From an uncultured Microthrixaceae bacterium (GTDB lineage: Bacteria > Actinomycetota > Acidimicrobiia > Acidimicrobiales > DATDAH01), in NCBI GenBank assembly GCA_963748285.1, contig CAVVIF010000009.1, positions 52,262-116,261 of the forward strand: DNA of 64,000 bases. Reading direction: 5' to 3'. Below, piece by piece: positions 1-64,000 of the stretch. The notes beneath the pieces are model-generated. The model saw nothing but the letters and a program-made list of their open reading frames with translations. It did not search any database and was not told the DNA's origin. Numbering within the stretch: position 1 is the first letter of the stretch; the number at the start of each line of letters is the position of its first letter. A program made the translations under genes and the position numbers.

Positions 1-441
1 CGGGACTCGCTGGGCCAGGCCTTCCGCTTCGTGGAGCTGGCCAACGACGTGAACTCCCACATGCCCGACTACGTCGTGCGCCGCCTGGTCGTGGCCTTCA
101 ACGATCGCGGCCAGGCCGTCAAGGGCCGGCGCATCCTGCTGCTGGGCCTGGCCTACAAGAAGAACACCGGCGACGCCCGGGAGACCCCCGCCGCCGCCGT
201 CGCCCGCCAGCTCCTGGCCCTCGGCGCCGACGTACGGGGCGCCGACCCCCACGTGGCCGACGACGAGTTCGCCCCGCCCGTCACCCGGGTCGACGCCACC
301 CCCGACGAGATCGCCGCCGCCGACGCCGTCGTGCTGCTCGTCGACCACGACGAGTTCGACCTCGAGGCGCTGGTCGGCCACGCCGCCTACGTGCTCGACA
401 CCCGCCACGTCGTGCACGGGCCGTCCGTCGAGCACCTCTGA
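1..441 (+). CDS. Nucleotide-sugar dehydrogenase (UDP-glucose/GDP-mannose dehydrogenase family), 3' part; 5' end lies outside the window
   Basis: Frame 1 is open from base 1. The C-terminal domain pattern RILLLGLAYKKNTGDARETPA...LGADVRGADPHV is typical of UDP-sugar 6-dehydrogenases. Stop at 439-441. Confidence 0.8.
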   Translation, partial: RDSLGQAFRFVELANDVNSHMPDYVVRRLVVAFNDRGQAVKGRRILLLGLAYKKNTGDARETPAAAVARQLLALGADVRGADPHVADDEFAPPVTRVDATPDEIAAADAVVLLVDHDEFDLEALVGHAAYVLDTRHVVHGPSVEHL

Positions 442-457
442 GCCCCCGGTCCGGGTC

Positions 458-1256
458 GTGACCCGCCCGGCCGCGTCGGCGCCGCCCTGCCTCATCGTCT
501 ACGGCCTCGCCGTGACCATCGCGGTGGTGCTGCTGGACCACACCGGCGTGGCCACCATCGGCTCGGGCCTGACCCTGGCCGTCGCCCTGCTCGTCGTGGC
601 CGACCTGGCCTCCGACCGCAGGATCCGGATCGGCGCCGCCGCCCTGGGCGGGCTGGCCCTGGCCGCCGCCGTCGACCCCGCCGACGACCTGCCCTCGGGG
701 CTCTTGGCCGTCGCCACCCTCGCCCTGGTCGGCTGGTCCTGGCCGCCCCTCGGCACCGCGGTCGGCCGCCTCACCGCGGTGGCCCTCTTCGCCGGCGCCA
801 CCGTCGGCGTCTACTTGACCGTGCCCGACACCGAGGAGATCCGCGTCGTCGCCGCGGTGCTGGTGCCGGCCTTGGCCCTCCTGGCCTGGCCCAGGGTGAC
901 CGAGACCCCGCCGTCGGTCCTGGCCCCCTTGGGCCTGGTCGTCTGGGCCGCGGCCCAGGGGGGCCGGGGCCGCCCCGGGTGCGGTGGTCGGGGCCTTGGC
1001 CTGCCTGGCGCTGGTCACGGCGCCGCTGGCCGCCCGACGGGTGACCCGTTCGCTGCCCCGACGGGGGCTGATCCTCGCCGTCCACGCGGCCGCCACCGTG
1101 GTCCTCGCCCGGGTGGCCGGCCTCGAGGCGAGCGCGGCCACCGCGGCGGCGATCGCCCTCCCCGTGGCCGTCGGCACCGTGGCCGCCGACGCGTTCGTGC
1201 TCCGGGTGGGGGTGGACACCCCGACGCGCGAGAAGATGGGCGGAACCACCCCATGA
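458..1256 (+). CDS. Polytopic membrane protein of unknown function; one frame change near 960-985
   Basis: Hydrophobic helices run in frame 2 (458-~975) and continue in the frame of ORF 984-1256 (GAVVGALACLALVTAPLAA...). The stop TGA at 1254-1256 overlaps the next ATG at 1253 (ATGA). Confidence 0.5.
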
Positions 1257-2224
1257 CCACCGACCTCGTCATCCGCCGGGCGACCGACGCCGACCTCCCC
1301 GGCATCATGGCCCTGGCCCGGGCCGCTCTGGGCTGGGACGACGACGAGCGCCACGCCGCCTTCTTCGACTGGAAGCACCGCCAGAACCCCTTCGGCCCCT
1401 CGCCGATGTGGGTGGCCGAGGAGGCCGGTGAGGTCAGGGCCTTCCGCACCTTCCTGCGGTGGGAATGGGCCCGTCCCGGCGGGGGCATCGCCAGGGCGGT
1501 GCGGGCCGTCGACACCGCCACCCACCCGGACTTCCAGGGCCGGGGGCTCTTCCGGGCCCTGACCATGTCGGCCCTCGACGAGCTCGTCGAGGAGGGGGTC
1601 GACTTCGTGTTCAACACCCCCAACGACCAGAGCCGCCCCGGCTACCTGAAGATGGGCTGGGAGATCATCGGCCGCCCCCCGGTGCGCGTCCGCCCGTGCG
1701 GGCTCGGCGGCCTGGCCCGCCTCGCCCGGGCCCGGGCCGCGGCGGCCAAGTGGTCCGAGCCCGCCCAGTTCGGCCAAGCGGCGGCCGAGGCCTTCGCCGA
1801 CGACGACCAGCTCGACCCCCTGATGGCGATCCTGACCGCCGACGAGCTGGCCACCAACCGGTCCCCCGCCTACTTCCGCTGGCGGTACGGCTTCGCCCCC
1901 CTGCACTACCGGGTGGTGCGCCGGGGCGCCGACCTGACCGACGGCTTCGCCGTCGTGCGCCTCCGCCGGCGGGGCGCCGCCGTCGAGGGCACCGTCTGTG
2001 AGCTGGTCGTCCACCCGGGCGACCGGGGGGCGGTGGGCCGGCTGCTGGGCCAGGTCGAGGGGGCCGACTACCTCCTGGTCGCCGGTCGCCTCTCGCCCCT
2101 GCAGGGCGGGCTGCTCCCCCTCCCCCACCAGGGCCCCCTGGTCACCTGGCGGGCCGTGAACCAGACCGAGCCCCCCACCCTGGCCGGCTGGAACCTCAGC
2201 CTCGGCGACCTGGAGCTGTTCTGA
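1253..2224 (+). CDS. GNAT-family N-acetyltransferase with a C-terminal extension
   Basis: The internal ATG at 1253 lies within the 588-aa ORF. GNAT motif A-like sequence: AVDTATHPDFQGRGLFRALTMSAL...FNTPNDQSRPGYLKMGW. The frame appears intact. Confidence 0.75.
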   Translation: MTTDLVIRRATDADLPGIMALARAALGWDDDERHAAFFDWKHRQNPFGPSPMWVAEEAGEVRAFRTFLRWEWARPGGGIARAVRAVDTATHPDFQGRGLFRALTMSALDELVEEGVDFVFNTPNDQSRPGYLKMGWEIIGRPPVRVRPCGLGGLARLARARAAAAKWSEPAQFGQAAAEAFADDDQLDPLMAILTADELATNRSPAYFRWRYGFAPLHYRVVRRGADLTDGFAVVRLRRRGAAVEGTVCELVVHPGDRGAVGRLLGQVEGADYLLVAGRLSPLQGGLLPLPHQGPLVTWRAVNQTEPPTLAGWNLSLGDLELF

Positions 2225-2225
2225 G

Positions 2226-3050
2226 ATGGGCCCCGCCCGCCGCCTCCTGGGCCAGGCCGTCAAGGCCACCGCCGCGGCCACCGACGCCGTGCGCCGACCG
2301 CCGCCCGGCGTCGTCGTGCTCATCTACCACCGGGTGGGGACCGGCACCGCCAGCGAGGTCGACCTCCCCATCGACCGCTTCGACGAGCAGATGGCCTGGC
2401 TGGCCCGGCACCGGCGACCGGTCGGCCTCGACGAGGCCCTGGACCTGCTGGAGCGACCCGAGCCCCCAGCGGGCCCGCCCCCGGTGGTGGTCACCTTCGA
2501 CGACGGCACCGCCGACTTCGTCGACCATGCCCTCCCCGTCCTGGCCCGCCACCGGGTCCCGGCCACCCTCTACCTGGCCACCGACTTCGCCGAGCAGCAG
2601 CGGACCTTCCCCCCCGACGGCACCCCGGTGACCTGGAGCGCACTGGCCGACGCCCTCACCACCGGGCTGGTCACCGTCGGCTCCCACACCCACACCCACG
2701 CCCTGCTCGACCGGCTGCCCGCCGACCAGGTGGCCGACGAGCTCGACCGGTCCGTCGAGCTGATCGGCGAGCACCTCGGCGTGGTCGCCGACCACTTCGC
2801 CTACCCGAAGGCCGTCCCCGGCTCCCCCGCCGCCGAGGACGCCGTCCGGGCCCGCTTCCGCTCCGCGGCCCTGGCCGGCACCCGGCCCAACCCCTACGGC
2901 ACGACCGACCCCCACCGCCTGGCCCGCTCGCCCGTCCAGGTCAGCGACCACACGACGTGGTTCCGCCGCAAGGCCCAGGGCGGCATGGCCGTCGAGGACG
3001 GCCTGCGCCGGGCGCTCAACCGCCGCCGCTACGCCGACGCCACCACATGA
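2226..3050 (+). CDS. Polysaccharide deacetylase (NodB homology, CE4)
   Basis: VVVTFDDGTADFVDHALPVLARHRVPATLYL...VTVGSHTHTH matches the CE4 DD..H..H motifs. Intact 274-aa ORF. Confidence 0.85.
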   Translation: MGPARRLLGQAVKATAAATDAVRRPPPGVVVLIYHRVGTGTASEVDLPIDRFDEQMAWLARHRRPVGLDEALDLLERPEPPAGPPPVVVTFDDGTADFVDHALPVLARHRVPATLYLATDFAEQQRTFPPDGTPVTWSALADALTTGLVTVGSHTHTHALLDRLPADQVADELDRSVELIGEHLGVVADHFAYPKAVPGSPAAEDAVRARFRSAALAGTRPNPYGTTDPHRLARSPVQVSDHTTWFRRKAQGGMAVEDGLRRALNRRRYADATT

Positions 3051-4221
3051 GCCGGCCTCGGCTGATCCACGTCACCACCACCGACATCAGCCTGGAGCTC
3101 CTGCTCGGCCCCCAGCTCCGGGCCTTCGCCGCCGCCGGCTACGAGGTGATCGGCGCCTCGGCCCCCGGGCCCTTCGTCGAGAAGCTCGAAGCCGACGGGA
3201 TCCGCCACGTCCCCCTCCAGCACGCCACCCGGGGGTGGTCGCTGTCCAGCGACGCCCGGGCCCTCGACGAGCTCCGACGGCTGTTCGCCGAGCTGCGGCC
3301 CGACATCGTCCACACCCACAACCCCAAGCCCGGGGTCTACGGCCGCATCGCGGCCAAGGCGGCCCGGGTCCCGGTCATCGTCAACACCCAGCACGGCCTC
3401 TACGCCACCGAGGACGACCGCGCGGCCAAGCGGGCCGCCGTCTACGCCCTCGAGCGCCTGGCCGCCACCTGCTCGGACGCCGAGCTGGTCCAGAACGAGG
3501 AGGACCTCGAGACCCTCGCCCGCCTCCGCGTGCCCCGCCGCAAGCTCACCCTGCTGGGCAACGGCATCGACCTCGACCGCTTCGACCCCGACCACGTCGA
3601 CCCCGACGCCGTGCAGGCCCTGCGCCACGACCTGGACCCCGACGGCGACGCCGTGCTGGTCGGCGCCGTCGGCCGCCTGGTGCGCGAGAAGGGCTACCCC
3701 GAGCTCTTCGAGGCCATGGAGCAGGTCCGCGCCGTGCACCCCGAAGCCCGCCTCGTCGTCGCCGGCCCCGCCGACCCCGACAAGGCCGACGGCGTCACCC
3801 AGGCCGAGCTGGACCGGGCCGAGCAGGCCGGCGTGCGCTTCCTGGGCATGGTCGACGACGTCGAGACCCTCTACGCCGCCCTGGACCTCTACGTCCTCGC
3901 CTCCCACCGCGAGGGCTTCCCCCGCTCGGCCATGGAGGCCGCCGCCATGGGCCTGCCGGTGGTGGCCACCGACATCCGAGGCTGCCGCCAGGTGGTGGAC
4001 CACGACACCACGGGCCTGCTCGTCCCCGCGGGGCGCAACCCGGCCGCTGGCGGCCGCCATGGCCGACCTCGTCGCCGAACCCGATCGCCGACGCCGATGG
4101 GCACGGGCTGCCCGCGCGAAGGCCACGACGGGAGTTCGACCAGCGACGGGTGATCGACACGACCCTGGACACCTACAATCGACTACTCCCAGTCCAGGGC
4201 CGAGCGTCGGCCTCGTCGTGA
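3047..4221 (+). CDS. GT4-family glycosyltransferase; two frame changes in the last ~190 nt
   Basis: ATGA overlap with the upstream stop at 3047-3050. GT4 C-domain: GRLVREKGYPELFEA...ASHREGFPRSAMEAAAMGLPVVATDIRGCRQVVDHDTTGLLVP. The C-terminus continues in two other frames (ALAAAMADLVAEPDRRRR..., then EFDQRRVIDTTLDTYNRLL) to the stop at 4219-4221. Confidence 0.85.
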
Positions 4222-4330
4222 CGAATGGAGCGCGATAATTCGTCCGACTCACCAACCAGGCACTACTCAGTTCCGGGGAGTTGGTACCGCTCATGGGAGT
4301 CTCTGCAACTACCAATAGTCCCCTAGACGC

Positions 4331-5048
4331 TCAGTCCGACTGAACAAGATCCGGCTTCTTGAGGACGAGAGTCTGCGCTAAGGCAGGATAGGACCCTACC
4401 TCCAATTCCTCCAGCATTGCCGTTATCCGGGCTGGATCGAACTCTAGGTGTCCATACAATTCTGCGTGGCGGCCATAGACGAGATCAAGCTGACTATGCT
4501 CTATCAGCGAACGGACGTCTATGTTGGACCCATACTTATTCGATGATCCAGGCGAGAAGGGTTCGATATTTAGAAACAGGTCGATCGTCGAGGACGGCAT
4601 GACCTCCTGGCCGCAAGATCTTATTAAGCTCGTGTGTCAGGCCTTCTATTTCCGATTCCGGGATGTGCTCTATGGTCGAAATCGAGTAGACCGTATCTAC
4701 CGACTCTCGTGGCAGATCTGCTGCTTGCAGCGTCGACTGGACGAGTTCAACGGAGGTGCCAAAAGCCCGATTCATCTTCTGGATGGTGGCACTGCTAACA
4801 GGCCAGCCGACGCCGCTGGCCTGGAGTCCCGGGTCAACGTTGACCACATGTGCGCCTGCGTCAGACAGGGTAAACTGGAAGCCACTCAATCCGCCACCGA
4901 TCTCGACAATGGACTGGCCGGGAAGTATCGGCACGGCATGAAAGGCCCAAGGGTACTCAACTCGACGGGTAGTGTTGTTCGGTTGGAACCCAAACGGTCC
5001 AACGACTTGCGGGAGCCGGGTCCGGATGCGCCTCGCCAGCCGGTTCAC
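4331..5048 (-). CDS. Class I SAM-dependent methyltransferase; one frame change near 4580
   Basis: VEYPWAF...SIVEIGGGLSGFQFTLSDAGAHVVNVD is a motif I-like GxGxG. ORF 4536-5048 continues into ORF 4331-4600 (GGHAV / TIDLFLNIEP...). Confidence 0.7.
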
Positions 5049-5357
5049 AGGCCGTGGGTATCGACAACCGTAGGGCGCGTGCCACCTTGCATTCCAACGA
5101 AGCAGATCGGGAGGGAGGTTGGCGGCGGAATCATCCCCGGCAGGTTAGCTAGGCTGAACCTAGAGGCGTGTCGGCTCGGCTCGAATCCGATGGCCACGCT
5201 GTGGCGAGTAGGGTTTGGGCCCTTACGTCTGTCCGAGATCAACTTGAGCGCCGTTCCCTGAAGCCGACCGGTATAGGGCCTGATTACATTGCTGCCTGGA
5301 TGTCGGCTCAAGCGCGGGGAGTCCGCTTGACATGTGGAGTGAAGTCGGTGAGCGTCG

Positions 5358-6573
5358 TCAGAGCGTTGCAAGTGTCTTCTTGAGTTGAGCGTCCCAGGTG
5401 CCGTCCTGCTCGACGTCGCGTCGAGCTGCCAGACCCAACCGGGTGCGAAGTGCAGAGTCTTCGAGTAGCCGGCTGAGCGCATGTGCAAGTCCGTCGACGT
5501 CGCCGGGCTCGTAGAGGAGCGCGTTCATGCCGTCGGACAGGGTCCGGGCGACATCGCCGATCCGCGGCGCAACGATGGCCCGACCGGCAGCCATGTACTC
5601 CTTGAGCTTCAGCGGCGAGTAATGGAAGTCCGCGTCCGAGCGTGCGGTGAGAACCGCCACGTCCATAGCCGCAAGGTGGTCAGGAACGGACCCGTGCGCC
5701 ACGGCACCGGTGAACGCCACCGCATGGGCGATGCCGAGTCGACGACACTGTTCCTCGAGAGCGACCCGCTCCTGGCCGTGGCCCACGAGGATCAGCCGAC
5801 TGTCCGGTCGACGCGGCAGGACCTGGGCGAACGCCTCGAGCGCGATCTCGACGCGCGTGGAACCGGCGGAAGGTGCCTGTCCAGCCGATGACCAAGTTCG
5901 ACTCCCACCCGAGGGCGGCTCGCACGTCAGCGCCGCGGTTCTCGGGGTCGAACTGCTCGGGGTCGACGGCCATGGGCGTGGTCACCAGTCGCTCTCGATC
6001 TACGCCCATGTCGGCGAGCGCGTTGTGCACCTCGTCCGACACGCACGCGATAGCGTCCGCCTCATCGAACGCCGCCTGTTCCGAGAAGCGTTCGATGAGC
6101 CGGCCCCAGCCTGGTCGTCGGACTCCCCATTTCCTGGCTTCCCAGACCTGGGGAGCATGGACGAAGAGGACCAGCGGACATCCACGCCGTCGCGCCAACG
6201 ACTCACCCGCATGGTGGAAGATGTCGTGGTGCTGCCACACCATGCCGAGTTCGAGATCCGCCCACGGCCCACGGTCGCCGACGTCCCGGAAGGATCTCGA
6301 GCGCAGGAACTGCCGCCCGTCCTTGGCGGCGGTGGTGAGCGTGGTCGGCAGCCGTCGCTCTCGCCCAGAAGACGGAATGGACTCCAGGCCCGTGTAGGAA
6401 AGCACCTGCTGGGGAGTGGCCACGGCGTCTGGGGTCACCACCCACGCGTACCCGAACCGGCGCTCGGCGGCAGCGGCCCACCCTGCCGCCGTCACCCACA
6501 GGGCATCGGCACCCGGCCATGCGGTACTGGCCCGGGGCATGACCAGAACCGCGGCACGTCGGTCCCCGCTCAT
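5358..6573 (-). CDS. GT4-family glycosyltransferase; one frame change near 5860
   Basis: The N-domain is in ORF 5680-6573. After ...IGWTGTFRRFH the sequence continues in the frame of ORF 5358-5786: VEIALEAFAQVLPRRPDSRLILVGHGQERV...SPLKLKEYMAAGRAIVAP. Confidence 0.75.
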
Positions 6574-6653
6574 CGGTCCAGCCGGCCTGTACCCGGCTCC
6601 AAACCCGCCCGTCCCACTCCCCCGCGTTCATCTGACCAGGACGGCTGAGAGCG

Positions 6654-7351
6654 ATGCGAGTCATCGGGTTCGTCCCCTCGAGGTTGAACAGCACCCGGCT
6701 GCCGTCGAAGAACATCCGACCACTCGGAGGGGTACCCCTCGTGAGCCGAGCGGTCGCCGTGTTGTCCGAGGTCGACGCCATCGACGAGACAATCGTGTAC
6801 GCGAGCGATGACGCGGTGATGGCCCATGTCGACGAGTCGCTTGCCTGTCGCTTCGTCGAGCGGCCGTTGCGGCTCGATGACGACGCGACCACGGCCGAGG
6901 ACTTCATCGAGGGGTTTCTCGACCAGGTCGCGTGCGATGTCGTCGTGCTCCTTCATGCCACCTCGCCGTTCATCCGACCGCTCACCGTCGCGCGCTGCCT
7001 GTCCGCAGTGGCCGATGGCGATCACCAGTCGGCGTTCGCCGCCTTGGCGGTCAGGCGATTCTGCTGGTTCGAGGGGCACCCGCTGAACTACTCACTCGAC
7101 GCGCCAACGCCCCGCACCCAAGAAACCTCACCCCCGTCGTCGTCGAGCAGTCCGGGTCTACGTCTTCACTCCGGGAGCTGTTCGAGCAGTCCCGCTCCCG
7201 GGTCGACGAGAACGTCGTCGCGCTCATCGACGAGGTCGAAGGCCACGACATCGACACTGCGGCCGAGTTCGCGATGGCTGAGGTCATCTTGATCGGGGGG
7301 AGCCCTCGAGATGGACGGCGATCAGGACCGGGCCCGCCAGTCGGGCCATGA
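6654..7351 (+). CDS. Acylneuraminate/ulosonate cytidylyltransferase family (CMP-sugar synthetase, NeuA/KdsB-like); frame changes near 7110-7160
   Basis: The N-terminus MRVIGFVPSRLNSTRLPSKNIRPLGGVPL is the classic CTP_transf_3 signature. Later VVLLHATSPF appears. The C-terminal part continues in the frame of ORF 6932-7351 (VVEQSG...ELFEQSRSRV...IDEVEGHDIDTAAEFAMAEVIL). Confidence 0.75.
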
Positions 7352-7375
7352 AATCCTGCTGTTCGATCCGAGGGA

Positions 7376-8230
7376 TCAGGTCCGAGGCCGAGGGCACGGA
7401 CCAATCGGAGACGACAAAGGGCCGATTCCTCGGGCACGCAACCACCGGGCGAGGTCGGCAGTCGAGCCGGCAACGAGTTCTGCCTCACCCGGGAGCATCG
7501 TCGTGCGGTTGTAGACGGCCCCACGGGAATAGGAACACATCGCCCGCGCCCGGCGGGCGATGTGCTGGACGCCGGCAGGCTGTCTGGAACGGATGCTCTT
7601 GAGCCGATGGGCGCCCGGCCCGACCCTGTCGTAGAAGGCTTCCGTCGTCGGCCGGTCGTAGAAGTGGACGTTGTTGCCCTTGGTGTTGCCGATGTCCCAC
7701 CCCACGAAGAACAACTCGGCGACGCCGAGGTGGACGGCGAGGTACACAGCGACCTCATACATGATGCCCGGGCCCCAGGGTCGACTCGTCTGCTGATCGA
7801 AGGTGTGCCGCTCGAAGTCCCGGGAATGAGCCAGGCTGTCGTCGAGGCTGGAGCCGTAGCGGATCCATGTCGAGCGCGATGTCGTGGCGGTTCAGCTGCG
7901 GGAAGCCGACGGCCGGGGTCGGCGCGCAGCACACGGATCGTCTCCGGTGAGGGCCCGGTAGCGGCTCACGTTGTAGGCGTTGAAGCACAGGAAGTCAGCG
8001 GCATCCCCGACCACGTCGATCGCCTGCTTGACGGCGATGACCGCCGACCCCTCGAGCGCCCTCTGGAGGGCCGCCTCCTCGAAGTCGCCCAGTGATGGTC
8101 CACAGGTCACGATCGCACAACGACCTCCAGCGAAGGCGTCTTTCAGAACGGCGAGCTGGGCGGTCGAGTCCCGGTGTTTGCGCACCTCCTCCGCCAAGCG
8201 CCGAGTCTGCTCACGCATGCAGCACGCCAC
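7376..8230 (-). CDS. DUF115/MAF-like or GT42-like (sialyltransferase-like) protein; at least two frame changes
   Basis: The N-part is GRCAIVTCGPSLGDFEE...VIAVKQAIDVVGDAADFLCFNAYN. The C-part is GPGIMYEVAVYLAVHLGVAELFFVGWDIGNTKGNNVHFYD. As I recall it, this resembles the Cst-II motif SGVYMCAVAIALGYKEIYLSGIDFY. The pieces lie in three frames (7892-8230, ~7760-7900, 7376-7762). Confidence 0.45.
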
Positions 8231-8236
8231 CCTCGC

Positions 8237-8879
8237 TCAAGCCGGCATCGTGCAGCTCCAAGAGGCTGTCAACGACCACGACCCACGCGTCGCGATCGTT
8301 TCCCGCCAGTCCGCCCTCTCGGTCCAGTGCGAGACGAACACGAAGTCGAGTTCGTGTTCCACTGCGACCTGGTAGTCGAGCTCGCTGTCGCCGATCAGGA
8401 CCGCGGGACGCTCGGCATCGGCCATCAGTTGCGCCACGAGCTCTGACTTGGCCGTCGGGCTACCGAAGATCCCGGCGAAGTCCGAGCTGAGCCCACGCTC
8501 GCGGAAGATCGCCCGCAACTCCTCTTGATCGCCGCCGGACACCACGTAGGCCAAGCCACCGGAATCGGCGATGGCGGCGAGAGCGCGGAAGCGCGGGATC
8601 GGCCGCGGCCGACCGCAGACCCTCCCGGCTCAGTTCACCGAAGCGGCCGAGGAGCCGCTCGACCTCACCGACCTCCGGTGGGCGGTTGAGGATCTCTGCG
8701 AAGAAGTGGTCGAGCTTCTCGTACCGGGAGACACCGGCGTTCTCGACGTGATATCTCACGAAGTCGGTGGAGGCGGCGGCGCCGTATGAGGCGGTCACCT
8801 CCGCCATCGCCCGGGATTTCACGGTGTTGGAGTCGAGGATGACGCCATCGCAGTCGAACAGCCAGGTGCGGTAGGTCAC
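8237..8879 (-). CDS. HAD-superfamily phosphatase; one frame change near 8590
   Basis: GTG at 8879. HAD motif I is LFDCDGVILDS. The C-part is in ORF 8237-8554 (AYVVSGGDQEEL...LIGDSELDYQVA). Confidence 0.7.
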
Positions 8880-8881
8880 GA

Positions 8882-10521
8882 TCAGACCGCGTCTGCGGGC
8901 GACGGCTGCCTGATCTCCTCCGCATAGAGCGATGATTGCGTGATCGGATACGTGGTGCGGGTGAGTGAGACGATCGGCGGGACTGACGGGTCCTCGGTGA
9001 AGAGGTCGAAGATTCCGAGCATCTCTTCCTGACGGGGATCGCCGGCGTCGAAGCCGTCGAAACCGGTGAGCAGGATACGACGAGCGCCCCCGCCGACGCC
9101 AGGGCCATCGCATACGCCGCCGCCTCGAGGCGAGGCAGCACGCACTCTGTGGACCCGATCGCCAGCTCGCCGGTGCTCACCGTCAGTCCGTAGTCCCGCA
9201 CCTCACCGGCGAACGGGAGATCACCGAGGTGGTACCGGATGGGCTCGGGCATGAAGACCGGCTTCGTCGACTCGGCGATCCGAGGGCCGTCGATGAGCGC
9301 CCGCACAGGGTGGCAGGCGACCAGGCAGTCGACGAGATCGGTCTCGACGGGGGGGACCACGTTGAGGGCGATCACCATCGGCTCCTTCTCGACGATGTAG
9401 CGCTCGATGTCGGTTCGTCTCGTCACGCCCGAGGGCCCGGGGGCGACGATCAGGACGTCGGCTCCCTGACACCAGTCCGTCGCCTCCCACGATCCGGTCG
9501 ACGGCTCGAGGCCAGGCTGGGTTATCGCCGAGCCGAGCCTTCCTGCTGAGTAGCGTCCACCACCGTCACGGCGAAGGTCCTCCAAGGCAGCGACGATCTC
9601 GTCGAGGTCGTAGCGGTTGTCCCGGGTCATCTCCTGGATGTAGGTCGGGTGGATCCCGTAGGAGGCGGACAGGAAGTAGAAGACGTTGGTCCCCCAGCCG
9701 TACTCGTCGTGGAGCTGCCGGAAGTCCGTTGTCACGGGCCCGACGAGCGGCAGGTGATCGACCGTTGCGAGACCGTGGGCGGCCAACTCGATGGCCAAGT
9801 ACTCGGTCCTCGCATTTCCGGGACCCCTTCCCATGCCCAGCAGGGTGCCGTCGACCCAGTGGGCGCCGTGCTCGACCGCCATCAGCGAGTTGGCCATGGC
9901 GAGAGACATGCTGTCGTGCATGTGACAGCCGATCGGGCCGGAGTAGCCATTGCGAACGGCGCCGATGATGGAAGGGATCTCCGGGCCGCGTATCGCTCCG
10001 AACGAGTCCGCGAAGTAGGCCACCTCGACATCCCAGGACTCGGCGTACCGACCGAACTGGGTGAAGTCCTCGGTGGAACGGTTGCTGGCCTGCATCAGGT
10101 TCACCCCGACCTGGTACCCGAGCTCGTGCAACCTCGTGACCGCCGGCTCGAGCTCCTCGAGCTCGTCGTAGTTCGTGGCGAACCTGACCAGCGAGACGGG
10201 GGTGGAATCCGCAGGACCGAACAGTCCTTCGATCACGGCAACAGGACCCTCGGGCCCGAGGACCTCCTTGGCGTTGACCATCACCCCCCATGTGATCCGT
10301 GTGGGGAGGTCGAACTGCCCGAGGAACGCGTCGGTCGTGTACACGAACGGACCCAAGTACCTGTCCTGGATCGGTCTGCGGAACCCGATCTCGACGACCT
10401 CGACCCCCGCTGAAACGACCGCGTCGAGGTAGCGCTCAACGACCCGTGGTTCGAAGTCCCAGTCGTTGTAGTAGCCGCCGTCCCGAAGCGTGCAATCGAG
10501 CAACACGCATGATCCCGCCAT
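8882..10521 (-). CDS. HMGL-like (DRE-TIM) aldolase fused to a C-terminal Rossmann-like domain; one frame change near 9085
   Basis: ATG at 10521. VLLDCTLRDGGYYNDW and GCHMHDSMSLAMANSLMAVEHGAHWVDGTLLGMGRGPGNARTE match the metal-binding D...HxH pattern of HMGL-like aldolases. The C-domain is ADVLIVAPGPSG...AAYAMALASAGARRILLTGFDGF. Stop at 8882-8884. Confidence 0.75.
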
Positions 10522-10592
10522 GTCCACTGTCGAACGAGCGTACCACTCCGCGCTCGTCGACCCAGGGCACCATTCGGGCGTCACGAAGCCGT

Positions 10593-11390
10593 TCAGCCCG
10601 GCGCCCCGCTCCCGCTGCCGGTCTGTTCGGGCCCCTCGAGACGGGGACCAATCGATGCCGAGCCGTCGTCGACCACGCGCACCCACTCTGGTCGGCGATA
10701 GCCGAAGTGGGAGATCTCGGAGCGACATTGCCACTCGATCGACCGATTGGCGGCTGAGGAGAGCACGGCCGACCGCGACGTTCTCGTCTGACCTTCGCAG
10801 CGGCAGGGCGGGCAGGTCGAAGGACCGATCCTGCAGAACGAGGGAGAGCCCCTCCTCCAGGCGGTCGAACTGGATGACGTGATCGACATCGAGTCGGCCG
10901 TCTGACGTATACTCCCTCCCAGTCACTGATCCATTGGTGCTGGAGCACCCAGTCGCTGACCGGGGGGCGATCGTCGGGTGGGAGGTTCTTGTTGTAGAAG
11001 TAGTACCAAGACACCGCCTTGTCCCACGGGTTGCGCTCGACGGTGAAGGTCGTAAACCGGTCCCAGCGCCGACGGCCGAGCCGAGCCCGGATCTGGAACG
11101 CCTGCATGTGCTGGTGGTATCGGCGGAGGCGATGCAGATCCGCTAGCGGCTGACGGACGCCGCTGCCCTGCAGGCGCCACCTGTTTCGCGCCAAGCGGGT
11201 CACCATCTCAGGGAGAGGGTTGAACGGCCCACCCCAATTCCGAGGTAGATGACCCTCCCTCCGCCGGTTCGACCGGCGTGACCACTGCGTCCCGACCCGC
11301 AACCGCGGAAAGCGCGCATTCGATGCTCGTGCCCGCCGTCTTTCGCGTCTTCACGAAGACGAAATCGTGCTCGTAGCTGATGATCGTCAA
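10593..11390 (-). CDS. Sulfotransferase (family-2-like); at least three frame changes
   Basis: The N-terminus is MTIISYEHDFVFVKTRKTAGTSIE (a PAPS 5'-phosphosulfate loop-like KTAGTS). The middle is FTVERNPWDKAVSWYYF. The C-part is DVDHVIQFDRLEEGL...EISHFGYRRP. The pieces lie in four ORF-track frames. Confidence 0.6.
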
Positions 11391-11435
11391 GGCCAGCGCC
11401 CCGAAGGCCGACGGTTGCGGTCCGGCCGCTCGGCC

Positions 11436-12301
11436 TCAGTAGACGCACTCCCACCACAGCCCTACTGACCGCCCGGGCATAGCGGCGATGGAGCAGGGCC
11501 CCACGGACGCGCCGCAGCGAGTACTGCGCCAGGGCGATTCGGCTGAGCTGCCACTCCGCCTTCGGCTCGGCCGGACCGTGCTCTCGCCAGTAGCCGGCGT
11601 AGACGAGGTCGAGTAGCTCTCGTGGCGACGCGGCCAACGACTGCCGGAGATCCATCGCGCTCCGGGCGAGCCAGGCGACCTCGTGCGCCGCAGTGCGCAC
11701 CTCGTACCGAATCGGGAGGTCGCCGACACGGAGTGTGCCTCCGTCGTCGAGGAAGAAGTTGTAGACGCCACAGTCCAAGAAGGCCACGACGGGCTCGACG
11801 GAGTCGGCAGTGCGGGCCAACTTCGTTCGCCTCCCCAGCCGGGGAGTGATCTGGAGCGCGAAGTCTCCGGGCCGTGTCCTGCGTGGTCGGTCCAGAGGCG
11901 GCTCCACCTGCGACGGCGAGATGGAACTTACGAAGCTGCCCAGCGCAGCGCGCCACCAGAGCCCGCTTGCTGTGGGGGTCCAGGGAATCGGAGGCGAGGA
12001 GCGTTGCGACGTCCAGTCCGCGGTAGCGGTCCATGACCAGTGCACGGGCACGAGGCAGATAGCCGACCGACTGGATCGTTTCGATGCCCTGCAACGTCAA
12101 CTGCTTGTCGAGCGCTTCGTAGGCGGCGGAAGTCTCCGGCGTCCACGGCGCACGGTCCGGCTTGGACACCTTGGCGACGAATTCGCGACCATCTCTCGCG
12201 CTCAACGCGTACATGTGCGAGGTCCGACTCTCCCACGTTTCGTCCACGCGGAAGTCGTCATCGAAGCGGTCCCGGCACTCGGCAAGGAGCTCGGCGGTCA
12301 C
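11436..12301 (-). CDS. Protein-kinase-like fold phosphotransferase (APH/Kdo-kinase-like); frame change near 11930; 3' end uncertain
   Basis: The N-lobe is YALSARDGREFVAKVSKP...ALVMDRYRG (ORF 11462-12910 frame). The C-lobe is VVAFLDCGVYNFFLDDGGTLRVGDLP...LVYAGYW (ORF 11200-12051 frame). I could not align the catalytic motif confidently. Confidence 0.4.
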
Positions 12302-12396
12302 CGATGCAACAGCGACGGGGACCGTCGGACCCGCCCCCACGTGTGGTGGCGTCAGCGGCCCTGCTGCCGCCGGTGAACCCTTGTCCTCACGGCGGT

Positions 12397-13319
12397 TCAC
12401 GGCACGACTCGCCGCGGGTATTCGTAGCTGTCCATGAGTCGCCGACAACCTGTCTCGATGGCGGCCCGGTGTGCGGACCGTAGCCCTACCGTCCACGAGT
12501 CGTCCCCTGCTACCTCCACTGGTCCCCGCTCGAGTCCCACGTTTCCCCACGCAAGGTGATGCTTCTCGACCTGGACGATCCCACGTCGAAGCTGGGTGCA
12601 GATGCGATCCGCGCCTATCGCCTCGATGGTGGTCGCCGGGTCGGCGACGAAGTCCTGGTAGCGCACTCGGACCGCCGAGCCTGCGGAAGCCGACCGACTG
12701 AGACGCTCGACTGCACGGTTCGAATGGTTCCACCGATGGCTGTCGGCGATGACGCTGGCCAGTTCCCGACGGGGACTGAGCTTGCCGTAGCCCTTGCGGT
12801 CGTAGAGGTCCCGCCCCCGCCGTAAGCGAGAGTGGATCGCCCCCCGAGGATCGCGGACAAGATGCACGATTCGAAGGCGCGAGGCCGCGCACGACAGCGC
12901 CGCCGTCCATCCAGGATGATTCGACGAGTCAACGATCATCGCCGAACCGGTCGCCTCGAGGAGAGCAGAAAGGGCCGGTTTGACGAGGATCTCGCCCATC
13001 TCGTGCGGCCACGTCCCGCTGACACGACGGGTCCAGCCCTGACCTGAGTGACGCGTGATCGATGCCGCCAAGTGGGACCACTGGATGGAGCCGTCAGACG
13101 CCACTGCCTCGAGGACCGGACCCCATCTCGGACAGGAGTCAATCGGGTCGCCACACGAGCACTTCCGCCCGAGTGCGACTGACTGCGGGAGGTAGGCGAG
13201 CTCGCCGACGTGGATGGCGCCACTCGAGTTTGAGGACAGCGCTTCTCCGAGAAGCGTCGATCCGCTGCGGGGGAAGCCGGCAATGGAGATGACGGTATAG
13301 GCGCGGATTCTCCCCTCAT
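12397..13319 (-). CDS. Sulfotransferase (P-loop type); single-base frame change in a G-run next to the start codon
   Basis: ATG at 13319-13317 is followed by a GGGG run (13315-13312). One extra G would give MRGRIRAYTVISIAGFPRSGSTLLGEAL (5'-PSB loop), in frame with ORF 12397-13104, which contains RIVHLVRDPRGAIHS (3'-PB-like). Confidence 0.75.
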
Positions 13320-13326
13320 GGCTGCG

Positions 13327-14560
13327 TCAACCGGGTCCCCCGCGGGACGCCACCGCCGCCAACAACCGCGTGACGGCCTGTTCTGTGTGGGCGGACATGA
13401 AGTGCTCCCGGTAGAGGATCGACGCTTCCTCCCCCTTCCGCACCACCCCATCGGGTACGTCGAGCCACTCGGCGATCTCGCTCGCCGCCGAGCTCGGATC
13501 GTTCCCCGCACGATCGCTCCGCCCTTCGGCCTCTGCGATCCGTCCGCGAGTAGATAACTGGCTGTGCCGATCTCGTCCGACACAACCACGGGTGTCCCAC
13601 GACTGAGCGACTCGAGCACGGCCATGCCACCATCCTCGCGGGCGAGCGACACGAAGACGTCATGCGTCTCGTAGAGGTGCCACATGTCGTCGTAGGTGAC
13701 GTCGTGGCGCCATTCGACCCGATCGGAGAACTCGAGATCGTCGGTGAGCCGACGCAGGTCGGTCAGGTAGTCGCGGGCGTGTTCGGACCGCTCTGGCGAC
13801 GAGCTGCCCAGTCCCGAAGCGACAATGGTCACACGCGCCGGGTACCGAGTTCGACGAGTTCGTGCCCAACCCGAATGACGCTCTCGATTCGTTTGAATCG
13901 GGCAAGGCTCCCCACGAAACAGGAGTCGAATCTCCGCATTCCCGAGGTACGAGCGTCCGGATGGCACGCTGGTGGTCGTCGTGGAGAACGGAATCCAATA
14001 GCTGTCGAAGATCGGTCCATTGTGGGTCCACGCTGCTGAAGGAGAGATCGGCGTGAACTTGAGCGGTTTCGCCCTGTCGAACGGACGGACGAGCAAGGCC
14101 GCCACCCTCTGCTGGGCAGGTCCCAATCGAGGCCACTCGAGCGGCCGGATGTTGTAGAGGACGAAGACGACCGGGACACAGTGGCGAGCAACCACGTTCC
14201 GACGATCCCGAGTCTCGTCGAACGAATGACCACGAAATCCGGCCGGAAGGAGCGAAATTCTCTCGCCAGTGCCATGAGGCTGGGGGTGTACTCCCAGTAG
14301 CGCAGTGGCTTACGCCCAGTCAGACGTCGCAGGAAGGATCGGGCGTTCGAGAGAACGCTACTGCCGACCAGGACGCAGTCGGGCGGCACGATCGACGTGG
14401 TCTCGGGCCGCTCATGTGTATTGATGAGGATCCGGATGTCGCACCCGAGGTCCCGAAGGCTGTGCACGAATGCATGGAGATTCGGATGGAAGAGGGGGAC
14501 GACCAAGAGCCCACGGGGGTGCCGCCCGCCCACGGGTGGACGAGTCACACCTCGGGTCAC
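13327..14560 (-). CDS. GT4-family glycosyltransferase; at least four frame changes
   Basis: The GTG at 14560 overlaps the upstream stop (GTGA). Pieces: LLVVPLFHPNLHAFVHSLRDLG..., IRLLFVGSLARFKRIESVIRVGHELV, RVTIVASGLGS..., and VFVSLAREDGGMAVLESLSRGTPVVVSDEIG. The tail DPSSAASEIAEWL...AVASRGGPG ends at TGA 13329-13327. Confidence 0.7.
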
Positions 14561-16363
14561 GAAGCAGCGACGGACTGGGCGGGCCTGTTGGCCAGTTCCA
14601 GCACCCGCTGGTAGTACGAGTTCGAGGAGAGCAGCACCCCAGGTTCATCCACTGCTTGGAGCTGCCCCGATTCGAACACCATGAGCCGATCGCAGTTCGT
14701 GAGCGTAGACAACCGATGAGCGACGATGAAGAGCGTTGTCGTCTGCCGCAGTTCCTCCAGCGTGCTCTGAATCGCCGCCTCGGACTCGAGGTCGAGCGCG
14801 GCTGGTCGGCTTGTCCAGGACCACGACGGCTGGCCTGCCCACCAGGGCTCGCGTTATGGCGACGCGCTCGGCGTTGCCCGCCGGAAAGGGAACGCCCCTC
14901 ATCGCCCACGGGTGTGTGTAAGCCCTCCGGCATCCCCGAGAGGTCTCGCTCGAGGTGTGCGCTCTGCGCTGCCTGAACGATGAGGTCGTCCTCCACGTCG
15001 TCGCGAAAGAAGCGGATGTTGTCCGCGATCGTCCCAGCAAAGAGCAATGGCTCTTGCGGCACGAACGCGAAGAGGCTCGTCCATGTCCTGAGGTCGAACT
15101 CGCCGGCGTCAACCCCGTTGACCAGATGTTCCCCGTCGTCGGCGAGCGCAGGCGAAGGAGCAGCTGGACCAATGTCGACTTCCCCGCACCGGACGGGCCG
15201 ACGATGCCGATCATGTCGCCTGGATGCGCCGCGAACGAGATCTCCTGGAGCGCCGCCTGCCCGGGGGTGTACTCGAAGCCCACGTCATCGAAGCGGAGCT
15301 CCTCCACCACGTCGAGTCCACGGTGCCCGTGCACCCGTGCCCCTGCGAATCTGGCCTGACTGGCCCGCAGCCGCTCGATGTACGGATTGGCCGCCTGAAG
15401 GGTCTGATAGTGGGTCTGAGCCTGCGTGGCGTACGACGAAGCCCGTACGAAGATCAGGAGGATCGCGGTCAGCGCCGCGAAGCGGCCACTCCCGGTTGCG
15501 TACAAGATCCCCAGACTTGCCACGATGCCGAGGCCGAGAGCGGTCTGGTACAGGTCCGGCAGGGAGCTTTGGGCGAGGTTGGCACGGAACCGATCGCGTC
15601 GGACCGCATCGTCGATGTCACGCGCGCCGTCGACCCACCGGTTCAGCGACGCCGAAGACCTCGATCTCTTGAGCCTGCGCGGTGATCTGCACGAGGAAGC
15701 TCACAAAGCGCAGGTTGGCAGACGCCGACCTCCGGTTGAACAGCCGAACCAGGCGTGAAAGCGGACGCAGTGCTGCAAAGAGCACAACCAAGGTGACGAT
15801 GATCAGCACTGCGAATCGCAGGTCGAGGAGGAAGGCCGATATGGCGAGCGTGGCCAGCGTGCCGACACCCGCGAGAAGTCTCGTTGCGGCCGACACCGCC
15901 ATTACGTTCTGCTGGACGAACGTGGTGGCCATGTCCTGGAGATGACCAGACCGCTCGTCTGCTTTCACCGACCACGGGGAGCTCAGGTAGGTGGACAAGA
16001 CGTCGCTACGGAGTTCGTGGAGCACCGTTGTGGACATCTTGGCGGATAGCACCTTGGTGACGAGGCGCAGCACGAGGCGCACGGCGTGAGACCGAACGCC
16101 ACGGATAAGGCCACTCCGACCGACAGGCTGGCGTCCAACGGGCCGGGCGAGAACGCAATCGTCGTCTGGTCGGCAGACAGGGCCACCGCCACCTCAGCAA
16201 GGATGACCAGAAGAAGGGTCTCGCTGATGCCGACGAGAACTGAGGCCCCCGCGATGACGATGAGTGGTGAACGGTGCGCACCGAGAAGCTCGAGCAGGTC
16301 CGTCCACGACGTGTCGCCTCGACTACTCTTGAGCAGCCGACGTATTGATCGGGCATTCGCCAA
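14557..16363 (-). CDS. ABC exporter, fused permease-ATPase (MsbA/type I exporter-like); several frame changes
   Basis: TMD pieces are in ORFs 15983-16363 and 15618-16082. The NBD has Walker A GIVGPSGAGKSTLVQLL, then LSGGQR and VVVLDKPTS. The C-terminus is TTLFIVAHRLSTLTNCDRLMVFESGQL, with TGA at 14559-14557. Confidence 0.8.
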
Positions 16364-16729
16364 TGTGCGACGTACACGCTTTCTCGACGCCTTGGTCTTC
16401 GACCTCGTCGTCGCTCAATCTCGCACTCTCTACTAGGTCCGCAACGCTCGGCACAGCGACGCATCAAAGCTGCGAGCGCTCCTTCGCCGACAAAGCCAGA
16501 GTCGGGCGAGCCGATCCGCCAGAATGCCAAATCATACCACGGGGTCCGCGCCGCACGCAGTTGTCCACGTTGCAGAAGGTGATGAAGGTGTGCGACGACT
16601 GTAGAGCCAGGAGGAGCATCCCAGTGGACCCCAGCGAGCGACGAACGTCAACGGAGGGTAGACGGCTGGCCGCCGTGGCAGGACGGTGCTCGACACACGT
16701 CGCATGACCTCACGATCCTACGGGTCACG

Positions 16730-17442
16730 TTAACTGTAATCATAGCCAAGCACTTCAAAGTCCTCCGAGTAGAGGCGATTACAATCTCCCTTGCTCGCTG
16801 GTTCCACACGATCGTCGTCGTCCTTCTCTGACCGGTTCCATGGATATCGAGCGACAACTGAAAGCTGCTCAGCAACGACTCGCATTGCGGACAGATTCTC
16901 GATCTGCACAATGGAGTCGAAGGGCATCCTAAACGACAGGCCAAGTAGACCCCGGCGAGTAGTTTGATATCTGCGGATCAGATGACTGTCGTGTTGGCTA
17001 CTGCTGGAAGGATCTCGATGAATCGATCGAATTCCAGTTCGAGAATCGACTCGACCTGCGCCTCCACCGGATCCTGACTTGTCACACCCAACCACGGATA
17101 GAAGATCACCTGGTGTCGCTTGAGTCGATACGGATCCACGGCGCTCAGCGCTTGGCGCGGCCTGCTCCGGAGTTTCTCCCAGTAGAAGGACTCAAGCCGG
17201 TCATAAGGATTCCGCGTTAGCAGAGTATAACTAGCCGATGACAGGTGGGGCGCAACAGAGCGTGCAACAAGATGGGCGTAACTGCGCCGACTGGAGAACC
17301 GTTCAAGCGAGGGTTGGCTGAGGAGTGTCTGGGTCATAACTTTTGGATTTGTCGCCAAGTAGTGATTGCGACTCGGCTTTGAAGATCCACATGTTCGAAA
17401 TCCCCTCTTGCACGCTAGGTAGATGGAACACTGCTTGAGCAT
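16730..17442 (-). CDS. Sulfotransferase (family-2-like); one frame change near 16985
   Basis: TLLTRNPYDRLESFYWEKL matches the family-2 RNPxxRxxS pattern. The C-part is FDSIVQIENLSA...NRSEKDD...LYSEDFEVLGYDYS in ORF 16730-17095. Local G+C is low. Confidence 0.65.
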
Positions 17443-17689
17443 TTCACCCGGGACAACTCCACGCGACGACAGTCAGCGGTTAAGTATAGGAGCACTTGAC
17501 CGGACAATCGAAACGAGGCTCGTCGAACTGATCTTCGTCAGCGTCCCGTGAGGCGTAGTAGATAAGCGAGATGTTTCCACCCGTTGGTGGGGCCACCGGA
17601 GAGATGATCCGACGTGACCTAGCGGGGTACACGAAGGAGAACACGCCGATGACCCTCACTCATCATGACCTGTCAGAACGGCTCGAGAA

Positions 17690-18151
17690 AGTAAGGCGGG
17701 CGAGACCGATGTTGTCCGCTCGAGCCTGACCTGGATCTTCCAAGAGCTCATCGAGGCCGAAGCGACCGCCCAGATGGCGCCGCGCCATCGGGCGCACCGA
17801 GTCCGGACCGCGAGCGCCGCGGTCACCGGCCACGGCTATTCTCCACGGCGGCGAGCGATGTCGACTTGAAGACCCCGAAACTCCGGACCGGCAGCTTGAT
17901 CCCGTCGCTGCTGAGAACGCCGGCATATCGGGCCCTGGTCGGAGTCGTGATGGAGGCCAACGGTGCGCGGTGTGTCGACCCGCAAGGTCGATGGCCTGCC
18001 CTCGCATGGAGAGGCTTGCGGGACCCACCCAACCGGGACCCGAAGCGCTCGACCATTGCGCAGGCAACTCGAAGGGGCTTTCAGAGAAATCTCTATAGAA
18101 GTCATCTCGGACAGAGATGTCGCCGTACACCCTAGCGCTGAGCCTATTTGA
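17690..18151 (+). mobile_element. IS256-family transposase remnant (N-terminal third only, frame-shifted)
   Basis: FQELIEAEATAQ..., DVDLKTPKLRTGSLIPSLL, RALVGVVMEA and GVSTRKVDGL are spread over three frames. These match the IS256 hallmarks (LMEAE, PKLR.GSF.PSLL, GVSTRKVDDL). The remnant truncates at about 18151. Confidence 0.65.
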
Positions 18152-18330
18152 TTCCGTCGCGCTCGCGCGATGCAGCACGGGTCCTCGGGTGTACTCCTTT
18201 CAGTAAGGCTTTGACGGCCTTCGTTCTAAGAAGGGACTGGCTCATACGATTCTTTTGGGCCCCACAACAGGCTCCGGAGCCCTGCGACGCTTGCGCGCTC
18301 TAGACTCCGACGCGCCCGTGAAGGTCCGAC

Positions 18331-18995
18331 CTAGACCTGATCGAAAGCCCGAACCGTGATGATATACCAAATCGCCATAGATCCCAAAGAACAGTGGATG
18401 CAGGTCGAGTCATTGGTCCGGGTGAGCGGGAACCAGTCATAGCCACCACGATCTAGTTGCCCAAGGAGAGTTCCGCCTACGTCGCTGACTGACCTCCCAT
18501 CCTCATCAAGCCACCGTGCTGGCATCAATCACCCCAATGTCACTCCAGAATCCCACCGTCGTCGCACAGAAGCATGGATGCGGTTGCCTATCGCCGATTC
18601 TCGAGTCGCTGGACGGCGGCGAGTGGATAGTCGTCCAGAATAGTTCTAATGGGCTCGAGTAGCCGGGCTATCGGGAAGGCATCACCATCGAGGAAGATCA
18701 AGATATCATCCGATCTTTTGGTGCGACCACTGATAATTTCCGCCAAGAGGTTCAGTCGCATGGCGTGATCCGTACCCCCAACGGAAGGCTCTGGGGTCGC
18801 TGTGGTCACGAAATCAAACTTACGGTGATGCTCCTCCGAAATGCCGTCTAACGAGGCGTAGGTCCAGAATGGTGTATCGACGTTCTCCTTGAGGTATCGC
18901 CGCTGGATGTCGATCCATCGGTCATCACGCCAGTGAACGGTTGCTATGTGGACATTAGGACCTCGACCCCGAGTGTTCAGTGGGGGTAGAATCAC
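18331..18995 (-). CDS. Nucleotide-diphospho-sugar transferase-like protein (DxD), disrupted
   Basis: ILIFLDGDAFPIARL is a DxD-like motif. After RLENR the sequence continues in another frame as GDRQPHPCFCATTVGFWSDIG, then in ORF 18331-18528. The family was not identified. Confidence 0.4.
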
Positions 18996-19088
18996 GGAGT
19001 CTCAGAGCAGGTACTCAGAGCTTCCAAGCGAGACCAGATGGTTGACATTGACTCGGGATCAAGTCGTCCGGAAAGTCGGTGTGGTGAA

Positions 19089-19775
19089 CTAAGTTCGAAT
19101 CAAAGAACGCGTGGTCTGGATAGCCGAGGTTGTACTGAACACATAAATGCCGGAGCTGCCGCGAAGGCGGTCACGATCGACGTCGAATCGCAGCAGGGGG
19201 AAGGGCGCCTCAGCATGTTCCGAAATGAGCCGCTCATTGTACACACGCCAGAGCTCGGGCGCTCGTCTCTGAGAGAGTTGGCTCGTTCGGTTCCTGAGTG
19301 AAGCACAAACGGCCATTGGGTGTCGATATATTCCACCGAAGCAGATTCCAGAATCCCACAAATGCCGTTTCCATTCATCCAGCACAAGCAAGGTACGGGG
19401 ATCCTTGAATCCCCAAGGTTGGCATGCCGAAGACATCGATGATACAAGACGACTGAGTCGTGTGCGCTGGTCTTGCGTCCACGAGTTCGGGTACCGGGGT
19501 CTGTCCCAACTGCCTCCGTTCGCTCTCAGAACCGAGTCATGCAATTGAACAAGTGCTCGGTCCTCCCTGTTTCCGAGCTTGTTATGGGTGTTGCGCTCGG
19601 AGACGTTGCCGAGGTGCAGTCCGGAGGCTTGTAGACCTCCTGCCAACCAACTTGTGCCGCTACGGTGCATTCCGAGAATGACGACAGGAGGCAACGCCGT
19701 AGGCTCTGTAGCTGGTTGCACGGTCCTAACGTTAGCCGAGGAGACGGGCAGGCGATTTGAGTCCGAGCGAAGCAT
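19089..19775 (-). CDS. Sulfotransferase (P-loop type)
   Basis: VVILGMHRSGTSWLAGGL is a 5'-PSB loop. FKDPRTLLVLDEW is 3'-PB-like. The 228-aa ORF is mostly continuous, with a possible frame change in the last ~60 nt. Confidence 0.7.
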   Translation of the reverse strand: MLRSDSNRLPVSSANVRTVQPATEPTALPPVVILGMHRSGTSWLAGGLQASGLHLGNVSERNTHNKLGNREDRALVQLHDSVLRANGGSWDRPRYPNSWTQDQRTRLSRLVSSMSSACQPWGFKDPRTLLVLDEWKRHLWDSGICFGGIYRHPMAVCASLRNRTSQLSQRRAPELWRVYNERLISEHAEAPFPLLRFDVDRDRLRGSSGIYVFSTTSAIQTTRSLIRT

Positions 19776-19833
19776 CCCCTACTTTGACCCACTCTTGCGC
19801 TGAGGTGGTGACTCCATCTCGTGAGGAGTCCTG

Positions 19834-20646
19834 ATGCGCCGTCCACATCCTCTGGAGTTCCGGCGCCGGGCCGTCGGCCTGGCCAACCAACGCGACGAGC
19901 AAGGGTGAGCAGGGCACGCCGGTAGCCCGGGTCGCCGAGGACCTTGGCGTCGCTGAGAGTTGCCTGCGGAACTGGATCGCGCAGGCCGAGATCGACTCAG
20001 GCCGCCGGGAAGGCCGAGCACCGCCGAGCGGGCCGAAGCTGGTCGAGTTGCGCCGCCGGGCTCGGTGCTGGAGTCCGACACGAGATCCTGAAGCGGGCCG
20101 CGGCGCTCTTCGCCCGGCCTGCTGGAGGTCGGGGACCCTCGCGGCGAAGTGCGGGCGGGCTACGGGGCACCTAAGGAAGTCGTCCGGTCCATCTACGAAC
20201 AGGTACGACGCCGACCTCCGCGTCGCCTTCGGGACCCATCGGCCCCGACTCCTAAGACCCGACACCGCCAGAGGCCCCTCCCTCGGCCGCACGCTGCTCG
20301 AACGTGAGACGAGATCGCCGTCTGGCACCAAGCGCACGTCTCCAACGGGCCGACGGGTGGCGGTCAACAACCTCATCGGAGGGATCAAGCGGGTCGCCTT
20401 CGATCACCTTCACCAATCGCCGGATCCAGGCCCGGCGCTACGCCGGCAGGCCAACTGCGAACTGTTCCCGGCCATCATGCGCCGCTGGAAACGCGAGGCG
20501 CCCCATATGCACCACGAGATGGGGCAATTGAGACCGGGCGAGGCGTACTGCGTCTCGCGGGGACCAGCCCTCAAACCGGCGGGGTCAGAGCATGGGCGAC
20601 ATATTACTTGGCCGGCCTACGGGGTCAGAGTCACCGGCGATCTTGT
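19834..20646 (+). mobile_element. IS3-family transposase remnant (orfA plus the start of orfB, decayed)
   Basis: MRRPHPLEFRRRAVGLA...VARVAEDLGVAESCLRNWIAQAEIDSGRREG...LVELRRRAR is IS3/IS911 OrfA-like. Downstream orfB-like fragments are multiply shifted and truncated at the next gene. Confidence 0.6.
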
Positions 20647-21490
20647 TCACGCTGGACTCAAATCCCCTAGACCGGCAGAATGGAGTAGTTCCAGTTCCGC
20701 GGCTGTGAAGAGCGGACGGAAATTTGGACGACGCAATAGATGAAGCACCTCGGTCGGGAATGATGTCTCCCGGAACCTCTGAGCCAGCTCAATCGCTGTC
20801 GGCACCCGATCCTGCCCAGTGAACGAAGAGCCGCCACCCTCCTTGGAGATCCCTGGAACCGAGTCGAATTCGAGATCGATCTCGCCTAGGAGGGCGCGTC
20901 CGATAGTCTGGGCTCTCGTCAACCCAACGGTCAAACCAACAGACGTGCCACTGCGACGCGTCGGCCTTGCTCAAGTCCAACAGAACCTGCATAAATTGCT
21001 CATCGACCTTGGTGGTTGGACCCGCCCGCTCCGTCTGCGCTCTTGAGGCGTTTCGATGCAGTCGGGAAGCTACCAGGTTTAGCGTGGAACGCCTTATGAC
21101 AATTGCCTCCGTTGTAGACGGACTAGAGAGCGCCTGTAGATAGTCGAGTCGACGCTCCTCAGTAGAAACTACGATGAAATCAGACTGCCGGATCTCCCTG
21201 CGGCGACTCCATACAGCTTGAGCGAAGCTTCTTCCAGATCTGCCCACGTCATTGAGAAAGACAGTTCGGCCACTGCCAGTTCGCTGGAACCTCGTCCCGC
21301 AGGCTTCATCCGTGATAAGTGCTTCGTTCTTCTCCTCAAGAGCATTCACCAACCACGCAACAATCGCATGATTCCCACTCCGACTCATTCCAGTTACAAA
21401 GAATCGCCGCTTGCCGCGTGAAAGCCAATTCAAGTAGACACAGATAGATCGCTCAAGGAGCGACTTCGCGGAACGGTGAAGGATGTTCAT
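20647..21490 (-). CDS. P-loop, sulfotransferase-like hypothetical protein; one frame change near 20900
   Basis: RRFFVTGMSRSGNHAIVAWL resembles a sulfotransferase PSB loop. The C-part is in ORF 20647-20934 (LLGEIDLEFDSVPGISKEGGGSSF...). Confidence 0.4.
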
Positions 21491-21879
21491 CTAAGGAGGC
21501 TCCGGAGGGCTGAATTCTCGGCACGCAGTCTGCACTGGATTTCGTAGACAGTATGTCGCAGGCCGAGGTCAACGGGGCCTCGCCGTCATTTCCGTCTGCT
21601 CCAAGGCGTGTTCGGTCCCGCAGAACTCAAGCGTGAGGCCATCGCATCAGGCCACGGTCTTGCCGAATCGGGCCAAGTGCCCCACTCGATCTCCCTTGAT
21701 CGGGCGACCAGCGTTGCCTAGGCATGAAGCATCCTTTCGCCGCGACCGCGGCGAGATGTACCGGCAGCAACTTGCCAAGGCGCCCGAACCAGACTGGCCC
21801 GGAGAGCGTCATGCCTGGCCGGACACCTGGCAGTCGGTCTCGGGTGTAGCTGTCATGGGCTGGGAAGCGACTTGGAATT

Positions 21880-22330
21880 CCCCGTTCGTTGAGAGCTCTC
21901 TGCGACCGCCCGTTCAATGGATCGGCCAGCCTGCGAGGCACGGCCATCTGCACCCGACCTCTACTCGACGGGCTCGAGCCGACGCTCCTGATGGACGGCG
22001 AACTCTTCAGTGGCCCGGCGTCAGGCGCACGACTGGCGTGATGCAGGTCCCCGGCGAGGCGCGCTACGGGCTTTCAGAGAGCTCCGAGAGAGCGGTTGAA
22101 CGCCACCGGCCATTGGCGACGCCGTCGCGGTCTGCGGGAAACAGGGCCGGGACCAATCCTCAACGCCATCGAGCACGGGGCATCTCCAACGGCCGCGTCG
22201 AAAGGTATGAACACCAAGGCCCGACTGATCGTCCGCCGCGCCTACGGCTTCCACACCGCCGATGCCGCCGTGGCGCTCGTCATGCTCGCCGCCGGACCGA
22301 TCAACCTCTGCGCTGCCACACAAACAAGCC
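21880..22330 (+). mobile_element. ISL3-family transposase remnant (C-terminal end, frame-shifted)
   Basis: ILNAIEHG / ISNGRVE / MNTKARLIVRRAYGFHTADAAVALVMLAAGPI matches the conserved ISL3 C-terminus (SNGRVEGLNNK.RL..RRAYGFH...AL.ML). It is split over two frames. Confidence 0.6.
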
Positions 22331-22432
22331 CCCGCTCACACCGCGACATGACCACATCACTGTCAGGAGAGCCGGTAATGGCGCAATCATCAGAAATACC
22401 ACTATCGCCGTAGGACTAATACACTGGCCCGG

Positions 22433-23179
<747 letters not shown>

Positions 23180-23183
<4 letters not shown>

Positions 23184-24416
23184 CCCTCGACCCCAAGGCG
23201 GTGCAAGAAGGACTTCCCCCTGCTGGCCCGGGAGGTCCACGGCAAGCCCATCGTGCTACCTCGACTCGGCCTCGTCCTCCCAGAAGCCCCAGGTGGTCCT
23301 GGACGCCATGGACCACTACTACGAGACCACCCACGCCAACGTGCACCGGGGCGTCTACGCCATCGCCGAGGAGGCCACCCGGCTCATGGAGGACGCCCGG
23401 GCCAAGCTGGCCCGCTTCATCGGCGCCCCCTCCCCCGCCGGCGTGGTCTTCACCAAGAACGTCACCGAGGCCATCAACCTGGTGGCCAAGACCTGGGGCA
23501 AGGCCAACCTCGGGCGCCGGCGACGCCGTCGTGCTCACCCAGATGGAGCACCACGCCAACATCGTGCCCTGGCTGATGCTGGCCGAGGAGACCGGCGTCG
23601 AGCTGCGCTGGCTGGGCGTGACCGACGACGGCCAGCTCGACCTGTCCGACCTCGACCGGCAACTCGACGGGGCCAAGCTGCTGGCGGTCACGGCCATGTC
23701 CAACGTGCTGGGCACCCTCACCCCGGTCCGCCGGCTGGCCGACGCCGCCCACGCCGCCGGCGCCCTGGTGCTGGTCGACGGGGCCCAGTTCACGCCCCCA
23801 CCTGGCCACCGACGTGGCCGAGCTGGGCTGCGACTTCTACGGCCTCACCGGCCACAAGATGTGCGGGCCCACCGGCATCGGCGCCCTCTGGGCCCGGGAG
23901 GAGCTGCTCGAGGCCATGCCCGCCTTCCTGGGCGGCGGCGAGATGATCCGCGACGTCCGGATGGACGGCTGGACGCCCAACGAGATCCCCTGGAAGTTCG
24001 AGGCCGGCACCCCGCCGATCGCCGAGACCGTCGGCCTGGGCGCGGCGATCGACTACCTCGAGGGCCTGGGCATGGACGCGGTGCGGGAGCACGAGGTCTC
24101 CCTGACCGCCTACGCCCTGCGCACGCTGACGGAGCGCTTCGGCGACGACCTGACCATCCACGGCCCGCCCGAGCCCGCGGCCCGGGGCGGGGTCATCTCC
24201 TTCTCCCTGGCGGACATCCACCCCCACGACATCTCCCAGGTCCTGGACCAGGAGGCCGTCTGCGTGCGGGCCGGCCACCACTGCGCCAAGCCGCTCATGC
24301 GGGTGCTGGGCGAGTCGGCCACCGCCCGGGCGTCGCTGTACGTCTACAACGACACCGAGGACGTGGACCGCCTGGGCGACGCTCTGGCCCACACCGTCGA
24401 GTTCTTCGCCCGGTAG
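23180..24416 (+). CDS. sufS: Cysteine desulfurase SufS; at least four frame changes
   Basis: ATGA overlap at 23180-23183. Pieces: [83 protein letters not shown] (PLP lysine) and [11 protein letters not shown] (catalytic Cys). Confidence 0.9.
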
Positions 24417-24429
24417 GTTCAGCGCCACC

Positions 24430-24912
24430 ATGCCCGACCTCGAAGACCTCTACCGGGAGATCATCCTCGACCACTACCGGTCGCCCCGGAACCGGGGTGA
24501 GCTGGAGAGCCCTCCGGCCATGCGGGCCGAGGGCTTCAACCCGCTCTGCGGCGACGAGGTCGTCGTGTACCTCGACGTCGAGGACGGCGTGGTCAGCGAC
24601 CTGAAGATCTCGGGCCAGGGCTGCTCGATCAGCCAGTCCTCGGCGTCGATGATGAGCGCGGCGGTGAAGGGCAAGACCGTCGACGAGGCCCGGGACCTGA
24701 CCCGGGCCTTCAAGGCCATGATGTCGATCCACGAGGCCGAGATCGCCGGCGAGGACGGCGCCCCCGAGGCCGACGCCCCCGAGGTCGGCCTGGGCGACCT
24801 CGCCGCCCTGCGGGGCGTGGTGAAGTTCCCGGTGCGCATCAAGTGCGCCACCCTGTCCTGGAACACGCTGACCCAGGGCCTGGACGAGGCCGCCGGCGAG
24901 CCCACGCCGTAA
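24430..24912 (+). CDS. sufU: SUF-system NifU-family scaffold SufU
   Basis: Intact 160-aa ORF: LYREIILDHYRSPRNRG...NPLCGDEV...ISGQGCSISQSSASMM...RIKCATLSW. Confidence 0.9.
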   Translation: MPDLEDLYREIILDHYRSPRNRGELESPPAMRAEGFNPLCGDEVVVYLDVEDGVVSDLKISGQGCSISQSSASMMSAAVKGKTVDEARDLTRAFKAMMSIHEAEIAGEDGAPEADAPEVGLGDLAALRGVVKFPVRIKCATLSWNTLTQGLDEAAGEPTP

Positions 24913-24998
24913 CCGGTCCCCCACGGGCCTCACGGCGGCGGGAAGGCACGAAGCGTGACGACCGGGAGACCTGACCCCGCCGCCGCAGGCCCATCCGG

Positions 24999-26124
24999 GT
25001 GCTCTGGCTGGTCAAGGGCCTCGGTCCCGGTGGGGCCGAGCGCCTGCTCGTCAACCAGGCCGCGGCCGCCGACCGGGACCGGTTCCGCTACGAGGCCGCC
25101 TACCTCGTGCCCGAGAAGGACCACCTGGTCCCCGAGCTGGAGGCCCTCGGGGTGCGCTGCACCCTGCTCGACCCGCGTCCGCCGGGACGCTGGATCCTGG
25201 CGCTGCGGGGGCGACTGCGTCGGGACCCGGTCGAGGTCATCCACGTCCACTCCCCTGCCCTGGCCGCCGCCACACGGGTGATGGTGCGCACTCTGGGCCG
25301 GAACCGACCGGTGGTCGTCTACACCGAGCACAACCGTTGGCCCCGCTACCACCTGCTCACCCGGTGGATGAACCGGCTCACCTACGGGCTCGACGACGAC
25401 CACGTCGCCGTCTCCGACGACGTCCGGGAGACGGTCTCCCCCCGGTACCGGGGTTCTGTCGCCGTGGTGGTCCACGGCATCGACGTGGACGGTGTCCGTG
25501 CTCATCGGACCGAGCGCGACGAGGTGCGGGCCGAGCTCGGGATCGGCGACGACGAGGTCGTCATCGGCATCGTGGCCAACCTGCGCGGCCCAGAAGGGCT
25601 ACGACCTGCTCCTGCGGGCGGCCCGGCAGGTCGTGGACCAGGCGCCGACCTGCCGGTTCGTGGCCGTCGGCCAGGGCCCGCTGGCCGACCAGGTGGCCAC
25701 GTGGCACGACGAGCAGGGGCTGGGTGACCGGTTCCTGCTCCTCGGCTACCGGCCCGACGCCCTCCGGGTCATGAGCGGGTTCGACGTCTTCACCCTGGCC
25801 TCCACCCACGAGGGCCTGCCGGTGGCGCTGATGGAGGCCTTCGCCCTCGGGCTCCCGGTGGTGGCCACGGCCGTGGGCGGCATCCCCCAGGCGGTCACCC
25901 CTGGCGTCGAGGGTCTGCTCGTCCCGTCCGGGGACGAGGAGGCCCTGGCCGCCGCGTTGCTCGAGCTGGCCACCGACACCGACAAGCGGCTGGCGATGGG
26001 CCAGGCGGCAGCGCAGCGGGCCTCCGCCTTCTCCGCGGCCCGGGCCACCCGGGAGCTGGAGAGCCGGTACGCGGCAGTTGGCCAGGCGGTAGACAGGGGC
26101 CGTGAGCCGCACGACCATTGGTGA
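24999..26124 (+). CDS. GT4-family glycosyltransferase; one frame change near 25590; start uncertain
   Basis: VLWLVKGLGPGGAERLL, then IVANLRAQKGYDLLL...FTLASTHEGLPVALMEAFALGLPVVATAVGGIPQAV...GLLVP. Confidence 0.8.
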
Positions 26125-26745
26125 TCGTGGGCGCCGGCGGCCACGGTCGTGAGCTGCTCGACATCGTGGCGGCCATCGATGCGGCCGCGCCGACGTACGC
26201 CTTCCTCGGCTTCCACGACGACGGCGAGGGGCCCTGGCCGCTGGTCGAACGGCGCGGGACCGTGGTCCTCGGGCCCGTCGACGACCTGGCCCACACCGAT
26301 GCGGCCTACGCCATCGGCATCGGGTCGCCGTACGTCCGCCAGCGGGTCGACGCGCTTCGCCACCGAAGTGGGACTGCAGCCGGCCACCCTCGTGCATCCG
26401 ATGGCCTCGCAGGGCGCCGACCTGGACCTGGGGCCCGGGCTGGTCATGGCGGCCGGGGCCCGGATCACCACCAACGTGGCCGTCGGCCGCCATGTGCACC
26501 TGAACGTCAATGCCACGCTCAGCCACGACTGCCGGGCCGGGGACTACGTGACCCTCAACCCCGGCGCCCACGTCAACGGCGAGGTCACCCTGGGCGACGG
26601 GGCGACGGTCGGCAGCGGCGCGGTCATCCGCCAGGGGACGGCGGTCGGCGCCTTCGCCGTCATCGGGGCCGGGGCCGTGGTCGTCGACGACGTCGAGCCC
26701 GAGACCACCGTCGTCGGCGTGCCCGCCCGCCCGGTGCGACGGTGA
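26118..26745 (+). CDS. NeuD/PglD-family sugar N/O-acetyltransferase (left-handed beta-helix); one frame change near 26355
   Basis: MVIVGAGGHGRELLDIV at the N-terminus. Hexapeptide repeats follow: NVAVGRHVHLNVNATLSHDCRAGDYVTLNPGAHVNGEVTLGDGATVGSGAVI. Confidence 0.8.
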
Positions 26746-27358
26746 CCGACGCCTCCTACCGAGGCAAGCGGGCGTTCGACCTGGCCGTGCTGGTCGTGGT
26801 GGCGCTGCCCGCGGCGTTCCTGGCGGCGCTCGTCGCGCTGGCGGTCCGCCTCACCTCTCGGGGCCCGGTGCTGTTCCGCCAGGAGCGCACCGGTCACCTC
26901 GGGCCGAGCCTTCGAGCTGCTCAAGTTCCGCACGATGATCGACGCACCCGAGGGCAACCCGCTGTTCCCCGACGCCGACCGCATCACCCGGGTCGGCGGG
27001 GTGCTCCGGCGGCTCTCGCTCGACGAGCTGCCCCAGCTCTGGAACGTGGCCCGGGGGGAGATGAGCATCGTGGGCCCCCGACCGACGCTCCCCTACCAGG
27101 TCGAGCGCTACGACGACCGGCAGCGGCGCCGTCTGGCCGTCCGTCCCGGCCTGACCGGCCTGGCCCAGGTCAACGGGCGCAACTCGATCGCGTGGGCCGA
27201 ACGCATCGAGCTCGACCTCGAGTACGTCGGGGCCAACTCGGTGGGTCGTGATCTCGTGCTGGTGATCCGGACGGTCCCGGCGCTCTTGTCCGGCCGGCGG
27301 GGTCGAGGGCCACCCCACCGACGATCCCCTCGCCCGTCCCGCCGACCCCGAGCCCTGA
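26742..27358 (+). CDS. Polyprenyl-phosphate sugar phosphotransferase (small PglC/WbaP C-terminal type); frame changes near 26890 and 27290
   Basis: GTGA overlap at 26742-26745. KRAFDLAVLVVVALPAAFL (TM), ELLKFRTM, and SLDELPQLWNVARGEMSIVGPRP...RPGLTGLAQV. Confidence 0.85.
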
Positions 27359-27360
27359 GC

Positions 27361-28418
27361 GTGCGGATCCTGCTGGTCATCACCTCGACCGACCGTCGGG
27401 GCCCTCAGGTCTTCGCCACCCACCTCGCGGACGCCCTCGGCGAGCGGGGCCACGTCGTGCGGACGGTGGCCCTCGTCCCCGGCACGGGCGAGCGCCTGCT
27501 GCCCGTCGCCCGCGCTCGGCACCCGCCGGCCGGACCGGCCACCTGTGGCGGGGCTCCGGCGGGAGTTGCGGCGCCATGACGTGGCCGTCGCCCTCGGGTC
27601 GACCACCCTGCCCGCCTGTGCACTGGCCTCGATCGGGACCGGCACCCCGTTCGTCTACCGCCAGATCAGCGACTCGGTCGTCTGGAGCCCCACCCGCGGG
27701 CGGCGGGCCCGCACGAGGCTCTGGCTGGGACGAGCGGCGCACGTCGTGGCTCTGTCGGAGCACAACCAGGCGCAGTTGGTGAGCCACCTCGGCATCCGGA
27801 CCCGAGCGCATCACCGTCATCCCCAACGGCCGACCGGTGGACGGCCTCCGGCCCACGGGCCCCGGCGACCGGAAGGCGGCCCGGGAACGCCTCGGGCTGC
27901 CCGAGCGGCCCACGACCACTGTGCATCGGTGCCCTCGTCCTGGGAGAAGGCGCCGGCCTGGCCATCGAGGCGATCGGAAAGGTGGCCGGGGCCCAACTGG
28001 TCGTCGTCGGACGACGGGCCCGGAGGAGCCCGACCTCCGCCGGCTGGCCGACGACGCCGCTCCCGGGCGAGTGACATTCCTCGGACCGCTCGACGACCTC
28101 GCCGGCGATCTTCGCGGCCGCCGATCTGATGCTGTTGACCAGCCGGTCGCGAGTCCATGCCCGGGGTGCTGATCGAGGCCGGGCTGGCCGGGCTCCCGGC
28201 GGTGGCCACCCGGGTCGGTGCGGTGCCCGAGGGATCGGGCGGACGGTGAGACCGGTCTCCTCGTGCCCGTCGGCGACGTCGACGCGACCAGCAGCGCCAT
28301 CGAGGCAGGTGCTGACGAGCCGGGCCTGGGCGATCGCCTGGGCCGGGCCGCACGCGGACGCTGTGCTCAGCGCTTCGACATCGACCGTCGTGGCCCGCCG
28401 CTGGGACGTAGATCCTGA
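27361..28418 (+). CDS. GT4-family glycosyltransferase; many frame changes; 3' end uncertain
   Basis: VRILLVITSTDRRGPQVFATHLADAL, AAHVVALSEHNQAQLV, PERITVIPNGRPV, RVTFLGPLDDL, and LTSRSESMPGVLIEAGLAGLPAVATRVGAVPE...GETGLLVP are scattered over all three frames. Confidence 0.7.
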
Positions 28419-28442
28419 CCACCGCAGTCGGCCGGGGGCTGA

Positions 28443-28965
28443 TCAGACGGTAGGGCTCGCGCACCGCCGAGTGGCGCCGGCGGGAGGTCAGCAGGACGAC
28501 GCCGCCGAGGGCCACCAGGACCACACCGATGCGCACCCACGGCAAGCTGTCCGAGCCGGTGCGGGGCAGTGAGCCGGCGGGGGCGCCGGCGAAGCCGCAT
28601 TCGACCGAGGCGATCAACTCGAGCTCACCGCCGCCGTCGAGTTCGTCCTCGGTGCCGGTGGCAGAGACATCGTAGAACCCGGGGGTGACGTCGTCCGGCC
28701 AGGCACCGTCGAGCACGGCGACGCCGTTGGCATCGGCGGTGACCACGCCGAGGACCACCTGCGGCGGCCCGTCGAAGATGAAGGTCACATCGGTGCCCGG
28801 GGCGGCGCCGTCGGCGGTGAGGGTGAGGTCCCCGCCCGGCGCGCAGGCCTCGCCACTGCGGGTGAGGTTGTTCGGCTCGACGTAGCCCTGGCCCCCCGCG
28901 GGCAGGGCTACGAAGACGAGAAGTGCGCCGATGGCCACCGCTCCGGCTAGCAGGCGCTTGAACAT
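28443..28965 (-). CDS. Secreted LPXTG-anchored surface protein; stop position uncertain
   Basis: GGAGGA lies 4 nt upstream of the ATG at 28965. The signal peptide is MFKRLLAGAVAIGALLVFVALPAGG. The C-terminal sorting signal is LPRTG plus the hydrophobic stretch WVRIGVVLVALGGVVLL plus SRRRH. The listed ORF runs on to 27817, antisense to the GT4, and I do not believe that extension. Confidence 0.65.
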
Positions 28966-29077
28966 GAGATCCTCCACCCAGTGAATGTCACCCTAAGTGT
29001 GCACGATGGTAGCAGCCGGTGTCCATCCCGACCGGCGCCACCGGCGCGACGTCTCGCCCCTTTCCGTGTCCTCGTGG

Positions 29078-31429
29078 TCAGTTCGGTGTCACCTCGAGGC
29101 GGAATGACTCGTCCTCAGACGATGCGAACGTGGCCGACGCGCCCTCGGCGGTGCGCTCCCAGCCGGTGGCGTCGGCGGTCACCCACCCCTCGTCGGCCGT
29201 GACCCGGAGACGCACCTGATCAGGATTCACCAGGGGCTGGGACGCGTAGCCGAGCCGATAGGTGTCGCCCACCGGGAGGGCGCCCTCGAGCTGGAACCGG
29301 AGCGTGACCCGCCCCCCGGGCGGGATGTCCAGCAGACGGGAGTAGACCCACCGGTCGCGTTCCCGTTGGGACTCGATGTCGAGCGGCTGCTCGTCGACCG
29401 AGACCGAGGTCGAGCGACAGGGCGGAGTACAGGGAGACGTAGACCTGGTTCGTGCCCGGGGGGCAGGTCCGGGCATCGCTGCTGCCGATGACGGTGTCGG
29501 GGAGCCCGGACGCCGGCGCCCCGTTGTGGAGCTCCACCGTGGCCGTGGCCTGCACTCGACCCGTGGCCGGGTCCCAGGTGGCGCGGTAGTCGAGGGTGCG
29601 CTCGAGGAAGATGTCGATCTTGTTGTTGCCCGCCGTTCTGGGTGGTCAGCGAGAGGAAGTCGCCCTCCACCGGCGGCAGGGCGCCGTCGAGGCCGATCCG
29701 CTCCATGCAGGGCCTGCTCGTCGTCGTCGACGGCTGTGCACGATCAGGCGGCCCTGGTGCGACGACGGGGCCGAGGACGTCGGCCACCTGCCGGGGACCG
29801 GGGAGGTCGCCGTCGGTCAGGGCCTCGAAGGTCGCCTCGGTGGCCTCGTCGAGGAAGTCGATCCGCTCCTCCTCGTCGTCCTGGAAGGTCAGGTACTGCT
29901 CGCGGATCAGGAAGTCGGCGGCGTTCTCCGCCGTCAGGGGCTCGGCCTAGCCCGCGACGGGGATCGGGCCCGGTGAACTCCATGAGGGCGGCCAGGGCGA
30001 CCGGATCGACGATGATGACGCCGTCGACCTCCCGGCCCCCGGCCTGGGGGTAGAGCTCCTCCATCACCTGGGCGACCGAGGGGCCGTCGGGGCTGAAGGT
30101 GAGGTCCTGGAGGAAGCTCGGCCGGATGGAGCCGGCCGTAGCGGGCGAGGTAGTCGGCCGGGCCGCTGATGGTCCGCTGGCGGCGCCGGGGGCGGCGATC
30201 AGCTCCCGGATCCGCCCCGAGCGGGTCAGCTCGAGGTCGCCGTCGACGGCGGTGAGCTCGCCGAAGTTGCCGACGAAGCCGCCCAGGCCCCGAGACTCGG
30301 CCGGCTGGGTGAAGGCGATGAAGTAGTGGCGGGGCCCGTCGCCCCCGAACAGCGCCGGGGCCAGGCGCACGCCCTCGATCGCCAGCTCGGCGTCGGGCAG
30401 GGCCCGGTCGACTTCGGTGCCGAAGTCCGCGATCGCCGATGGACAGCGGGTCGACCAGCCACATCGTCCGCGCTTCGGCGACCTCGCTCCGAGGCGTCGG
30501 CGAGCGCCTCGTACGGCGTCGGCCAGCGGCGCCTCGAAGCGGGCGACCAGGTCGAGGTCGAGGCACGCCGTCGTCGAACTCGCAGCTCGTCGATGTCGGC
30601 TTCGACCGTCGCCTGCGGCCGCGGTCTCGGCGAGTGCGGCCCCTTCATCGGCCACGACGGCCGTCGCTCGGGCCTGGTGGCCGAGCACGGGGACGAGCCG
30701 GGCGGGACCGCCCCAGGTGCCCAGCGGGCGCTGGGCGGCCTCGAAGTCCTCCGTGGCCCCGACCAGGAGGGTCACCGCCCGATCGGGCTCGTTGTCCCGC
30801 AGGGCCTCGAGCCCGTCACGGACGTTGTTGGCCGCGTCCGCGCAGGTGCTGCTGACCTGCACGGCGGCAAAGGCCAGGCCGGCGGCGGCCACGACGGCCA
30901 GGCCGGCGAGGGCGACGACCGCGACCCGGATCCGCCGCTGGGCCCGCCGGCTCGACCGGATGTAGGCCGAGACGAGGACCGGACTGACGGCGACGAAGGT
31001 CACCAGAGCGGAGGCGCCCGCGTCGTCGAGCTCGAGGCGCAGCAGGACCTGCGCCGCGATCGCGCCGACCAGCGCCCCGAGGGGTCGCGACCGGCGATGG
31101 AGGAGCGACCGCGCCGATGGCCAGCACGAGGGCCACCCCGCCCGCCGCCTGCAGCGCACCGTCGGTCGACGCGACCGCGGCCATCCCCGCGATGACGATC
31201 CAGGTCCACCGGTGGGCCTTGGCCGTGGCCACGGCCACGAGCGCGGCGAAGCCCGGCCCGCCAGAGGATGTCGGCCGGGAGCCAGCCCGCCGGCTCGGCG
31301 TCGCTCAACGCACCGCCGACCGCGGACAGACGCCACGATGGCCCACATGAGTTGGAACTCGAGCGGGCTCGGGGCCCGCCGACGGCCGGTCGGCCGCCGG
31401 ATGGCCGTAGGTAGTGGCTCGCCGGGCAT
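29078..31429 (-). CDS. DUF4012-like membrane-anchored protein of actinobacterial EPS loci; many frame changes
   Basis: N-terminal TM segments, then RHYFIAFTQPAESRGLGGFVGNFGELT and VDGVIIVDPVALAALMEFTGP (recalled DUF4012 signatures). The C-terminus ...TYRLGYASQPLVNPDQVRLRV...FRLEVTPN ends at 29078. Confidence 0.65.
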
Positions 31430-31559
31430 CAGTGGGGTCTAGCAGCCCCCCGCTCGGGTGCCACGGCACCACGACCTCCCGGCGGTAACCTTTTCGTCGG
31501 GCACGTCACTGCCGATTGGGTGTTCGTGCCGCCCCGTCGTCGAGGCCTTGGTTGTACGC

Positions 31560-33624
31560 GTGGAACTGACTGACTACCTGCGAGTGCTGCGTCGGCGGTG
31601 GATGGTGGTCGCCCTGGCGACGCTCTTCGGCATGGCGGCGGGGTTCCTGACCGCGAGCGACGAGGACACCCCGGTCAGCTACACCGCCACCCAGACGTTG
31701 AGCGTGGTCCAGCCCACCGTCCTCGCGACCTCGCCCCTGGTCTCCTTCACCCCGTCCCAGCTGGCGGTCTACACGACCGTGGGCGACGTACCCGTCCGGG
31801 CCGCCCGAGAGCTCGCCTACCCGGGCACCCCCCAGGAGCTCGCCTCCCGCATCACCACCGAGCCCGACGATGCTCGTCGGGGTGCTGCGGATCAGTGCCA
31901 CCGACGTCGACGGGGCCCGTGCCGCCGAGATCGCCAACACCTTCGGCCGCCAACTCCGGACGGTCATCATCGGCCAGGCTCGCGAGGACCTCCAGGAGCA
32001 GATCGCCCTCAGCAGCGAGGACCTCGACGACCTCCAGGACCAGATCAACGAGCTCGACGCCCAGATCGCGGGAGAGCCGTCCAACGTCGGTGTGCTCACC
32101 GCGCAGCGCGACGCGCTGATCAACCAGTACCGCATCGCCTACGACGAGCTGCAGTTGCTGAGGGAACGCACCACCGGGGGCGATCCGGTCATCATCCTGG
32201 AGAACGCCGTCCCCCAACGATCCGCTCAGGGTCTCAGCGCCCCCAGGAGCCGGCCGGCCCGCATGATCCTCTTCGGGTTGCTGGGGCTACTGCTCGGCGC
32301 CGCGCTGGCCCTCGTCCTGGACCGGGTCGACACCCGGGTCCGCACCAAGGAGGACGCCGAGAAGGTCACCGGCCTCCCGGTGCTGGCCGAGATCCCCTTC
32401 CTGCCCCGGCGCCACCGGCAGGAGCTCATCACCGCGACCCGACCCGCCTCCCCCTTCGCCGAGGCCTATCGCAACCTGCGCTCCGGCCTGGCCTTCGCCC
32501 GCAGCCCGTTGCTCGACCCGATCGCCGTGGCCACCGACGGCCCCGGCGACGGCCACGGTGACGATGCTCCTCGGCGGCCACCACCCTCGGTCGATGACAG
32601 CGCCGACCGTGTTCCTCGTGACGTCGTCGGGGCCCTACGAGGGGAAGACCACCACGATCTCGAACCTCGCCGCCGCCTTCGCGGAGACCAACAGCCGGGT
32701 GCTGGTCCTGGACTGCGACTTCCGCCGGCCCCGTCTGCATCAGGTCTTCGGGACGCGGGAGTCCCCGGGCCTCTCCGACACCCTCTCGGATCCGCGTCAG
32801 TTCAGCGCCGACGACGAAGTGATCTGCGAGACCTCGGTCGAGGGCGTCCACCTCGTCCCCGCCGGCACGCCGACCGACAACCCCGCCCGCCTCTTCAACC
32901 GGGCCAAGACCCTGATCGAGGCCTCCCGCCGCCAGGCCGACATCGTCCTGGTCGACACGCCCCCGTACCTCGTCGCCAACGACGCGGCCGAGCTCATCCC
33001 CTGGGTCGACGCCGTCGTCGTCGTCGTCAAGTCCCGGCGCACCCGGCGGGGTCCCACCCTGCGCATGCTCGAGAGCATGTACCGCACCCAGACGCCGGCG
33101 GTCGGCGTCGTACTGGTCGGCTCGGACCAGGCGCAGTCGGGCTACAGCCCGTACTACTACCACCGGGCCAACGCCCGCACCGAGAAGGCCCGACGGCGCT
33201 GGCGCCGAGTCCTCCACCTCGGCCCGCCGAAGGACAAGAAGCACAAGAAGGACAAGAAGCACAAGAAGGACAAGTCCTCCGAGGTGGAGGCGGTGCGCGG
33301 CGAGTCGACGAGCGAGGACCTCGCCGCTTGGGCGGCTGAGCCGACCACCGAGGGCGTCACCGCCGACGGTGCGGCCGAGGCCACCAACGCGGCTGCCGAC
33401 CATGACGAGGAGGTCTCGACCGACGCGGCCTACGACGGCGAAGCGGGCGACGGGCGAAGGCGACGGCGACAAAGACGAAGCGGGCGACGCGACGAAGCGG
33501 CGACAGCGACGACGACGAAGCAGGCGACGGCACCGGGACGCTTTTCACCATCGACCCGGACGGCGACGACGCCCTGGCTGACGCAGCCGAGCTCGAGGTG
33601 CCGTCCACCCCTCGCGGGTCGTGA
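31560..33624 (+). CDS. Polysaccharide co-polymerase (Wzz) fused to a BY-kinase (CpsD/CapB-type tyrosine autokinase), with a long C-terminal tail; at least three frame changes
   Basis: GTG at 31560: ELTDYLRVLRRRWMVVALATLFG. A coiled-coil region and a second TM (ILFGLLGLLLGAALALV) follow. Walker A is SSGPYEGKTTTISNLA, A' is VLVLDCDFRRP, B is DIVLVDTPP, and the Tyr cluster is SGYSPYYYH. The tail ends at TGA 33622-33624. Confidence 0.85.
33230..33274 (+). repeat. Perfect 18-bp tandem repeat x2.5 (AAGGACAAGAAGCACAAG) encoding (KDKKHK)2KDK
   Basis: Read directly: 33230-33247 equals 33248-33265, and 33266-33274 is a half unit. It is in frame with the BY-kinase and is A-rich in a >70% G+C background. 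Confidence 0.95.
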
Positions 33625-35303
33625 CCGACACCGACCTCGACACCGAGGTCATCGCCCCCGACGACATCGACGAGGGCTACGTCCCCCATGTGCGCGACGA
33701 CGTCGTCGCGGTGGAGGTCGGGACCGACACCGTCCTCTTGGGTCGGTTCGGTCAGGCCGCGGTCCTGAACCCGACCGCCGGGCTCGTCTGGCGGTTCTTC
33801 GACGGCGAGTCCCCGCTCGGCGAGCTGAGCGACGACTTCGCGGCGGCGCTCGACGAGGACATCGACACCGTTCGGGACAGACATCATCCGCTTCGCCCGG
33901 GTCCTCGGGCGCTCCGGCCTGCTCGTCGGGGTCGCCGAGCCGATCGATCCGGCCCGGCTCATCCCGGTCGACTGGACGCCACCGGAACCGATCGCGGTGG
34001 GCGACCCGCTCGGGCCGGTGGCGCTCACCGACCTCGACGGTCACCCGGTCTCACCCGACGAGTGGCGGGGACGACGGGTCCTGCTCGTCAACTGGAGCCC
34101 GGGTTGCGGGTTCTGCGTGATGATCGGAGCCGCGCTGGCCGAGGCCGAGACGGGACTCTCGGCCGCCGGCATCGATCTCGTGCTCCTGACCCGAGGCGAT
34201 GTCGAGGACAACCGTCGGGTCCTCGACGAGGCGGGCCTCGGTGCCACCGCCCTCCTCGCCGACGGCGACGACGACCCCTTTGCCGGGTTCGGCACGCCCG
34301 CCGCCTACCTCCTCGATGCCGACGGACGGGTGGAGGAGCCGATGGCCTACGGCGCCGTCGACGTTCCGCGCCGGGCGGGCGAGCTGGCCGGCCTCGAGCC
34401 GGACGAGCCCGCCGACGCGGGGCCGCCGACGCCGCCGGGTCCGACGACGCGCGGTACCTTCCGGCCCCCAGCGCCGTCTGCGGTCCCGGTGGCGGCGGGT
34501 CCGTGTCGACCGAGTGGGCGGGCACTGCGGCCTACCGCATCGGCGACGTCCACGTCGGGATCCGCTACAACGAGCCGGAGACGGCGGCCGTTCTCGACCG
34601 CCTCCTGGCCGGGGCGCGCGTCCAGGACCGCCGCACGCCGGACAACTACTCGGTCGCCCTCCACCCGACGATGGGGGCCGGCAGCCGCAGGCTGAACCTG
34701 CTCGTCCAAGACGGCAACCAGCTCGTCCGCAGCCGATCAGCCGCTCGGGTCCTCGCCGCCCTCTTGAACCACCTGGACGCCCAGCTCACACCGCCCGACG
34801 AGCACCTGCTCGCCCTCGACGCCAGTGCCGGCGTGGTCGAGGGTCGGGCCCTGCTCCTACCGTCCGGGCTGGTGCACTGGGCCAAGCAGATCCAGACCAA
34901 GCTCGCCCGACGCGGCATCGTCCTCGTCGACGCCCCCTACGTCTCGATCGACCCGGAATCCGGTGAGCTGGTCGTCCCGACGCCGTCGATGCCCCACGAC
35001 CCGAAGGTGCTCGACGAGCTCGACGACGACGCCCGGCTGGCCCCCGAGCTGCCCCACATCGGTCCCGGGCGGTATCCGATCGCGGCCTGGTACCTGAGCC
35101 GGGGGCCGGACGCGATCGGCCCGATGTCACCGGTCGAGGCGGTGGCCTCGGCCTACCGGCTGGTCTCGACCGGTGCCGACGCCGACCCCGGCACCATCGG
35201 CCGCCGACTGGCCCTGCTCTTCGAACGGGTCAACGCCTACGGCGTCGGGCTCCAGCGCCCTGCCGATCTCGACGTGCAGGTCGACCCGGAGCACTGGACC
35301 TGA
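33621..35303 (+). CDS. Three-domain protein: PqqD-like, TlpA/thioredoxin-like (CGFC), and a ~280-aa domain of unknown function; frame changes near 33880 and ~34420
   Basis: GTGA overlap at 33621-33624. The PqqD-like part is AAVLNPTAGLVWRFFDGESPLGELSDDFAAAL...DIIRFARVLGRSGLL. The redoxin part is LTDLDGHPVSPDEWRGRRVLLVNWSPGCGFCVM...GTPAAYLLDADGRV. The C-domain is YRIGDVHVGIRYNEPE...GRALLLPSGLVHWAKQIQTKLARRGIVLVDAPYVSIDPESGELVV. Confidence 0.6.
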   Translation: MTDTDLDTEVIAPDDIDEGYVPHVRDDVVAVEVGTDTVLLGRFGQAAVLNPTAGLVWRFFDGESPLGELSDDFAAALDEDIDTVRDRHHPLRPGPRALRPARRGRRADRSGPAHPGRLDATGTDRGGRPARAGGAHRPRRSPGLTRRVAGTTGPARQLEPGLRVLRDDRSRAGRGRDGTLGRRHRSRAPDPRRCRGQPSGPRRGGPRCHRPPRRRRRRPLCRVRHARRLPPRCRRTGGGADGLRRRRRSAPGGRAGRPRAGRARRRGAADAAGSDDARYLPAPSAVCGPGGGGSVSTEWAGTAAYRIGDVHVGIRYNEPETAAVLDRLLAGARVQDRRTPDNYSVALHPTMGAGSRRLNLLVQDGNQLVRSRSAARVLAALLNHLDAQLTPPDEHLLALDASAGVVEGRALLLPSGLVHWAKQIQTKLARRGIVLVDAPYVSIDPESGELVVPTPSMPHDPKVLDELDDDARLAPELPHIGPGRYPIAAWYLSRGPDAIGPMSPVEAVASAYRLVSTGADADPGTIGRRLALLFERVNAYGVGLQRPADLDVQVDPEHWT

Positions 35304-35328
35304 GCGCGCCGGCGTCCTCCCTGGTGAC

Positions 35329-36745
35329 ATGAACCCGCCACGCAGCCGACGGTCCGACACCACACCCGGCGTCGGGCCCGTCCTGGGCCTGGCGGCCGTC
35401 GGTGTCCTGCTCCTCGTGGGCGCCTCTCGACTGGACTCGATGACCTCCGAGGACCTCGGCGCCCTGATCGTCGTCGCCGTCCTCACCGCGATCACCGTGC
35501 CCCTGGCGGTCGTGCTCGGGCGTCTCGACGAGGACCGGGGCCTGATGAAGCTCCTGTTGGTCGCCTTCGCGGTCAAGATGATCGGCGCCTACGTCCGCTT
35601 CTCGGTCCTCTACGACGTGTACGGGGGCAGTGGGGACGCCGCCCGCTACTACGAGCGCGGGCATCGAGTTGGCCCAGCAGTTCGAGAAGGGGAACTACGT
35701 GTTCGGCGAGATCACCGGCACGCGCTTCATGGAGATCCTCAGCGGGTTCGCCTACACGGTGCTGCCGGAGAGCGAGTTGGCCGGTTTCGTCTTCTTCGCC
35801 TGGATCGCCTTCCTCGGCCTGATCCTCTTCAGCCGGGCGATCCGCATCGCCCTCCCCGACGCCGACCACCGGCGCTACGACCTGCTGCTCTTCTTCCTGC
35901 CGACGTTGGTGTTCTGGCCGTCGAGCATCGGCAAGGAGGCCTGGATGGTGGCGGTGCTCGGTCTCGCCTCCTATGGCGCCGCCCGCCTGTTCGCCCACCA
36001 CCCGAGCGGCGTGATCCCCCTCGGCTTCGGGCTGTGGGGCGCCAGCACGGTCCGCCCCCACCTGGCGCTCATGGTCCTGGCCGCTCTGGCCCCGGCGTGG
36101 TTGGCCCGACCGTCGGGCCGAAACCGCCTCGGGCTCAGTCCCTACTTCCGGGCCTTCGGCTTCGGCGCCCTGATCCTCGTCCTCCTGGTCGTGGTGTCCC
36201 AGGCCGAGGCCTTCTTCGGCGTGGAGCGCCTGGACAGCGAAGGGGCCCAGGAAGTGGCGACCATCACCGAGGAGCAGACCGCGCAGGGGGGATCGGAGTT
36301 CCAGAACACGCGGGTCGACTCCCCGACCGACATACCGGTCGCCGCGGTCACGATCCTCTTCCGGCCGTTCGTGTGGGAGGTCGACAGCGGGCAGGGTCTG
36401 CTCACCGCGGCCGAAGGTCTGGCGTTGGTCGCGCTGTTCGCCCTCTCCTGGCGACAACTCGTGGACCTTCCCAAGACGATCGTGCGCAACCCCTACGTGC
36501 TGTACTGCTTCCTCTTCGTCCTGGCCTTCATCGTCGCCTACTCGAGCCTTCAACAACTTCGGCCTGCTGGTCCGCCAGCGGGCCCAGATGTTCCCCTTCC
36601 TCCTCGTGTTGCTGACCCCCCTGGTCCGCCGTTCGGAGCCGGAGGAGGACGAAGCCGAGGAAGAGCCGGCCGCCATGGGCTCGTTCGCCTGCGACGCCGT
36701 GGCGGTCGACGCCCCGCCCCCGGCCCGCCTCCGTCCGGCCGGGCT
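35329..36745 (+). CDS. Polytopic membrane protein, Wzy/O-antigen-polymerase-like; frame changes near 35650 and 36540; 3' end uncertain
   Basis: About 10 hydrophobic segments plus one long loop (ERLDSEGAQEVATITEEQTAQGGSEFQNTRVD). It sits between the BY-kinase/PqqD gene and the dehydratase. No diagnostic motif was found. Confidence 0.5.
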
Positions 36746-36766
36746 GAACCCTCGTCCGGTCGGGTC

Positions 36767-38642
36767 TCAGGGGACGGAGGGCTGCGCCGCCGGGGTGTGC
36801 GGACGACGGCAACAGGCCTGTAGACAGGCCACGAGGTCCGGAGTGGTCGTCCTCAGCCCGTCCATGGCTCCGGGGGACAACACCCCGCTCCGAACCCGTC
36901 GGATGGCCTCGTGCCGGGTCGGCTCGGGCACCTCGGCGGCGGCGAAGAGGGTCTCGTGCAACTTCTCGCCCGGGCGCAGGCCGGTCACCTCGACGGCCAC
37001 GGGCGGGTCGACCGACTCGGCCATCCGCCGGGCCACGTCGGCAATGCGGATCGGCTCGCCCATCTCCAGCACCAGCACGTCGCCGTTCTCGCCGATCGCC
37101 CCGGCCTGGATGACGAGCTGAACGGCCTCCTCGACGGTCATGAAGTAGCGGGTCACGTCCTCGTGGGTGACGGTGAGGGGCTCCCGGGCGTCGAGCTGGT
37201 GCTGGAACGTCGTCAGGACCGACCCCCGGCTTCCGAGGACGTTGCCGAAGCGCACGGACACCCAGGCGCCCGCGGCCTCCTGCCCCATGCCGGCGGTCAG
37301 GCCCTCGCTGATGCACTTCGTGTACCCGAGTACGTTCTCCGGATCGGCGGCCTTGTCGGTCGAGATGTTGATGAACCGCTCGACGCCCGCCGCCCGCGCC
37401 GCGGCGAGGACGTTGCCGGTGCCGACCACGTTGGTCTTGACCCCCTCGGCCGGGTGGAGCTCCAACAGCGGCACGTGCTTGAGGGCCGCCGCGTGGAACA
37501 CCACCTGGGGCCGACGATCGGCGAACACCTCGCCGAGGCGACTGCGGTCACGGATGTCGGCCACCACCAGCGACTCGTCGTCGAGCCGGGCCTCATGGTC
37601 CAGCGACAGGGCCACGGCGTGCAGCGCCGACTCGTCCCGGTCCAGCATCACCAGTTCCGCCGGCGCCCACTGAGACAGCTGGCGACAGAGCTCGGACCCG
37701 ATGGAGCCCCCCGCACCGGTCACCAGGATGCGGGCCCCGACCACATAGTCGGCGATCGCCGCAATGTCGAGGTCGTGGGCCGGGCGGTCCAGCAGGTCCT
37801 CGAGGGAGACGGGCCGAACGGCGCCGACGTTCACCGGTTCGTCGCTCACGGCCCACCGGGGCGGGACCACCCGGACCTCCAGGCCAACCGCTTCCGCGGC
37901 TTCGGTCACCGATCGGACGAGCTCGGGCGAGGCACTCGGTATGGCGATGACCAGCACTTCGGCCCCGGTCTCGAGCACCACCTGCGCCATCGAGGAGCCC
38001 GGCCCGAAGACCGGCACCCCGCGGCCGAGACGGTGGTGGACCTTGCGGGGATCGTCGTCCAGGACCCCCACGGGGATCAGCGGGACTCGTGGGATCGCTC
38101 AGCATCGAACGCACCAACTGGCGGCCGGCGTCGCCGGCTCCGTAAACGAGGCTCGGACGGAGCCGATCGTGGCGGGGCCGACGGAGGCTCTCCAGGACCA
38201 GGCGCCATCCGTAGCGCATCGCGGCCATGGCCGTGAGAGCCATCGGACCGGCCATCACGGCCGCCCCGACGGGGACGGGACGGGAGGCGATGGCCGTGGC
38301 CGACACCACCACGATCACCCAGGTCACCGCCACCGACACCAGGAGCCCGGCCACCTCCTCGAAGCTGCCGAAGCGCCAGCGGCCCTGATACAGGCCCTGG
38401 TGCCACCCGAACATCACCTGAACCGCTCCGGCGCCGATGCCCAAGGCACAGACGGGCCCGATCGCCACCATCGACCAGTCGAACTCGTAGCGCAGCCATG
38501 TCGCCAGTACGAGCGCCACGCCCCAGGTCATTGCGTCGAGCACCGCGGTTATCGAGAAAACGGTGCGACACCGCTCTCTGGAGCCAGCGCTGCCGCAGAG
38601 TCGACGGCCGCGAAGCCTCGTTCTGGTCGTTCCGCCGCTCAT
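36767..38642 (-). CDS. Membrane-bound nucleotide-sugar 4,6-dehydratase (PglF/CapD/WbpM family); one frame change near 38075
   Basis: N-terminal TM region, then GARILVTGAGGSIGSELCRQL, FHAAALKHVPLLE, and ISTDKAADPENVLGYTKCISE...RFGNVLGSRGSV. Confidence 0.85.
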
Positions 38643-38887
38643 CGACTCGATTGCTCATATCGCTCATTCCGCCCTGTCCTGTCGGCGGGACACGGCAACC
38701 TTCGCGGTTTCCGGGCGCCCACTCACCGACGACTAAGGATACCGCGCCACCCAGCCCTGTCTAGGGCTTCTTCGTGCGCCGCTGATTGGGGGAATAGCGC
38801 TCGACTCCACACACCCCCTCACTGGCCGTCGCCGGGCGACCAATTGACCCAAATCCGGGCGCGGATCCAAGGTACCGGCCCGAGGGG

Positions 38888-39290
38888 TCAGAGGGCATAG
38901 AGGGCGGCGGCCCGGGCCTCGGTACGGGACAGGACCCAGCCATCCAGCTCGACGATGGCACCGGACTCGTGGTCGGCCACGACCTGGGGGGCGAGGACCC
39001 GCAGCATCAGCCCGGGGCGTTCGGGCACGGTGCCCTCCGAGGGCCGGCAGCTGCGCCAGCAGGAGCGCCTGGTCGGCCTCCTCTGGCACCTCTTCGAGGT
39101 AACGGGCGCCCACCGCGACCAGGGCCTCGCCCATCGTCGAGCGGGGCTCGGGCGGGGGCGCGGCGGTCGTGGCGGGTGGCAGCCGGTGTCCTCGTCGTCC
39201 AGGAGCTGCCAGCCGACCAGGCCGCCCCCGACGACGGCCACACCACCGGCGGCCGAGACCCTTGAGCACCGTGCGTCGATCCGGGCTCAC
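38888..39290 (-). CDS. Small TAT-signal protein, GMC-oxidoreductase-associated subunit; frame changes
   Basis: GTGA overlap with the GMC stop (39287-39290). The N-terminus is SPDRRTVLKG (twin-arginine). The C-terminus is AIVELDGWVLSRTEARAAALYAL, which I recall from small subunits encoded next to GMC/gluconate dehydrogenases. Confidence 0.5.
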
Positions 39291-40878
39291 GACAGGACCT
39301 GGGTCTGCAGGTGGTCGGCCAGGCGAAGCGCAAGGGCCACCAGCGTGTAGGTCGGCGTGGACGCCCCCGCCGTGCCGAACGACGACGAGCCGGCCACGTA
39401 GAGGTTGTCGACCGTGTGGACCCGCAGGTCGGCGTCGACCACGCCGTCGGCGGGATCGGCCGCCATCCGGGTCGTGCACATGTGGTGGAAGCCGAGCCCG
39501 AGCTCGAAGCCGGTGGGGTCGGCGGCGTCGGCGTCGACGGCCAGGCCCCCGACGTAGGGCCGGATCCCGTCGGTGCGCTCGAAGCGGATGGTGCCCGGGG
39601 TCACCTGCAGGCGGCCGATCCCGGTGCGACCCAGCTCGTCACCGATGAGCGCCATGCCCTCGAGGATCGAGGCCCGGTCCTTCTCGGTGAACTGCCAGTC
39701 CAGCTCGACCCGGGGCATCCCCAGGGGGTCCCGCTCCCGGCCGAGGCGGACCCGGGACTCGGGGTTCAGCTCCTGCTCGGCGGTGGCCAGGAAGTAGAGC
39801 GACGAGCGGGGCGGCTGGGTGCCGGTCGCCGTGGCCACCGCGGCCACCTCGCTGATGCCGAGGCCGCTGATGGCCCGGGGCCGCTCCTCGGCGTAGGCCC
39901 CGACGACGAGCTGGCAGGCCGAGCGACAGCAGGCCTCGATCGCGGACCGCCTCGGAGGTCAGGGCCACCTCGCCCTTGATCCGCAGGCTGCCCGCCTCGG
40001 CTCCCAGGTCGGCCTCGAACAGGGCGCTGAGGGCGTCCGGGTCGTTGCCGGTCGACCGCGATCGCCGCCGGCACCGCGAAGTGCTCGCAGAAGTGGCGGC
40101 CGACCAGGTCGGCCTCGTTGCCCACGCCCGCCGGTCGCTGGCTGTTGCTGGCCAGCAGGAGGCGGGGGTTCTCGATGCCGCCCAGGGCCACGACGACCAC
40201 CGACGGGTCCACCACGCTGAGCTCCACGCCGCCCAGCGTCTTGGCCCGGACCTCGACCACCCGGTCCCCCGCGGCGTCCAGCCGCAGGTCGACGGCGTTG
40301 GCCCGGAGGTACACCGTCACGTCCCGGGCGGCGACGAGCTCGTCCCGGTACTCGGGCCCGAAACGCAGGTCCTTGATCTGGTAGACGCCGGTGCGGACCA
40401 GCGGCGTGTCGATGAGCGGCTCGCCGGCCCCCTCCTGGTCGACCCAGTACTCCCAGTCGAAGCGGTAGGGGCCAAGGCCCAGCACGGGATGGGCCGCCTC
40501 GTACCAGGGATCCAGGTCGGCCCGGGTGATCGGCCAGCCCGAGCGCTCCAGCGCGGGCCGGACCTCGAAGTCGACCTCGTCGTACGGCCGGCAGAACCCG
40601 GCCCAGTGGTTGGTCGTGCCGCCCAGCTGCCGGAGGCGGATGCTGTCCAGGGTCGCCGGGTTGTCCGAGAACCCGAGGGTCTCGCCCACCGACTCGCCCC
40701 GGGCCAGGTCCTGGATGTCGGGCTCGAGGGTCTCGGCCCCACTCTCCAGGACGACGACGGTGCAGGCCGGTGCCCTCCAGCTCCCGGGCCAGGGTGATGC
40801 CCGCGGGGCCGGCGCCGAGGATGCAGACGTCGGCGGGCAGGCGGGTGCCGTCGGCCAGGCCCTCGGCGTCGACGATCA
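39287..40878 (-). CDS. GMC-family FAD oxidoreductase; several frame changes
   Basis: DVCILGAGPAGITLARELE (FAD GxGxxG). The middle is in ORF 39766-40689. The C-domain is GFHHMCTTRMAADPADGVVDADLRVHTVDNLYVAGSSSF. Confidence 0.8.
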
Positions 40879-40887
40879 CGCCGGCGG

Positions 40888-41177
40888 TCAGGCCTGCAGC
40901 GCGCGGTCGACCCGGGTGGCCAGCTCGACGTCGAGGTCGGTCAGCCCGCCGGCGTCGTGGGTGACCAGGTCGATGGTCACCCGGTTGTACACGTTGGACC
41001 ACTCGGGGTGGTGGTTGAGCTTCTCGGCCCAGATGGCCACCTGCGGCCATCAGGCCGAACGCGGCGGCGAAGTCGTCCAGCACGATCTCGCGGTGCAGCT
41101 TGCCGTCGACGACGGCCCAGTCCGGGTAGGTCGGCCAGCCGGGCGGCCAGGTCTTCGGCGGTCAGCAGGTCAGCCAT
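40888..41177 (-). CDS. Pterin-4-alpha-carbinolamine dehydratase; frame changes
   Basis: [18 protein letters not shown]..., then (other frames) [25 protein letters not shown] and [27 protein letters not shown]. Confidence 0.7.
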
Positions 41178-41180
41178 GGA

Positions 41181-41975
41181 TCACACCAGGGGGTCGGCGA
41201 ACGGGTCGGCGAAGGGGTCAGGGGTGGCGGGGGCTCCGGCGTCCTCCTCGACGCCGAAACGGGCGTAGCCGTCGGCCTCCAGCTCGGCGGCCAGCTCGTC
41301 GCCCCCCTCGGCCACGATCCGGCCGCCCACCAGGATGTGGACCCGGTCGGGGTGCAGCTCGCTGAACAGGCGGCTGTAGTGGGTGATGGCCAGCACGCCG
41401 AGGCCGTTCTCGTGGGTGGCCTCCTCGATGCGGCGGCTGCAGGTGCGCAGGGCGTCGATGTCGAGGCCGGAGTCCAGCTCGTCGAGGATGGCGATCTTGG
41501 GCAGCAGGACCCCCAGCTGGAGCGTCTCGTTGCGCTTCTGCTCGCCGCCGGAGAGGTCGACGTTGAGCGGCCGGTCCAGGAAGCGCTCGTCGAAGCCGAT
41601 GCGCTCGGCCTCGACGACCATGCGCTCCTGCACGTCGGCCGGGTCGCCGCCCGCGGCGGTGACCGCCGCCTCGAACAGGGCCTCCAGCGAGACCCCGGGC
41701 ACCTCGGTCGGGTACTGCATGGCCAGGAAGAGCCCGGCCTGGGCCCGCTGCCACGGGGCCATGGCCAGGACGTCCTCGCCGTCCATGGTGACCGAGCCGC
41801 CGGTGACCTCGTAGCCGGGCCGGCCCATGACGACGTGGGACAGGGTCGACTTGCCCGAGCCGTTGGGCCCCATCACGGCGTGGACCTCGCCGCCCTTCAC
41901 GGTGAGGTCGACCCCCCGCAGGATGGTCTTGCCGTCGATGCCGGCCTCGAGGCCCTTGATGACCAGCTCGCTCAT
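41181..41975 (-). CDS. sufC: Fe-S cluster assembly ATPase SufC (copy 2, divergent); appears intact
   Basis: ATG at 41975. [70 protein letters not shown]. It has an unusual Pro/Asp-rich tail, APATPDPFADPFADPLV. Confidence 0.85.
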   Translation of the reverse strand: MSELVIKGLEAGIDGKTILRGVDLTVKGGEVHAVMGPNGSGKSTLSHVVMGRPGYEVTGGSVTMDGEDVLAMAPWQRAQAGLFLAMQYPTEVPGVSLEALFEAAVTAAGGDPADVQERMVVEAERIGFDERFLDRPLNVDLSGGEQKRNETLQLGVLLPKIAILDELDSGLDIDALRTCSRRIEEATHENGLGVLAITHYSRLFSELHPDRVHILVGGRIVAEGGDELAAELEADGYARFGVEEDAGAPATPDPFADPFADPLV

Positions 41976-42296
41976 GATCGCCGACCTCCGCGCTCGACGT
42001 CGCACCGAGACGTCGTCGCCCTCGACGGTCACGGCGTACACCGGGACCGGGCGGGTGGCCGGGAGCGACTCGGGCTCGCCGGTGCGCAGGGAGAACGCAC
42101 TGCCGTGCTTCCAGCACTCGATCGTGCACTCGTCCTCGTCGACCGTGCCCTCCGACAGCGAGAAGTCGGCGTGGCTGCAGGTGTCCCCGATGGCGAGGAA
42201 CTCGTCACCGATGCGGACCAGGGCCACGGGGTGACCGTCGACGTCGAAGCAGCGGGCCTCGCCGGAGGCCAGGTCGTCACGCCCACAGAGCCGCAT
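41972..42296 (-). CDS. Rieske [2Fe-2S] ferredoxin of actinobacterial suf operons; indel near the 3' end
   Basis: ATG at 42296 (TGATG junction with sufD). Rieske motifs are CSHADFSLSEG and CWKHGSAF. The ATGA junction at 41972-41975 is out of frame with the body, so an indel lies within about 41976-42010. Confidence 0.8.
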
Positions 42297-43583
42297 CAGA
42301 CCTGCCTCCAAGGTGCCGGCGATCTCGCGCCGGACCCGATCGGCCACCGCCTGGTCGGGGAAGCGGGCGAGCACCTCGTCGAAGAACCCGGCCACGATGA
42401 GCTTCTCGGCCTCGTCGGTGGGCACGCCCCGGCTCTCGAGGTAGAAGCGCTGCTCGGGGTCGACGGGGCCGACGGCGGAGGCATGGGAGCACTTCACGTC
42501 GTTGTTCTCGATCTCCAGGTTGGGCACGGACTCGGCCCAGGCGTGCTCGGACAGCTTGAGGTTCCGGTTGGTCTGGAAGGCCTCCGTGCCCCGGGCGTCG
42601 GGCCGGACCCGGATGAGGCCGGTGTAGACGGATCGGGAGTGGTCGGCCAGCGCCCCCTTGAACAGCAGCTCGCTGGTGGTGTCGGGGGCGGCGTGGTCCT
42701 GGAAGGTCCGGAAGTCGAGCATCTGGTCGCCGTCGCCGAGGTAGGCGGCCAGCAGCGTGCCGGTGGCTCCCCGGCCGACCAGGCGGCAGTCGGTGCGCAG
42801 CCGGGCGTAGGCCCCGCCCAGCGCGGCCCCGGCGGCGAGGAAGTCGGCGGACTGGCCCGACCCGGCTGACCTGGGTGGCGACCTGCCAGGTCGACGGGGT
42901 CGAGGTCCTGCACGGTGATGTGCCGGGCCCGGGCGGCGTCGCCCACGGCGATCTCGGTGACCGCGGCGACCAGCCCGGCGCCGGGCACCGAGGTCTGGAG
43001 CTCGACCACCGTGGCCTGGGCGTCGGCGCCGATCTCCACGACCAGCCGGGGGAAGCTGACACGGCTCCCGGCGTGGCGGCGTGGACCTGGACCACGATCG
43101 GCCGGTCGACGACGGTGCCGGGGCGCCACGCGGATCAGCAGCGGGTCGGGCGAGAACGCGGTGTTGAGCTCGGCGAAGCCGTCCGGGGCGTCGCCCAGGA
43201 CGCCGCCCAGGGCGTCCTCCCCGCCCTTGGCCTCGGCCAGGGGCACGATCTCGACGCCGGTGGGGGCGTCGGCGAGCCGGAGGTGACCGTCGACCAGGAC
43301 CACGGTCGGGGCCACGGTCGGAGGCCGGCGGGAGCGGTCCGTCGGGCGGTGGCCAGGGTGAAGGCGTCGAGATCGATCTCGTCGACCCGGCTGTAGCGCC
43401 AGACCTCCTCGGCCGGGCTGGGCAGGCCGGCGGCGGCGAAGCGCTCGGCGGCGGCCCGGCGACGGGAGCGGAGCCAGTCGGGCCCGGCGGGGGCGGCAGC
43501 GGCGTCGGGGGTCAGGGCGGTCAGGGTCAGCTCCGGCGGAGTGGGGTGCGCTGCGTCGCCTGGCTCGTCGCCGGACGACGCAT
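42296..43583 (-). CDS. sufD: Fe-S cluster assembly protein SufD; several frame changes; start tentative
   Basis: Pieces: PDWLRSRRRAAAERFAAAGLPSPAEEVWRYS, FPRLVVEIGADAQATVVE, and LFKGALADHSRSVYTGLIRVRPDARGTEAFQTNRNLKLSE...EIENNDVKCSHASAVGPVDPEQRFYLESRG. Confidence 0.8.
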
Positions 43584-43749
43584 CGCCTTGCAGGCCGGTT
43601 GGGCCTGCCGATCGGCTACGTCGCTCAGTCTACGGTGGTGCCCGGGTGGCCCAACGGGGGCTGCGGGAGCGAGCACGGTGGGCCGCGACGAACTGGCCGG
43701 GGTCCTCGGCATCACCGTGGACTGACCCGACGCCATCGGCGCCGGGGCG

Positions 43750-44094
43750 TCAGTCCTTGGGCCGGCGCTTCCGTCGACCGCGCCGACCCTTGCGCTTGTC
43801 GGGCTCCATCTCCGCCAGGATGTCCGGGCCGGCGGCGTTGATGATGTCCTCGGCCTCGTCGAGCAGGCGAGCGATGCTGTCGTCCTCCCCCAGGCCATCC
43901 GGTGCCGGAGGCGCCGGCGGTGCGACCTGGGAGCCGACCTGCCACGCGATGTCGGACCGGCGGGTGAAGCTGGGGCAGTCGTCCGGGCACCTCCAGGGCG
44001 CCTCGGGGGCAAGGTCGAGGTCGCACTTGCGCACGGTCTCGCCGTTGCCGTAGGTCCGACTCTCGAAGTGCTTGCAATCGTCCCGCATCGGCAT
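43750..44094 (-). CDS. Small Cys-rich protein with a highly basic tail, encoded between sufB and sufD
   Basis: Intact 114-aa ORF. There are four Cys residues: CKHFESRTYGNGETVRKCDLDLAPEAPWRCPDDC (C-x16-C-x11-C-x3-C). The C-terminus is KRKGRRGRRKRRPKD. Confidence 0.5.
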   Translation of the reverse strand: MPMRDDCKHFESRTYGNGETVRKCDLDLAPEAPWRCPDDCPSFTRRSDIAWQVGSQVAPPAPPAPDGLGEDDSIARLLDEAEDIINAAGPDILAEMEPDKRKGRRGRRKRRPKD

Positions 44095-44161
44095 CCCCCC
44101 ATCGTACGCCCGCCGTCGCGGCGCTCCGTAGTCGGCCCCGGCTCGGCCCCGGGACGGACGG

Positions 44162-45566
44162 TCAGCCGACCGAGCCCTCCATCTGGAGCTCGATGAGGCG
44201 GCTCCACTCCACGGCGTACTCCATGGGGAGCGTGCGGGTGACGGGCTCGATGAAGCCGTTGACGATCATGCCCATGGCCTGCTCCTCGGAGAGGCCGCGG
44301 CTCATCAGGTAGAAGAGCTGCTCGTCAGCCACCTTGGAGACGGTGGCCTCGTGGCCCACCACGGCGTCCGCCGATCCCACCTCCATGTAGGGGTAGGTGT
44401 CCGAGACGCTCTCGTCGTCGAGGATGAGGGCGTCGCACTGGACGTGGCTCTTGCAGCCGTAGGCATCGTCCTCGACCCGGACCAGGCCACGGTAGGAGGT
44501 GCGCCCGCCGTCCTTGGAGATGGACTTGGACACGATCTTGGACGTGGTCTCCGGGGCGGCGTGGACCATCTTGGCCCCGGCGTCCTGGTGCTGGCCCGGG
44601 CCGGCGTAGGCGACCGACAGGACCTCGCCGGAGGCCTTCGGGCCGACCATGTAGACCGAGGGGTACTTCATGGTCAGGCGGGAGCCGATGTTGCCGTCGA
44701 TCCACTCCATGTGGCCCTCGGTCTCGACCCGGGCCCGCTTGGTGACCAGGTTGTAGACGTTGTTCGACCAGTTCTGGATGGTCGTGTAGGTGACCCGGGC
44801 CGAGGGCTTCACGATGATCTCGACGACGGCCGAGTGCAGCGAGTCGGTGGTGTACACCGGGGCCGAGCAGCCCTCGATGTAGTGCACCTGGCTGCCCTCG
44901 TCGGCGATGATCAGCGTCCGCTCGAACTGGCCCATGTTCTCGGCGTTGATCCGGAAGTAGGCCTGCAGGGGCATCTCCACGTTCACGCCGGGGGGCACGT
45001 AGATGAACGAGCCGCCGGACCAGACCGCGGAGTTGAGGGACGAGAACTTGTTGTCGTTCGGGGGGATGACCTTGCCGAAGTAGGCCTTGACGATCTCGGG
45101 GTGCTCCCGCAGCGCCGTGTCCATGTCGGTGAAGATGACGCCCTGGGCCTCGAGGTCCTCGCGGTTGCGGTGGTAGACGACCTCGGACTCGTACTGGGCG
45201 GTCACCCCGGCGAGGTACTTGCGCTCGGCCTCGGGGATGCCCAGCTTCTCGTAGGTGTCCTTGACCGAGTCGGGCAGCTCGTCCCAGGCGTCGACCTGAT
45301 GGTCGGTCGGCTTGATGTAGTAGTAGATGTTGTCGAAGTCGATGCCGGTCATGTCCCCGCCCCAGTTGGGCATGGGGCGCTTGGTGAACTGGTCGTAGGA
45401 CTTCAGCCGGAACTTCCGCATCCAGTCCGGCTCGCCCTTCATCCAGGACATCTCCTGGATGATGTCCTCGTTCAGGCCGCGCTTGGGCTTGAAGACGTAG
45501 TCCTCTTCGTCGCTCCAACCCAGCTTGTACCGAGAGAGATCGAGAGATCACATCACTGGCGGTCAT
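44162..45566 (-). CDS. sufB: Fe-S cluster assembly protein SufB; one frame change near 45540
   Basis: ATG at 45566 is preceded by [14 protein letters not shown] shifts to [40 protein letters not shown] and continues into the 429-aa ORF ([23 protein letters not shown]...). Confidence 0.9.
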
Positions 45567-45571
45567 CACTG

Positions 45572-45577
45572 CCTCCT
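45572..45577 (-). promoter_or_regulatory. Shine-Dalgarno AGGAGG for sufB
   Basis: The plus strand reads CCTCCT at 45572-45577. There is a 5-nt spacer before the ATG at 45566. Confidence 0.6.
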
Positions 45578-45665
45578 GGACCCACGGGGTACCGGGCAAT
45601 TTCTCCTACGTGGATAGTAACAACCCCACCCGGCCCCGCCACTTGACCGGCCGCTTCTGCGGCCG

Positions 45666-47765
45666 ATGGAGACGGGTTCGATCCCCAGGGAGGAAGGTTG
45701 GCCAGCGCCGCGCAGCCCGACGTGCCCCGTGACCACACGCGCCCCGGTCCCCGATCTCCTCGCGGGGGTCCCGGTGGGCGTGTTCCTCACCGACGAGGAC
45801 CTGCGCCTCATCTGGGCCAACCCGCGCGTCGGCGAGCTCACCGGGGTGCGGGTCGAGGACGCCACCGGGCGGTCCCTACCCGAGCTGGCCGGCCCGGACG
45901 CCGACCGGGTCGAGGAAGCCCTGCGGGAGGCCTGGACCCGCCAGGAGCCGTGCCCTGACCTGGTTCCGGGCCCAGCACACCGACGGCGGACGGCGTCGCG
46001 GTCCAGCTGCGAGCCGCCATCGCCCGCGACGCCCACGGCCGGTCCGTCGGCCTCATCGGCTCCCTCGACGACGTCGCCGCGGTGACCCAGGCCGACGACT
46101 CGACCACCCGGGCGGCGACGATCCTCGAGTCGAGCAGCGACGCCGTCTTCAGCATCACCGACGACAGCCGGGTCTGGTTCCTGAACGGGGCGGCCGAGGA
46201 CCTCTTCGGCGACGCCGAGATCGGCGAGCCCACGCTGCAGGCCCTCTTCACCTCCGAGTCGCTCCGCCGCTTCGACGCCGAGATCCTGGGCCAGGTCGAG
46301 ACCGACAACGCCTGGAACGGTGAGCTGACCATGCGGGGCCGGGGCGGGAGCCCGATCTACGTCGAGGTCACCCTGCGGGCCGAGCGCGACCCCGACGGCC
46401 GGCTCCGGGAGCTGAGCGGTGTGGCCCGGGACAGGACCGACCGCCGCCGGGTCGAGGCCGCGTGGGCCCACCGGGCCCTCCACGACCCGCTGACCGGCCT
46501 CCCCAACCGGGCGCTCCTGCTCGACCACCTGGAGAAGGCCCTCGCCCGGGCCAGCCGCGACGGCACCCACGTCGCCCTGCTCTTCTTCGACGTCGACCGC
46601 TTCAAGCTGGTCAACGACACCCGGGGCCACGACGTCGGCGACGACCTGCTCTGCCAGATCGCCGACCGCATCCGCACCGTGCTGCGCCCCCACGACCTGG
46701 TCGCCCGCCTCGGCGGTGACGAGTTCGTCGTCCTCTTCGACGGGGTGGAGAGCGACAGCCACGCCCTGGCCGTCGGCCGCCGGGTCACCGAGGTCATCGA
46801 GACCGAGCCGATGGCCCTGGCCAACGGCGAGCTCTCGGTGACGATCAGCGCCGGCGTCGCCCTCTCCCACACCGGCACCCCGCCCGACCCGGCTCATGCG
46901 CGAGGCCGACGCCGCCATGTACCGGGCCAAGGAGCTGGGCCGGGCCCGCCTCGAGCTCTACGACGACGACCTGCGCCGCCGGGTGGCCGAGCGGGTGGCC
47001 CTGTCCGACGACCTGAGCCGGGCCATGGCCGACAACGCCATCGCCCTGCACTACCAGCCGTTCGTCAGCCTGCGCACCGGCCAGGTGACCGGCATGGAGG
47101 CGCTGGCCCGGTGGAACCACCCCACCCGGGGCCCGCTGCCCCCCACCGAGTTCATCGGCCTCGCCGAACAGACCGGCCTCATCGACCAGCTCGGCCCCGT
47201 GCTGCTCCGCAACGCCTGCCTCCACGCCCGGGCGTGGCAGTCCGAGGTGGCCCAGGCCCCCCGGCTCCACGTCAACATCTGCGGCCGCCAGCTGGCCGAC
47301 GACCAGTTCCCCACGGTCGTGCGCAACATCCTGGCCGAGACCGGGCTCGCCCCCCACCGCCTCTGCCTCGAGATCTCCGAGTCCGACCTCCAGGGCGACA
47401 CCGAGGTCGCCGTGGGGGCCCTGCAGCGCCTCAAGGACGTCGGCATCGACCTCGCCATCGACGACTTCGGCACCGGCGTGTCGTCCCTCCCCCACCTCCG
47501 CAGCTTCCCCGTCGACCTGCTCAAGGTGGACCGGTCGTTCATCGACGGCCTCGGCCCGGACCCCGAGGACTCCGCCATCGCCGCGGCCATCGTCAGCCTG
47601 GCCCACAACCTCGAGATCGAGGCCGTGGCCGAGGGCGTCGAGACCGTCGAACAGCTCTCCGAGCTCCAGGCCCTCGGCTGTGACGCCGCCCAGGGCTATC
47701 TCTTCGCCAAGCCCATGGCCGCCGCCGAGGTCCTCCCCTACCTCGACCACGTCTACGCGGTCTGA
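45666..47765 (+). CDS. PAS-PAS-GGDEF-EAL c-di-GMP signalling protein; at least three frame changes; start uncertain
   Basis: PAS: VGVFLTDEDLRLIWANPRVGELTG and DAVFSITDDSRVWFLNGAAEDLFG. GGDEF: DPLTGLPNR...RLGGDEFVV. EAL: TGMEALARW...DDFGTG...LKVDRSF...EGVE. Confidence 0.85.
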
Positions 47766-47933
47766 GGTCCTGACCCAGCTGGTCGGGCTGGGCTCGTCGG
47801 GGCGTGCCGGCTGTCGGGCTGGGGAAACCGATGGCAGGGATGGGGGCGTGGGGTCGGGCCGATCGTCGTCGGGGGCACCCGAGCCGTCGATTCTCACCCT
47901 CCGTGGCCATCCGAGGGCCGATCCGTGCCCCAC

Positions 47934-47991
47934 TCCCGTTCTGGCGCCCTTTTTGGGTGCTATAGCGACCGAATCAGGCGCCAGAACGGGA
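47934..47991. repeat. Palindromic element copy A: 14-15-bp perfect inverted repeat CCCGTTCTGGCGCC / GGCGCCAGAACGGG with a 28-nt A/T-rich loop
   Basis: Read directly: arms at 47935-47948 and 47977-47990. It lies between the convergent GGDEF-EAL and ABC genes. Its outer motif is shared with copy B at 56585-56643. Confidence 0.85.
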
Positions 47992-48181
47992 CGTGGTCAC
48001 GGCCGGTGAGATCCGGGGATCTGGCACCTCGCACAGTGGTGGAGCGGCCGCTCGCCGTGGTCGTCGCGCTCGGATGCCCCCGACGTGCCGCAGCCCGACC
48101 TGCGCCCCATTCCCTGCCATCGTTCCCCCAGCCCGACGATCGGTGGGCACCAGACCAGCCATGGCCCAACGGGCCGGCGGA

Positions 48182-49971
48182 TCAGGCGGCGGTGGTCGAG
48201 CCGGACCAGGTGGCGTACATGGCGGCGTAGTGGCCGCCCTTGGCCACCAGCTCGGCGTGGGGGCCGACCTCGACGAGGCGGCCGTCGGCCACGACCGCCA
48301 CCCGGTCGGCCCGCTCGGCGGTGCTCAGGCGGTGGGCGACGAGGATCACGGATCGGCCCTCGGTGAGGCGGACCACGGCGGCCTCGACGAGGGCCTCGGT
48401 CCCCGGGTCCAGGCTGGAGGTGGCCTCGTCCAGGACCAGCACGGCGGGGTCGGCCAGCGCGGCCCGGGCCAGGGACACCAGCTGCTTCTCGCCCGCCGAC
48501 AGCCGGGAGCCCCGCTCCCGCACCTCGGTCTCCAGACCCTCCGGGAAGGCCTCGAAGCGCTCCAGCAGGCCCAGCTCGGCCACGGCCGCGTCGACCTCGG
48601 CGTCGGTCGCGTCCAGGCGGCCGACCCGGACGTTGTCCCGCACGGTGCCGGCGAACAGGAAGCCCTCCTGGGGCACCACCACGATCCGCCGGCGCAACGA
48701 GCCGATGCGGGCGTCACGCAGGTCGACCCCGCCGAAGCGCACCGTGCCCTCGGTCGGGTCATAGAGCCGGGACATCAGCTTGGCCAGCGTCGACTTGCCC
48801 GCCCCGGTCGGGCCGACCAGCGCCAGGCGCTCACCGGTGGCCAGGCTCAGGCTGACGTCCCGCAGCACCTCGGCCTGGTCGGGGCCGTAGGCGAAGCTAC
48901 ACGCCGTCGACCTCGAGGTCGCCCCGCTCGGGCAGGTCGACGGCCCCGGGCCGCTCGGCGACGTCGACCGGCGTGTCGAGCAGCTCGAAGAGCTTGTTCA
49001 GCGCCGCGCCGGCCGACTGCAGGACGTTGAACAGCTGGCTGAGCTGCTGGACCGGCTCGAAGAGGTTGGAGAGGGTGAGGACGAAGAAGGTGACGGTGCC
49101 GATGGTCACGATGTCCTCGAAGACCATCCAGCCGCCGACGCCGACCACCGCCGCCGTGGTGCCGATGCCCGCGAACTCGATGATCGGCAGGTACCAGGCC
49201 TGGATCTTCACCGAGTCCATGTGGGCGTCGTAGAGGACCCGGTTCCCCGACCGGAACCGGCCGACCTCGGCGTCCTCCCGCCCGAAGGCCTGGATGACCC
49301 GGACGCCGGTGATGCCCTGCTGGAGGTCCGACAGGGTCGAGCCGATGCGGTCCCGGACGACCAGGTAGGCCTGGTTGGACTGCCGCTGGAAGCGGATGCT
49401 GGCCAGGATCACCGGCGGCAGGGCCACCAGGCAGACGAGCAGCAGCTGCCAGGAGACGACGCCGAGGGCGACGAACGAGAAGACCAGCAGCAGCGTGTTG
49501 GTCACGAACATGAGCAGCCCGAACTGGACCAGCTCCTGCAGGGACTCGACGTCGGAGGTCATGCGGGACACGACGACGCCGGCCTTCTCGCGGTCGTAGA
49601 AGGGCATCGAGAGCCGCATCAGGTGGGCGAACACCCGCAGGCGGACGTCCCGCAGGAACGACTCGCCGACGACGCTGACCAGCACGACCACCCGGCGGTA
49701 GACGACGTAGCCGAGGACGGCGATCACCACGTAGAGGCCGATGGCCAGGTTCAGGGCACCGACGTCGCCCGGCGGTCAGCCCTGGTCGATGGCGTAGCGG
49801 ACGAGGAACGGCCCGGCCAGCACGCAGCCCGTCCAGACGACGAGCAGGAGGCTGGCCACCACGACCTTGCGCCGGTACGGCCCCAGCATCCGGGCCGCCC
49901 GCCGGATGACCTGCTTGGCCGCGTCGGCGTCGAGCATGTCCTCCTCGGCGACGCCGACCTCACCCCACATC
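48182..49971 (-). CDS. ABC exporter permease-ATPase, second subunit of a heterodimeric pair; frame changes near 49775 and 48895
   Basis: ATGTGGGGTGA start/stop overlap at 49960-49971. TMD in ORF 48897-49730. NBD: GPTGAGKSTLAKLM, LSAGEKQL, LVLDEATSSLD. Confidence 0.8.
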
Positions 49972-51765
49972 GGCCGCGCCTCCCGTCCGTCCTCGACGAC
50001 CTCGGCCGAGGCCAGGACCTGCCGGTAGCGGGCGCTGGTGGCCAGCAGGACCTCGTGGGTGCCTTCGGCGGCCACCCGGCCCGCCGTCGACCAGCACGAC
50101 CCGGTCGGCCAGGGCGACGGTGGCCGGGCGGTGGGCGATGACGATCGTGGTCCGACCGGCCATCACCTCGGCCAGGGCCCCCCGGATCTCGTGCTCCTTG
50201 GTGGGGTCCACCGCCGAGGTGGCGTCGTCGAGGATGAGGACCCGTGGGTCGGCCAGGATCGCCCGGGCGATGGCCAGGCGCTGGCGCTGGCCGCCCGACA
50301 GGGAGAAGCCCCGCTCGCCCACGAGGGTGCCGTAGCCCTCGGGCAGCTCGCTGACGAACTCGTGGGCCCCGGCCAGCCGAGCCGCCCGTTCGATCTGGTC
50401 CTGATCGGCCTCGCCGTCGGCGAAGGCGATGTTCGCGGCCACCGTGTCGTGGAACAGGAAGGTCTCCTCGAACACGATGCCGACCGCCCGCCGGAGCTCG
50501 ACCAGCTTCACGTCCCGCACGTCCACGCCGTCGAGGACGACCCGCCCCGCGTCGACGTCGTAGAAGCGGGGCAGGAGGTGGGCGACGGTGGACTTGCCCG
50601 AGCCCGTCGCCCCGACCAGGGCCACGGACTCCCCCGGCGCCACCCGGAGCTCGAAGCCCGAGAGCACGGACATGGCCCCGTCGCCGTACCCGAAGCCCAC
50701 CCCCTCGAAGCAGACCTCGCCGCCCGGATGGCCGGCGTCCCGGGGCGGAAGGCTCACCGCGCCCCCGTCGTCGGCGATGTCGGGGTCGGTCACCAGGATC
50801 TCGTGGACCCGCTGGGCCGAGGCCGCCGACCGCTGGGCCTGGGCGATGATCATCCCCAGCATGCGCAGCGGCCAGATGAGCAGCACGACGTAGACGTTGA
50901 AGGCCACGAAGGAACCGAGGCTGAGGCTGCCGTCGAGGACCTGGTGGCCGCCGTAGCCGAGGACGGCCACGAGGCCGATGTTGGGCAGGAGCTCCATGGC
51001 CGGCAGGTAGGTGGCCCGCACCCGGGCGGCCGCCATCGACTCGCGGTAGACGTCGTCGGCCTCGTGGCGCAGCCGGTCGGTCTGGCCCTGCTCGGCCCCG
51101 AAGCCCTTCACCACACGGATGCCCGACACCGACTCCTCGACCACCGAGGCCAGCTCCGCCGACTCCCGCTGGATCGCCATGGCCGGCACGTGCAAGCGGC
51201 TCGAGAAGCGCTTGCCCATCCAGTTGAGGAACGGCAGCCCGCCGAGGGCGAGCACGGTCAGGACGGGATCGATGAAGGCCAGGATGACCGCCACCGACGC
51301 CACGCACAGCGCGTTGGAGATCGTCAGCGGGACGAGCACGACGAACTGCTGGACCTGCTGCAGGTCGGTGTTCGCCCGGCTCATCAGCTCGCCGGTCTGG
51401 TTCTCGTCGTGGAAGGCGAAGTGCAGCCGCTGGAGGTGGGCGAACAGCCGGTCCCGCAGCACCAGCTCGGTCCACCGGCTCTCGCGGAAGGCCAGGTACC
51501 GGCGCAGCCCGGTGAAGGTGGCGGCCACCACGCCCGCCCCGGCGATGGCGAGGGACCAGTAGACGAGGGCCTCGCCGTCGTCGGCCACGATCCCCTGGTC
51601 GATGGCGGTCCGCACCAGGAGCGGGGCGGCGACCTTGCCGACGGTCCAGAGCAGCCCGACCACGACCCCGGCGGTGATGCCCTTCCACTGGGCCCGCATC
51701 GTGTCGCCGATGAGCTGCCAGCCGTCGCGACTCGAACGCGAGTCGTCAACGGAGGACAAGGCCAT
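49960..51765 (-). CDS. ABC exporter permease-ATPase, first subunit; a pair of compensating frame changes in the last ~130 nt
   Basis: 601-aa ORF. NBD: GATGSGKSTVAHLL, LSGGQRQRLAIARA, LILDDATSAVD. The true C-terminus GRVAAEGTHEVLLATSARYRQVL is in another frame (ORF 49776-50075). Confidence 0.85.
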   Translation of the reverse strand: MALSSVDDSRSSRDGWQLIGDTMRAQWKGITAGVVVGLLWTVGKVAAPLLVRTAIDQGIVADDGEALVYWSLAIAGAGVVAATFTGLRRYLAFRESRWTELVLRDRLFAHLQRLHFAFHDENQTGELMSRANTDLQQVQQFVVLVPLTISNALCVASVAVILAFIDPVLTVLALGGLPFLNWMGKRFSSRLHVPAMAIQRESAELASVVEESVSGIRVVKGFGAEQGQTDRLRHEADDVYRESMAAARVRATYLPAMELLPNIGLVAVLGYGGHQVLDGSLSLGSFVAFNVYVVLLIWPLRMLGMIIAQAQRSAASAQRVHEILVTDPDIADDGGAVSLPPRDAGHPGGEVCFEGVGFGYGDGAMSVLSGFELRVAPGESVALVGATGSGKSTVAHLLPRFYDVDAGRVVLDGVDVRDVKLVELRRAVGIVFEETFLFHDTVAANIAFADGEADQDQIERAARLAGAHEFVSELPEGYGTLVGERGFSLSGGQRQRLAIARAILADPRVLILDDATSAVDPTKEHEIRGALAEVMAGRTTIVIAHRPATVALADRVVLVDGGPGGRRRHPRGPAGHQRPLPAGPGLGRGRRGRTGGAADVG

Positions 51766-51815
51766 GCCCCGAATCTACCGACCGGCCCGGATCCCCATTC
51801 AGGGGATTGCCGCCT

Positions 51816-52338
51816 TCAGTCCAGGCGGCGCATCTCGTCCCGGAAGCGGCGGCCCCGCTCCACGTACGACACGACGGCCTGCTCGAACTGGCCCGGCGGT
51901 CACCGCGTCCTCCCGCAGCTTGGCCGGCACCCCCAGCGCCATGGCCCCGGTGGGGACCTCCATGCCCCCGGGGACCAGGGCGTTGGCCCCGACCAGCGCC
52001 CCGGTGCGCACCACGGCCCGGTGCAGGACGACGGAGCCGGAGCCGACGAGGGAACCGTCCTCGACGATGCAGCCCTCGAGGTGGGCGTTGTGGCCGACCA
52101 CGCAACGGTTGCCGACGGTCGTGGGCTGGAACGCCGTGGTGTGGATGACCGTGCCGTCCTGGATCGAGGTGGCGGCGCCGATGAGGATGTCGCCGTCATC
52201 GCCCCGCAGGACCGCCGTGGGCCAGATCGTCGACTCGGCCCCGATGTGGACGCGGCCGATCACCACCGCGTCGGGATGGACGTAGGCCGTGGGTGGATCT
52301 CGGGCTCGGCCGTCGCCGAGGGCGTAGATCGGCAACAC
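51816..52338 (-). CDS. Gamma-class carbonic anhydrase / hexapeptide (YrdA/PaaY-like) protein; frame changes near 52290 and 51890
   Basis: PTAYVHPDAVVIGRVHIGAESTIWPTAVLRGDDGDILIGAATSIQDGTVIH. The tail QFEQAVVSYVERGRRFRDEMRRLD ends at TGA 51818-51816. Confidence 0.75.
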
Positions 52339-52844
52339 TACGACGCGAAGGAGCCGTAGCCGCCGCGGAAGAACACCAGGGGGTGGCCCTCGCGCTCGAC
52401 CTTCAGCTCGTGCACCCGGCCGGTGACGATGTAGTGGTCACCGGCGTCGTGCACGTCCTCGAGGGTGCAGTCGATCCAGGCCAGCACGTCCCGGATGACC
52501 GGCGAGCCGGTGCCGGCCGGTCGCCAGCCGACGCTCTGGAACTTGTCCTCGCCCTTGCCCGCGAAGACCCGGGCGACGTCCTCCTGGTCGTCGGCCAGGA
52601 CGTTCACGCAGAAGGAGCCCGCGGCCTCGATCTTGGGCCAGCTGGAGGACGACTTGCCTGGGCAGAAGCCCACCAGGGCGGGCTCGAGGGACACCGAGAA
52701 GAACGAGCCGACGGCGAGGCCGACCGGGGCTCACCCGTCGGCATGGGCGGCCACGACGGTCACCCCCGTCGGGAAGTGGCCGAGGACCTGGCGGTACCGG
52801 GCTTCGTCGATCACCGGGCCGGAGGAGGGAGTGGAGTCGCTCAC
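52338..52844 (-). CDS. Flavin reductase (FMN-binding split barrel) with an in-frame TGA at 52733-52731
   Basis: GTG at 52844 (GTGA overlap with the MBL gene stop). RQVLGHFPTGVTVVAAHADG-TGA-APVGLAVGSFFSVSLEPALVGFC... is all in a single frame. Confidence 0.7.
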
Positions 52845-53779
52845 GAAGCGCGCAGGCTACGCGGCACGTGCCCCTCGGCCGGAGACGGGGTCAGTGGCGA
52901 CGCGGCGTCGGCGCCGGCGAGCCCGGCGACCGGCCCCTCGAGGGAGTCGAAGGCGACGGTGAGGCCCTCGTAGGCCGCCGATGACCTCGACCCCCAGCGC
53001 CTCGCCCTGCGCCACCGCGCCCTTGGCGAGCCGGTCGAGGGTGTCGTCGTCGTGGGACGGGTCGTGGTGGAACAGGGCCACGCGCTTGGCGCCGGCCTGG
53101 GCGGCGACGTTGACGGCGTAGTCGATCGTGCAGTGGCCCCAGTCGGACTTCGCTGGCGAACTCGGCGACGGTGTACTGCGCGTCGTGGATCAGGAGGTCG
53201 ACGCCGTCGGCCAGCTCGAGGACCGAGTCGGCCACGTCCATGCTGCCGTCAGGCGGGGCCTGGTGGTCGCTGATGTAGGCCACGGTGATGCCGGCGTACT
53301 CGACCCGGTAGCCCGCGGTGCGCCCGACGTGGGGCACGGTCCGACTGGTGACCTTGGCGTCGCCCACCGACCACCTGGTCGTCGAGCAGGTCGTGGAAGA
53401 CGATCTCGCCGTCGAGGGCCTCGATCTCCACCGGGAAGAACGGGGGGCGCAGGAACTGGCGGAAGGCCTCCTCGAGGCTCATCCCCTCCGGCGGAGGCCC
53501 GTAGATGTCCAGGCGGGCACCGGGGCGGAGGACGGGGACGAAGAACGGCAGGCCCTGCACGTGGTCCCAGTGCAGGTGGCTGACCAGGGCCGAGCCCCGG
53601 AACGAGCCGTCCTGGGGCTGGGTCTCGCCCCAGAAGCGGAGGCCGGTGCCCAGGTCGAACACGACGGGGTCGTGGCCGGGCGCTTCGAGGGCGACGCAGG
53701 CGGTGTTGCCGCCGTAACGGGCGAGCTCCCGGCAGGCGCACGGGGTGGAGCCCCGGACCCCGAAGAAGTTGACGTTCAC
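52841..53779 (-). CDS. MBL-fold metallo-hydrolase; several frame changes
   Basis: GTG at 53779. LVSHLHWDHVQGLPFF is the HxHxDH motif. Also VAYISDHQ...LIHDAQY and ALFHHDPSHDD. Confidence 0.8.
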
Positions 53780-55143
53780 CGTTCGTCCCCCGGCAACATG
53801 GCGTTCCCCCCTCTATCGACACTACCCACCACGAGTTGCGCAACCGCTCGGGTGACACCTGTCACACCACCCTTCAGGAGGTCGGTGCGCGTCAGGCCGC
53901 CGGCGAAGGTCCGGGCCGCCAGGCGCATCGCGAGGGCCGCCTCCCGCAGGAGCTGGGCCGACTCGATCGGCTCCGCTCCGGCCGCCTCGGCCACGCGAGG
54001 CGTCGGCGTAGGCCAGGATCGACTCGGTGTGGGGCACCAGCTCCTCGGCCACGGCCTCCTTGGTGAAGGCCGGGTAGCGGTCGGACAGCAGGACGCCCGA
54101 GATCGTCCCGGAACCCCTCCAGCTGGCGCCTGGGCCGCGTCGATGCCGGCGGCGTCGTCGTCCACCAGCGCCGTCGTGTAGTCCACGAAGTCCCCGATGT
54201 GGCTGCCCCAGACCTCGCCGAACTCGGCCTGGGCGGCCTCGTCGGTCGGCTCCATGGCCTCGGACAGGGCCACGGTGTTCTCGTCGACGGCGGCCAGCAC
54301 GCCGGCGGGGCCGGGTGCCGCGGCGTCACCGTCGGCCTCGACGATCTCGGCCAGGGCGAGACCGGTCAGCAGCGCGCTCTCCTGCATGAGCCCGGTCAGC
54401 TCGGCCCGCAGGGCGGCCTCGGGCGAGTCCACCTCGCCCTCGGTGGCGCTGTGGGTGGCGATGATCTCGGCCAGCGCCGTCGGCGCCGGCGGGCATCTCC
54501 TCGGCGGCGGCCCGCAGCTCCACGGCAGCCCCCTCGGTGCCCGCGGCCAGGTCGTCGGACAGTGGTGACGAGCTCCTCGTCGCTGGCGGTCAGCGCCTGG
54601 TCGAAGCTCTCGAAGTCGGCCTCGGGATCGGCGTCGACGAAGGACGTCGACGACCTCTTCCCGCGCGCGGTCGATCGCCTCGGTCGTGCCCCCGCCGAAG
54701 GCCGAGGTCGAGGAACGCCTGCTGGTGCGCGTCCCAGGCCTCGAGGAAGGTCGTGCCCTGCGACCGTGCCGTACGCGGCGCCGACGATCTCGGACAGCTC
54801 CGTGGCGCTGTCCCCGAGGGCTTCGGCGGTGGCCGCCGCCTCCAGGCCCTCCAGGTCGCCACCCTCGGCCTCGGCGGCCTGCACGGTGAAGCCGGTCAGG
54901 TACACCTGCTCCTCGAACAGGGCCGTGAGGTCCGATCGGAGGCGTGGCCGCCGGGCTCTCGCTCGGCGGGTCCTCGACGGCGACGGCCGTGGTGGTCGTC
55001 GAGTCGTCGGCGGCAGCCGTGGTCTCGGTGGAGGACTCGTCGCCGGAGTCGTCGCTGCAGGCGGTCGCCAGCAGGAGGACGACGGCGACGAGAGCGATCA
55101 GGGACGTGGCGCGTGAGCGAGTTCGGGTGACCATTGCCTCCAT
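53776..55143 (-). CDS. Putative lipoprotein, helical-repeat, unknown function; many frame changes
   Basis: The signal peptide with lipobox is SLIALVAVVLLLATAC. The acidic, Ala-rich body is spread over three frames. Stop at 53778-53776, overlapping the next GTG. Confidence 0.5.
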   Translation of the reverse strand: MEAMVTRTRSRATSLIALVAVVLLLATACSDDSGDESSTETTAAADDSTTTTAVAVEDPPSESPAATPPIGPHGPVRGAGVPDRLHRAGRRGRGWRPGGPGGGGHRRSPRGQRHGAVRDRRRRVRHGRRARPSSRPGTRTSRRSSTSAFGGGTTEAIDRAREEVVDVLRRRRSRGRLRELRPGADRQRRGARHHCPTTWPRAPRGLPWSCGPPPRRCPPAPTALAEIIATHSATEGEVDSPEAALRAELTGLMQESALLTGLALAEIVEADGDAAAPGPAGVLAAVDENTVALSEAMEPTDEAAQAEFGEVWGSHIGDFVDYTTALVDDDAAGIDAAQAPAGGVPGRSRASCCPTATRPSPRRPWPRSWCPTPSRSWPTPTPRVAEAAGAEPIESAQLLREAALAMRLAARTFAGGLTRTDLLKGGVTGVTRAVAQLVVGSVDRGGNAMLPGDER

Positions 55144-55190
55144 CCTCGCACTCAGGTCAGGGCATCGCGCCAGTCCGGGGAGCGTCCCGG

Positions 55191-55954
55191 TCAGACCAGG
55201 GCGCCCGTGACGAGGGGCTCGGTGCTGGGCTGGGTCGAGCCGCCACCGGGCTCCTCGGTGATCGCCAGGGTGGTGATGTCGCCCTCGACGTGGAACTCCG
55301 ACTGCCCGGGATCGGCGCCGAGGACGCCGAGGGAGACCATCGACTCCCGCCCGTCGGGCAGGCCCCAGAGCTGGTAGGTCTGGCCCTCGGCGAGCTCCGG
55401 GAGGCCTGCGGCGAGCAGGACGCTGTCGCCGTCGTCGCCGACCACGGCCCGGGCCTCGGCCACCCCGTCCTCACTGTGCAGGCTCACCACCTGCGTGCCG
55501 GGCTGCTCGAGCAGGGCGAGGACCGAGTCGCTGCCGTGAGGCGTCGGCGACCTCGCCCTGGAGGTCGTCGATCTGGGAGCGCTGGTTGACCAGGACGCCG
55601 GCCATCAGCGCCACGACCAGGACCACCGCGGCCGCCGCCAGCGCCGGCCAGGACCCGAACCGGCCGGTTCCGGGCCACCGTGCGCTCGGCCTCACGCTGG
55701 CCGAAGGCGACCTCGATCGGCACGGGCGGTGGGGTGTCGCCGAGGTCCGCCGCGATGCGGTCCCAGACCCCGTCGGGAACGGGCTCGGTGGAGCCGCTGG
55801 TCAGCAGGGCCGCCACCTCCCGGTGCTCGGCCACCTCGGCCCGGCACCGGGGGCACTCGGCGAGGTGCTCCTCGACGATGCGAGCCTCGTCGGGGTCGAC
55901 GGCGTCGAGGGCGTAGGCCCCGAGCAGCTCCTCGATCTCGTGGTGCGCCATCAC
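55191..55954 (-). CDS. Anti-sigma factor (zf-HC2 N-domain, one TM, RskA-like C-domain); frame changes
   Basis: EELLGAYALDAVDPDEARIVEEHLAECPRCRAEV. TM: WPALAAAAVVLVVALMAGVLV. C-domain: VVSLHSEDG...GQTYQLWGLPDG...ITEEPGGGS. Confidence 0.75.
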
Positions 55955-56523
55955 CCTTCCACTCCGATCCCGGCGGACTGGAGCCCACCGCGAAGCCGTT
56001 GCAGACCCGTGCGGATCCGACTCTTCACCGTTCCTTCGGGCTGGTCCAGCATCTCGGCGACCTCTCGATAGGTGTAGCCGCCGAAGTAGGCCAACACGAT
56101 CGGTGAACGCTCTTCGTCCTTCAGGGCCGCCAGGGCGGTGGAGACGGCCTCGGACACGGTGAGGTCCCAGACCTGCCGTTCGAGGTCGTAGCCCGCGTCC
56201 GCCGTGCGCTTGGCGTCGCGCTCCTCACGCTGCTTGCGGGCCCCTTCGGAGCGCAGCATGTCGACCGAGCGGCTGTGGGCCCGGGTCAGGAGGTAGCTGC
56301 GCAGGGTCCCCCGCTCGGGGTCGAACTTGTCGGGGTCGTTCCAGAGGTGCAGGAACACCTCCTGGACGATCTCCTCGGCCAGGTTGCCGCTGCCCAGGAG
56401 GCGGCGGGCCAGCGCGGTGACCGACCCCGCGTGCCGGCGGTAGGCCTCGGCCAGCGCGTCCTGGCGGTAGCGGCCCACCGCCACGACCAGCGCGGCGTCA
56501 CTCAGCTCCTGGAGGCCCTTCAT
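55951..56523 (-). CDS. ECF-type RNA polymerase sigma factor; intact
   Basis: 190 aa. Region 2 is AEEIVQEVFLHLWNDPDKFDPERGTLRSYL. Region 4 is FGGYTYREVAEMLDQPEGTVKSRIRTGLQRL. The stop overlaps the anti-sigma start. Confidence 0.9.
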   Translation of the reverse strand: MKGLQELSDAALVVAVGRYRQDALAEAYRRHAGSVTALARRLLGSGNLAEEIVQEVFLHLWNDPDKFDPERGTLRSYLLTRAHSRSVDMLRSEGARKQREERDAKRTADAGYDLERQVWDLTVSEAVSTALAALKDEERSPIVLAYFGGYTYREVAEMLDQPEGTVKSRIRTGLQRLRGGLQSAGIGVEG

Positions 56524-56584
56524 CGGGCACTGTCCTGCGTCATCACTCCCAGTACGGAGCCGCTCCCCGTCCTGGATGCCACAT

Positions 56585-56643
56585 CCCGTTCTGGTGGGGC
56601 CAGTTCGCGGCCCAGCGCGACATGGCCCCACCAGAACGACGGG
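56585..56643. repeat. Palindromic element copy B: CCCGTTCTGGTGGGGCC / GGCCCCACCAGAACG(AC)GGG
   Basis: Read directly: left arm 56585-56601, right arm 56624-56638, then a 2-nt bulge and GGG. It lies between the MutY-like stop and the ECF sigma start. It shares the outer CCCGTTCTGG...CCAGAACGGG motif and CCAC/GTGG flanks with copy A. Confidence 0.8.
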
Positions 56644-56650
56644 TACGGCG

Positions 56651-57510
56651 TCACGGGAGGGTGAGGGTGTCGCCGTCGAGGACGGCCAGACCGTCGGCGA
56701 CGAGGGTGTCGGCCACCCGAGCGGCCCGTTGCGGATCGTCCGGCCAGCCCGCGGCACGGGCCAGGTCGAGGACCGGGCCCCGGCGGAGGGCGTCGACCAG
56801 CCGACCGCGGCCCTGACGGTCCGACCCCTCGAAGCGGGACTGGCCGCCGGACACCCCCGCGGAGCCGATCGCCGGGTCCGGCACCGGACCACCCCGCCAG
56901 GCACAGGTCGGCGCGACCGGGCACTCGCCGCAGCGGGCGTCCCGGGCCCGACAGACCCCCGCGCCGAGGTCGAGCACCGCCTGGTTCCACGCCCAGCCCC
57001 GGCCGGCGGGGACCAGGGCGTCGGCCGCCGGCCTGCGCCTCGGCGGGCCGCAGCGGGCGACCGGCCTGACGGGCCAGGACCCGGGCCACGTTCGTGTCGA
57101 CCACGGCCACGTCCCGCTCCCCGGCGAACGCCAGCACGGCCCGGGCCGTGTACGGGCCGATCCCGGGGAGGGCCAGCGAGCGCCGCCAGGTCGAGGGGCA
57201 GACCGGCCCCCGTGGTCCTCGACCACGGTCACTGCGCAGCGGTGCAGGGCGACCCCCCGCCGGTTGTAGCCGAGACCGGCCCAGGCCTCGATGACGGCGC
57301 CGACCGGGCGCCGCCGCGCAGGTCGCCGGGTCCGGGAACCGGTCGAGGAAGGCGTGCCACTTGGGGATGACCCGCTCGACCTGGGTCTGCTGGAGCATCA
57401 CCTCCGAGACCAGCACCGCCCAGGGGTCCCGCGTCCGTCGCCAGGGCAGGTCCCGTTGCTCGGTCGCCCACCAAGCGAGGACGGCCCGTCGGGCTCAGGC
57501 CCTCCGGCAC
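56651..57510 (-). CDS. HhH-GPD base-excision glycosylase with a [4Fe-4S] loop (MutY/Nth-like); several frame changes; start uncertain
   Basis: RDPWAVLVSEVMLQQTQVERV, LPGIGPYTARAVLAFAGERDVAVVDTNVARVL, and CRARDARCGECPVAPTC (C-x6-C-x2-C-x5-C). Confidence 0.75.
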
Positions 57511-58265
57511 CAGCCCACCACGGTGGCGTGGGGGAACGGGAAGCGCTCGCGGCCACGGGTGGCCGGATGGTCGGGCCAGCAGCGGCCGGACCTGGTCGAG
57601 CACGGCCTCCCGGCGGTCGTCGGGCAGCGCCGAGATCCAACTGGTCGAGGCCGTCCGGCCGACGACGGTCTCGACCGTGGCGTCCTGCCAGTTGGGGAAC
57701 CAGTCCTCGGTGTACGGGCCGTAGCCGCCGTCGGCGCCGACGACGGCCGTCCCAGTCCACGTCCTGGTGGTGGTCGTAGGGCGGACCGCCGTCGGCGTCG
57801 TCCTTGATCTCGCCCAGCGCCTTGCACCCAGCCCACGGTCTCGTCCCGGACGTTCCAGATCAGGGCCAGCCCGCCGCCGGGCCGCAGCACCCGTCGGATC
57901 TCGGCCAGGGCCGCCGGCGCGTCGAACCAGTGGAAGGCCTGGGCCACCGTGACCAGGTCGACGCTGGCGTCCTCGAGGGGCAGGGCCTCCGCCGTGCCGT
58001 CCCGGACCTCGATGCCGGCCACGTCCCGCAGCAGGCGCTCCCGCATGGCGACGACGGGCTCCACGGCCACGACGCGGGCGCCCCGGGCCACCAGGTCCAC
58101 GGTCAGCTTGCCGGTGCCGGCCGCGAGGTCCAGCACGTCGGCCCCCGGCCCCAGCCCGAGGTCGGCGGCCAACAGGTCGACGACGCCGGCCGGGTAGCCG
58201 GGGCGGGCGGCGACGTAGTCGTCCGCCCCCCGCTCGAACCCCACGGCTGCGGCCTCGTGGATCAT
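57495..58265 (-). CDS. Class I SAM-dependent methyltransferase; several frame changes in the 3' half
   Basis: VLDLAAGTGKLTVDLVARGARVVAVEP (motif I). LVTVAQAFHWFD...LRPGGGLALIWN. Confidence 0.75.
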   Translation of the reverse strand: MIHEAAAVGFERGADDYVAARPGYPAGVVDLLAADLGLGPGADVLDLAAGTGKLTVDLVARGARVVAVEPVVAMRERLLRDVAGIEVRDGTAEALPLEDASVDLVTVAQAFHWFDAPAALAEIRRVLRPGGGLALIWNVRDETVGWVQGAGRDQGRRRRRSALRPPPGRGLGRPSSAPTAATARTPRTGSPTGRTPRSRPSSAGRPRPVGSRRCPTTAGRPCSTRSGRCWPDHPATRGRERFPFPHATVVGWCRRA

Positions 58266-58272
58266 GGTGGCG

Positions 58273-58789
58273 TCACTCCCAGATCGCGGCCTCGTCGTAG
58301 GGACGGCGGCGCTCGGGGCCCGACGCCTTCTTCCAGACCATGACCTGCGCGCTTGAAGTAGCAGACCTCTTCACCGTGCTGGTTGAGGCCCTTGGTCTCG
58401 ACGGTGACCACGCCCCGGTCGGGCTTGGAGGCCGACTCCCGCACGTCCAGCACCCGGGTCTCGGCGTAGATGGTGTCGCCGTGGAACGTGGGCTTCTTGT
58501 GGGTCAGCTGCTCGACGGCGAGGTTGGCGATGGCGGCACCGGACACGTCGGGCACGCTCATGCCGAGCACCAGGGAGTACACGAGGTTGCCCACCACCAC
58601 GTTCTTGCCGTGCACGGTCTCGTGCTCGGCGAACCACTCGTTGGTGTGCAGCGGGTGGTGGTTCATGGTGATCATGCAGAACAGGTGGTCGTCGTACTCG
58701 GTGATGGTCTTGCCCGGCCAGTGCTTGTAGATGTCGCCGACCTCGAAGTCCTCGAGGTAGCGGCCGAAGGGTCGGTCGTGGGTCGTCAC
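58273..58789 (-). CDS. MaoC-like (R)-hydratase, hotdog fold; frame change near 58330
   Basis: GTG at 58789. FEVGDIYKHWPGKTITEYDDHLFCMITMNHHPLHTNEWFA...KKPTFHGDTIYAETRVLDVRES. The tail VMVWKKASGPERRRPYDEAAIWE ends at 58273. Confidence 0.8.
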
Positions 58790-58836
58790 GGTCCGGATGG
58801 TACGGCGCAGGACCGCCTCGGTACCGTTCCCGGCCC

Positions 58837-60451
58837 ATGAGCACGGGAGATCTGACCGCCGCCGCCGCCGCCATCGACCTCGCCGGCGGCGTGGTCGAGC
58901 GGGCCATCGCCCGGCTGGCCGCCGAGGGCGGCGTGGACGCCAACCAGGTGATCGCCTACGACCTGGCCCACGCGGCGGCCGTGGTCGAGACCGGCCGGGC
59001 GCTCCTGGACTACGGCGGCAAGGGCGAGACCGAGGCCGCGCATCACCTGCGCCTACATCGCCGACGGCGTCGCCGACCTCGCCGGGCAAGCTCTACGGCC
59101 GGGAGGCCGAGTGGGGCGTCGAGCCCGGCGCCCTCGACGGCGCCCGGGAGTTCGTCGCCGCCCACCGGGATCCCGGCGTTCCTGGCCTCCCTGGCCGAGC
59201 ACGCCCGGCCCGCTCCACCTCGACGACGAGTTCGAGCTGGTGCAGGGACACCTTCCGCCGCTTCGCCGAGGACAAGATCCGCCCCGTCGCCGAGCACATC
59301 CACCGCACCAACGGCGACATCCCCGAGGACATCATCGAGGGCATGGCCGAGCTGGGCGGCCTTCGGCCTCTCGGTGCCCGAGGAGTACGGCGGCTTCGCC
59401 GCCGGCGGCGAGAGCGACTACCTGGCCATGGTCGTGGCCACCGAGGAGCTGTCCCGCGGCTCCCTCGGCTGCGGCGGCTCGCTGATCACCCGGCCCGAGA
59501 TCCTGTCCCGGGCCCTGGTCACGGGCGGGACCGAGGAGCAGAAGCACGAATGGCTGCCGAAGCTGGCCTCGGGCGAGGTCATGGCCGCCGTGGCCGTCAC
59601 CGAGCCCGACTTCGGCTCCGACGTGGCCGGCATCAAGGTCACCGCCACCCCGACCGACGGCGGCTGGCTGATCAACGGCGTCAAGACCTGGTGCACCTTC
59701 GGCGCCCGGGCCGACGTCCTGATGCTGCTGGCCCGCACCGACCCCGACCGGTCCAAGACCCACAAGGGCCTGTCCATGTTCGTCGTCCCCAAGCCCCGGG
59801 GCGACGGCCACGGCTTCGAGCTGAGCCAGGCCGCCGGCGATCACGGGGGCGCGCCCGGCGGCGGGAAGATGGAGGGGCGGCCCGATCGACACCATCGGCT
59901 ACCGGGGCATGCACTCCTACGAGATCGCCCTCGACGACTGGTTCGTCGCCGCCGAGAACCAGGTGGGCGGCGAGGACGGGCTGGGCCGGGGCTTCTACTT
60001 CCAGATGGAGGGCTTCGAGAACGGGCGCCTGCAGACCGCGGCCCGCGCCGTCGGGGTCATGCAGGCCGCCTACGAGGAGGCCCGCCAGTACGCCCAGGAC
60101 CGGGTGGTGTTCGGCCAGCCGGTCGCCGAGTACCAGCTGACCCAGGCCAAGCTCGGCCGCATGGCCTTCACCATCCAGGCCGCCCGCCAGTTCAGCTACG
60201 TGGTCGCCCGCCTGATGGCCAAGGGCGAGGGCACCCTCGAGGCCTCCATGGTCAAGGCCTACGTCTGCAAGGCCGCCGAGTGGGTGACCCGGGAGGCCAT
60301 GCAGATCCACGGCGGGTTCGGCTACGCCGAGGAGTACCCGGTCAGCCGCTACTTCGTGGACGCCCGGGTGCTGTCGATCTTCGAGGGGGCCGACGAGATC
60401 CTCTGCCTCCGGGTCATCGCCCGCCGGCTGGTCGAGGCCGCCGACACCTGA
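58837..60451 (+). CDS. Acyl-CoA dehydrogenase with an extended N-terminal domain; several frame changes
   Basis: GLSVPEEYGG, AVAVTEPDFGSDVAGIKVTA...GWLINGVKTWCT, and QIHGGFGYAEEYPVSRYFVDARVLSIFEGADEI. Confidence 0.8.
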
Positions 60452-60482
60452 GCGGAGGCCGCGACCTGACACGATCGGGGGC

Positions 60483-62576
60483 GTGACCGGGGGCAGAGCC
60501 GAGCTGCGACGCGGCGCGGAGCTGCTGGCCCTCACGGGGCTGGCGATCACCCAACCGGTGCTCGACGTGCTGGGCTCGACCCCGGAGACGTTCGTGTTCC
60601 GGGGGGTGGACAGGCGCCCAGATCGTCCTCTTCGCCCTCGGCGTCGCCCTGGTCCCGGCTGCCGTCCTGTGGGCTGGCGGGCTTCGCCACGACCCTGTTC
60701 GGGCCACGGGTCCGCCTCGGCGTGCACGTGGTGACGGTCGGCGACGCTGGCGGGCATCGCCGTGCTCGTCGCCGTCCGCCTGGCCGACCTCGCCCAGCGG
60801 CGGTCCGGCCCTCCTGATCGCCGTCGCCGCCGGGGTCGGCGGCGGCTGTGCTGTACCTGCGGGTCAGCCAGGTCCGGCTGTTCCTGCTCTACCTCTCGCC
60901 CCTCCCGCTGCTGGCCGTCGGGATCTTCTGCTTCTCGTCCTCGGTGTCGGGCCTGGTCACGGGCAACGACGCCGAGGTGGTCGAGGCCGTCGACAGCACC
61001 CGGCCGGTGGTGATGATGGTCCTCGACGAGTTCCCCACCGCCGCGATGCTCGACGACCGCGGTGAGGTCGACGCCGGCCAGTTCCCGAACCTGGCCCGGC
61101 TGGCCGACGGCGTCGACCTGGTTCCGCAACTACACGACCCACAACGCCGGGACCGTCCAGGCCGTGCCGTCGCTCCTGTCGGGCACGCTGCCGACACGGG
61201 GCCGGGCCCCGCTGGTGACCGACTGGCCGAACAACCTGTTCACCCTCCTCGGGGGGACCTACGACATGGCCGTCCAGGAGGCGGTGACCCAGCTGTGCCC
61301 ACCGGACGTGTGTGAGACCGGGCCCGGACGGTGACCCAGCGGACGCCGCTCGCACGAGGCAGGGCTCGCGGGGCGTCCTCGAGGACAGCCACCGACGTCC
61401 TGCGCCAACTGGTCTCGCTCAACGCCGAGCCCGAGGTCCAGGTCGACGCAGTTCGCCGAGGAGGTCGCTCTCGGTCGCGGCGCCCGAGGAGATGGCCGTC
61501 GAGGACCGCGGGCCAGGTGGCCAACCAGCCCGCCCGCTTCACCGACTTCCTCGAGGGCATGGTGCCCGGCCGAGGAGCCGACGCTGCACTTCGTGCACCT
61601 GATCCTGCCCCACGGTCCGTGGCGGTTCTTCCCCGACGGGACCGAGTACGAGTCCCCCGACGGCGATCCCGAGGGCGAGATCGCCGGCGTGTGGGGCGAC
61701 GCCTGGCCGGCCGAGATGACCCGGTTCCGGCTCGAGCTCCAGGCCCAGTACACCGACGCCCTGGTGGGCCAGACCATCGACCGGATGCAGGAGAGCGGCC
61801 TCTGGGACGAGGCCCTGTTCGTGCGTGGTGGCCGACCACGGTGGGGCCTTCTTCGTCGACCAGCCCGGCCGGGCCCTCTCGGACGACCAACGCCCACGAG
61901 GTCATGTGGACCCCGCTGTTCATCCGGGACCCGGCGCTGGCGCCCGGGCATCGACGACACCGACGTCGAGGCCACCGACCTGCTGCCCACGATGGCCGAC
62001 CTGCTCGGCATCGAGCTGCCCTACGACGTCGACGGGGCGTCGGCCGTGTCCGAGCCCGACACCTCGGGCACGAAGCGGTACCAGCGCCTCCAGAACCCGT
62101 TCCAGCCCGAGCCCGACGCCCTCCTGAGCATCGACACCGAGGCCGAACTACGCCGCCTGCTCGACGACCGAGTGGCCGGCGGTGGACCTGCGAGGACCCC
62201 GTCGGCGCCTTCTACCGGCGCTACCCACTCGGCGCGCTGTACGGCACGGCGGTGGCCGACCTCGACGTCGCCGGGCCGGCGGGCACGGCCGACCTGGACC
62301 AGCTCGACGCCGTCCGCGACGGAGGCGACGGCCCGCAGCCCGCCTACCTCGGCGGCCAGGTCGACGTCGACGGCGTGGACGCCGAGGACGCCTGGGTCGT
62401 GGCCGCCGTGGACGGCGTCGTCCAGGGCTTCTCCCAGCTCTTCCCGATGGTCGACACCGACTCCGCCTTCAGCATCCTGCTCGGCCCAGGACGTCGTCGG
62501 CGGCGGGCGGCCACGAGATCGACCTCTACGTGACGGACGGCCCCACCGGCCCCTCCGCCCCCTCGACCTCCCGTGA
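60483..62576 (+). CDS. Membrane-anchored sulfatase/alkaline-phosphatase-superfamily protein (LTA-synthase / phosphotransferase-like); many frame changes
   Basis: N-terminal TM segments, then VVMMVLDEFPTAAMLD, FPNLARLADG..WFRNYTTHNAGTVQAVPSLLSGTLP, HFVHLILPHGPW, and VVADHGGAF. It ends ...LDLP with TGA at 62574-62576 (GTGA overlap). Confidence 0.6.
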
Positions 62577-64000
62577 CCGCCGGCCACTTCCCGGCCGGGG
62601 AGGACCCGGCGGCCTACGAGCCGCTGGCCCGGCGGAGCCTGCCCGCGGCGTGGGCCGAGCGGTGGGCGGCCGCACCGGACGGCGCCGTCGTCGCACGAGG
62701 TCGGTGGGGCCTGGATCACCGCGGCCGAGCTGGAGGAGCGGACCCGACGGGTGGCGGGGCGGTTCGCCGGGGCCGGCCTGGTGCCCGGGCGACCGGGTGC
62801 TGTTCAGCACGGCGCCCTCGATCGACCTCGTCGTGGCCCACGTGGCCGCCTACCGGGCCGGGTCTCGTCGTGGTGCCGACCAACACCGCCTACACCGAGC
62901 GGGAGGTGGCCCACGTCGTCCACGACGCGGGCGTCCGGGCCGCCGTGGTCGACGACGCCGACCGGGGCCGATGGGTGCGGCGCCGCCGGGGGTCCCGACG
63001 TCGTGGTCGTCGGCCCCGAGGTCGACCTGCCCGACGCTCCCCCGCCGTCGCTCGACACCGTCGGACCCGACGACCTCGCCCACCTCGGCTACACGTCGGG
63101 CACGACCGGGGCGCCCAAGGGCGCCGCGCTGACCCACGGCAACCTGCTGGCCAACAGCGAGGCGCTGGAGCGGGCCTGGCGGTGGACGGCCGAGGACCGC
63201 CTCGTCCTCGCCCTCCCGCTGTTCCACGCCCACGGCCTCTGCAACGGCCTGCACGGGACGCTGCTGGCCGGCGCATCGGCCGTCCTGCTCCCGGGGTTCG
63301 ACCGTCGACGGCGTGCTCGACGCCGCCGCGGAGCACGACGCCACGCTGTTCTTCGGCGTGCCCACCATGTACCACCGCCTGGCCGCCTCGTCCCGGGCGG
63401 CCGAGCTCGGGCCGGCTGCGGCTCTGCGTGTCGGGCTCGGCCGCCCTGCCCGCCGAGCTCCACCGAGGCGCTGCAGGCCGACGCCGGCGTGGCGGTGCTC
63501 GAGCGCTACGGCATGACCGAGACCAACATGCTCGTGTCCAACCCCTACGACGGCGAGCGCCGGGCGGGCACCGTCGGCCTCCCGCTTCCCGGGGTCGAGG
63601 TGCGCCTGGCCGAGGCCACCGGCGAGATCGAGGTCCGGGGCCCGAACGTCTTCGGCGGCTACTGGGCAGCGGCCCGAGGCGACGGCGGAGGCGTTCACGA
63701 CCGACGGCTGGTTCCGCACCGGCGACCTCGGCGACCACGACGAGGCCGGCTACCTGCGCATCCTCGGCCGAGCGAAGGAGCTGATCATCACCGGGCGGCT
63801 ACAACGTCTACCCCCGCGAGGTGGAGGACGTCCTCTGCGCCCACCCCGCTGTCGCCGAGGCCGCCGTGGTCGGCGTCCCGTCCACGGAGTGGGGCGAGAC
63901 CGTCGTCGCCCACCTCGTCGGCAGCGGCGACACCGCCGCGGTGCAGGCCTGGGCCGAGTCCCAACTCGCCCCCTTCAAGTGCCCCCGTCCTACCGCTGGG
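62573..64000 (+). CDS. AMP-dependent acyl-CoA synthetase/ligase; frame changes; 3' end lies outside the window
   Basis: [45 protein letters not shown], and [13 protein letters not shown]. Confidence 0.8.

Follow-up and report, generated by a model that had tools for sequence, protein, structure and literature searches.

A probable species-specific polysaccharide cassette between a glycosyltransferase gene and sufC in an uncultured Microthrixaceae bacterium

The pneumococcal cps capsule locus sits between dexB and aliA. In Salmonella, O-antigen clusters consist of segments of differing sub-genomic GC content, with IS and H-repeat remnants at the junctions and housekeeping genes as flanks (PMC3715488). 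We analysed a 64-kb stretch of DNA (hereafter the window; CAVVIF010000009.1:52262-116261, assembly GCA_963748285.1) from an uncultured Microthrixaceae bacterium, in which a low-G+C tract (positions 4222–22392) separates a GT4 glycosyltransferase gene from sufC2–sufS–sufU. The original prediction for this region was a mosaic island between an EPS glycosyltransferase gene and sufC that splits what looks like one EPS locus. We consider it probable that the tract is the hypervariable part of a locus for cell-surface polysaccharide, a cassette specific to the species and located at a fixed site between these two anchors; the pattern is an ordinary one, as in O-antigen or capsule loci.

Borders and content of the interval across the genus

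The predicted borders (4222–22432) were accurate, matching the points at which homology ends in relatives from the genus. On the left, the DNA of the glycosyltransferase gene is 80–91% identical to that of G003, G007, G008 and G009, and this similarity ends at 4184–4203, within the last codons of the gene (true stop at 4221, past an assembly frameshift near 4035). On the right, similarity restarts at 22388–22397, 40 nt upstream of the sufC GTG (22433). Both borders are shared with the same four genomes, and the right border was also found in G001, G006 and 11 metagenome contigs. The interval between the glycosyltransferase gene and sufC measures 2.2, 15.6, 15.75, 18.2 and 23.2 kb in five species of the genus, and the DNA inside it is unrelated between species, though the flanks are 80–91% identical. 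The intervals of the relatives (61–72% G+C) hold other glycan-decoration enzymes (formyl-amino-sugar or carbamoyl/acyl/sulfo cassette types) and the same ABC exporter family; the cassette families common to species have only 30–59% protein identity, compared with 88–94% for SufC. Gene order is not shared, and each congeneric species has a different glycan cassette. Within the species itself, no genome or contig carrying another cassette turned up, the closest metagenome match being 88% identical.

Given shared borders with different glycan genes between them, we read the tract as a hypervariable polysaccharide cassette and not as a mobile island. A discrete integrative or ICE-like island, inserted once between the glycosyltransferase gene and sufC and splitting a continuous EPS locus, would fit the sharp compositional borders and the transposase fragments but is very unlikely. 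Frame-tolerant domain scans of the tract found no integrase or recombinase, and no conjugation genes were seen in domain scans; the 64-kb window contains no tRNA gene, and no tyrosine recombinase lies within 120 kb (the nearest PF00589 match, C9:198773, is ~124 kb away). The border checks for att sites, direct repeats and IS terminal inverted repeats detected none, nor were direct or inverted repeats found bounding the tract. Classification as an integrative genomic island or ICE was rejected on these grounds, as the tract lacks an integrase, a tRNA/tmRNA insertion site and att repeats. The idea of an alien insertion also sits poorly with the cargo, which itself serves glycan synthesis, modification and export, and with an interval that differs in every congener. 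Alignment to relatives yielded no empty site: the shortest interval (2.2 kb, in G007) contains a backbone acyl-CoA dehydrogenase gene. Nor does the tract split one EPS locus, as the unit that interrupts the EPS blocks is the conserved backbone sufC–sufS–sufU itself, which in G001 adjoins neither the left EPS block nor the 25–38.9 kb 'core'. The acyl-CoA dehydrogenase gene lies to the left of the glycosyltransferase block here and to its right in G007, G003 and G009; backbone and glycan blocks are thus arranged differently from one species to another, and rearrangements beyond simple cassette swaps have occurred.

The right anchor is a single-copy unit that contains the only SufS and SufU genes of the genome. 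A 45-nt element conserved in the genus precedes it (Table 1); the element is unique in the genome at ≤8 mismatches and is present in 13 metagenome contigs as well. TACACT (a TANNNT box) is located 7 nt ahead of the sufC GTG and is kept in every copy from the genus, irrespective of the DNA that precedes it; a scan for E. coli-type promoters found nothing. The element most likely contains a minimal leaderless promoter (−10 box) of sufC2–S–U, as predicted from sequence. Because sufC retains it, the gene is probably independent of island DNA, and the suggested dependence of sufC expression on island sequence is unlikely given that the predicted promoter box falls within the conserved 45 nt.

Base composition and assembly quality

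The G+C content is 57–66% across the tract, compared with 72% for the genome (all 1-kb windows: mean 0.721, s.d. 0.025). The sliding-window profile is stepped, not flat: G+C in 1-kb windows falls from 0.75–0.77 (1–4 kb) to 0.59 (4–5.5 kb), rises to 0.63–0.69 (5.5–16 kb), is 0.55–0.66 at 16–22.5 kb and returns to 0.70–0.75 beyond 22.5 kb. By segment, the layers have 57.4% (4204–5300), 65.9% (5301–16400) and 59.8% G+C (16401–22392), between flanks of 75.6% and 72.0%. This is the longest low-G+C tract of the 4.66-Mb assembly (17 kb; the runner-up is 7.5 kb), and it contains 7 of the 16 1-kb windows below 60% G+C genome-wide, the other 9 being in the rRNA operon. In tetranucleotide distance, its 4-kb windows rank 2, 4, 6 and 10 among 1162, with a signature that is not uniform but varies by layer, and GC3 is 0.59–0.84 within the tract versus 0.86–0.98 outside. 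The layered low-G+C composition originally described is confirmed. At both borders, G+C steps by 15–18 points at a single nucleotide position. The DNA of the tract is likely to be of foreign origin.

Low G+C is frequent in glycan loci, for causes that are incompletely understood (PMC3715488), which would be compatible with native genes whose G+C fell in situ, under relaxed selection or a local bias of mutation and with no horizontal transfer. We find this origin highly improbable in view of the single-position step on each side, the layer-specific tetranucleotide signature, the lack of orthologous DNA in congeners despite such similar flanks and the scatter across phyla of the closest relatives found for one cargo gene. 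An assembly chimera, in which contaminant DNA was mis-joined in a long-read metagenome contig, would be compatible with the foreign composition and the error-rich assembly. It is extremely improbable, as the junctions match the variable-interval borders of other genomes to the nucleotide (six on the right, four on the left), the tract carries a family-typical exporter and a GT4 gene 49–54% identical to cassette genes of relatives, and CheckM reports 0.6% contamination (66% completeness on 9 contigs).

Single-base insertions occur at ~1.3–2 per kb in the assembly, essential genes included; sufC–sufS–sufU has five private 1-nt insertions in 2.5 kb (at 22802, 23203, 23255, 23512 and 23793). Because such insertions hit even essential genes, frame shifts are no evidence of decay here. 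Most frame breaks in the cargo genes, which amount to ~0.9 frame switches per kb in full-length genes, are assembly insertion errors.

Gene content and insertion-sequence remnants

The glycan cargo totals two GT4s, a methyltransferase, a cytidylyltransferase, an aldolase, a HAD phosphatase, four to five sulfotransferases and a PglK/MsbA-type ABC exporter (Table 1). With glycan genes at the same site, content that differs between similar flanks and low, segmented G+C, the tract has the features of a polysaccharide cluster. The methyltransferase gene (57.5% GC) is in the lowest-GC layer and is 57–59% identical at the amino acid level to a G009 cassette gene. The first GT4 spans residues 28–434 of the 450-residue G003 homologue (50–53% amino acid identity). 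The exporter, which covers residues 15–597 of 599 of its G003 counterpart, represents the only gene family common to all cassettes, at 30–48% amino acid identity to all relatives; the G008 homologue carries ABC_membrane and ABC_tran. By eye, one of the two genes at 7376–8236 looks like a candidate nonulosonic-acid transferase. The aldolase, HAD phosphatase and cytidylyltransferase would constitute a CMP-sugar-acid branch, and the cassette as a whole would encode the building, decoration and export of one glycan.

Table 1 Features of the tract and its anchors (window coordinates)
Feature	Position	Strand	Basis and remarks
GT4 glycosyltransferase, left anchor, conserved	2957..4221	+	Pfam Glyco_trans_1_4 / Glyco_transf_4; GC 74%
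SAM-dependent methyltransferase	4330..5260	-	Methyltransf_11/25/12 matches at 4593-4907, frame-tolerant scan
GT4 glycosyltransferase, full length, one frame switch	5361..6582	-	Glyco_transf_4 (N-terminal), Glycos_transf_1 (C-terminal, 5370-5855)
Cytidylyltransferase (CMP-sugar synthetase type)	6654..7292	+	Pfam CTP_transf_3, 6.8e-18; 43-46% aa to G009 cassette
Two genes	7376..8236	-	No Pfam match; 43-46% aa to G009 cassette genes
HAD-type phosphatase-like gene	8237..8900	-	DUF7124 (PF23439), 4.3e-6; DxD...GDS HAD motifs in frames
HMGL-like (pyruvate-aldolase-fold) enzyme	8900..10550	-	PF00682, 2.1e-25; N-terminus read in frames
Candidate Sulfotransferase-2-like gene, then putative kinase-fold gene	10600..12396	-	Reading frames only; single broken ORFs, no Pfam match
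Sulfotransferase, unbroken 310-codon frame	12397..13326	-	Sulfotransfer_3, 2.6e-8; GC3 0.75
Second GT4 glycosyltransferase	13327..14560	-	Glycos_transf_1 and Glyco_trans_4_4 pieces, two frames
Fused TMD-NBD ABC exporter (MsbA/PglK type)	14587..16348	-	ABC_tran; full length, 3-4 frame switches
Sulfotransferase-2-like gene	16978..17472	-	Sulfotransfer_2, weak (E 0.0088); GC 55%
IS256-family transposase remnant	17708..18010 (end approximate)	+	N-terminal residues ~22-125 only; GC 68%
DxD transferase-like gene	18331..18995	-	Frames read, at least 2 frame switches; no Pfam match; GC 55%
Sulfotransferase, unbroken frame	19089..19778	-	Sulfotransfer_3, E 5.4e-4; GC 57%
IS3-family OrfA remnant	19843..20117	+	HTH_Tnp_1, 24.8 bits; GC 72%
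ISL3-type transposase C-terminal remnant no. 1	20270..20500 (approximate)	+	Similarity to Streptomyces transposase fragment
P-loop sulfotransferase-like candidate, unbroken frame	20789..21490	-	GMSRSGNH motif in frames; GC 55%
ISL3-family transposase C-terminal remnant no. 2	22126..22341	+	~Last 70 of 419 residues; profile and tblastn
AT-rich genus-conserved element	22388..22432	+	8-copy alignment from 7 genomes, both G007 tandem copies included; GC 51%
sufC2-sufS-sufU, right anchor, conserved backbone	22433..24912	+	Reading frames; 85-91% DNA identity to relatives

In the right third (16.4–22.4 kb), minus-strand cargo strictly alternates with plus-strand transposase stubs, as had been noticed from the sequence; the cargo has 55–57% GC and the stubs have 67–72%. 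The proteins of this part have no match in any relative's cassette. No donor was found, the best matches of the sulfotransferase at 19089–19778 among 185,579 species genomes being 46% (a Solirubrobacterales MAG) and 43% identical (a Gammaproteobacteria MAG).

Profile and tblastn matches confirmed that three transposase families (IS256, IS3 and ISL3) are present as truncated plus-strand pieces. We took a PF00872 DDE transposase of ~380–420 residues to define IS256, OrfA (HTH) plus OrfB with rve to define IS3, and a DDE_Tnp_ISL3 (PF01610) transposase of ~400–420 residues to define ISL3; no stub amounts to a full element of its family, and all are truncated remnants. The IS256 remnant, first placed at 17690–18151, extends from 17708 to ~18010; it matches PF00872 at profile positions 58–107 of 379 (22.7 bits; the sole match in the genome) and a Streptomyces IS256 transposase by tblastn (residues 22–125 of a 354-residue reference), and its DNA is ~70% identical to IS256 copies on actinobacterial plasmids. 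Of the IS3 element proposed at 19834–20646, only OrfA stands (19843–20117), corresponding over three frames to residues 4–95 of an Iamia IS3 OrfA (52–73%); OrfB was unmatched, and the rve (DDE) domain is absent from the whole genome. IS3 OrfB was rejected for ~20270–20500, which is an ISL3-type C-terminus: positions 20342–20493 have 72% identity (E 2e-11) to a Streptomyces transposase fragment that itself matches DDE_Tnp_ISL3 at positions 210–239 of 240, above the cut-off, and the SNGPTGG and NNLIGGIKRVAF motifs are spread over three frames. The ISL3 piece proposed from 21880 onwards is indeed present by sufC, with demonstrable similarity limited to 22126–22341 (PF01610 positions 199–234 of 240 at 18.1 bits, below the cut-off of 23; tblastn to residues 356–418 of a Rhodococcus ISL3 transposase, 47%, E 4e-12). 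This piece has no other copy in the genome and ends 46 nt short of the conserved sufC element. The two ISL3 stubs are of different subfamilies, and each is a C-terminal end, in the same orientation. The 4.66-Mb genome has no intact copies of IS256, IS3 or ISL3, the stubs being the only traces of these families. The description of the pieces as truncated and frame-shifted thus stands for the truncation, the frame shifts being largely assembly noise.

It is possible, although we hold it only tentatively, that the right third was acquired separately, in modules carried or captured by IS elements: IS256, IS3 or ISL3 activity would have brought in or shuffled each low-GC sulfotransferase or transferase gene, and the elements would later have eroded. 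This scenario is compatible with the cassette reading. The strict alternation of strand and GC content, the absence of the three families elsewhere in the genome and of right-third proteins from relatives' cassettes, and the excess of frame switches in the stubs (at least 8 in ~1.25 kb, against the assembly background given above) are in its favour, but no homologous IS pair brackets any gene, terminal inverted repeats and target duplications were not detected, and the two ISL3 stubs differ in subfamily while sharing end and orientation. A composite transposon was rejected, the stubs being single, truncated, of different families or subfamilies and devoid of inverted repeats in our searches.

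Proposed origin and comparison with known systems

Under the cassette reading, foreign lower-G+C blocks would most likely have been replaced via homologous recombination in the conserved flanks, much as O-antigen and capsule types are switched, a route that we infer only from the sharp borders shared between genomes and from the lack of site-specific machinery. The 16.4–22.4 kb segment would be a later or separate layer of the cassette, and the stubs of four actinobacterial-type insertion sequences would be scars of past insertion or deletion, not active elements.

Like tRNA-linked genomic or pathogenicity islands, the tract has atypical G+C, a mosaic structure and IS debris; unlike them, it is without tRNA, integrase and direct repeats, and its cargo is functionally continuous with the neighbourhood. 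It resembles PglK-type (MsbA-like) flippase pathways, which handle lipid-linked oligosaccharides, in having a single fused TMD–NBD exporter among GT4 and sugar-modifying genes, a likeness at the domain level only, as the exporter copies of the genus are just 30–48% identical. O-antigen and capsule loci differ from it in several respects: the host here is of a high-G+C Gram-positive-type lineage, the right anchor is an Fe–S assembly unit (sufC–sufS–sufU) instead of sugar-metabolism genes, export is predicted to proceed by a fused MsbA/PglK-type ABC protein instead of Wzx/Wzy or Wzm/Wzt, and the cassettes are compared between species, whereas O-antigen and capsule types are serotypes of one species. 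The tract shares with those loci a layered sub-genomic G+C content, remnants of IS elements or repeats at junctions within the locus, the lack of a site-specific recombinase and an exporter or flippase of its own that varies together with the cassette. As in the O-antigen clusters of Enterobacteriaceae (galF–gnd) and in capsule loci, lineage-specific gene sets occupy a fixed site between conserved housekeeping-type flanks (PMC3715488; see also PMC7305143).

Composition and borders of the low-G+C tract

The interval between the GT4 glycosyltransferase gene (GT) and sufC (the island or tract) differs from its surroundings by a large drop in G+C content, as originally predicted. In 1-kb windows, G+C falls from 0.75–0.77 at 1–4 kb to 0.59 at 4–5.5 kb, lies at 0.63–0.69 at 5.5–16 kb and at 0.55–0.66 at 16–22.5 kb, and is 0.70–0.75 past 22.5 kb. 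Across the genome (4.66 Mb, 72% G+C), 1-kb windows have a mean G+C of 0.721 (s.d. 0.025), and no other low-G+C region is as long as the tract (17 kb; the runner-up is 7.5 kb). Sixteen windows genome-wide fall below 60% G+C, seven in the tract and nine in the rRNA operon. Tetranucleotide distance likewise places the tract among the top outliers of the genome, with its 4-kb windows ranking 2nd, 4th, 6th and 10th of 1,162. The compositional layers that had also been proposed are borne out by segment values of 57.4% (4204–5300), 65.9% (5301–16400) and 59.8% (16401–22392); at gene scale, transposase stubs in the right third have 67–72% G+C versus 55–57% for the cargo genes.

A 19.9-kb query was searched against 30 relatives, whose regions were then extracted and aligned. 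Within the genus, conservation was confined to the two ends of the query: the left flank (1254–4203; 80–91% identity) stops within the final codons of GT, and the right flank starts at 22388–22397, 40 nt ahead of the sufC GTG. Homology likewise starts at 22393–22397 in 11 metagenome contigs; of the 13 retrieved when metagenomes were scanned for the conserved sufC element, none is conspecific (≤88% identity) and none carries island-like DNA upstream. Between these anchors, the interval spans 18.2 kb here and 2.2, 15.6, 15.75 and 23.2 kb in the congeneric genomes G007, G003, G008 and G009, respectively, with almost no DNA similarity between species. Content differs as well, and a common gene order is not found: G008 has an FkbM methyltransferase, GT2s, a formyltransferase, a DegT aminotransferase and an ABC exporter, and G003 has a carbamoyltransferase, acyl-CoA dehydrogenases, an ACP, an AMP-ligase, two sulfotransferases, GT4s and an exporter. 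Even the shortest interval (G007) is no empty junction and holds an acyl-CoA dehydrogenase only. The relatives' intervals have 61–72% G+C, below that of their own flanks. Families common to the window and these intervals (methyltransferase, first GT4, cytidylyltransferase and exporter) share 30–59% protein identity, versus 88–94% for SufC, and the segments at 9–14.5 kb and 16.4–22.4 kb have no counterpart in any relative's interval. Judging from these alignments, the tract is the most variable, species-specific portion of the accessory region.

The island had been thought to split one EPS locus; the layout of the congeneric genome G001 argues against this. In G001 (G001:C1 reverse-complemented; region L017, 15964–20000 against window 24888–38888), an acyl-CoA dehydrogenase of the backbone is followed by 3.9 kb, then by sufC–sufS–sufU (sufCSU) and, 37 nt after sufU, directly by the sequence at window 38.9 kb. 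Within the genus, the 14-kb 'EPS core' (25–38.9 kb) is therefore accessory as well, and this core and the left EPS block plus island (~29 kb) constitute accessory DNA around a conserved sufCSU. Thus, it is sufCSU, as conserved backbone, that divides the EPS genes.

Frameshifts and gene content

Frameshifts in this assembly are mostly artefacts. Just beyond the island, the reading frames of sufC and sufS are split several ways, and when sufCSU was aligned with its seven counterparts in six congeneric genomes, exactly five private 1-nt insertions were found in 2.5 kb (22802, 23203, 23255, 23512 and 23793), each coinciding with a frame break. Because SufS and SufU are encoded by one copy each in the genome, these breaks cannot represent real pseudogenes. 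Two further private insertions lie in 2.95 kb of the left-flank GT block, and CheckM completeness is 66% despite only 9 contigs. The background, measured at 22393–24890 and 1254–4203, is about 1.3–2 spurious single-base insertions per kb, essential single-copy genes included, so that 'frame-shifted' alone says nothing about decay. This is the most useful by-product of the analysis, and its practical value exceeds the modest biological value: interpretations of this genome that depend on frameshifts, missing stops, odd fusions or 'decayed' genes should be given little weight before polishing. An LPXTG ORF without a stop (27.8–29.0 kb) is to be re-read given this insertion rate.

Cargo genes were annotated from single ORFs and X-masked whole-frame translations compared with Pfam, by-eye frame reading and tblastn with the relatives' intact proteins as probes. 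The predicted functions mark the island as a cassette for glycan synthesis, decoration and export, with cargo that is not foreign to the EPS region. Five cargo genes (5.3 kb in total; the first GT4, the ABC exporter and the unbroken frames at 12397–13326, 19089–19778 and 20789–21490) have ~0.9 frame switches per kb, no higher than the background, and are thus probably intact. The nearest known homologues of the right-third cargo are at most 46% identical and spread over phyla; no donor of one low-G+C sulfotransferase was found among 185,579 species genomes (best match, 46% identity).

Features of the tract and its surroundings (window positions)
Feature	Position	Strand	Remarks
GT (GT4 glycosyltransferase)	stop at 4221		left anchor
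SAM methyltransferase	~4330–5260	-	
GT4 (first)	5361–6582	-	residues 28–434 of 450 of G003 homologue; one frame switch
CTP_transf_3 cytidylyltransferase	6654–7292	+	
Two genes without assignment	7376–8236	-	
HAD-like phosphatase	8237 to ~8900	-	
HMGL-like aldolase	~8900–10550	-	
Sulfotransferase-like gene and kinase-fold gene	~10.6–12.4 kb	-	by eye only
Sulfotransferase	12397–13326	-	unbroken frame
GT4 (second)	~13.3–14.56 kb	-	
Fused TMD–NBD ABC exporter, MsbA/PglK type	14587–16348	-	residues 15–597 of 599 of G003 exporter; 3–4 frame switches
Sulfotransferase-type gene, right third	16978–17472	-	
IS256 stub	17806–17949		PF00872 match
DxD transferase-like gene, right third	18331–18995	-	
Sulfotransferase-type gene, right third	19089–19778	-	
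IS3 OrfA stub	19843–20117		HTH_Tnp_1 match
ISL3-type stub	20342–20493		transposase C terminus
Sulfotransferase-type gene, right third	20789–21490	-	
ISL3 stub adjoining sufC	22126–22341		
Conserved AT-rich element	22388–22432		
sufC2	22433–23183	+	GTG start; first gene of sufC–sufS–sufU
Canonical suf operon	41181–45547	-	sufB, small ORF, sufD, Rieske-ferredoxin, sufC

In G003 (L011 and L012) and G008 (L009 and L010), the exporter gene lies just upstream of sufC on the same strand: in G003 its stop precedes the sufC start by ~50 nt, and in G008 it precedes the conserved element by ~0.7 kb. In the window, the gene has the opposite orientation and lies 6 kb from sufC, with the IS-scarred segment between, pointing to a rearrangement particular to this genome.

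Decayed IS256, IS3 and ISL3 transposases had been predicted in the right third. Four stubs of these three families were found, all truncated and all without catalytic domains, but part of what had been called IS3 is ISL3-type and IS3 itself is represented by OrfA only. The IS256 stub is the sole PF00872 match in the genome (profile positions 58–107 of 379); a Streptomyces IS256 transposase aligns over residues 22–108 only, a GVSTRKVD motif seen by eye lengthens the stub to approximately residue 125 (near 18010), and at the DNA level the stub is ~70% identical to copies on actinobacterial plasmids. The IS3 OrfA (24.8 bits) matches residues 4–95 of an Iamia homologue, spread across three frames, with no detectable OrfB and no rve domain anywhere in the genome. 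The ISL3-type stub has 72% identity (E = 2e-11) to a Streptomyces fragment that is itself the C terminus of an ISL3-type transposase (DDE_Tnp_ISL3 positions 210–239 of 240, above cut-off), and its motifs are seen over three frames. The ISL3 element predicted near sufC is present, but only its last ~70 residues are demonstrable (a Rhodococcus element matches by tblastn with E = 4e-12; PF01610, 18.1 bits, below cut-off). No intact IS copy of these families occurs elsewhere in the assembly. Neither terminal inverted repeats, target duplications, tRNA genes nor recombinases accompany the stubs, and searches for tRNA, att, direct-repeat and IS terminal-repeat sequences, including at the borders, returned only chance-like short matches. 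As for the frame-shifts ascribed to the transposases, most such breaks are artefacts assembly-wide, but the stubs carry at least 8 in ~1.25 kb, exceeding the background rate, so some genuine decay besides truncation is likely.

A putative sufC promoter and the two suf units

The 45 nt ahead of the sufC GTG (AAATACCACTATCGCCGTAGGACTAATACACTGGCCCGG) are kept in all eight genus copies, including the second tandem copy of G007, which comes after a sufU gene, and have no second copy in the genome. The motif TACACT (TACAAT in G001) ends 7 nt ahead of the GTG, a spacing that we take to indicate a TANNNT −10 box and a leaderless transcript, as in mycobacterial and other actinobacterial promoters. Reading the −10 box from the alignment, we think that the sufC unit probably carries its own minimal promoter, without need of the upstream ISL3 stub, which argues against the original suggestion that sufCSU expression may depend on island sequence. 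A scan upstream of sufC for E. coli-type sigma-70 and terminator consensus sequences gave no match, and an Rfam scan of 3–26 kb gave a lone sub-threshold miRNA match, which is noise. Upstream of the −10-like box, the element contains a partial palindrome, CTATCGCCGTAG, that could be a regulator binding site.

The sufC2–sufS–sufU unit is the sole site of SufS and SufU and lies 19 kb from the canonical suf operon, on the opposite strand. We rejected an IS-mediated inversion splitting a sufBDCSU operon (sufB and sufD are on the minus strand at 43–45 kb), because the canonical operon has its own sufC, a paralogue 50–60% identical to sufC2, and because the position and orientation of sufC2–sufS–sufU are conserved in all relatives. 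In G007 (L013, G007:C8), sufC–sufS–sufU occurs in tandem (7563–10062 and 10072–12589), with the 45-nt element before each copy; 97 indel columns, including many single-base insertions, are private to the first copy, and the tandem may reflect either true duplication or an error of assembly.

Proposed cassette exchange between conserved anchors

The tract combines fixed borders, variable content and layered foreign composition, and no site-specific recombination machinery accompanies it. It lacks the features that define integrative islands, ICEs and composite transposons. On every feature that can be tested from sequence, it matches a variable surface-polysaccharide locus; its lineage, Fe–S anchor and sulfotransferase-rich content are unusual. 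The locus shows that an Fe–S assembly unit can act as an anchor, and it carries the known pattern of low-G+C, variable glycan loci with conserved anchors over to a poorly studied high-G+C lineage. The most likely route of cassette replacement is homologous recombination within the two conserved flanks, GT and sufC. The right third probably had a separate history involving IS activity; its stubs are of actinobacterial type in composition, and so are their relatives (Streptomyces, Rhodococcus, Mycolicibacterium and Iamia).

Tentatively, and as a possibility that we rate somewhat below even, we propose that these uncultured high-G+C actinobacteria have a genus-wide, serotype-like exchange of surface-glycan cassettes anchored on the essential, single-copy sufCSU with its own leaderless promoter, producing here a sulfated, multi-donor glycan. 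Under such an exchange, the leaderless promoter would permit any cassette swap without harm to Fe–S assembly, and the glycan of this species would be heavily sulfated, sugar-acid-bearing and derived from at least three donors. If this is true, the diversification of cell surfaces that phages or grazers drive in environmental actinobacteria would bear direct comparison with O-antigen and capsule switching in pathogens. The proposed cassette replacement would resemble that of O-antigen and capsule loci, in which segments of varied sub-genomic G+C, with IS or H-repeat remnants at their junctions, lie between housekeeping flanks (PMC3715488).

What the first reader, a model, noticed from the sequence alone, without database searches (positions are those of the whole stretch)
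6654..10521. Candidate non-canonical ulosonic-acid pathway built around an HMGL-type aldolase instead of a NeuB/KdsA-type synthase
Four adjacent island genes read like a complete make, activate and transfer cassette for a 2-keto-3-deoxy (ulosonic) sugar acid.
- 6654-7351 is a CTP_transf_3 cytidylyltransferase (GFVPSRLNSTRLPSKNIRPL). Its known substrates are Kdo, Neu5Ac, Pse and Leg.
- 7376-8230 is a DUF115/GT42-like putative CMP-sugar transferase.
- 8237-8879 is a HAD phosphatase (LFDCDGVILDS).
- 8882-10521 is a DRE-TIM/HMGL-like aldolase (CTLRDGGY...GCHMHDS...GMGRGPGNARTE).

Canonical routes use a PEP-dependent NeuB/KdsA/PseI/LegI synthase. I see no such gene anywhere in the window.

The aldolase also carries a ~230-aa C-terminal domain (LIVAPGPSG...AAYAMALASAGARRILLTGFDGF). 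Its motifs echo the neighbouring sialyltransferase-like gene (IVTCGPSLG...VAVYLAVHLGVAELFFVGWDIG).

My inference is that a pyruvate-dependent class II aldolase may form the keto-acid sugar here. As far as I know, that would be an undescribed entry into CMP-ulosonate biosynthesis.
Basis: partly seen in the sequence, partly recalled or inferred. Interest (0 to 1): 0.78.

Follow-up and report, generated by a model that had tools for sequence, protein, structure and literature searches.

The report
Aldolase-based CMP-sugar-acid gene module
Four neighbouring genes form a widespread but uncharacterised module that probably makes, activates and attaches an acidic keto-deoxy sugar for the cell surface, using a metal-dependent aldolase where all known routes use a PEP-dependent synthase.

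Summary
The four genes are a CTP_transf_3 cytidylyltransferase, an MptE/DUF115-like protein, a HAD-IA phosphatase and an HMGL-like aldolase with an extra 200-aa C-terminal domain. Each carries one lesion. Flanking genes are just as broken, so these look like assembly indels rather than decay.

The aldolase fusion belongs to a large full-length-conserved family (more than 2,395 database hits; at least 558 species genomes, at least 8 phyla). It is well separated from catabolic DmpG-type aldolases.

In 80 related loci:
- a KdsB- or NeuA/PseF-like cytidylyltransferase lies within 300 bp of the aldolase in 68 and within 3 kb in 9 more; the other 3 contigs have little or no flank;
- the HAD is present in 56;
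- NeuB occurs in only 3 and KdsA in 2, and each of those 5 loci carries a second cytidylyltransferase.

The window has no NeuB or KdsA. The loci are LPS-core, O-antigen or capsule clusters.

The C-terminal domain has the MptE / SteA / sialyltransferase (GT42) fold.

No paper describing the family was found. The chemistry (pyruvate donor, aldehyde acceptor, product) remains inferred.

The parts
8882..10521 (-). Aldolase fusion gene (545 aa after repair of one frameshift at about 9088-9091).
   Evidence: Pfam HMGL-like E=2.1e-25. Full-length alignment with the family. tblastn shows frame -2 switching to -1 at 9088-9091, in a G5 run.
9547..10521 (-). N-terminal DRE-TIM (HMGL-like) metal-dependent aldolase domain, about aa 1-325. 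Carries the motifs DCTLRDGGYYN, GCHMHD and GMGRGPGN.
   Evidence: PDB profile search: 3dxi E=2e-73, DmpG 1nvm 3e-30. AF2 model plus Foldseek: 3dxi TM 0.90, 1nvm 0.80. The Arg-Asp and HxH metal site aligns with DmpG.
8885..9495 (-). C-terminal domain of about 200 aa with the MptE / SteA / GT42-like fold. Motifs LIVAPGPSG and ILLTGFDGF. Function unknown: sensor, kinase or transferase.
   Evidence: AF2 pLDDT 95.6. Foldseek: SteA 3e-5, MptE HPPK 8e-4, P. multocida sialyltransferase 2e-3, CstII 2e-2. In the library of 1.84 billion proteins the domain lies at residues about 340-540 of roughly 535-aa proteins in most of the listed hits; most of the shorter hits look like fragments, but a recurring ~238-aa form may be stand-alone.
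8237..8879 (-). HAD subfamily IA phosphatase (one frameshift near 8543). Its start lies 2 nt after the aldolase stop.
   Evidence: tblastn to orthologues, 44-49% identity in two frames. Motifs I-IV invariant. Nearest structures are phosphoglycolate and sugar-phosphate phosphatases. Present in 56 of 80 related loci.
7376..8230 (-). MptE-like/DUF115 protein, a putative CMP-ulosonate glycosyltransferase (in-frame stop at 7892-7894). Its start lies 6 nt after the HAD stop.
   Evidence: PF01973 in all 14 members of A4. A4 profile against PDB: Maf 5mu5 3e-4, MptE 3e-3, CstII about 8e-3. Pseudomonas relatives match the WaaZ Kdo transferase model at E about 1e-29, below its cut-off.
6654..7351 (+). 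CTP_transf_3 cytidylyltransferase, NeuA/PseF-like 'class B' (one frameshift near 7106-7133). Convergent with the DUF115-like gene.
   Evidence: HMM of aldolase-linked cytidylyltransferases hits it at 3e-24. Class assignment. An orthologous-class protein is nearest to NeuA structures, 1.8e-12.
5358..6573 (-). GT4 glycosyltransferase (frameshifted). Context gene, shared with the closest related locus L001.
   Evidence: tblastn to L001_7276_8709 and L007_5340_9272 in two frames.
10436..11302 (-). Conserved ORF directly upstream of the aldolase, with a sulfotransferase-like VERNPWDK..S.YY motif. Context gene.
   Evidence: tblastn hit to L076_14447_15094, a member of neighbour cluster c108; c108 genes lie near the aldolase in L055 and L076. 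No Pfam hit. The sulfotransferase reading rests on the motif only (inference).

Best explanation
The four genes are one surface-glycan module that makes, activates and transfers a 3-deoxy-2-ulosonic (4-hydroxy-2-oxo) sugar acid without a PEP-dependent NeuB/KdsA-type synthase.

Proposed steps:
1. The N-terminal DRE-TIM domain of the 545-aa protein binds pyruvate on its Asp/His-x-His metal site. It adds the pyruvate enolate to an aldose or aldose-phosphate.
2. Where the HAD-IA phosphatase is present, it removes a distal phosphate and so pulls the reversible aldol step forward.
3. The CTP_transf_3 enzyme converts the free ulosonic acid to its CMP ester.
4. The MptE/DUF115-like protein (related to Maf, CstII and WaaZ) transfers the sugar to the glycan built by the neighbouring GT4 glycosyltransferases, sulfotransferases and ABC transporter.

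The MptE/GT42-fold C-terminal domain, which is fused to the aldolase in nearly all family members found, most likely binds a nucleotide or CMP-sugar. It could be a feedback sensor, as C-terminal regulatory domains are in other DRE-TIM synthases. A substrate kinase or a transferase role is also possible.

Shown here: domain identities, folds, conserved catalytic motifs, and near-obligate gene linkage across phyla. Inferred: pyruvate as donor, the acceptor, the direction of the reaction, the product, and the role of the C-terminal domain.
For: - Family size and conservation: more than 2,395 hits covering 97% of the query; at least 558 relatives among species genomes.
- Linkage: a cytidylyltransferase lies within 300 bp of the aldolase in 68 of 80 loci and within 3 kb in 9 more. 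The HAD is in 56 of 80, NeuB in 3 and KdsA in 2. All 5 loci with a canonical synthase carry a second cytidylyltransferase.
- Gene order and strand vary: upstream in Marinobacter, downstream elsewhere, convergent in the window and in L001. Two non-orthologous cytidylyltransferase classes are swapped between sister aldolases. Both points argue for functional coupling rather than inherited synteny.
- The partner enzymes are ulosonate-specific types. Class A passes the NCBIfam KdsB cut-offs (283 vs 255; 172 vs 155). A class B representative is nearest to NeuA structures.
- The aldolase is closest to pyruvate aldolases: DmpG 3e-30 against IPMS/HCS about 1e-13. The metal site is intact.
- Co-located transferase candidates of CMP-ulosonate type: WaaZ-like, Maf/CstII-like and TIGR04326/BFO_1060-like.
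- Loci are LPS-core, O-antigen or capsule clusters: GT9, WaaP, WaaL, MsbA, ABC transporters.
- The window has no NeuB or KdsA.
Against: - There is no biochemical evidence for any step.
- DmpG's catalytic His is replaced by Tyr, so the mechanism may differ.
- DRE-TIM enzymes also perform acetyl-CoA Claisen condensations and decarboxylations.
- The HAD is missing in 24 of 80 loci, mostly actinobacterial. The phosphate logic is therefore not universal.
- No conserved gene supplies an obvious aldehyde substrate.
- All four window genes carry a lesion.
- The window's DUF115-like protein matches MptE-like only below Pfam's gathering score and does not match WaaZ.
Confidence: 0.6

Rival explanations
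1. The product is ordinary Kdo. On this view the aldolase is a PEP-independent Kdo or Kdo-8-P synthase (pyruvate plus D-arabinose or arabinose-5-phosphate) that serves a dedicated CMP-Kdo pool for a capsule, O-antigen or core side branch. This would parallel the kpsF/kpsU duplicates of E. coli capsule loci (comparison from general knowledge).
For: Most aldolase-linked cytidylyltransferases are KdsB-like, and one passes the KdsB equivalog cut-off. WaaZ (Kdo III transferase)-like genes lie in Pseudomonas and Bacillus loci. PGAP names the Leisingera partner 3-deoxy-manno-octulosonate cytidylyltransferase.
Against: - Two Bacillaceae loci carry KdsA, KdsB-like, SIS+CBS (KdsD-like) and KdsC-like genes in addition to the aldolase, its own cytidylyltransferase and its own HAD in the same cluster. 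Two routes to the same sugar would be redundant.
- The window and L001 partners are NeuA/PseF-like, not KdsB-like.
- None of the neighbour genes annotated in the actinobacterial loci is an arabinose-5-phosphate isomerase.
- The HAD is subfamily IA, not KdsC-type.
Confidence: 0.15
2. The DRE-TIM domain performs a different chemistry. Examples are an acetyl-CoA Claisen condensation on a 2-oxo acid, as in IPMS, homocitrate or citramalate synthase, or a decarboxylation. The product would be a non-sugar hydroxy-acid substituent. The cytidylyltransferase would then activate that acid or an unrelated sugar.
For: The superfamily is chemically diverse. IPMS, HCS and carboxyltransferase domains are detectable relatives. 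The DmpG catalytic His is not conserved. No aldehyde-supplying gene is conserved.
Against: - DmpG-type pyruvate aldolases are much closer than Claisen synthases (3e-30 against about 1e-13).
- From established knowledge, KdsB/NeuA-type enzymes act on the anomeric hydroxyl of cyclic 2-ulosonic acids, which short acyclic hydroxy-acids lack.
- Every locus with a canonical synthase has a separate second cytidylyltransferase.
Confidence: 0.1
3. In this genome the cassette is a decayed, non-functional remnant of a horizontally acquired island. All four genes would be true pseudogenes.
For: Each of the four genes has one frameshift or in-frame stop. The island has lower G+C than its flanks, 58-67% against 72-76%.
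Against: - Comparable frameshifts occur in conserved flanking genes outside the island.
- The aldolase and cytidylyltransferase shifts sit at G5 and C5 runs, which is typical of long-read indel errors.
- Apart from the lesions, all invariant residues are retained.
Confidence: 0.12
4. This is a catabolic 4-hydroxy-2-oxovalerate or HMG-CoA-type lyase that sits next to glycan genes by chance.
For: JGI annotation pipelines call family members 4-hydroxy 2-oxovalerate aldolase.
Against: - It scores far below the curated cut-offs: 86 against 286, and 100 against 229.
- No acylating aldehyde dehydrogenase partner was found among the neighbour clusters that were annotated.
- A cytidylyltransferase is linked in 77 of 80 loci across at least 8 phyla.
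Confidence: 0.02

Closest known systems
CMP-Kdo pathway (KdsA synthase, KdsC phosphatase, KdsB cytidylyltransferase, Kdo transferases such as WaaZ)
   Same: The logic is the same: a C3 unit is condensed with an aldose phosphate, the product is dephosphorylated by a HAD enzyme, CMP-activated by a CTP_transf_3 enzyme, and transferred. Many aldolase partners are KdsB-like and some co-located transferases are WaaZ-like.
   Different: - The synthase is a DRE-TIM metallo-aldolase fused to an MptE/GT42-fold domain, not a KdsA/DAHP-synthase-type PEP-dependent enzyme.
- The HAD is subfamily IA rather than KdsC-type.
- The window's cytidylyltransferase fails the KdsB cut-off.
Sialic / nonulosonic acid pathways (NeuB/PseI/LegI synthase, Neu5Ac-9-P phosphatase in animals, NeuA/PseF/LegF, CstII/Maf transferases)
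   Same: The window's cytidylyltransferase is NeuA/PseF-like. The transferase candidate is Maf/CstII-like. The animal route also uses a HAD-IA phosphatase after the synthase (general knowledge).
   Different: There is no NeuB-family gene in the window or in 77 of 80 loci. No conserved UDP-sugar tailoring genes supply a hexosamine precursor.
DmpG/BphI/HsaF 4-hydroxy-2-oxovalerate aldolases (class II pyruvate aldolases)
   Same: Closest characterised relatives. The TIM barrel, the Arg-Asp and His-x-His metal site and the ADS.G and GMG.G.GN motifs are shared.
   Different: - 22-23% identity in the structural alignment of the orthologue model and far below the family cut-offs.
- The catalytic His is replaced by Tyr.
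- Extra invariant Arg residues are present, for example in GMGRGPGN.
- No dehydrogenase partner is found.
- The setting is biosynthetic glycan clusters.
BVU_2661 of Bacteroides vulgatus (PDB 3dxi, 'putative aldolase', N-terminal domain only)
   Same: Same family: E=2e-73, TM 0.90.
   Different: It is a structural-genomics entry and the depositors give it no function. No paper about it was found.
N-acetylneuraminate lyase NanA (class I pyruvate aldolase)
   Same: It catalyses pyruvate plus aldose giving an ulosonic acid, the chemistry proposed here (general knowledge).
   Different: It has an unrelated Schiff-base mechanism and fold and a catabolic role. It was not tested here.

Membership tests
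DRE-TIM metallolyase / Pfam HMGL-like (PF00682) | Profile match above the gathering score | tested here: met
   90 bits against a cut-off of 29, E=2.1e-25.
DRE-TIM metallolyase / Pfam HMGL-like (PF00682) | TIM barrel with an Arg-Asp motif and a His-x-His metal site | tested here: met
   The family profile's LRDGGY and GcHlHdN (GCHMHD in the window copy) align with DmpG LRDGSH and GMHAHHN. The AF2 model superposes on 3dxi and 1nvm.
4-hydroxy-2-oxovalerate aldolase (DmpG/BphI; TIGR03217, NF006049) | Score above the curated equivalog/subfamily cut-off | tested here: not met
   86.4 against 286, and 100.4 against 229.
4-hydroxy-2-oxovalerate aldolase (DmpG/BphI; TIGR03217, NF006049) | Catalytic His (His21 of DmpG) after the Arg-Asp motif | tested here: not met
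   An invariant Tyr occupies this position.
4-hydroxy-2-oxovalerate aldolase (DmpG/BphI; TIGR03217, NF006049) | Adjacent acylating acetaldehyde dehydrogenase partner (DmpF type) | tested here: not met
   No such gene is among the annotated neighbour clusters of the 80 loci. The neighbours are cytidylyltransferase and HAD genes.
PEP-dependent ulosonate synthases (NeuB PF03102; KdsA) | A homologue present in the window or co-inherited with the module | tested here: not met
   No hit in the window. NeuB is in 3 and KdsA in 2 of 80 loci, each with its own cytidylyltransferase.
CTP_transf_3 cytidylyltransferases (PF02348) | Profile match above the gathering score | tested here: met
   65.7 bits against 22.6 on the N-terminal ORF piece.
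KdsB (TIGR00466) / PseF (TIGR03584) equivalogs | Score above the equivalog cut-off for the window's cytidylyltransferase | tested here: not met
   KdsB 27.5 against 155.2; PseF 59.7 against 205.7. A class A partner from L010 does pass KdsB, 172.5 against 155.2.
HAD superfamily phosphatase, subfamily IA | Motifs I (DxDG), II (S/T), III (K), IV (GDxxxD) and a C1-cap-type relative | tested here: met
   FDCDGV, SGGD, K and GDS..D are invariant and present in the window copy. An orthologue hits PF00702 and PF13419. The nearest structures are phosphoglycolate and sugar-phosphate phosphatases and beta-PGM.
MptE-like / DUF115 / Maf (PF01973) | Profile match above the gathering score | tested here: inconclusive
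   The window copy and its orthologue match below the cut-off (26 against 34.6). Other family members reach 3.8e-18. The GPS and G-x-D motifs are invariant.
GT42 sialyltransferases (CstII) | Detectable sequence or fold relationship to CstII | tested here: inconclusive
   A4 profile against CstII E about 0.008. For the aldolase C-terminal domain, Foldseek gives CstII E=0.02, TM 0.45-0.49.
WaaZ Kdo III transferase (TIGR04437) | Score above the equivalog cut-off | tested here: not met
   The window copy and the L001 orthologue give no hit. The Pseudomonas relatives reach 101-105 bits against a cut-off of 200.
Any CMP-ulosonate pathway | Formation of a CMP-linked 2-ulosonic acid from the enzymes' products | not testable with these tools
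   Requires enzyme assays or glycan analysis.

The most novel reading that the evidence does not exclude
A widespread, previously unrecognised PEP-independent route to CMP-activated 3-deoxy-2-ulosonic acid(s). A DRE-TIM class II aldolase, fused in nearly all members to an MptE/GT42-fold nucleotide-binding domain, replaces NeuB/KdsA. It would supply LPS cores, O-antigens and capsules in at least 558 species of at least 8 phyla. The sugar may not yet be assigned to any gene, or may be new.
Probability: 0.5. Interest if true: 0.82.

Novelty: new variant of a known kind. Interest (0 to 1): 0.72.

Why it matters
To my knowledge, all described bacterial and animal routes to CMP-ulosonic acids (Kdo, sialic, pseudaminic, legionaminic acids, Kdn) begin with a PEP-dependent NeuB/KdsA-type synthase. 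Genome mining for such sugars relies on that marker.

A second, aldolase-based entry would have several consequences:
- Many surface glycans with acidic keto-deoxy sugars are being missed.
- A function would be assigned to a large family now mislabelled '4-hydroxy-2-oxovalerate aldolase' or 'aldolase catalytic domain-containing protein', including a structural-genomics structure (3dxi) deposited without a function.
- It would offer a PEP-free biocatalyst for ulosonic acid synthesis.

The module sits in LPS-core clusters of Marinobacter, Halomonas, Psychrobacter and Pseudomonas and in Bacillaceae polysaccharide clusters. Genetically tractable hosts are therefore available.

Tried and rejected
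**Literature.** Nine full-text searches found nothing on this family. Terms covered HMGL-like plus cytidylyltransferase, oxovalerate aldolase plus acylneuraminate cytidylyltransferase or O-antigen, DRE-TIM plus ulosonic, 'aldolase catalytic domain-containing', 3DXI/BVU_2661/MptE-like, and DRE-TIM metallolyase. The only hit on the first pair is a phosphonate-pathway inventory. I did not pursue it because no PEP mutase appears among the conserved neighbours.

**Searches that gave nothing.**
- blastn of a Psychrobacter aldolase gene against 5,426 E. coli genomes: no match. No link to a known O-antigen structure could be made.
- The look-up of encoding contigs and cluster look-up for the window's own protein gave no record or organism name.

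**Weak or negative comparisons.**
- Profile-profile comparison of the aldolase C-terminal domain with the DUF115-like neighbour family is in register but not significant: probability 10-24%. Homology is claimed at fold level only.
- The idea that the aldolase simply replaces KdsA in Gram-positives was weakened. Bacillaceae loci have KdsA as well, and the neighbours annotated in actinobacterial loci include no KdsD or KdsC.
- I tested whether aldolase subclades track the two cytidylyltransferase classes. They do not.
- The first tblastn without composition correction gave hundreds of spurious high-GC hits. I repeated it with the filters on.

Full report
**1. The observation**

The window is high-G+C DNA (72-76%). 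A lower-G+C stretch (58-67%) runs from about 4 to 22 kb. Shared genes with loci L001 and L007 point to an Acidimicrobiia-like actinobacterium.

- The cytidylyltransferase (6654-7351, +) hits Pfam CTP_transf_3 at 6.8e-18. Its best NCBIfam matches are PseF and KdsB models, all below their cut-offs. IspD scores only E=0.005.
- On the minus strand three genes are packed head to tail:
  - the aldolase, 10521 to 8882, with ATG at 10521;
  - the HAD, GTG at 8879, 2 nt after the aldolase stop;
  - the DUF115-like gene, 8230 to 7376.

Each gene has one lesion.
- Aldolase: a frameshift at about 9088 in a G5 run.
- HAD: a frameshift near 8543.
- Cytidylyltransferase: a frameshift near 7106-7133, beside a C5 run.
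- DUF115-like gene: an in-frame TGA at 7892-7894.

Conserved genes outside the island are broken in the same way. The stretch 27361-28397 is read in three frames and 29093-30331 falls into four pieces. I therefore read the lesions as assembly indels rather than decay, although this cannot be proven here.

After repair, the aldolase is a 545-aa protein that aligns end to end with its family and keeps every invariant residue.

**2. The aldolase family**

A search of the 5.8-billion-protein collection gave more than 2,395 hits. The best 120 are all 526-636 aa and nearly all cover 97-99% of the query. The genome scan found at least 558 relatives among species-representative genomes.

These span:
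- Actinomycetota;
- alpha-, beta- and gamma-Pseudomonadota;
- Bacillota;
- Prochlorococcus;
- Sulfurimonas;
- Bdellovibrionota;
- Sumerlaeota.

Bacteroides is added through PDB 3dxi, and a 'Deltaproteobacteria' MAG is among the protein hits.

The N-terminal domain is a DRE-TIM/HMGL-like barrel.
- Its nearest solved structure is the function-unknown BVU_2661 N-terminal domain (E=2e-73, TM 0.90).
- DmpG-type 4-hydroxy-2-oxovalerate aldolases come next (about 3e-30).
- Claisen synthases are much further away, at about 1e-13.
- The Arg-Asp and His-x-His metal site is conserved, but DmpG's catalytic His21 is an invariant Tyr here.
- Scores lie far below the curated cut-offs for DmpG-type enzymes.

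This is a separate family, not a catabolic aldolase.

**3. The C-terminal domain**

The AF2 model of orthologue P0002 has pLDDT 88.7. It shows two domains joined by a disordered linker. Modelled alone, the C-terminal domain reaches pLDDT 95.6.

Foldseek places the domain with SteA (3e-5), the archaeal MptE pyrophosphokinase (8e-4), a Pasteurella sialyltransferase (2e-3) and CstII (2e-2).

It carries the two motifs typical of that fold, GPGP(S) and A..LA..GA..I.L.GFDG. The neighbouring DUF115-like protein has the same motifs (CGPS; LAVHLGVAELFFVGWD). Profile-profile comparison aligns them in register but without significance (probability 10%).

A profile of the domain finds 1,145 representative proteins. 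Most of the listed hits carry it at residues about 340-540 of roughly 535-aa proteins. Most shorter hits look like fragments, though a recurring ~238-aa form may be stand-alone. The domain is thus essentially a hallmark of this fusion.

Its role is open. I favour a nucleotide or CMP-sugar binding regulatory role, by analogy with the C-terminal feedback domains of IPMS and homocitrate synthase (established knowledge). A substrate kinase (MptE-like) or a transferase (GT42-like) remains possible.

**4. Genomic linkage, the key test**

I called ORFs in 80 related loci and searched their six-frame translations with HMMs.
- A CTP_transf_3 gene lies within 300 bp of the aldolase in 68 loci and within 3 kb in 9 more.
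- In the remaining 3, two contigs end at or within about 80 bp of the aldolase gene, and in the third (L020) only about 260 bp of upstream flank is held.
- The HAD occurs in 56 of 80 loci. It is absent mainly from one actinobacterial clade.
- NeuB occurs in 3 loci and KdsA in 2. In all five a second cytidylyltransferase lies in the same locus, adjacent to KdsA or within a few kb of NeuB. The aldolase-adjacent cytidylyltransferase therefore need not serve the canonical synthase.

Gene order and orientation vary.

The partner cytidylyltransferase comes in two non-orthologous classes.
- Class A is KdsB-like. The L010 copy passes the NCBIfam KdsB cut-offs.
- Class B is NeuA/PseF-like. The window and L001 belong here.
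- The two classes are interleaved on the aldolase tree, even between sister Psychrobacter loci.

This pattern indicates selection for the aldolase-cytidylyltransferase pairing itself.

**5. Context of the related loci**

The loci are surface-glycan clusters.
- In Marinobacter the module sits among heptosyltransferase, WaaP-type kinase, WaaL-type ligase and GT4 genes.
- In Pseudomonas loci it sits with MsbA, a pyruvyl transferase and a WaaZ-like gene.
- On a Leisingera plasmid it lies in an ABC-transporter polysaccharide cluster, where PGAP annotates the triad as aldolase / 3-deoxy-manno-octulosonate cytidylyltransferase / HAD.

In the window the module lies among GT4 glycosyltransferases, Sulfotransfer_3 proteins and an ABC ATPase.

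**6. The other two genes**

The HAD belongs to subfamily IA. All four catalytic motifs are present. Its nearest structures are phosphoglycolate and sugar-phosphate phosphatases. It is not KdsC-type.

The DUF115-like protein belongs with a set of 260-305-aa proteins that all hit PF01973.
- The profile of this set detects the Maf glycosyltransferase 5mu5, MptE and, weakly, CstII.
- The Pseudomonas members match the WaaZ Kdo-transferase model at about 1e-29, below its cut-off.
- The window copy itself is a distant member: 37% identical to its L001 orthologue and 13-19% to the rest.

**7. Mechanism**

The best-supported reading is a make-activate-transfer module for a 3-deoxy-2-ulosonic acid. A class II pyruvate aldolase takes the place of the PEP-dependent synthase. 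Confidence is 0.6.

The product is unknown.
- Ordinary Kdo is possible, because many partners are KdsB-like and WaaZ-like transferases co-occur.
- Against Kdo, two Bacillaceae loci have a complete KdsA/KdsB/KdsD/KdsC set beside the aldolase triad.
- Also against Kdo, the neighbours annotated in actinobacterial loci include no arabinose-5-phosphate isomerase.

Extra invariant arginines absent from DmpG (for example GMGRGPGN against GMGAGAGN) would suit an anionic acceptor. This is inference only.

**8. Novelty**

Nine full-text searches found no description of the family. The library lacks most subscription journals, so prior work cannot be excluded.

Relative to known CMP-ulosonate pathways this is a new variant of a known kind. 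The logic and the partner enzymes are the same, while the entry enzyme differs in fold and probably in donor.

Noticed in passing
window 22000-52000 (e.g. 24999-26097, 27361-28397, 29093-30331, 48221-49907): Conserved genes outside the island are also split over two to four reading frames. The whole window looks like an indel-rich (long-read?) assembly, so apparent pseudogenes should not be trusted.
   Followed up: partly
window about 4000-22000: Lower-G+C island (58-67% against 72-76%). It carries GT4 glycosyltransferases, two Sulfotransfer_3 ORFs (12397-13104, 19089-19775), a further sulfotransferase-like ORF (10436-11302) and an ABC ATPase (14645-15523). It may encode a sulfated surface glycan. 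No tRNA gene is in the window.
   Followed up: partly
L013 4178-13086 and L021 4273-13127 (Bacillus coreaensis, Neobacillus bataviensis): A Gram-positive cluster with a full Kdo set (KdsB-like, KdsA, SIS+CBS KdsD-like, KdsC-like) and three WaaZ/MptE-like genes, directly followed by the aldolase-cytidylyltransferase-HAD triad. This implies two different ulosonic sugars in one Bacillaceae polymer.
   Followed up: partly
L015, L045, L053, L055, L056, L061 (between aldolase and cytidylyltransferase): An HpcH/HpaI-family aldolase is inserted between the fusion aldolase and the cytidylyltransferase. In L015 and L056 an LdpA-like 4Fe-4S protein is inserted as well, and several of these loci lack the HAD. 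This may be a pathway variant.
   Followed up: no
L047 vs L078; L049 vs L071 (Psychrobacter): Sister aldolases are paired with non-orthologous cytidylyltransferases (KdsB-like against NeuA/PseF-like). This looks like displacement of the activating enzyme within a genus.
   Followed up: partly
P0121, P0126, P0133, P0162, P0166: Recurrent proteins of about 238-242 aa carry only the C-terminal MptE/GT42-fold domain, at residues about 45-237. They may be stand-alone or split forms of the fusion rather than fragments.
   Followed up: no
L005, L006, L009, L010, L014, L024, L026, L028, L029 (Ilumatobacteraceae-type MAGs): A minimal island of alpha/beta-hydrolase, aldolase, KdsB-like cytidylyltransferase, a TIGR04326-like 'surface carbohydrate biosynthesis' protein and an SDR. 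It is embedded among housekeeping genes and has no HAD.
   Followed up: partly

Follow-up and report, generated by a model that had tools for sequence, protein, structure and literature searches.

Several bacterial gene clusters that direct the formation of sulfated glycans have been described. The xss cluster of Synechocystis sp. PCC 6803, which serves the sulfated exopolysaccharide synechan, carries two sulfotransferases (STs) and a Wzx/Wzy/PCP export system; its STs belong to distinct subfamilies (PF00685, PF03567, PF13469 types) and lie amid multiple glycosyltransferases, and the parts of the paper that treat the cluster do not mention PAPS genes for it (PMC8205485). Capsule clusters with ST genes have also been reported for the marine Gram-negative bacteria Vibrio sp. 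KMM 8419 and Cobetia marina KMM 1449, where the glycans are chemically proven to be sulfated and their structure has been determined (PMC11641403, PMC11766843). At the level of single enzymes, rhizobial NodH and LpsS and mycobacterial Stf are PAPS-dependent bacterial carbohydrate STs with the P-loop fold, acting on lipo-oligosaccharide, LPS or trehalose.

The locus considered here belongs to the MAG of an uncultured, Microthrixaceae-like member of the Acidimicrobiia and was analysed within a 64-kb stretch of DNA (the window). Like xss, it combines ST genes of distinct families with multiple glycosyltransferases, and PAPS-synthesis genes are likewise not seen: a motif search for APS kinase, sulfurylase and CysD/N found none anywhere in the window, as had been noted earlier. 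Apart from its host, which is not a cyanobacterium, it differs from xss in its ST-like genes, which number five and fall into four families, and in its ABCB-type half-transporter, and no regulators of the XssS/R/Q type were seen in it. In contrast to the Vibrio and Cobetia loci, it comes from another phylum, has a higher ST count and has a product predicted from its gene content. Unlike NodH, LpsS and Stf, its STs form a five-gene set accompanied by an exporter of their own.

The ST-like genes lie in a segment of reduced GC content (58–67% across ~4.2–22.4 kb versus 72–76% in the flanks), which is variable and was probably acquired horizontally; the drop to a minimum of 58% at 18–20 kb suggests recent foreign DNA. 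This island is surrounded by a large surface-polysaccharide locus, in which the profile search of the flank genes detected Bac_transf (148.8 bits) and Polysacc_synt_2 (331 bits) proteins, GT4s, a hexapeptide acetyltransferase and a BY-kinase-like ATPase. One flanking GT4 is 84% identical to its counterpart in a Microthrixaceae MAG, and almost all of its listed matches are from Acidimicrobiia or unclassified Actinomycetota MAGs, in line with the actinobacterial origin proposed in the initial annotation. The embedding of the island in a polysaccharide locus supports a sulfated surface glycoconjugate, already suggested there, as the most economical reading of the gene content.

All the previously named ORFs were recovered on the minus strand, close to the coordinates given, and the data support ST-family genes of more than one type that alternate with a glycosyltransferase gene and the gene of an ABCB/MsbA-type exporter. 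Each of the five ST candidates at 10.6–21.5 kb has a PSB-type loop at its N-terminus together with a 3′-phosphate-binding R-x7-S motif. The residues concerned do not vary in any of the three alignments made (A1, ST3b and Sulfotransfer_3-type families, see below) and were read straight from the sequence for the two Sulfotransfer_2-type genes. The initial count of four clear STs and one possible ST holds insofar as all five are ST-like, but in Pfam searches with hand-repaired proteins (cut-offs 27 bits for Sulfotransfer_3 and 22 bits for Sulfotransfer_2) one is clear and one is at the threshold, while two remain under the cut-off even after repair and A1 gives no match.

The clear case is the Sulfotransfer_3 gene at 12397–13319 (51.2 bits; motifs GFPRSGST and VRDPRGAIHS), which was also matched by Sulfotransfer_1 (25.1 bits). 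Its start ATG at 13319 is off-frame by one base within a GGGG run, as read from the DNA. All but one of its 58 homologues carry PF13469, and one of them (P0008) bears the source name ‘LPS sulfotransferase NodH’; identity to NodH, LpsS and Stf is low, the best database match to any protein being at 37%. The Sulfotransfer_2 gene at 16730–17442 (22.4 bits, TRNPYDRLES), with one frameshift near 17000–17190, is the borderline pass. The second gene of this type, initially delimited as 10593–11390 and now as 10593–11435 (KTRKTAGTS, ERNPWDKAVS), scores 16.6 bits and has at least three frame changes in the frame map; it is taken as an ST because its intact homologues from another Acidimicrobiales MAG (locus L012; 40–46% identity) pass the Sulfotransfer_2 profile with 26.9 and 34.6 bits.

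The fourth candidate, at 18990–19778 (Sulfotransfer_3 20.7 bits), belongs to a family designated ST3b and regarded as distant Sulfotransfer_3; some of its 1737 proteins carry PF13469, and most have no Pfam call. As assembled, the ORF spans 19089–19775, but the C-terminus LGYPDHAFFDSNLVHH (~50 aa) was located in another frame, which puts the gene end near 18990. Comparison of the ST3b family with the Sulfotransfer_3-type family by hhalign gave a probability of 79.6% over the 3′-phosphate-binding region. The family alignment has an invariant GMHRSGTS loop and an invariant R151-x7-S159 pair; the latter lies in YRHPMAVCAS, the true 3′-phosphate-binding motif, so that FKDPRTL, previously proposed for this role, was rejected.

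The fifth candidate, at 20647–21490, is assigned from its motifs, a fold model and the cluster context of its homologues to an unnamed family, A1, of ST-like P-loop proteins. The gene has one frameshift directly after ...SPDYR, near 20.9 kb. The protein has no sequence match in Pfam, NCBIfam or PDB; a search of 1.84 G representative proteins yielded 93 relatives, and the family alignment reveals invariant R37, G39 and H41 in GMRRSGNHA, E111, and R134-x7-S142. Its AF2 model (pLDDT 84.6) confidently predicts a P-loop fold, and Foldseek returned only weak matches, to P-loop kinase and ST folds, such as SULT1C2 (TMq 0.46) and APS kinase (0.43), none of them at E ≤ 0.001. The A1 homologues are situated in Wzx/Wzy or capsule clusters, one of which contains an APS kinase (212.8 bits).

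Fewer than five of these proteins may be true STs, with A1 and possibly ST3b employing the shared P-loop fold for phosphoryl or other group transfer and the glycan being only modestly sulfated. The missing Pfam ST match in 57 of 58 A1 members, the missing Pfam call in most ST3b-family members, and the hhalign comparison of A1 with ST families (53% over the P-loop only, 1.4% otherwise) all point that way, as does the fact that Foldseek ranks small-molecule kinases and STs alike for A1. This is nevertheless unlikely, given that the R-S-G-N-H loop of A1 fits the bacterial ST loop R-S-G-S/T-T/S and lacks the Walker A Lys-Ser/Thr, that the R134-x7-S142 pair has the 3′-phosphate-binding spacing of other ST families, and that the A1 homologue beside the APS kinase is the sole ST candidate of that EPS cluster. 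For ST3b, the alignment with the Sulfotransfer_3-type family across the 3′-phosphate-binding region likewise argues against another activity.

The initial annotation placed two GT4s among the ST genes. One stands, at 13327–14644 on the minus strand (Glycos_transf_1 58.2 bits, Glyco_trans_1_4 45.3 bits; at least two frame changes), but the other, at 18086–19001 on the same strand, has no Pfam family match; this unclassified protein with a DxD motif, designated GTx, is a conserved partner of ST3b-family genes and has one frameshift near 18600; in tblastn, its homologue from the related locus L008 maps to two frames. The exporter at 14557–16414 (minus strand) was correctly described as MsbA-like: it has at least four frame changes in the frame map, scores 83.1 bits with ABC_tran and shares 35–39% identity with homologues from L012 and L054 that are intact at 585 aa. 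The L012 homologue has both ABC_membrane and ABC_tran, and its closest PDB matches are ABCB-type transporters; the fused TMD-NBD half-transporter architecture is also that of the PglK, Wzk and MsbA flippases. The orphan ORF at 11436–12301 (minus strand, one frameshift) had been called a kinase-fold gene from motifs seen by eye; this identity is unsupported, since there was no Pfam match even at E ≤ 10, no NCBIfam or PDB match, no homologue beyond a self-match (P0179, 99% over 55% of the query), and a poor AF2 model (pLDDT 40). The suggestion that the glycoconjugate is also phosphorylated depended on that assignment and is likewise unsupported.

The left part of the island encodes an HMGL-like (DRE-TIM) aldolase of ~550 aa (8909–10575, minus; 91.5 bits; one frameshift near 9100), which is 47% identical to an L012 homologue scoring 93.5 bits, and a weakly matched HAD-like hydrolase (8237–8900, minus; Hydrolase 17.3 bits, below cut-off; one frameshift) with the DxDG motif LFDCDGV. 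These are followed by a cytidylyltransferase of the CMP-sugar synthetase type (6636–7350, plus; CTP_transf_3 65.6 bits), another GT4 at 5358–6627 (minus), which lies outside the range initially described, and a SAM-dependent methyltransferase (4331–5144, minus; Methyltransf_11 38.2 bits; one frameshift). The two halves of this GT4, separated into frames by one frameshift, match Glyco_transf_4 (41.7 bits) and Glyco_trans_1_4 (89 bits), and it is 48–55% identical to the L012 GT4.

Related modules occur in other Acidimicrobiia. Four loci (L006, L008, L012 and L050) each contain three to four Pfam-confirmed ST genes within 4–15 kb and lie at the same neighbourhood, beside a conserved GT4 (59–84% identity); no description of them was found in the literature searched. 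In L012, the aldolase, a GT4 and the same ABC exporter occur together with three Sulfotransfer_2 genes, all of them intact and at identities of 35–57%, a finding in favour of the island's left module being a functional unit. ST3b and GTx homologues are adjacent in L008, as well as in L089, where GTx is present in two copies and the pair adjoins Wzm/Wzt and glycosyltransferases. The four loci differ from the island in gene order and ST-family mix, none having its full set of families, and they are intact short-read MAG contigs, unlike the frameshifted island. Hence, the high density of ST genes noted initially, with five in 10.9 kb, is confirmed but not exceptional in the lineage; the island is absent from the two nearest relatives, and related ST modules are present in other Acidimicrobiia. 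The argument from the rarity of multiply sulfated bacterial glycans is weakened by these homologous modules at the same locus, ST-bearing polysaccharide clusters having moreover already been described.

Nearly every island gene needs frameshift repair. Between 10593 and 21490 no gene is intact as assembled, the uninterrupted ORF at 19089–19775 lacking its C-terminal ~50 aa, so function is not readable from the present sequence alone. The searches turned up no independent assembly: identity reached 37% for the closest homologue of the Sulfotransfer_3 gene, and ST3b gave a self-match of 100%, with the next at ~55–58%. The right third (16.4–22.4 kb) is a mosaic rather than a single neat operon, broken up by a truncated IS256-family (Mutator) transposase (17562–18150, plus; Transposase_mut 24.2 bits on 17695–18132), a degraded IS3-family remnant with the orfA HTH (19835–20740, plus; HTH_Tnp_1 29.9 bits) and a C-terminal ISL3-family fragment (21900–22410, plus; DDE_Tnp_ISL3 19.6 bits, below the cut-off of 23) marking the right edge of the island; it may consist of separately acquired, possibly unexpressed genes. 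These fragments between the ST genes, the recent foreign DNA suggested by the GC minimum, the absence from the nearest relatives, and an in-frame stop at 7892–7894 that a simple indel error does not explain could mean that the island as a whole, or else just the right third, is a mosaic in decay that no longer yields a product and in which some disruptions are true pseudogenisation. We regard this as improbable: the frameshift rate of roughly one per kb (~1.2 per kb by count in the island) is the same in housekeeping sufC/sufS and in the whole 73% GC flank, with at least 35 same-strand overlapping frame switches in ~45 kb, and between frameshifts the ORFs retain conserved motifs and remain colinear with intact homologues over the full length. 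The frameshifts are therefore most likely assembly errors, which mostly answers the concern about disrupted genes, and we infer that the living organism has intact copies of these genes.

Instead of a polymer, the STs may act on a glycolipid. A sulfated glycolipid or other small amphiphile resembling mycobacterial sulfolipids or Nod factors would suit an ABCB/MsbA-type exporter, which typically handles lipids, lipid-linked or amphipathic cargo, rather than a Wzm/Wzt type, as well as the lack of an identified Wzx or Wzy gene inside the island and the inclusion of the mycobacterial Stf0 type among Sulfotransfer_3-type enzymes, but such a product has a low probability, since the island contains no lipid, polyketide or acyl-transfer genes, the polysaccharide locus around it includes a priming transferase and a BY-kinase-like ATPase, and the pump type is compatible with a glycan because PglK/Wzk-type ABCB transporters flip lipid-linked oligosaccharides.

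Taken together, the sulfated-glycan cluster is real and probably functional, and its product is most likely a surface polysaccharide with heavy sulfation. GT4-type glycosyltransferases would assemble the glycan on a lipid carrier inside the cytoplasm, with the Bac_transf priming enzyme in the flank, and it would be sulfated before export, as PAPS is cytoplasmic, by up to five PAPS-dependent STs that fall into four sequence families (two Sulfotransfer_2 members and one each of Sulfotransfer_3, ST3b and A1). A CMP-activated acidic sugar, formed via the HMGL-like aldolase, the HAD-like protein and the cytidylyltransferase, is probably also added, plus a methyl group, and the product would be exported or flipped by the ABCB/MsbA/PglK-type half-transporter, with PAPS supplied by genes elsewhere in the genome. 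An acquired segment of a polysaccharide locus making a sulfated glycan by this pathway has, in our estimate, somewhat better than even chances of being the right account, and, with similar clusters in related genomes, the island is not unique.

The five sulfotransferase-like genes considered here lie at 10.6-21.5 kb, within a trough of lower GC content (58-67%, at about 4.2-22.4 kb) in a window that otherwise has a GC content of about 72-76%, and all genes of this cluster are located on the minus strand. The left part of this island, beyond the cluster, encodes an HMGL-like aldolase, a weak HAD match, a cytidylyltransferase, a GT4 glycosyltransferase, and a methyltransferase. To the right of the island, a second sufC-sufS-sufU set is followed by a GT4 and an acetyltransferase of the hexapeptide type, together with a Bac_transf priming enzyme, a BY-kinase-like ATPase, and a dehydratase (Polysacc_synt_2), while the far left bears a GNAT, a deacetylase, and a conserved GT4 (3032-4150). 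Given these polysaccharide-type surroundings, the island is a variable insert within a large surface-polysaccharide locus. Three truncated transposase fragments, all on the plus strand, are present in it: the IS256-type (17562-18150) and IS3-type (19835-20740) fragments are situated between the right-hand sulfotransferase genes, and an ISL3-type fragment (21900-22410) is found at the right edge. The lowest GC content of the island (58%) falls in the part bearing these fragments. Scans for tRNAs, Rfam families, boundary repeats, and promoters or terminators returned nothing useful.

The window contains two suf sets: the sufC'-sufS-sufU block at 22433-24909 (plus strand) adjoins the island, and a sufB-sufD-Rieske-sufC block at 39290-45547 (minus strand) lies 15 kb off. 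After the latter, canonical block come a pterin dehydratase and a GMC oxidoreductase in place of sufS/sufU. The two sufC copies share only about 69% DNA identity, which speaks against both a recent duplication and a repeat-induced misjoin, so that misassembly at the duplicated gene was rejected.

Stop-to-stop translation shows that nearly all genes of the cluster are split over at least two frames. At least four frame changes are needed to restore the ABC exporter, at least three for the gene at 10593-11435, at least two for the GT4 at 13327-14644, and one for each of the others; the best-kept gene, 12397-13319, has its ATG one base out of frame, inside a GGGG run. Such damage might be taken for pseudogenisation confined to the island, and this was rejected as the main reading since sufC and sufS, essential housekeeping genes of Fe-S assembly in the right flank (22433-24413), are broken likewise, with one shift in the former and at least three within 1.2 kb in the latter, and the flanks show as many frame switches. 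The frameshift count of the island, about 1.2 per kb, is near the flank rate, with roughly 1 per kb across the window. Over much of the high-GC flank, the GC3 phase plot flips each 200-600 bp; in about 45 kb of flank, no fewer than 35 overlapping frame switches on the same strand were counted, and frame-aware segmentation divided single-strand runs of 5.8, 5.2, and 10.8 kb into 15, 10, and 24 coding segments, respectively. Long homopolymers are not enriched at the frame switches (12.5% vs 10% in controls), hence the error type is not simply homopolymer miscalling. Thus, the window is most likely an error-rich assembly whose frameshifts carry no information specific to the island. ORF-based readings require frame repair here, and because of internal stops in the DNA the proteins used as Pfam queries were repaired by hand from three frames. 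The sequence is too error-ridden to serve as proof of working genes. Elsewhere in the island, a single in-frame stop at 7892-7894 (minus strand), possibly a substitution error, possibly a genuine nonsense mutation, cuts an otherwise continuous ORF (7379-8236) that has no Pfam match and by eye resembles DUF115/MAF-type nonulosonic-acid transferases.

The initial annotation had recognised sulfotransferase families by their motifs, and profile searches sustain this clearly for 12397-13319 and just at the cut-off for 16730-17442, whereas two genes score below the cut-off and one has no match. The protein encoded at 12397-13319 reaches 51.2 bits with the Pfam model Sulfotransfer_3 (cut-off 27). Of its 58 homologues, 57 carry PF13469, and the best is only 37% identical; in their alignment, G20, T22, R156, D157, R159, and S164 are invariant or nearly so, and a Cys cluster is conserved as well. 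One such homologue, 37% identical, is found together with a VapB antitoxin gene inside the S10 ribosomal-protein operon of a metagenomic organism (locus L002, 9648-11754), where the insertion point lies between rpsJ and rplC. The protein at 16730-17442 scores 22.4 bits with Sulfotransfer_2 (cut-off 22). The protein at 10593-11435, as repaired by hand, falls below the same cut-off with 16.6 bits; two intact genes of another Acidimicrobiales metagenome-assembled genome (locus L012), 40-46% identical to it, pass in Pfam with 26.9 and 34.6 bits. None of the seven proteins searched has a match in NCBIfam.

The N-terminal 5'-phosphosulfate-binding (PSB) loop that follows the first beta-strand can be read as GFPRSGST in 12397-13319, KTRKTAGTS in 10593-11435, GMHRSGTS in 19089-19775, and GMSRSGNH in 20647-21490, and its residues vary little or not at all across the three family alignments built around 12397-13319, 19089-19775, and 20647-21490. 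In 16730-17442, this loop is only loosely recognisable (CKRGFRTCGSS). The canonical spacing of the 3'-phosphate-binding motif is that of Arg130 and Ser138 in estrogen sulfotransferase. An Arg followed by a Ser eight residues on occupies invariant columns in the same three alignments (R156/S164, R151/S159, and R134/S142, respectively), and the two Sulfotransfer_2-type genes bear the corresponding motif as RNPWDKAVS (10593-11435) and TRNPYDRLES, i.e., RNPYDRLES in its core (16730-17442).

The protein at 19089-19775, whose C-terminal 50 residues were located in another frame, scores 20.7 bits with Sulfotransfer_3 (cut-off 27) and finds no match in a PDB sequence search. It belongs to a family, here called ST3b, of 1737 members of about 235 aa, most of which have no Pfam call while some carry PF13469. 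GMHRSGTS and R151-x7-S159 are invariant in the family alignment, which matches that of the Sulfotransfer_3-type family at 79.6% probability across the 3'-phosphate-binding region. It follows that FKDPRTL, formerly taken as the P-loop-type sulfotransferase signature of this protein, is not the 3'-phosphate-binding motif, that role belonging to the invariant R151-x7-S159. Next to this gene, 18086-19001 encodes a protein with a DxD motif, termed GTx (about 272-300 aa, no Pfam family), which also adjoins ST3b homologues elsewhere, as one copy in locus L008 and as two in locus L089. ST3b and GTx form a conserved two-gene module, found at 18086-19778 in the window, at 4314-5842 in L008, and at 6171-8551 in L089, where the two GTx copies flank the ST3b gene beside Wzm/Wzt.

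The protein at 20647-21490 has no match in Pfam, NCBIfam, or the PDB, the last searched with both the sequence and the profile of its family, A1. This family comprises 93 representatives among 1.84 G proteins, with E111, the pair R134-x7-S142, and three loop residues (R37, G39, and H41 of GMRRSGNHA) invariant throughout. This loop has no Walker A Lys-Ser/Thr and is similar to the R-S-G loop found in the other bacterial sulfotransferases. An AF2 model made with the family alignment (pLDDT 84.6) gave nothing at E<=0.001 against the PDB in Foldseek; its best TM-scores are weak (SULT1C2 0.46, APS kinase 0.43, SULT7A1 0.43), and the list mixes sulfotransferases with APS, guanylate, gluconate, and NMP kinases as weak P-loop matches. 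As for genomic context, on the metagenome contig L083 (324-926, 8001-8789) an A1 homologue comes directly after a Wzx flippase gene within an EPS cluster of the exosortase type (EpsH/EpsI); an APS kinase scoring 212.8 bits is encoded about 7 kb upstream, and no other gene there resembles a sulfotransferase. Another homologue is found within a capsule-type cluster, and two further contexts are on contigs too short to be informative. Taken together, the protein is probably a sulfotransferase of an unnamed family.

The absence of PAPS-synthesis genes from the window, pointed out earlier, was borne out: motifs of APS kinase, sulfurylase, and CysD/N are absent throughout the 64 kb, and among the related loci motifs of such genes were detected in L010 only. 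The exporter likewise proved to be a fused ABCB/MsbA-type half-transporter. The nucleotide-binding domain of the repaired protein scores 83.1 bits with ABC_tran, and ABC_membrane was not reported for it by Pfam; its intact, colinear homologue in L012 (35% identity over residues 8-594) scores with both models (ABC_membrane 30.7 bits, ABC_tran 113.9 bits) and matches ABCB transporters in the PDB. Of the two GT4 enzymes counted earlier in this range, 13327-14644 stands (58.2 bits), whereas 18086-19001, the GTx gene, is not a GT4. The two halves of the GT4 at 5358-6627 score 89 and 41.7 bits with profiles of the Glycos_transf_1/Glyco_trans_4 type. No Wzx or Wzy was recognised within the island, where the ABCB exporter is present instead; the flank carries the Bac_transf and BY-kinase-like genes along with a candidate polymerase ORF (35621-36565) that has no Pfam match.

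The kinase fold attributed to 11436-12301 (minus strand) was not recovered. This ORF is an orphan, its sole relative in 5.8 billion proteins being its own record, and it matches nothing in Pfam (even at E<=10), NCBIfam, or the PDB, while the single-sequence AF2 model (pLDDT 40) is unusable. Self-matches on a 2.44-Mb contig, at 99% over part of the query for this ORF (P0179) and at 100% for P0059 and P0180, show that the source genome is represented in the protein collection searched. The motifs FVAKVSK, LVMDRYRG, FLDCGVYN (D-x4-N), and RVGDL, 13 residues on, which recall the catalytic core of protein-kinase-like (APH / Kdo-kinase / WbdD-type) enzymes, were noticed by eye only, and a frameshift splits the gene between its two lobes. 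The kinase identity was therefore dropped as a finding and is retained as an impression from motifs.

At 6636-10575, the HMGL-like (DRE-TIM) aldolase of about 550 aa, the weak HAD hydrolase, an unclassified ORF, and a CTP_transf_3 cytidylyltransferase are grouped together. Through a pyruvate aldolase in place of a NeuB-type synthase, these genes could lead to a CMP-activated 3-deoxy-ulosonic acid. The aldolase is kept in L012 with 47% identity.

In the two nearest genomes (L003 and L080), colinearity with the window extends as far as the conserved GT4 at 3032-4150, beyond which they diverge and the island is absent. The best matches of this GT4 are from two uncultured Microthrixaceae metagenome-assembled genomes (84% and 78%), and its matches come mainly from Acidimicrobiia and unclassified Actinomycetota ones, with two records under Bifidobacterium-type labels. 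The host was assigned from these matches, which led to rejection of a Streptomyces-like actinomycete, a reading first suggested by the GC content of 73%. In L012, the ABC exporter, the aldolase, a GT4, and three genes of the Sulfotransfer_2 type are all intact, with 35-57% identity to those of the window. With home-made HMMs, at least one sulfotransferase-like ORF was found in 16 of 80 related loci. Sulfotransferases confirmed by Pfam number three in L006 and in L012, two clear and two weak in L008, and two clear in L050, which has an additional ST3b-type ORF seen by the home-made HMM only; on the metagenome contig L001, glycosyltransferases and an ABC exporter accompany two Sulfotransfer_3 genes. 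The concentration of sulfotransferases, described initially as unusual, is at the upper end yet is a recurring theme in the lineage.

Judging from the gene families, their context, and the fact that PAPS is cytoplasmic, a glycan would be assembled in the cytoplasm on a lipid carrier, would then undergo multiple PAPS-dependent sulfations with probable acidic-sugar and methyl decoration, and would finally be exported by the ABCB pump. Sulfated bacterial polysaccharides are regarded as uncommon, and their enzymes are poorly catalogued. The xss cluster for synechan has two sulfotransferases with Wzx/Wzy (PMC8205485), in contrast to the ABCB-type island described here. Sulfated capsules of marine Vibrio and Cobetia (PMC11641403, PMC11766843) and sulfated exopolymers of Pontiella are likewise described. 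Environmental EPS has been reported to be chemically rich in sulfated glycoconjugates, with the sulfotransferases behind this abundance not being found by homology (PMC10483923). Within the literature covered, our search found nothing tying Acidimicrobiia to sulfotransferases.

It may be supposed, tentatively and with rather low confidence, that among the widespread, uncultured Acidimicrobiia it is common to make multiply sulfated surface glycans with the products of variable loci bearing 3-5 sulfotransferases, one type of which (A1, with its GMRRSGNHA loop, E111, and R-x7-S) has gone unrecognised and is missed by current Pfam models, and that this helps to explain the discrepancy between abundant sulfated EPS glycoconjugates and the few sulfotransferases detected by homology (PMC10483923). 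Sulfated-polysaccharide clusters with sulfotransferases are already known; what is new here is modest, namely, the A1 family, the ST3b and GTx pair, and the lineage-wide pattern. The finding weighs less than initially assigned, since the cluster type is known, the concentration is not unique in the lineage, and the sequence is full of errors. For biochemistry or engineered sulfated polymers, it does supply a set of divergent carbohydrate sulfotransferases, among them a family that has no Pfam model and a conserved pairing of a sulfotransferase with an unknown protein, and the locus, together with its relatives, points to Acidimicrobiia as likely producers of sulfated polysaccharides.

Follow-up and report, generated by a model that had tools for sequence, protein, structure and literature searches.

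The HPr-rel-A system, defined by HprK-related kinase A (TIGR04352) and a PqqD family peptide chaperone (TIGR04353), is a bioinformatically defined cassette that is functionally uncharacterised, and our literature search found no paper with biochemistry of this system or of any member of the protein family described here. HprK/P, to which such kinases are related, catalyses phosphorolysis besides kinase chemistry. In lasso peptide biosynthesis, precursor peptides are phosphorylated on Ser by HPr-kinase homologues, and the phosphate is then glycosylated by a nucleotidyltransferase (PMC8498205). Here we compare with these systems a gene in the window, by which we mean the whole 64,000-nucleotide stretch of DNA that was analysed; all window features given below with coordinates lie on its plus strand. 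The gene (33621-35303) encodes, after repair of its reading frame, a 560-residue fusion of a PqqD/RRE domain, a thioredoxin-like domain with a CGFC motif and a P-loop-less domain similar to HprK-related kinase A.

Reading frame of the fusion gene

The open reading frame from GTG 33621 to TGA 35303 is nominally open throughout, and the N-termini of two homologues (P0001 and P0002) back the start codon. When it is read unrepaired in a single frame, the middle third is Arg-rich nonsense. According to GC3 tracking and three-frame translation, the coding frame is mod0 at 33621-33878, mod1 at 33879-34448 and mod0 again at 34449-35303. We placed the responsible indels by nucleotide alignment against two intact homologous genes, L049 (89% nucleotide identity) and L048. 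At the first site (33874-33876) the window has GGG where both homologues have GG, a +1 homopolymer insertion followed by the GC3 frame switch at 33878/33879. At the second site (34419-34421, about 34420) the window reads GCGG-GGCC against GCGGCGGCC in L049, a -1 deletion located in a poorly conserved acidic linker, with the frame switch at about 34448. The indels thus fall at about 33875 and 34420, close to the positions 33880 and 34420 at which the sequence-only reading had expected repairs. The two 1-nt changes compensate each other, both are within G-runs, and once they are repaired the 560-residue frame has zero internal stops.

These frame breaks look like homopolymer indel errors of the assembly and not like biology, because frames break all over the window: they switch every few hundred bases, housekeeping Suf genes included. 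Broken genes also occur on contigs of the nearest relatives, which are “MFD” MAGs. The out-of-frame stretch of the fusion gene retains perfect coding GC3, and its conserved residues are intact, the CGFC motif among them; each domain has a dN/dS of about 0.3. The gene is kept under purifying selection. Could it nevertheless be a decaying pseudogene with real frameshifts, a remnant left after loss of a neighbouring kinase module? The two breaks would fit such a history, as would the absence from the window of the 4-kb partner module found in the relatives L005, L006 and L019. However, compensating indels in G-runs, intact coding signal across the shifted stretch, window-wide frame switching shared with the MAG relatives and the low dN/dS all speak against decay; the intact L049 gene also has no minus-strand gene directly after its stop, although its contig ends there. 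We consider decay very improbable.

The sequence-only reading had treated 33621-35303 as a single gene. The opposite proposal, that three independent genes (PqqD, thioredoxin and a third) are seemingly fused through sequence errors, could draw on GTG 33997 as a start for a stand-alone thioredoxin frame, on GTG 34503 as a start for the C-terminal domain and on the stand-alone C-terminal domain proteins that occur elsewhere. Against it, 97-98% of the stitched protein is covered by about 90 uninterrupted homologues of 535-627 residues, which come from several assemblies, some of them built from short reads, the PqqD profile match runs across the first frameshift, and no stop separates the parts once the frame is repaired. 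We give the three-gene proposal next to no weight, and the single-gene claim holds.

N-terminal and middle domains

The product is one three-domain protein, predicted to be cytoplasmic because neither a signal peptide nor a transmembrane anchor was found on the thioredoxin domain. Its N-terminal PqqD/RRE domain (residues ~33-101; 33717-33924) matches PF05402 with 35 bits at a gathering cutoff of 23.4, so that the PqqD-like fold proposed from the letters alone is borne out by a profile search. The family profile of this region also matches the lasso RRE proteins TbiB1 (E = 6.5e-10) and TfuB1, as well as the PqqD structure 3g2b (E = 3e-9).

The middle domain (residues ~126-237; 33997-34332) is a thioredoxin-fold thiol:disulfide oxidoreductase of the ResA/TlpA/AhpC-TSA type. 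For the window sequence the AhpC-TSA and Redoxin scores (22.1 and 20.5 bits) are both under the gathering cutoffs; precomputed PF00578/PF08534 matches are present in most homologues, and the family profile of the domain matches ResA (E = 2.2e-13), Etrx and TlpA. The CGFC active-site motif, within VNWSPGCGFC, can be read straight from the sequence at 34105-34116, and the earlier description of a TlpA-type redoxin with an intact active site therefore stands. In the W-x-x-x-C-x-x-C pattern the Trp and both Cys residues are invariant in 61 homologues, while the motif itself is CGFC in 73 and CGYC in 65 of 154 full-length members. A Thr-Pro pair is conserved in the loop where the cis-Pro of thioredoxin folds is expected. 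An AF2 model of the full-length protein (pLDDT 90.3, pTM 0.85) suggests a compact domain arrangement.

The sequence-only reading did not recognise a covalent fusion with a disulfide reductase, but the protein is no one-off: it belongs to a large unstudied Acidimicrobiia family with 734 representatives at 50% clustering. There are 109 database homologues, and the approximately 90 full-length ones carry precomputed PqqD plus AhpC-TSA/Redoxin matches. Automated names given to members are “PqqD family peptide modification chaperone”, “thioredoxin” and “peroxiredoxin”. Variants include P0338, with a permuted domain order, and P0235 (951 residues), in which an apparent NTP_transf_5-like C-terminal extension was read by eye.

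The C-terminal domain

The C-terminal domain (34449-35300; 284 residues as modelled) is homologous over its full length to stand-alone proteins similar to HprK-related kinase A, and it exists itself as stand-alone proteins of 265-297 residues. No Pfam or NCBIfam model matches it, PF07475 and TIGR00679 included. Using hhalign against a profile of 104 kinases, it aligns with a probability of 95.5% and E = 1.4e-8 over 244 columns; the kinase and C-terminal domain HMMs match each other reciprocally, and the kinase HMM finds the window ORF at E = 1.4e-4. In Foldseek, the AF2 model of the domain (pLDDT 92.9, pTM 0.90) retrieves PEPCK (E = 1e-3) and some 25 HprK/P chains (E = 0.2-1.5); its structural resemblance to HprK/P is only weak (TM about 0.26-0.42).

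In the alignment, the LLLPSGLVHWAKQIQ segment (34851-34895) is placed on the kinase Walker A motif (PG.MEAGKTTL) and does not contain GK[ST]. The earlier proposal of an HprK-related core without a GK[ST] P-loop is confirmed in this respect, since the segment it had quoted falls exactly on the Walker A/Asp core of the kinases. GK[ST] occurs in the Walker A zone of none of 241 family members, compared to all of 120 kinases. The two invariant residues D161 and D168, in VDAPYVSID (34929-34952), are matched to Asp in the kinase motifs YLTDE and A.D, while the domain no longer has the His of the kinases' LHAGG motif. Twelve positions of the domain are invariant, among them four Arg and two Asp. Three of the Arg residues, R94, R96 and R100, form an RSRSxxR motif (34728-34748), which begins with RSR in 170 and RTR in 21 of the 241 members. 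An invariant Cys (C11 in the numbering of the domain; 34479-34481) belongs to the YLPAPSAVCGPGG motif ahead of the domain; it is invariant in 62 sequences and is also found in many stand-alone C-terminal domain proteins. The invariant Arg/Asp set could mean that the domain is an enzyme and not a scaffold.

Because the Walker A motif is absent, we read the domain as a putative pseudokinase, that is, a paralogue of HprK-related kinase A minus the Walker A loop. Alternatively, it might be an active enzyme with P-loop-independent chemistry (a phosphotransferase, phosphorylase, phosphatase or an enzyme handling sugar-phosphate or pyrophosphate), in which R94, R96, R100 and R208 together with D161 and D168 would be catalytic and the thioredoxin and RRE domains would deliver the substrate. 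The twelve invariant positions, the alignment of the Asp residues with conserved kinase Asp, the phosphorolysis performed by HprK/P and the stand-alone occurrence of the domain are in keeping with catalysis. On the other hand, the domain has no nucleotide-binding motif, it has lost the LHAGG His, and its usual co-occurrence with an intact paralogous kinase is a pattern typical of pseudoenzyme-enzyme pairs. Catalytic activity is possible but in our judgement unlikely.

Genomic context

In the window the fusion gene lies within a glycan locus comprising GT4, PglD-like, Bac_transf, DUF4012, BY-kinase and Polysacc_synt_2 genes. The upstream gene (31450-33624) encodes a Wzz-domain BY-kinase, a polysaccharide tyrosine autokinase that matches TIGR01007 with 116.2 bits (cutoff 108.05) as well as AAA_31 and CbiA; it has a cluster of Tyr residues (GYSPYYYH) and ends in a long acidic low-complexity tail, and its frame is broken several times. 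By its TIGR01007 score it counts as a genuine tyrosine autokinase. The fusion gene starts at a GTG (33621-33623) that overlaps the TGA stop of the BY-kinase (33622-33624) in a GTGA, which the sequence-only reading had taken as translational coupling. The overlap itself is there, but it joins the BY-kinase stop only after one further frame correction, which has the tail read in mod1 starting near 33460. L005, L006, L019, L048 and L049 share the 4-nt overlap; it is conserved throughout the six loci of the Microthrixaceae-like clade, and in that clade only. Downstream, 25 nt past the fusion-gene stop, begins the ATG of a polytopic membrane protein (35329-36789, end approximate) whose frame is also broken. 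It has no Pfam or NCBIfam match, so “Wzy-like” remains a bare label. The membrane protein is kept beside the locus in L005, L006, L019 and L048, and in the first three of these a kinase-module segment of about 4 kb lies between it and the fusion gene. L049 has no minus-strand gene right after the stop, unlike L005, L006, L019 and L048; the ORF that follows is a different one from the membrane protein, and about 180 nt of contig remain past the fusion-gene stop.

Among 43 genome loci of the family, the recurrent neighbours are kinases similar to HprK-related kinase A, PqqD proteins, NTP_transf_5 nucleotidyltransferases and secreted proteins with a Tat leader, which are often Cys-rich. Kinases are found within 10 kb in 17 of the 43 loci, and neighbour genes match TIGR04352 at E = 1e-16 to 1e-24, under the equivalog cutoff, and TIGR04353 at 32.2 bits (cutoff 35); the pairing of PqqD and HprK-related kinase named by the sequence-only reading is thus seen here. 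The operon L044 has the order C-terminal domain, PqqD-thioredoxin, NTP_transf_5 and kinase, while in L038 and L043 the C-terminal domain gene comes first and the kinase gene last. In the closest relatives, kinase-PqqD, NTP_transf_5 and Tat-leader Cys-rich genes form the 4-kb segment that is missing from the window. Tat-leader proteins, present at 17 of the 43 loci, tend to be found where the kinase is (odds ratio 10, p = 0.0013). Three reverse look-ups from Tat-leader proteins found no kinase or C-terminal domain nearby, so the leader is not exclusive to the proposed system. L003 and L040 have as neighbours a JmjC protein and a protein that weakly matches a sulfotransferase, and homologues of both are found in L014, L015 and L023. 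No partner class at all is present in 11 of 43 loci. The 64-kb window holds no partner kinase, NTP_transf_5, JmjC protein, homologue of the L003-type sulfotransferase or Tat-leader gene, and a check for a precursor-peptide ORF, suggested by the sequence-only reading, found none in it.

Does the fusion protein instead serve specifically to regulate polysaccharide assembly in response to redox state or peptides, with the BY-kinase (e.g. its acidic tail) or the membrane protein downstream as its target within the EPS machinery? The setting within a glycan locus, the BY-kinase overlap kept throughout the clade and the EPS-type neighbours in 20 of 43 loci would agree with this, as would the purifying selection on a gene whose window lacks the kinase module, and L049, which also lacks the minus-strand gene, though on a contig that ends shortly after the stop. 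However, EPS genes are missing from the neighbourhood of 23 of the 43 loci, and EPS context shows no statistical association with kinase context (p = 0.76). Only 4 of the 43 loci have a BY-kinase homologue within 10 kb, and in the fourth (L034) it is non-adjacent and on the opposite strand. Moreover, the C-terminal residues of the BY-kinase differ between relatives, its tail sequence not being conserved, and the downstream gene matches no Pfam or NCBIfam profile. The control of polysaccharide assembly suggested earlier is therefore a weak proposition, with BY-kinase coupling confined to one clade, and we doubt it; a role devoted to EPS regulation is improbable for the fusion protein. HprK_rel_A-like kinases, NTP_transf_5, extra PqqD and Tat-leader proteins are partners more specific to the family than EPS genes.

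Proposed role

We propose, at about even confidence, that the fusion protein is an accessory subunit, without kinase activity, in an HPr-rel-A-like system for peptide or protein modification, or else a lone RRE-guided disulfide oxidoreductase. The RRE domain would capture a leader-like segment of the substrate, and the CGFC domain would make, break or shuffle its disulfides. The dead-kinase domain, which would retain the kinase fold and the two invariant Asp residues next to a new invariant Arg cluster, may act as a docking or substrate-presenting partner, either of an active P-loop HprK_rel_A kinase or of the phosphorylated product, which NTP_transf_5 nucleotidyltransferases could then decorate; phospho-glycosylated lasso peptides provide a precedent for this. 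For the window the accessory-subunit reading is carried entirely by analogy with the relatives. The absence of the partner module, together with purifying selection and the coupling to the BY-kinase, suggests that partners and substrates are encoded elsewhere in this genome, or that the fusion protein acts alone as an RRE-guided disulfide oxidoreductase.

Comparison with known systems

The pairing of an HprK-related protein with a PqqD-like protein is shared with ScmC/ScmD of the SynChlorMet system. The neighbour kinases weakly match ScmC (PF27840, TIGR04249) and the N-terminal domain weakly matches ScmD, all far below cutoffs, and no radical-SAM/SPASM maturase was found among Pfam-annotated neighbours. 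With the extracytoplasmic oxidoreductases ResA, TlpA and Etrx the middle domain has in common the thioredoxin fold, the W-x-x-x-C-x-x-C motif and a conserved GTP loop at the expected cis-Pro. In contrast to these, it is predicted to be cytoplasmic and is sandwiched between two other domains, and the window sequence scores under the Pfam gathering cutoffs.

By structure, the C-terminal domain model comes closest to HprK/P and PEP carboxykinase, which have the PEPCK-like P-loop kinase fold, and the Asp after the P-loop strand is kept; the TM-scores are low (0.26-0.42), however, and Walker A is absent. Lasso peptide tailoring, with its HPr-kinase homologues (the paeninodin and pseudomycoidin kinases), B1 RRE proteins, nucleotidyltransferase and sulfotransferase, is echoed by the RRE, HprK-like kinase, nucleotidyltransferase and weak sulfotransferase match around homologues, and by the matches of the fusion-family RRE profile to TbiB1 and TfuB1. 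No lasso cyclase or leader peptidase was recognised among the genes of Pfam-annotated loci, the candidate substrates are Tat-leader proteins of 100-200 residues and not short peptides, and the C-terminal domain, unlike the lasso kinases, is predicted to be unable to bind ATP through a P-loop.

As in the HPr-rel-A system, a PqqD/RRE domain is paired with a fold of the HprK-related kinase A type, and neighbours of the homologues match TIGR04352 and TIGR04353, accompanied by NTP_transf_5 nucleotidyltransferases. The C-terminal domain and the neighbour kinases score under the NCBIfam cutoffs, however, and the true kinase is absent from the window. Unlike in HPr-rel-A, a single polypeptide joins both folds, separated by a thioredoxin domain, and the kinase-like domain has dispensed with Walker A.

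Reading frame of the fusion gene

The fusion gene runs from a GTG at 33621 to a TGA at 35303 on the forward strand, and its translation in a single frame gives arginine-rich nonsense in the middle third. Third-position GC and three-frame translation place the coding frame in mod0 to 33878, in mod1 from 33879 to ~34448, and again in mod0 to 35303. By aligning the DNA to two intact homologous genes of other assemblies, L049 (89% nucleotide identity) and L048, we located two single-base indels, both in G-runs: a surplus G at ~33874-33876, where the intact reading is GG, and a missing base at ~34420, where the repaired reading is GCGGCGGCC. Frame repair near 33880 and 34420, which the sequence-only reading had called for, yields a stop-free ORF of 560 amino acids. 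The GTG start at 33621 is backed by the N-termini of homologues (MTDTDID..., VTDIDVD...).

Frame tracking revealed switches every few hundred bases across all 64 kb, including the Suf, glycosyltransferase and BY-kinase (tyrosine autokinase) genes, and broken genes are likewise found on contigs of the nearest public relatives, the “MFD” Microthrixaceae MAGs. Because, in addition, the dN/dS of the fusion gene against L049 and L048 is ~0.3 in each domain, we attribute the frameshifts to assembly errors and not to pseudogenisation. The window stems from an indel-rich, probably long-read assembly, and its gene models need frame repair before any interpretation.

The C-terminal domain is related to HprK-type kinases

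The C-terminal ~280 residues (34449-35300; C-domain) gave no Pfam or NCBIfam match at E ≤ 1, and this includes TIGR04352 (HprK_rel_A, cutoff 200 bits), for which even the genuine P-loop relatives encoded nearby reach no more than 58-84 bits. Structure prediction and a Foldseek search, as had been suggested for this domain, gave a confident AF2 model (pLDDT 92.9, pTM 0.90) whose best match in the PDB is PEP carboxykinase (E 1e-3, probability 0.96), followed by ~25 HprK/P chains (E 0.2-1.5, TM ~0.26-0.42). As this fold similarity is weak by itself, homology was tested directly by profile comparison. The seed was a stand-alone 286-residue P-loop protein encoded beside the fusion homologue of locus L005 (TIGR04352 E 1e-23), for which 395 relatives were gathered, and a profile of 104 kinase sequences was compared with one of 62 C-domain sequences.

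The two profiles align end to end, with C-domain residues 25-280 matching kinase residues 3-275 over 244 columns (hhalign probability 95.5%, E 1.4e-8). The 104-sequence profile was needed for significance, since the C-domain profile reaches only E 0.016 and 0.048 against single kinase sequences. Moreover, direct HMM searches link the two groups (cross-matches at E 1e-4 to 4e-6): the HMM of the kinases matches the window ORF (E 1.4e-4), and that of the C-domain matches the kinases of loci L046 and L047. In the hhalign alignment, the kinase Walker A motif (PG.MEAGKTTL) is placed on the C-domain segment LLLPSGLVHWAKQIQ. A GK[ST] motif occurs in this zone in 0 of 241 family members vs. 120 of 120 kinases, and the C-domain lacks the G-x-x-G-x-GK[ST] pattern of the HprK superfamily; the histidine of the kinase LHAGG motif is gone as well. 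The original description of an HprK-related core without a GK[ST] P-loop is thus borne out by both the alignment and the motif counts. Asp-161 and Asp-168 are invariant in the C-domain and are aligned to kinase aspartates, and Cys-11, Trp-23, Arg-94, Arg-96, Arg-100 and Gly-207-Arg-208 are invariant residues specific to the family. Judged from sequence, such a pattern marks either a pseudokinase paralogue or a domain converted to a different chemistry.

The PqqD and thioredoxin-like domains

The N-terminal domain matches PF05402 (PqqD) with 35 bits against a gathering cutoff of 23.4, over model positions 7-67 of 67 and residues 33-101 of the stitched protein, and the match runs across the first frame break. 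The family profile matches the solved structures of TbiB1 (E 6.5e-10) and, in the range E 3e-9 to 1e-5, of PqqD (3g2b, E 3e-9) and also TfuB1, in agreement with the PqqD-like fold assigned at first sight. In the AF2 model the domain consists of three strands plus helices, as expected for the predicted RRE fold.

For the middle domain, the window protein remains just under the Pfam cutoffs (PF00578 AhpC-TSA, 22.1 bits vs. 26; PF08534 Redoxin, 20.5 bits vs. 26.6), and precomputed matches to these two models are present in most homologues. The family profile matches ResA at E 2.2e-13, and also Etrx and TlpA, so that the initial assignment to TlpA-type redoxins with an intact CGFC holds. The CGFC active site lies at 34105-34116. 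Among 61 sequences the tryptophan and both cysteines of W-x-x-x-C-x-x-C are invariant, as is, or nearly so, a G-T-P loop, whose proline is taken to be cis on the basis of the fold; of 154 full-length members, 138 have CGFC or CGYC. An intact CxxC together with a conserved, presumed cis-Pro loop is what characterizes ResA/TlpA-type oxidoreductases. No signal peptide or membrane anchor was detected in the fusion protein, and therefore it should be cytoplasmic.

A conserved fusion family

The stitched protein has 109 homologues, ~90 of which are 535-627 residues long, cover 97-98% of the query and bear precomputed PqqD plus AhpC-TSA/Redoxin matches. This survey of domain architecture, which had been recommended, and the stop-free repaired ORF agree with the proposed parse of a single gene into three parts, and the predicted fusion of the three domains is genuine and conserved. 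Scanning one genome per species gave 43 loci, every one from Acidimicrobiia or Actinomycetota MAGs, and the family seems limited to Acidimicrobiia and related MAGs of Actinomycetota. A HMMER scan with the C-domain alone retrieved 734 representatives (50% clustering) at E ≤ 1e-3, 91 of which reach E ≤ 1e-30. Variants exist: protein P0338 has the permuted order C-domain-PqqD-thioredoxin, and P0235 (951 residues) appears, judged by eye from the sequence, to carry an NTP_transf_5-like C-terminal extension. The full-length AF2 model of the homologue P0001 (86% identical; pLDDT 90.3, pTM 0.85) shows disorder in the acidic linker only, which suggests a compact three-domain body. The protein falls outside every curated kinase family.

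The glycan locus in the window

The fusion gene is part of a glycan locus that has Suf genes on its flanks. The order of genes in it is GT4, a PglD-like acetyltransferase, Bac_transf, DUF4012 (minus strand), Wzz/BY-kinase, the fusion gene, a polytopic membrane protein, Polysacc_synt_2 (minus strand) and a GMC oxidoreductase. The membrane protein had been called “Wzy-like”; since it has no Pfam or NCBIfam match, this name remains a guess. The upstream gene reaches 116 bits against the tyrosine-autokinase model TIGR01007 (cutoff 108). Translational coupling of this gene to the fusion gene, through a GTGA start/stop overlap, had been noted; the overlap is present, provided that the acidic tail of the autokinase is read in mod1 from ~33460, and the same 4-nt overlap is kept in L005, L006, L019, L048 and L049.

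The BY-kinase has an unusual C-terminal extension (33150-33620) following the Tyr cluster, with a KDKKH-type basic repeat PPKDKKHKKDKKHKKDK and then an acidic low-complexity tail of ~120 residues, which is poorly conserved in relatives save for the 4-nt overlap with the start of the fusion gene. We considered this tail as a C-terminal-serine substrate, as with lasso kinases, and rejected the idea because the final serine is not conserved: Ser is the last residue in the window, L048 and L049, and the tails of L005, L006 and L019 have Ala-Pro or Ala there. The minus strand at 27824-28992 encodes a secreted protein whose sorting signal is LPxTG-like (LPRTGSD with a hydrophobic stretch and RRR); it is kept in place, between the glycosyltransferases and DUF4012, in L005, L006 and L019. 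DUF4012 itself (29081-31407, minus strand) recurs in the EPS-type neighbourhoods of the family (8 of 43 loci) and is fused to Glycos_transf_4 in L001 (1-863). Further away, the region 4000-22000 has a GC content of 0.58-0.67 vs. ~0.72 and is chiefly minus-strand coding. In it are GT1-like and cytidylyltransferase-like genes, an ABC exporter and a minimum of three sulfotransferase-like genes with PAPS-binding-type motifs (~12400-13300, 19141-19778 and 20919-21490), and the region may be a sulfated-glycan island gained by horizontal transfer. Rfam gave no match anywhere in the window.

A partner module is absent from the window

Of the genome loci, L005, L006 and L019 are nearest to the window; they share 70-81% nucleotide identity with it over the EPS locus and are collinear with it except for one segment. 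This segment is a ~4-kb module (L005 10795-14738) that separates the fusion gene from the membrane-protein gene and in L005 contains an HprK_rel_A-like P-loop kinase on the minus strand, opposite to the fusion gene, then a PqqD domain, as well as an NTP_transf_5-like gene and Tat-leader genes. The module is cleanly absent from the window (junction 35306/35314), where the ATG of the membrane protein lies 25 nt past the stop of the fusion gene. In L049, an intact gene on a short-read contig, a plus-strand ORF also begins 25 nt past the stop and is not the membrane protein; the contig ends ~180 nt past the stop and is therefore uninformative on the absence of the module.

Neither the kinase HMM nor tblastn with the kinase-PqqD protein of locus L003 found a kinase homologue in the 64-kb window, and tblastn with the PqqD-NTP_transf_5, JmjC, sulfotransferase and Tat proteins of that locus found no homologue there either. 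Hence an HPr-rel-A cassette, that is an HprK_rel_A kinase adjacent to a PqqD partner, is missing from the window, and it is present in 17 of 43 relative loci, including the nearest L005, L006 and L019. A small precursor-peptide ORF had been thought worth looking for nearby. Jackhmmer and regex searches gave no Tat leader in the window (one regex match at 48191 is spurious), nor is there another candidate precursor ORF beside the RRE protein such as a RiPP cluster would contain. With the partners missing, either they are encoded elsewhere in the genome or the fusion protein works alone.

Neighbourhoods in relatives

HPr-rel-A cassettes are often found near EPS loci. Within 10 kb of the fusion gene, EPS-type genes are present at 20 of the 43 loci, an HprK_rel_A-like kinase at 17 and none of the classes at 11, and the EPS and kinase contexts are independent of each other (p 0.76, 43 loci). 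For the family at large, these counts argue against the view of the sequence-only reading that the protein exerts redox- or peptide-dependent control of polysaccharide assembly. However, the coupling to the BY-kinase by the 4-nt overlap is conserved within the Microthrixaceae-like clade, and such EPS regulation thus stays alive as a clade-specific rival to a role alongside the HprK_rel_A-like kinase. Unsupervised clustering of neighbouring ORFs, which is noisy on these high-GC, frameshifted contigs, added only GT4 and Polysacc_synt_2.

Gene order varies among the loci. L044 has the order C-domain, PqqD-thioredoxin, NTP_transf_5, kinase, and in L038 and L043 the C-domain gene comes first and the kinase gene last. 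In L003 (2353-9952, the same locus as L040), and similarly in L014, L015 and L023, the neighbours of the fusion gene include homologues of three proteins, namely a JmjC protein, an HprK-like-PqqD protein and one with a weak sulfotransferase match. A PqqD-NTP_transf_5 protein scoring 32.2 bits against TIGR04353 (cutoff 35) is encoded in L003/L040 and L015 as well. The L003 neighbourhood comprises a JmjC/cupin hydroxylase-like protein (483 residues), a sulfotransferase-like protein, an HprK-like kinase with a C-terminal PqqD (397 residues), a PqqD-NTP_transf_5 fusion (425 residues) and a Tat-signal protein of 280 residues with 6 cysteines.

At many loci, proteins carry a near-identical Tat-type leader, RRxhIKxAAxAGAxAW[TS]APhIxDSxASPAAA (e.g. 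RRAVIKRAAAAGAVAWTAPLIIDSLASPAAAA), ahead of a variable mature part of 100-240 residues, often with 8-16 cysteines. The genes lie at 12417-12861 and 18129-18650 in L005, 10866-11435 and 12983-14671 in L006, 9171-9686 and 15838-16329 in L019, 1844-2401 in L048, 9252-9785 in L038, 9271-9798 in L044 and 6530-7252 in L002, among others. Beyond weak Tat-signal matches, the proteins gave no Pfam or NCBIfam family. They occur at 17 of 43 loci, namely 12 of 17 with a kinase vs. 5 of 26 others (odds ratio 10, p 0.0013, 43 loci, uncorrected for phylogeny). With one of them as query, 98 relatives were retrieved from the database, and the contigs of at least 14 of these are equal in length to contigs with kinase or fusion matches. 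Reverse look-ups on three independent long contigs with Tat-leader proteins found no recognisable system component nearby, two contigs having been searched with the kinase and C-domain HMMs (no match) and the third judged from Pfam labels; thus the leader is not exclusive to this system.

Proposed function

RRE (PqqD-like) domains are the usual handle for finding peptide-modifying pathways. To our knowledge, HprK-related kinase/PqqD cassettes have existed as database models for years with no function assigned to them, and our literature search found no paper on the HPr-rel-A cassette itself, its kinase/PqqD models or NTP_transf_5 (PF14907). The RRE-Finder paper is silent on fusions to a kinase or a thioredoxin. 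This kind of system is known from database models, and the family described here is a stable, widespread variant of it, in which one polypeptide joins an RRE, a thioredoxin-type disulfide oxidoreductase and a P-loop-less HprK-type homologue, a kinase paralogue that lacks its nucleotide loop. The architecture is unusual and unannotated, and the window holds a copy without the usual partners. It offers three testable handles on the cassette, namely a pseudoenzyme-enzyme pair, a redox step and candidate substrates with a Tat-type leader.

The domain identities, the Walker A loss, the fusion and the genomic associations are established by the analysis, and the function is inferred. Our proposal is that the fusion protein serves an HPr-rel-A-like peptide- or protein-maturation system as an accessory subunit that does not itself phosphorylate. 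The RRE domain would hold a leader-like segment of the substrate, the CGFC domain would deal with substrate disulfides, and the dead-kinase domain would dock the active paralogous kinase or its phosphorylated product.

Could the family be the recognition and quality-control subunit of an undescribed maturation pathway for secreted Acidimicrobiia proteins? In such a pathway, the RRE would bind the conserved Tat-type leader of the variable, often cysteine-rich proteins, the disulfides of these proteins would be established by the CGFC domain in the cytoplasm, ahead of Tat export, and the dead-kinase domain would bring in both the HprK_rel_A kinase paralogous to it and NTP_transf_5, which would phospho-glycosylate the substrate, with JmjC and the sulfotransferase as optional extras. 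Taken jointly, all these steps make a scheme that we consider unlikely to hold as a whole; if true, it would mean RiPP-like chemistry on whole Tat substrates, with the fusion protein acting much like an RRE-guided Tat proofreading chaperone. For the accessory-subunit mechanism proposed here, the nearest experimentally characterised analogy is lasso-peptide tailoring.
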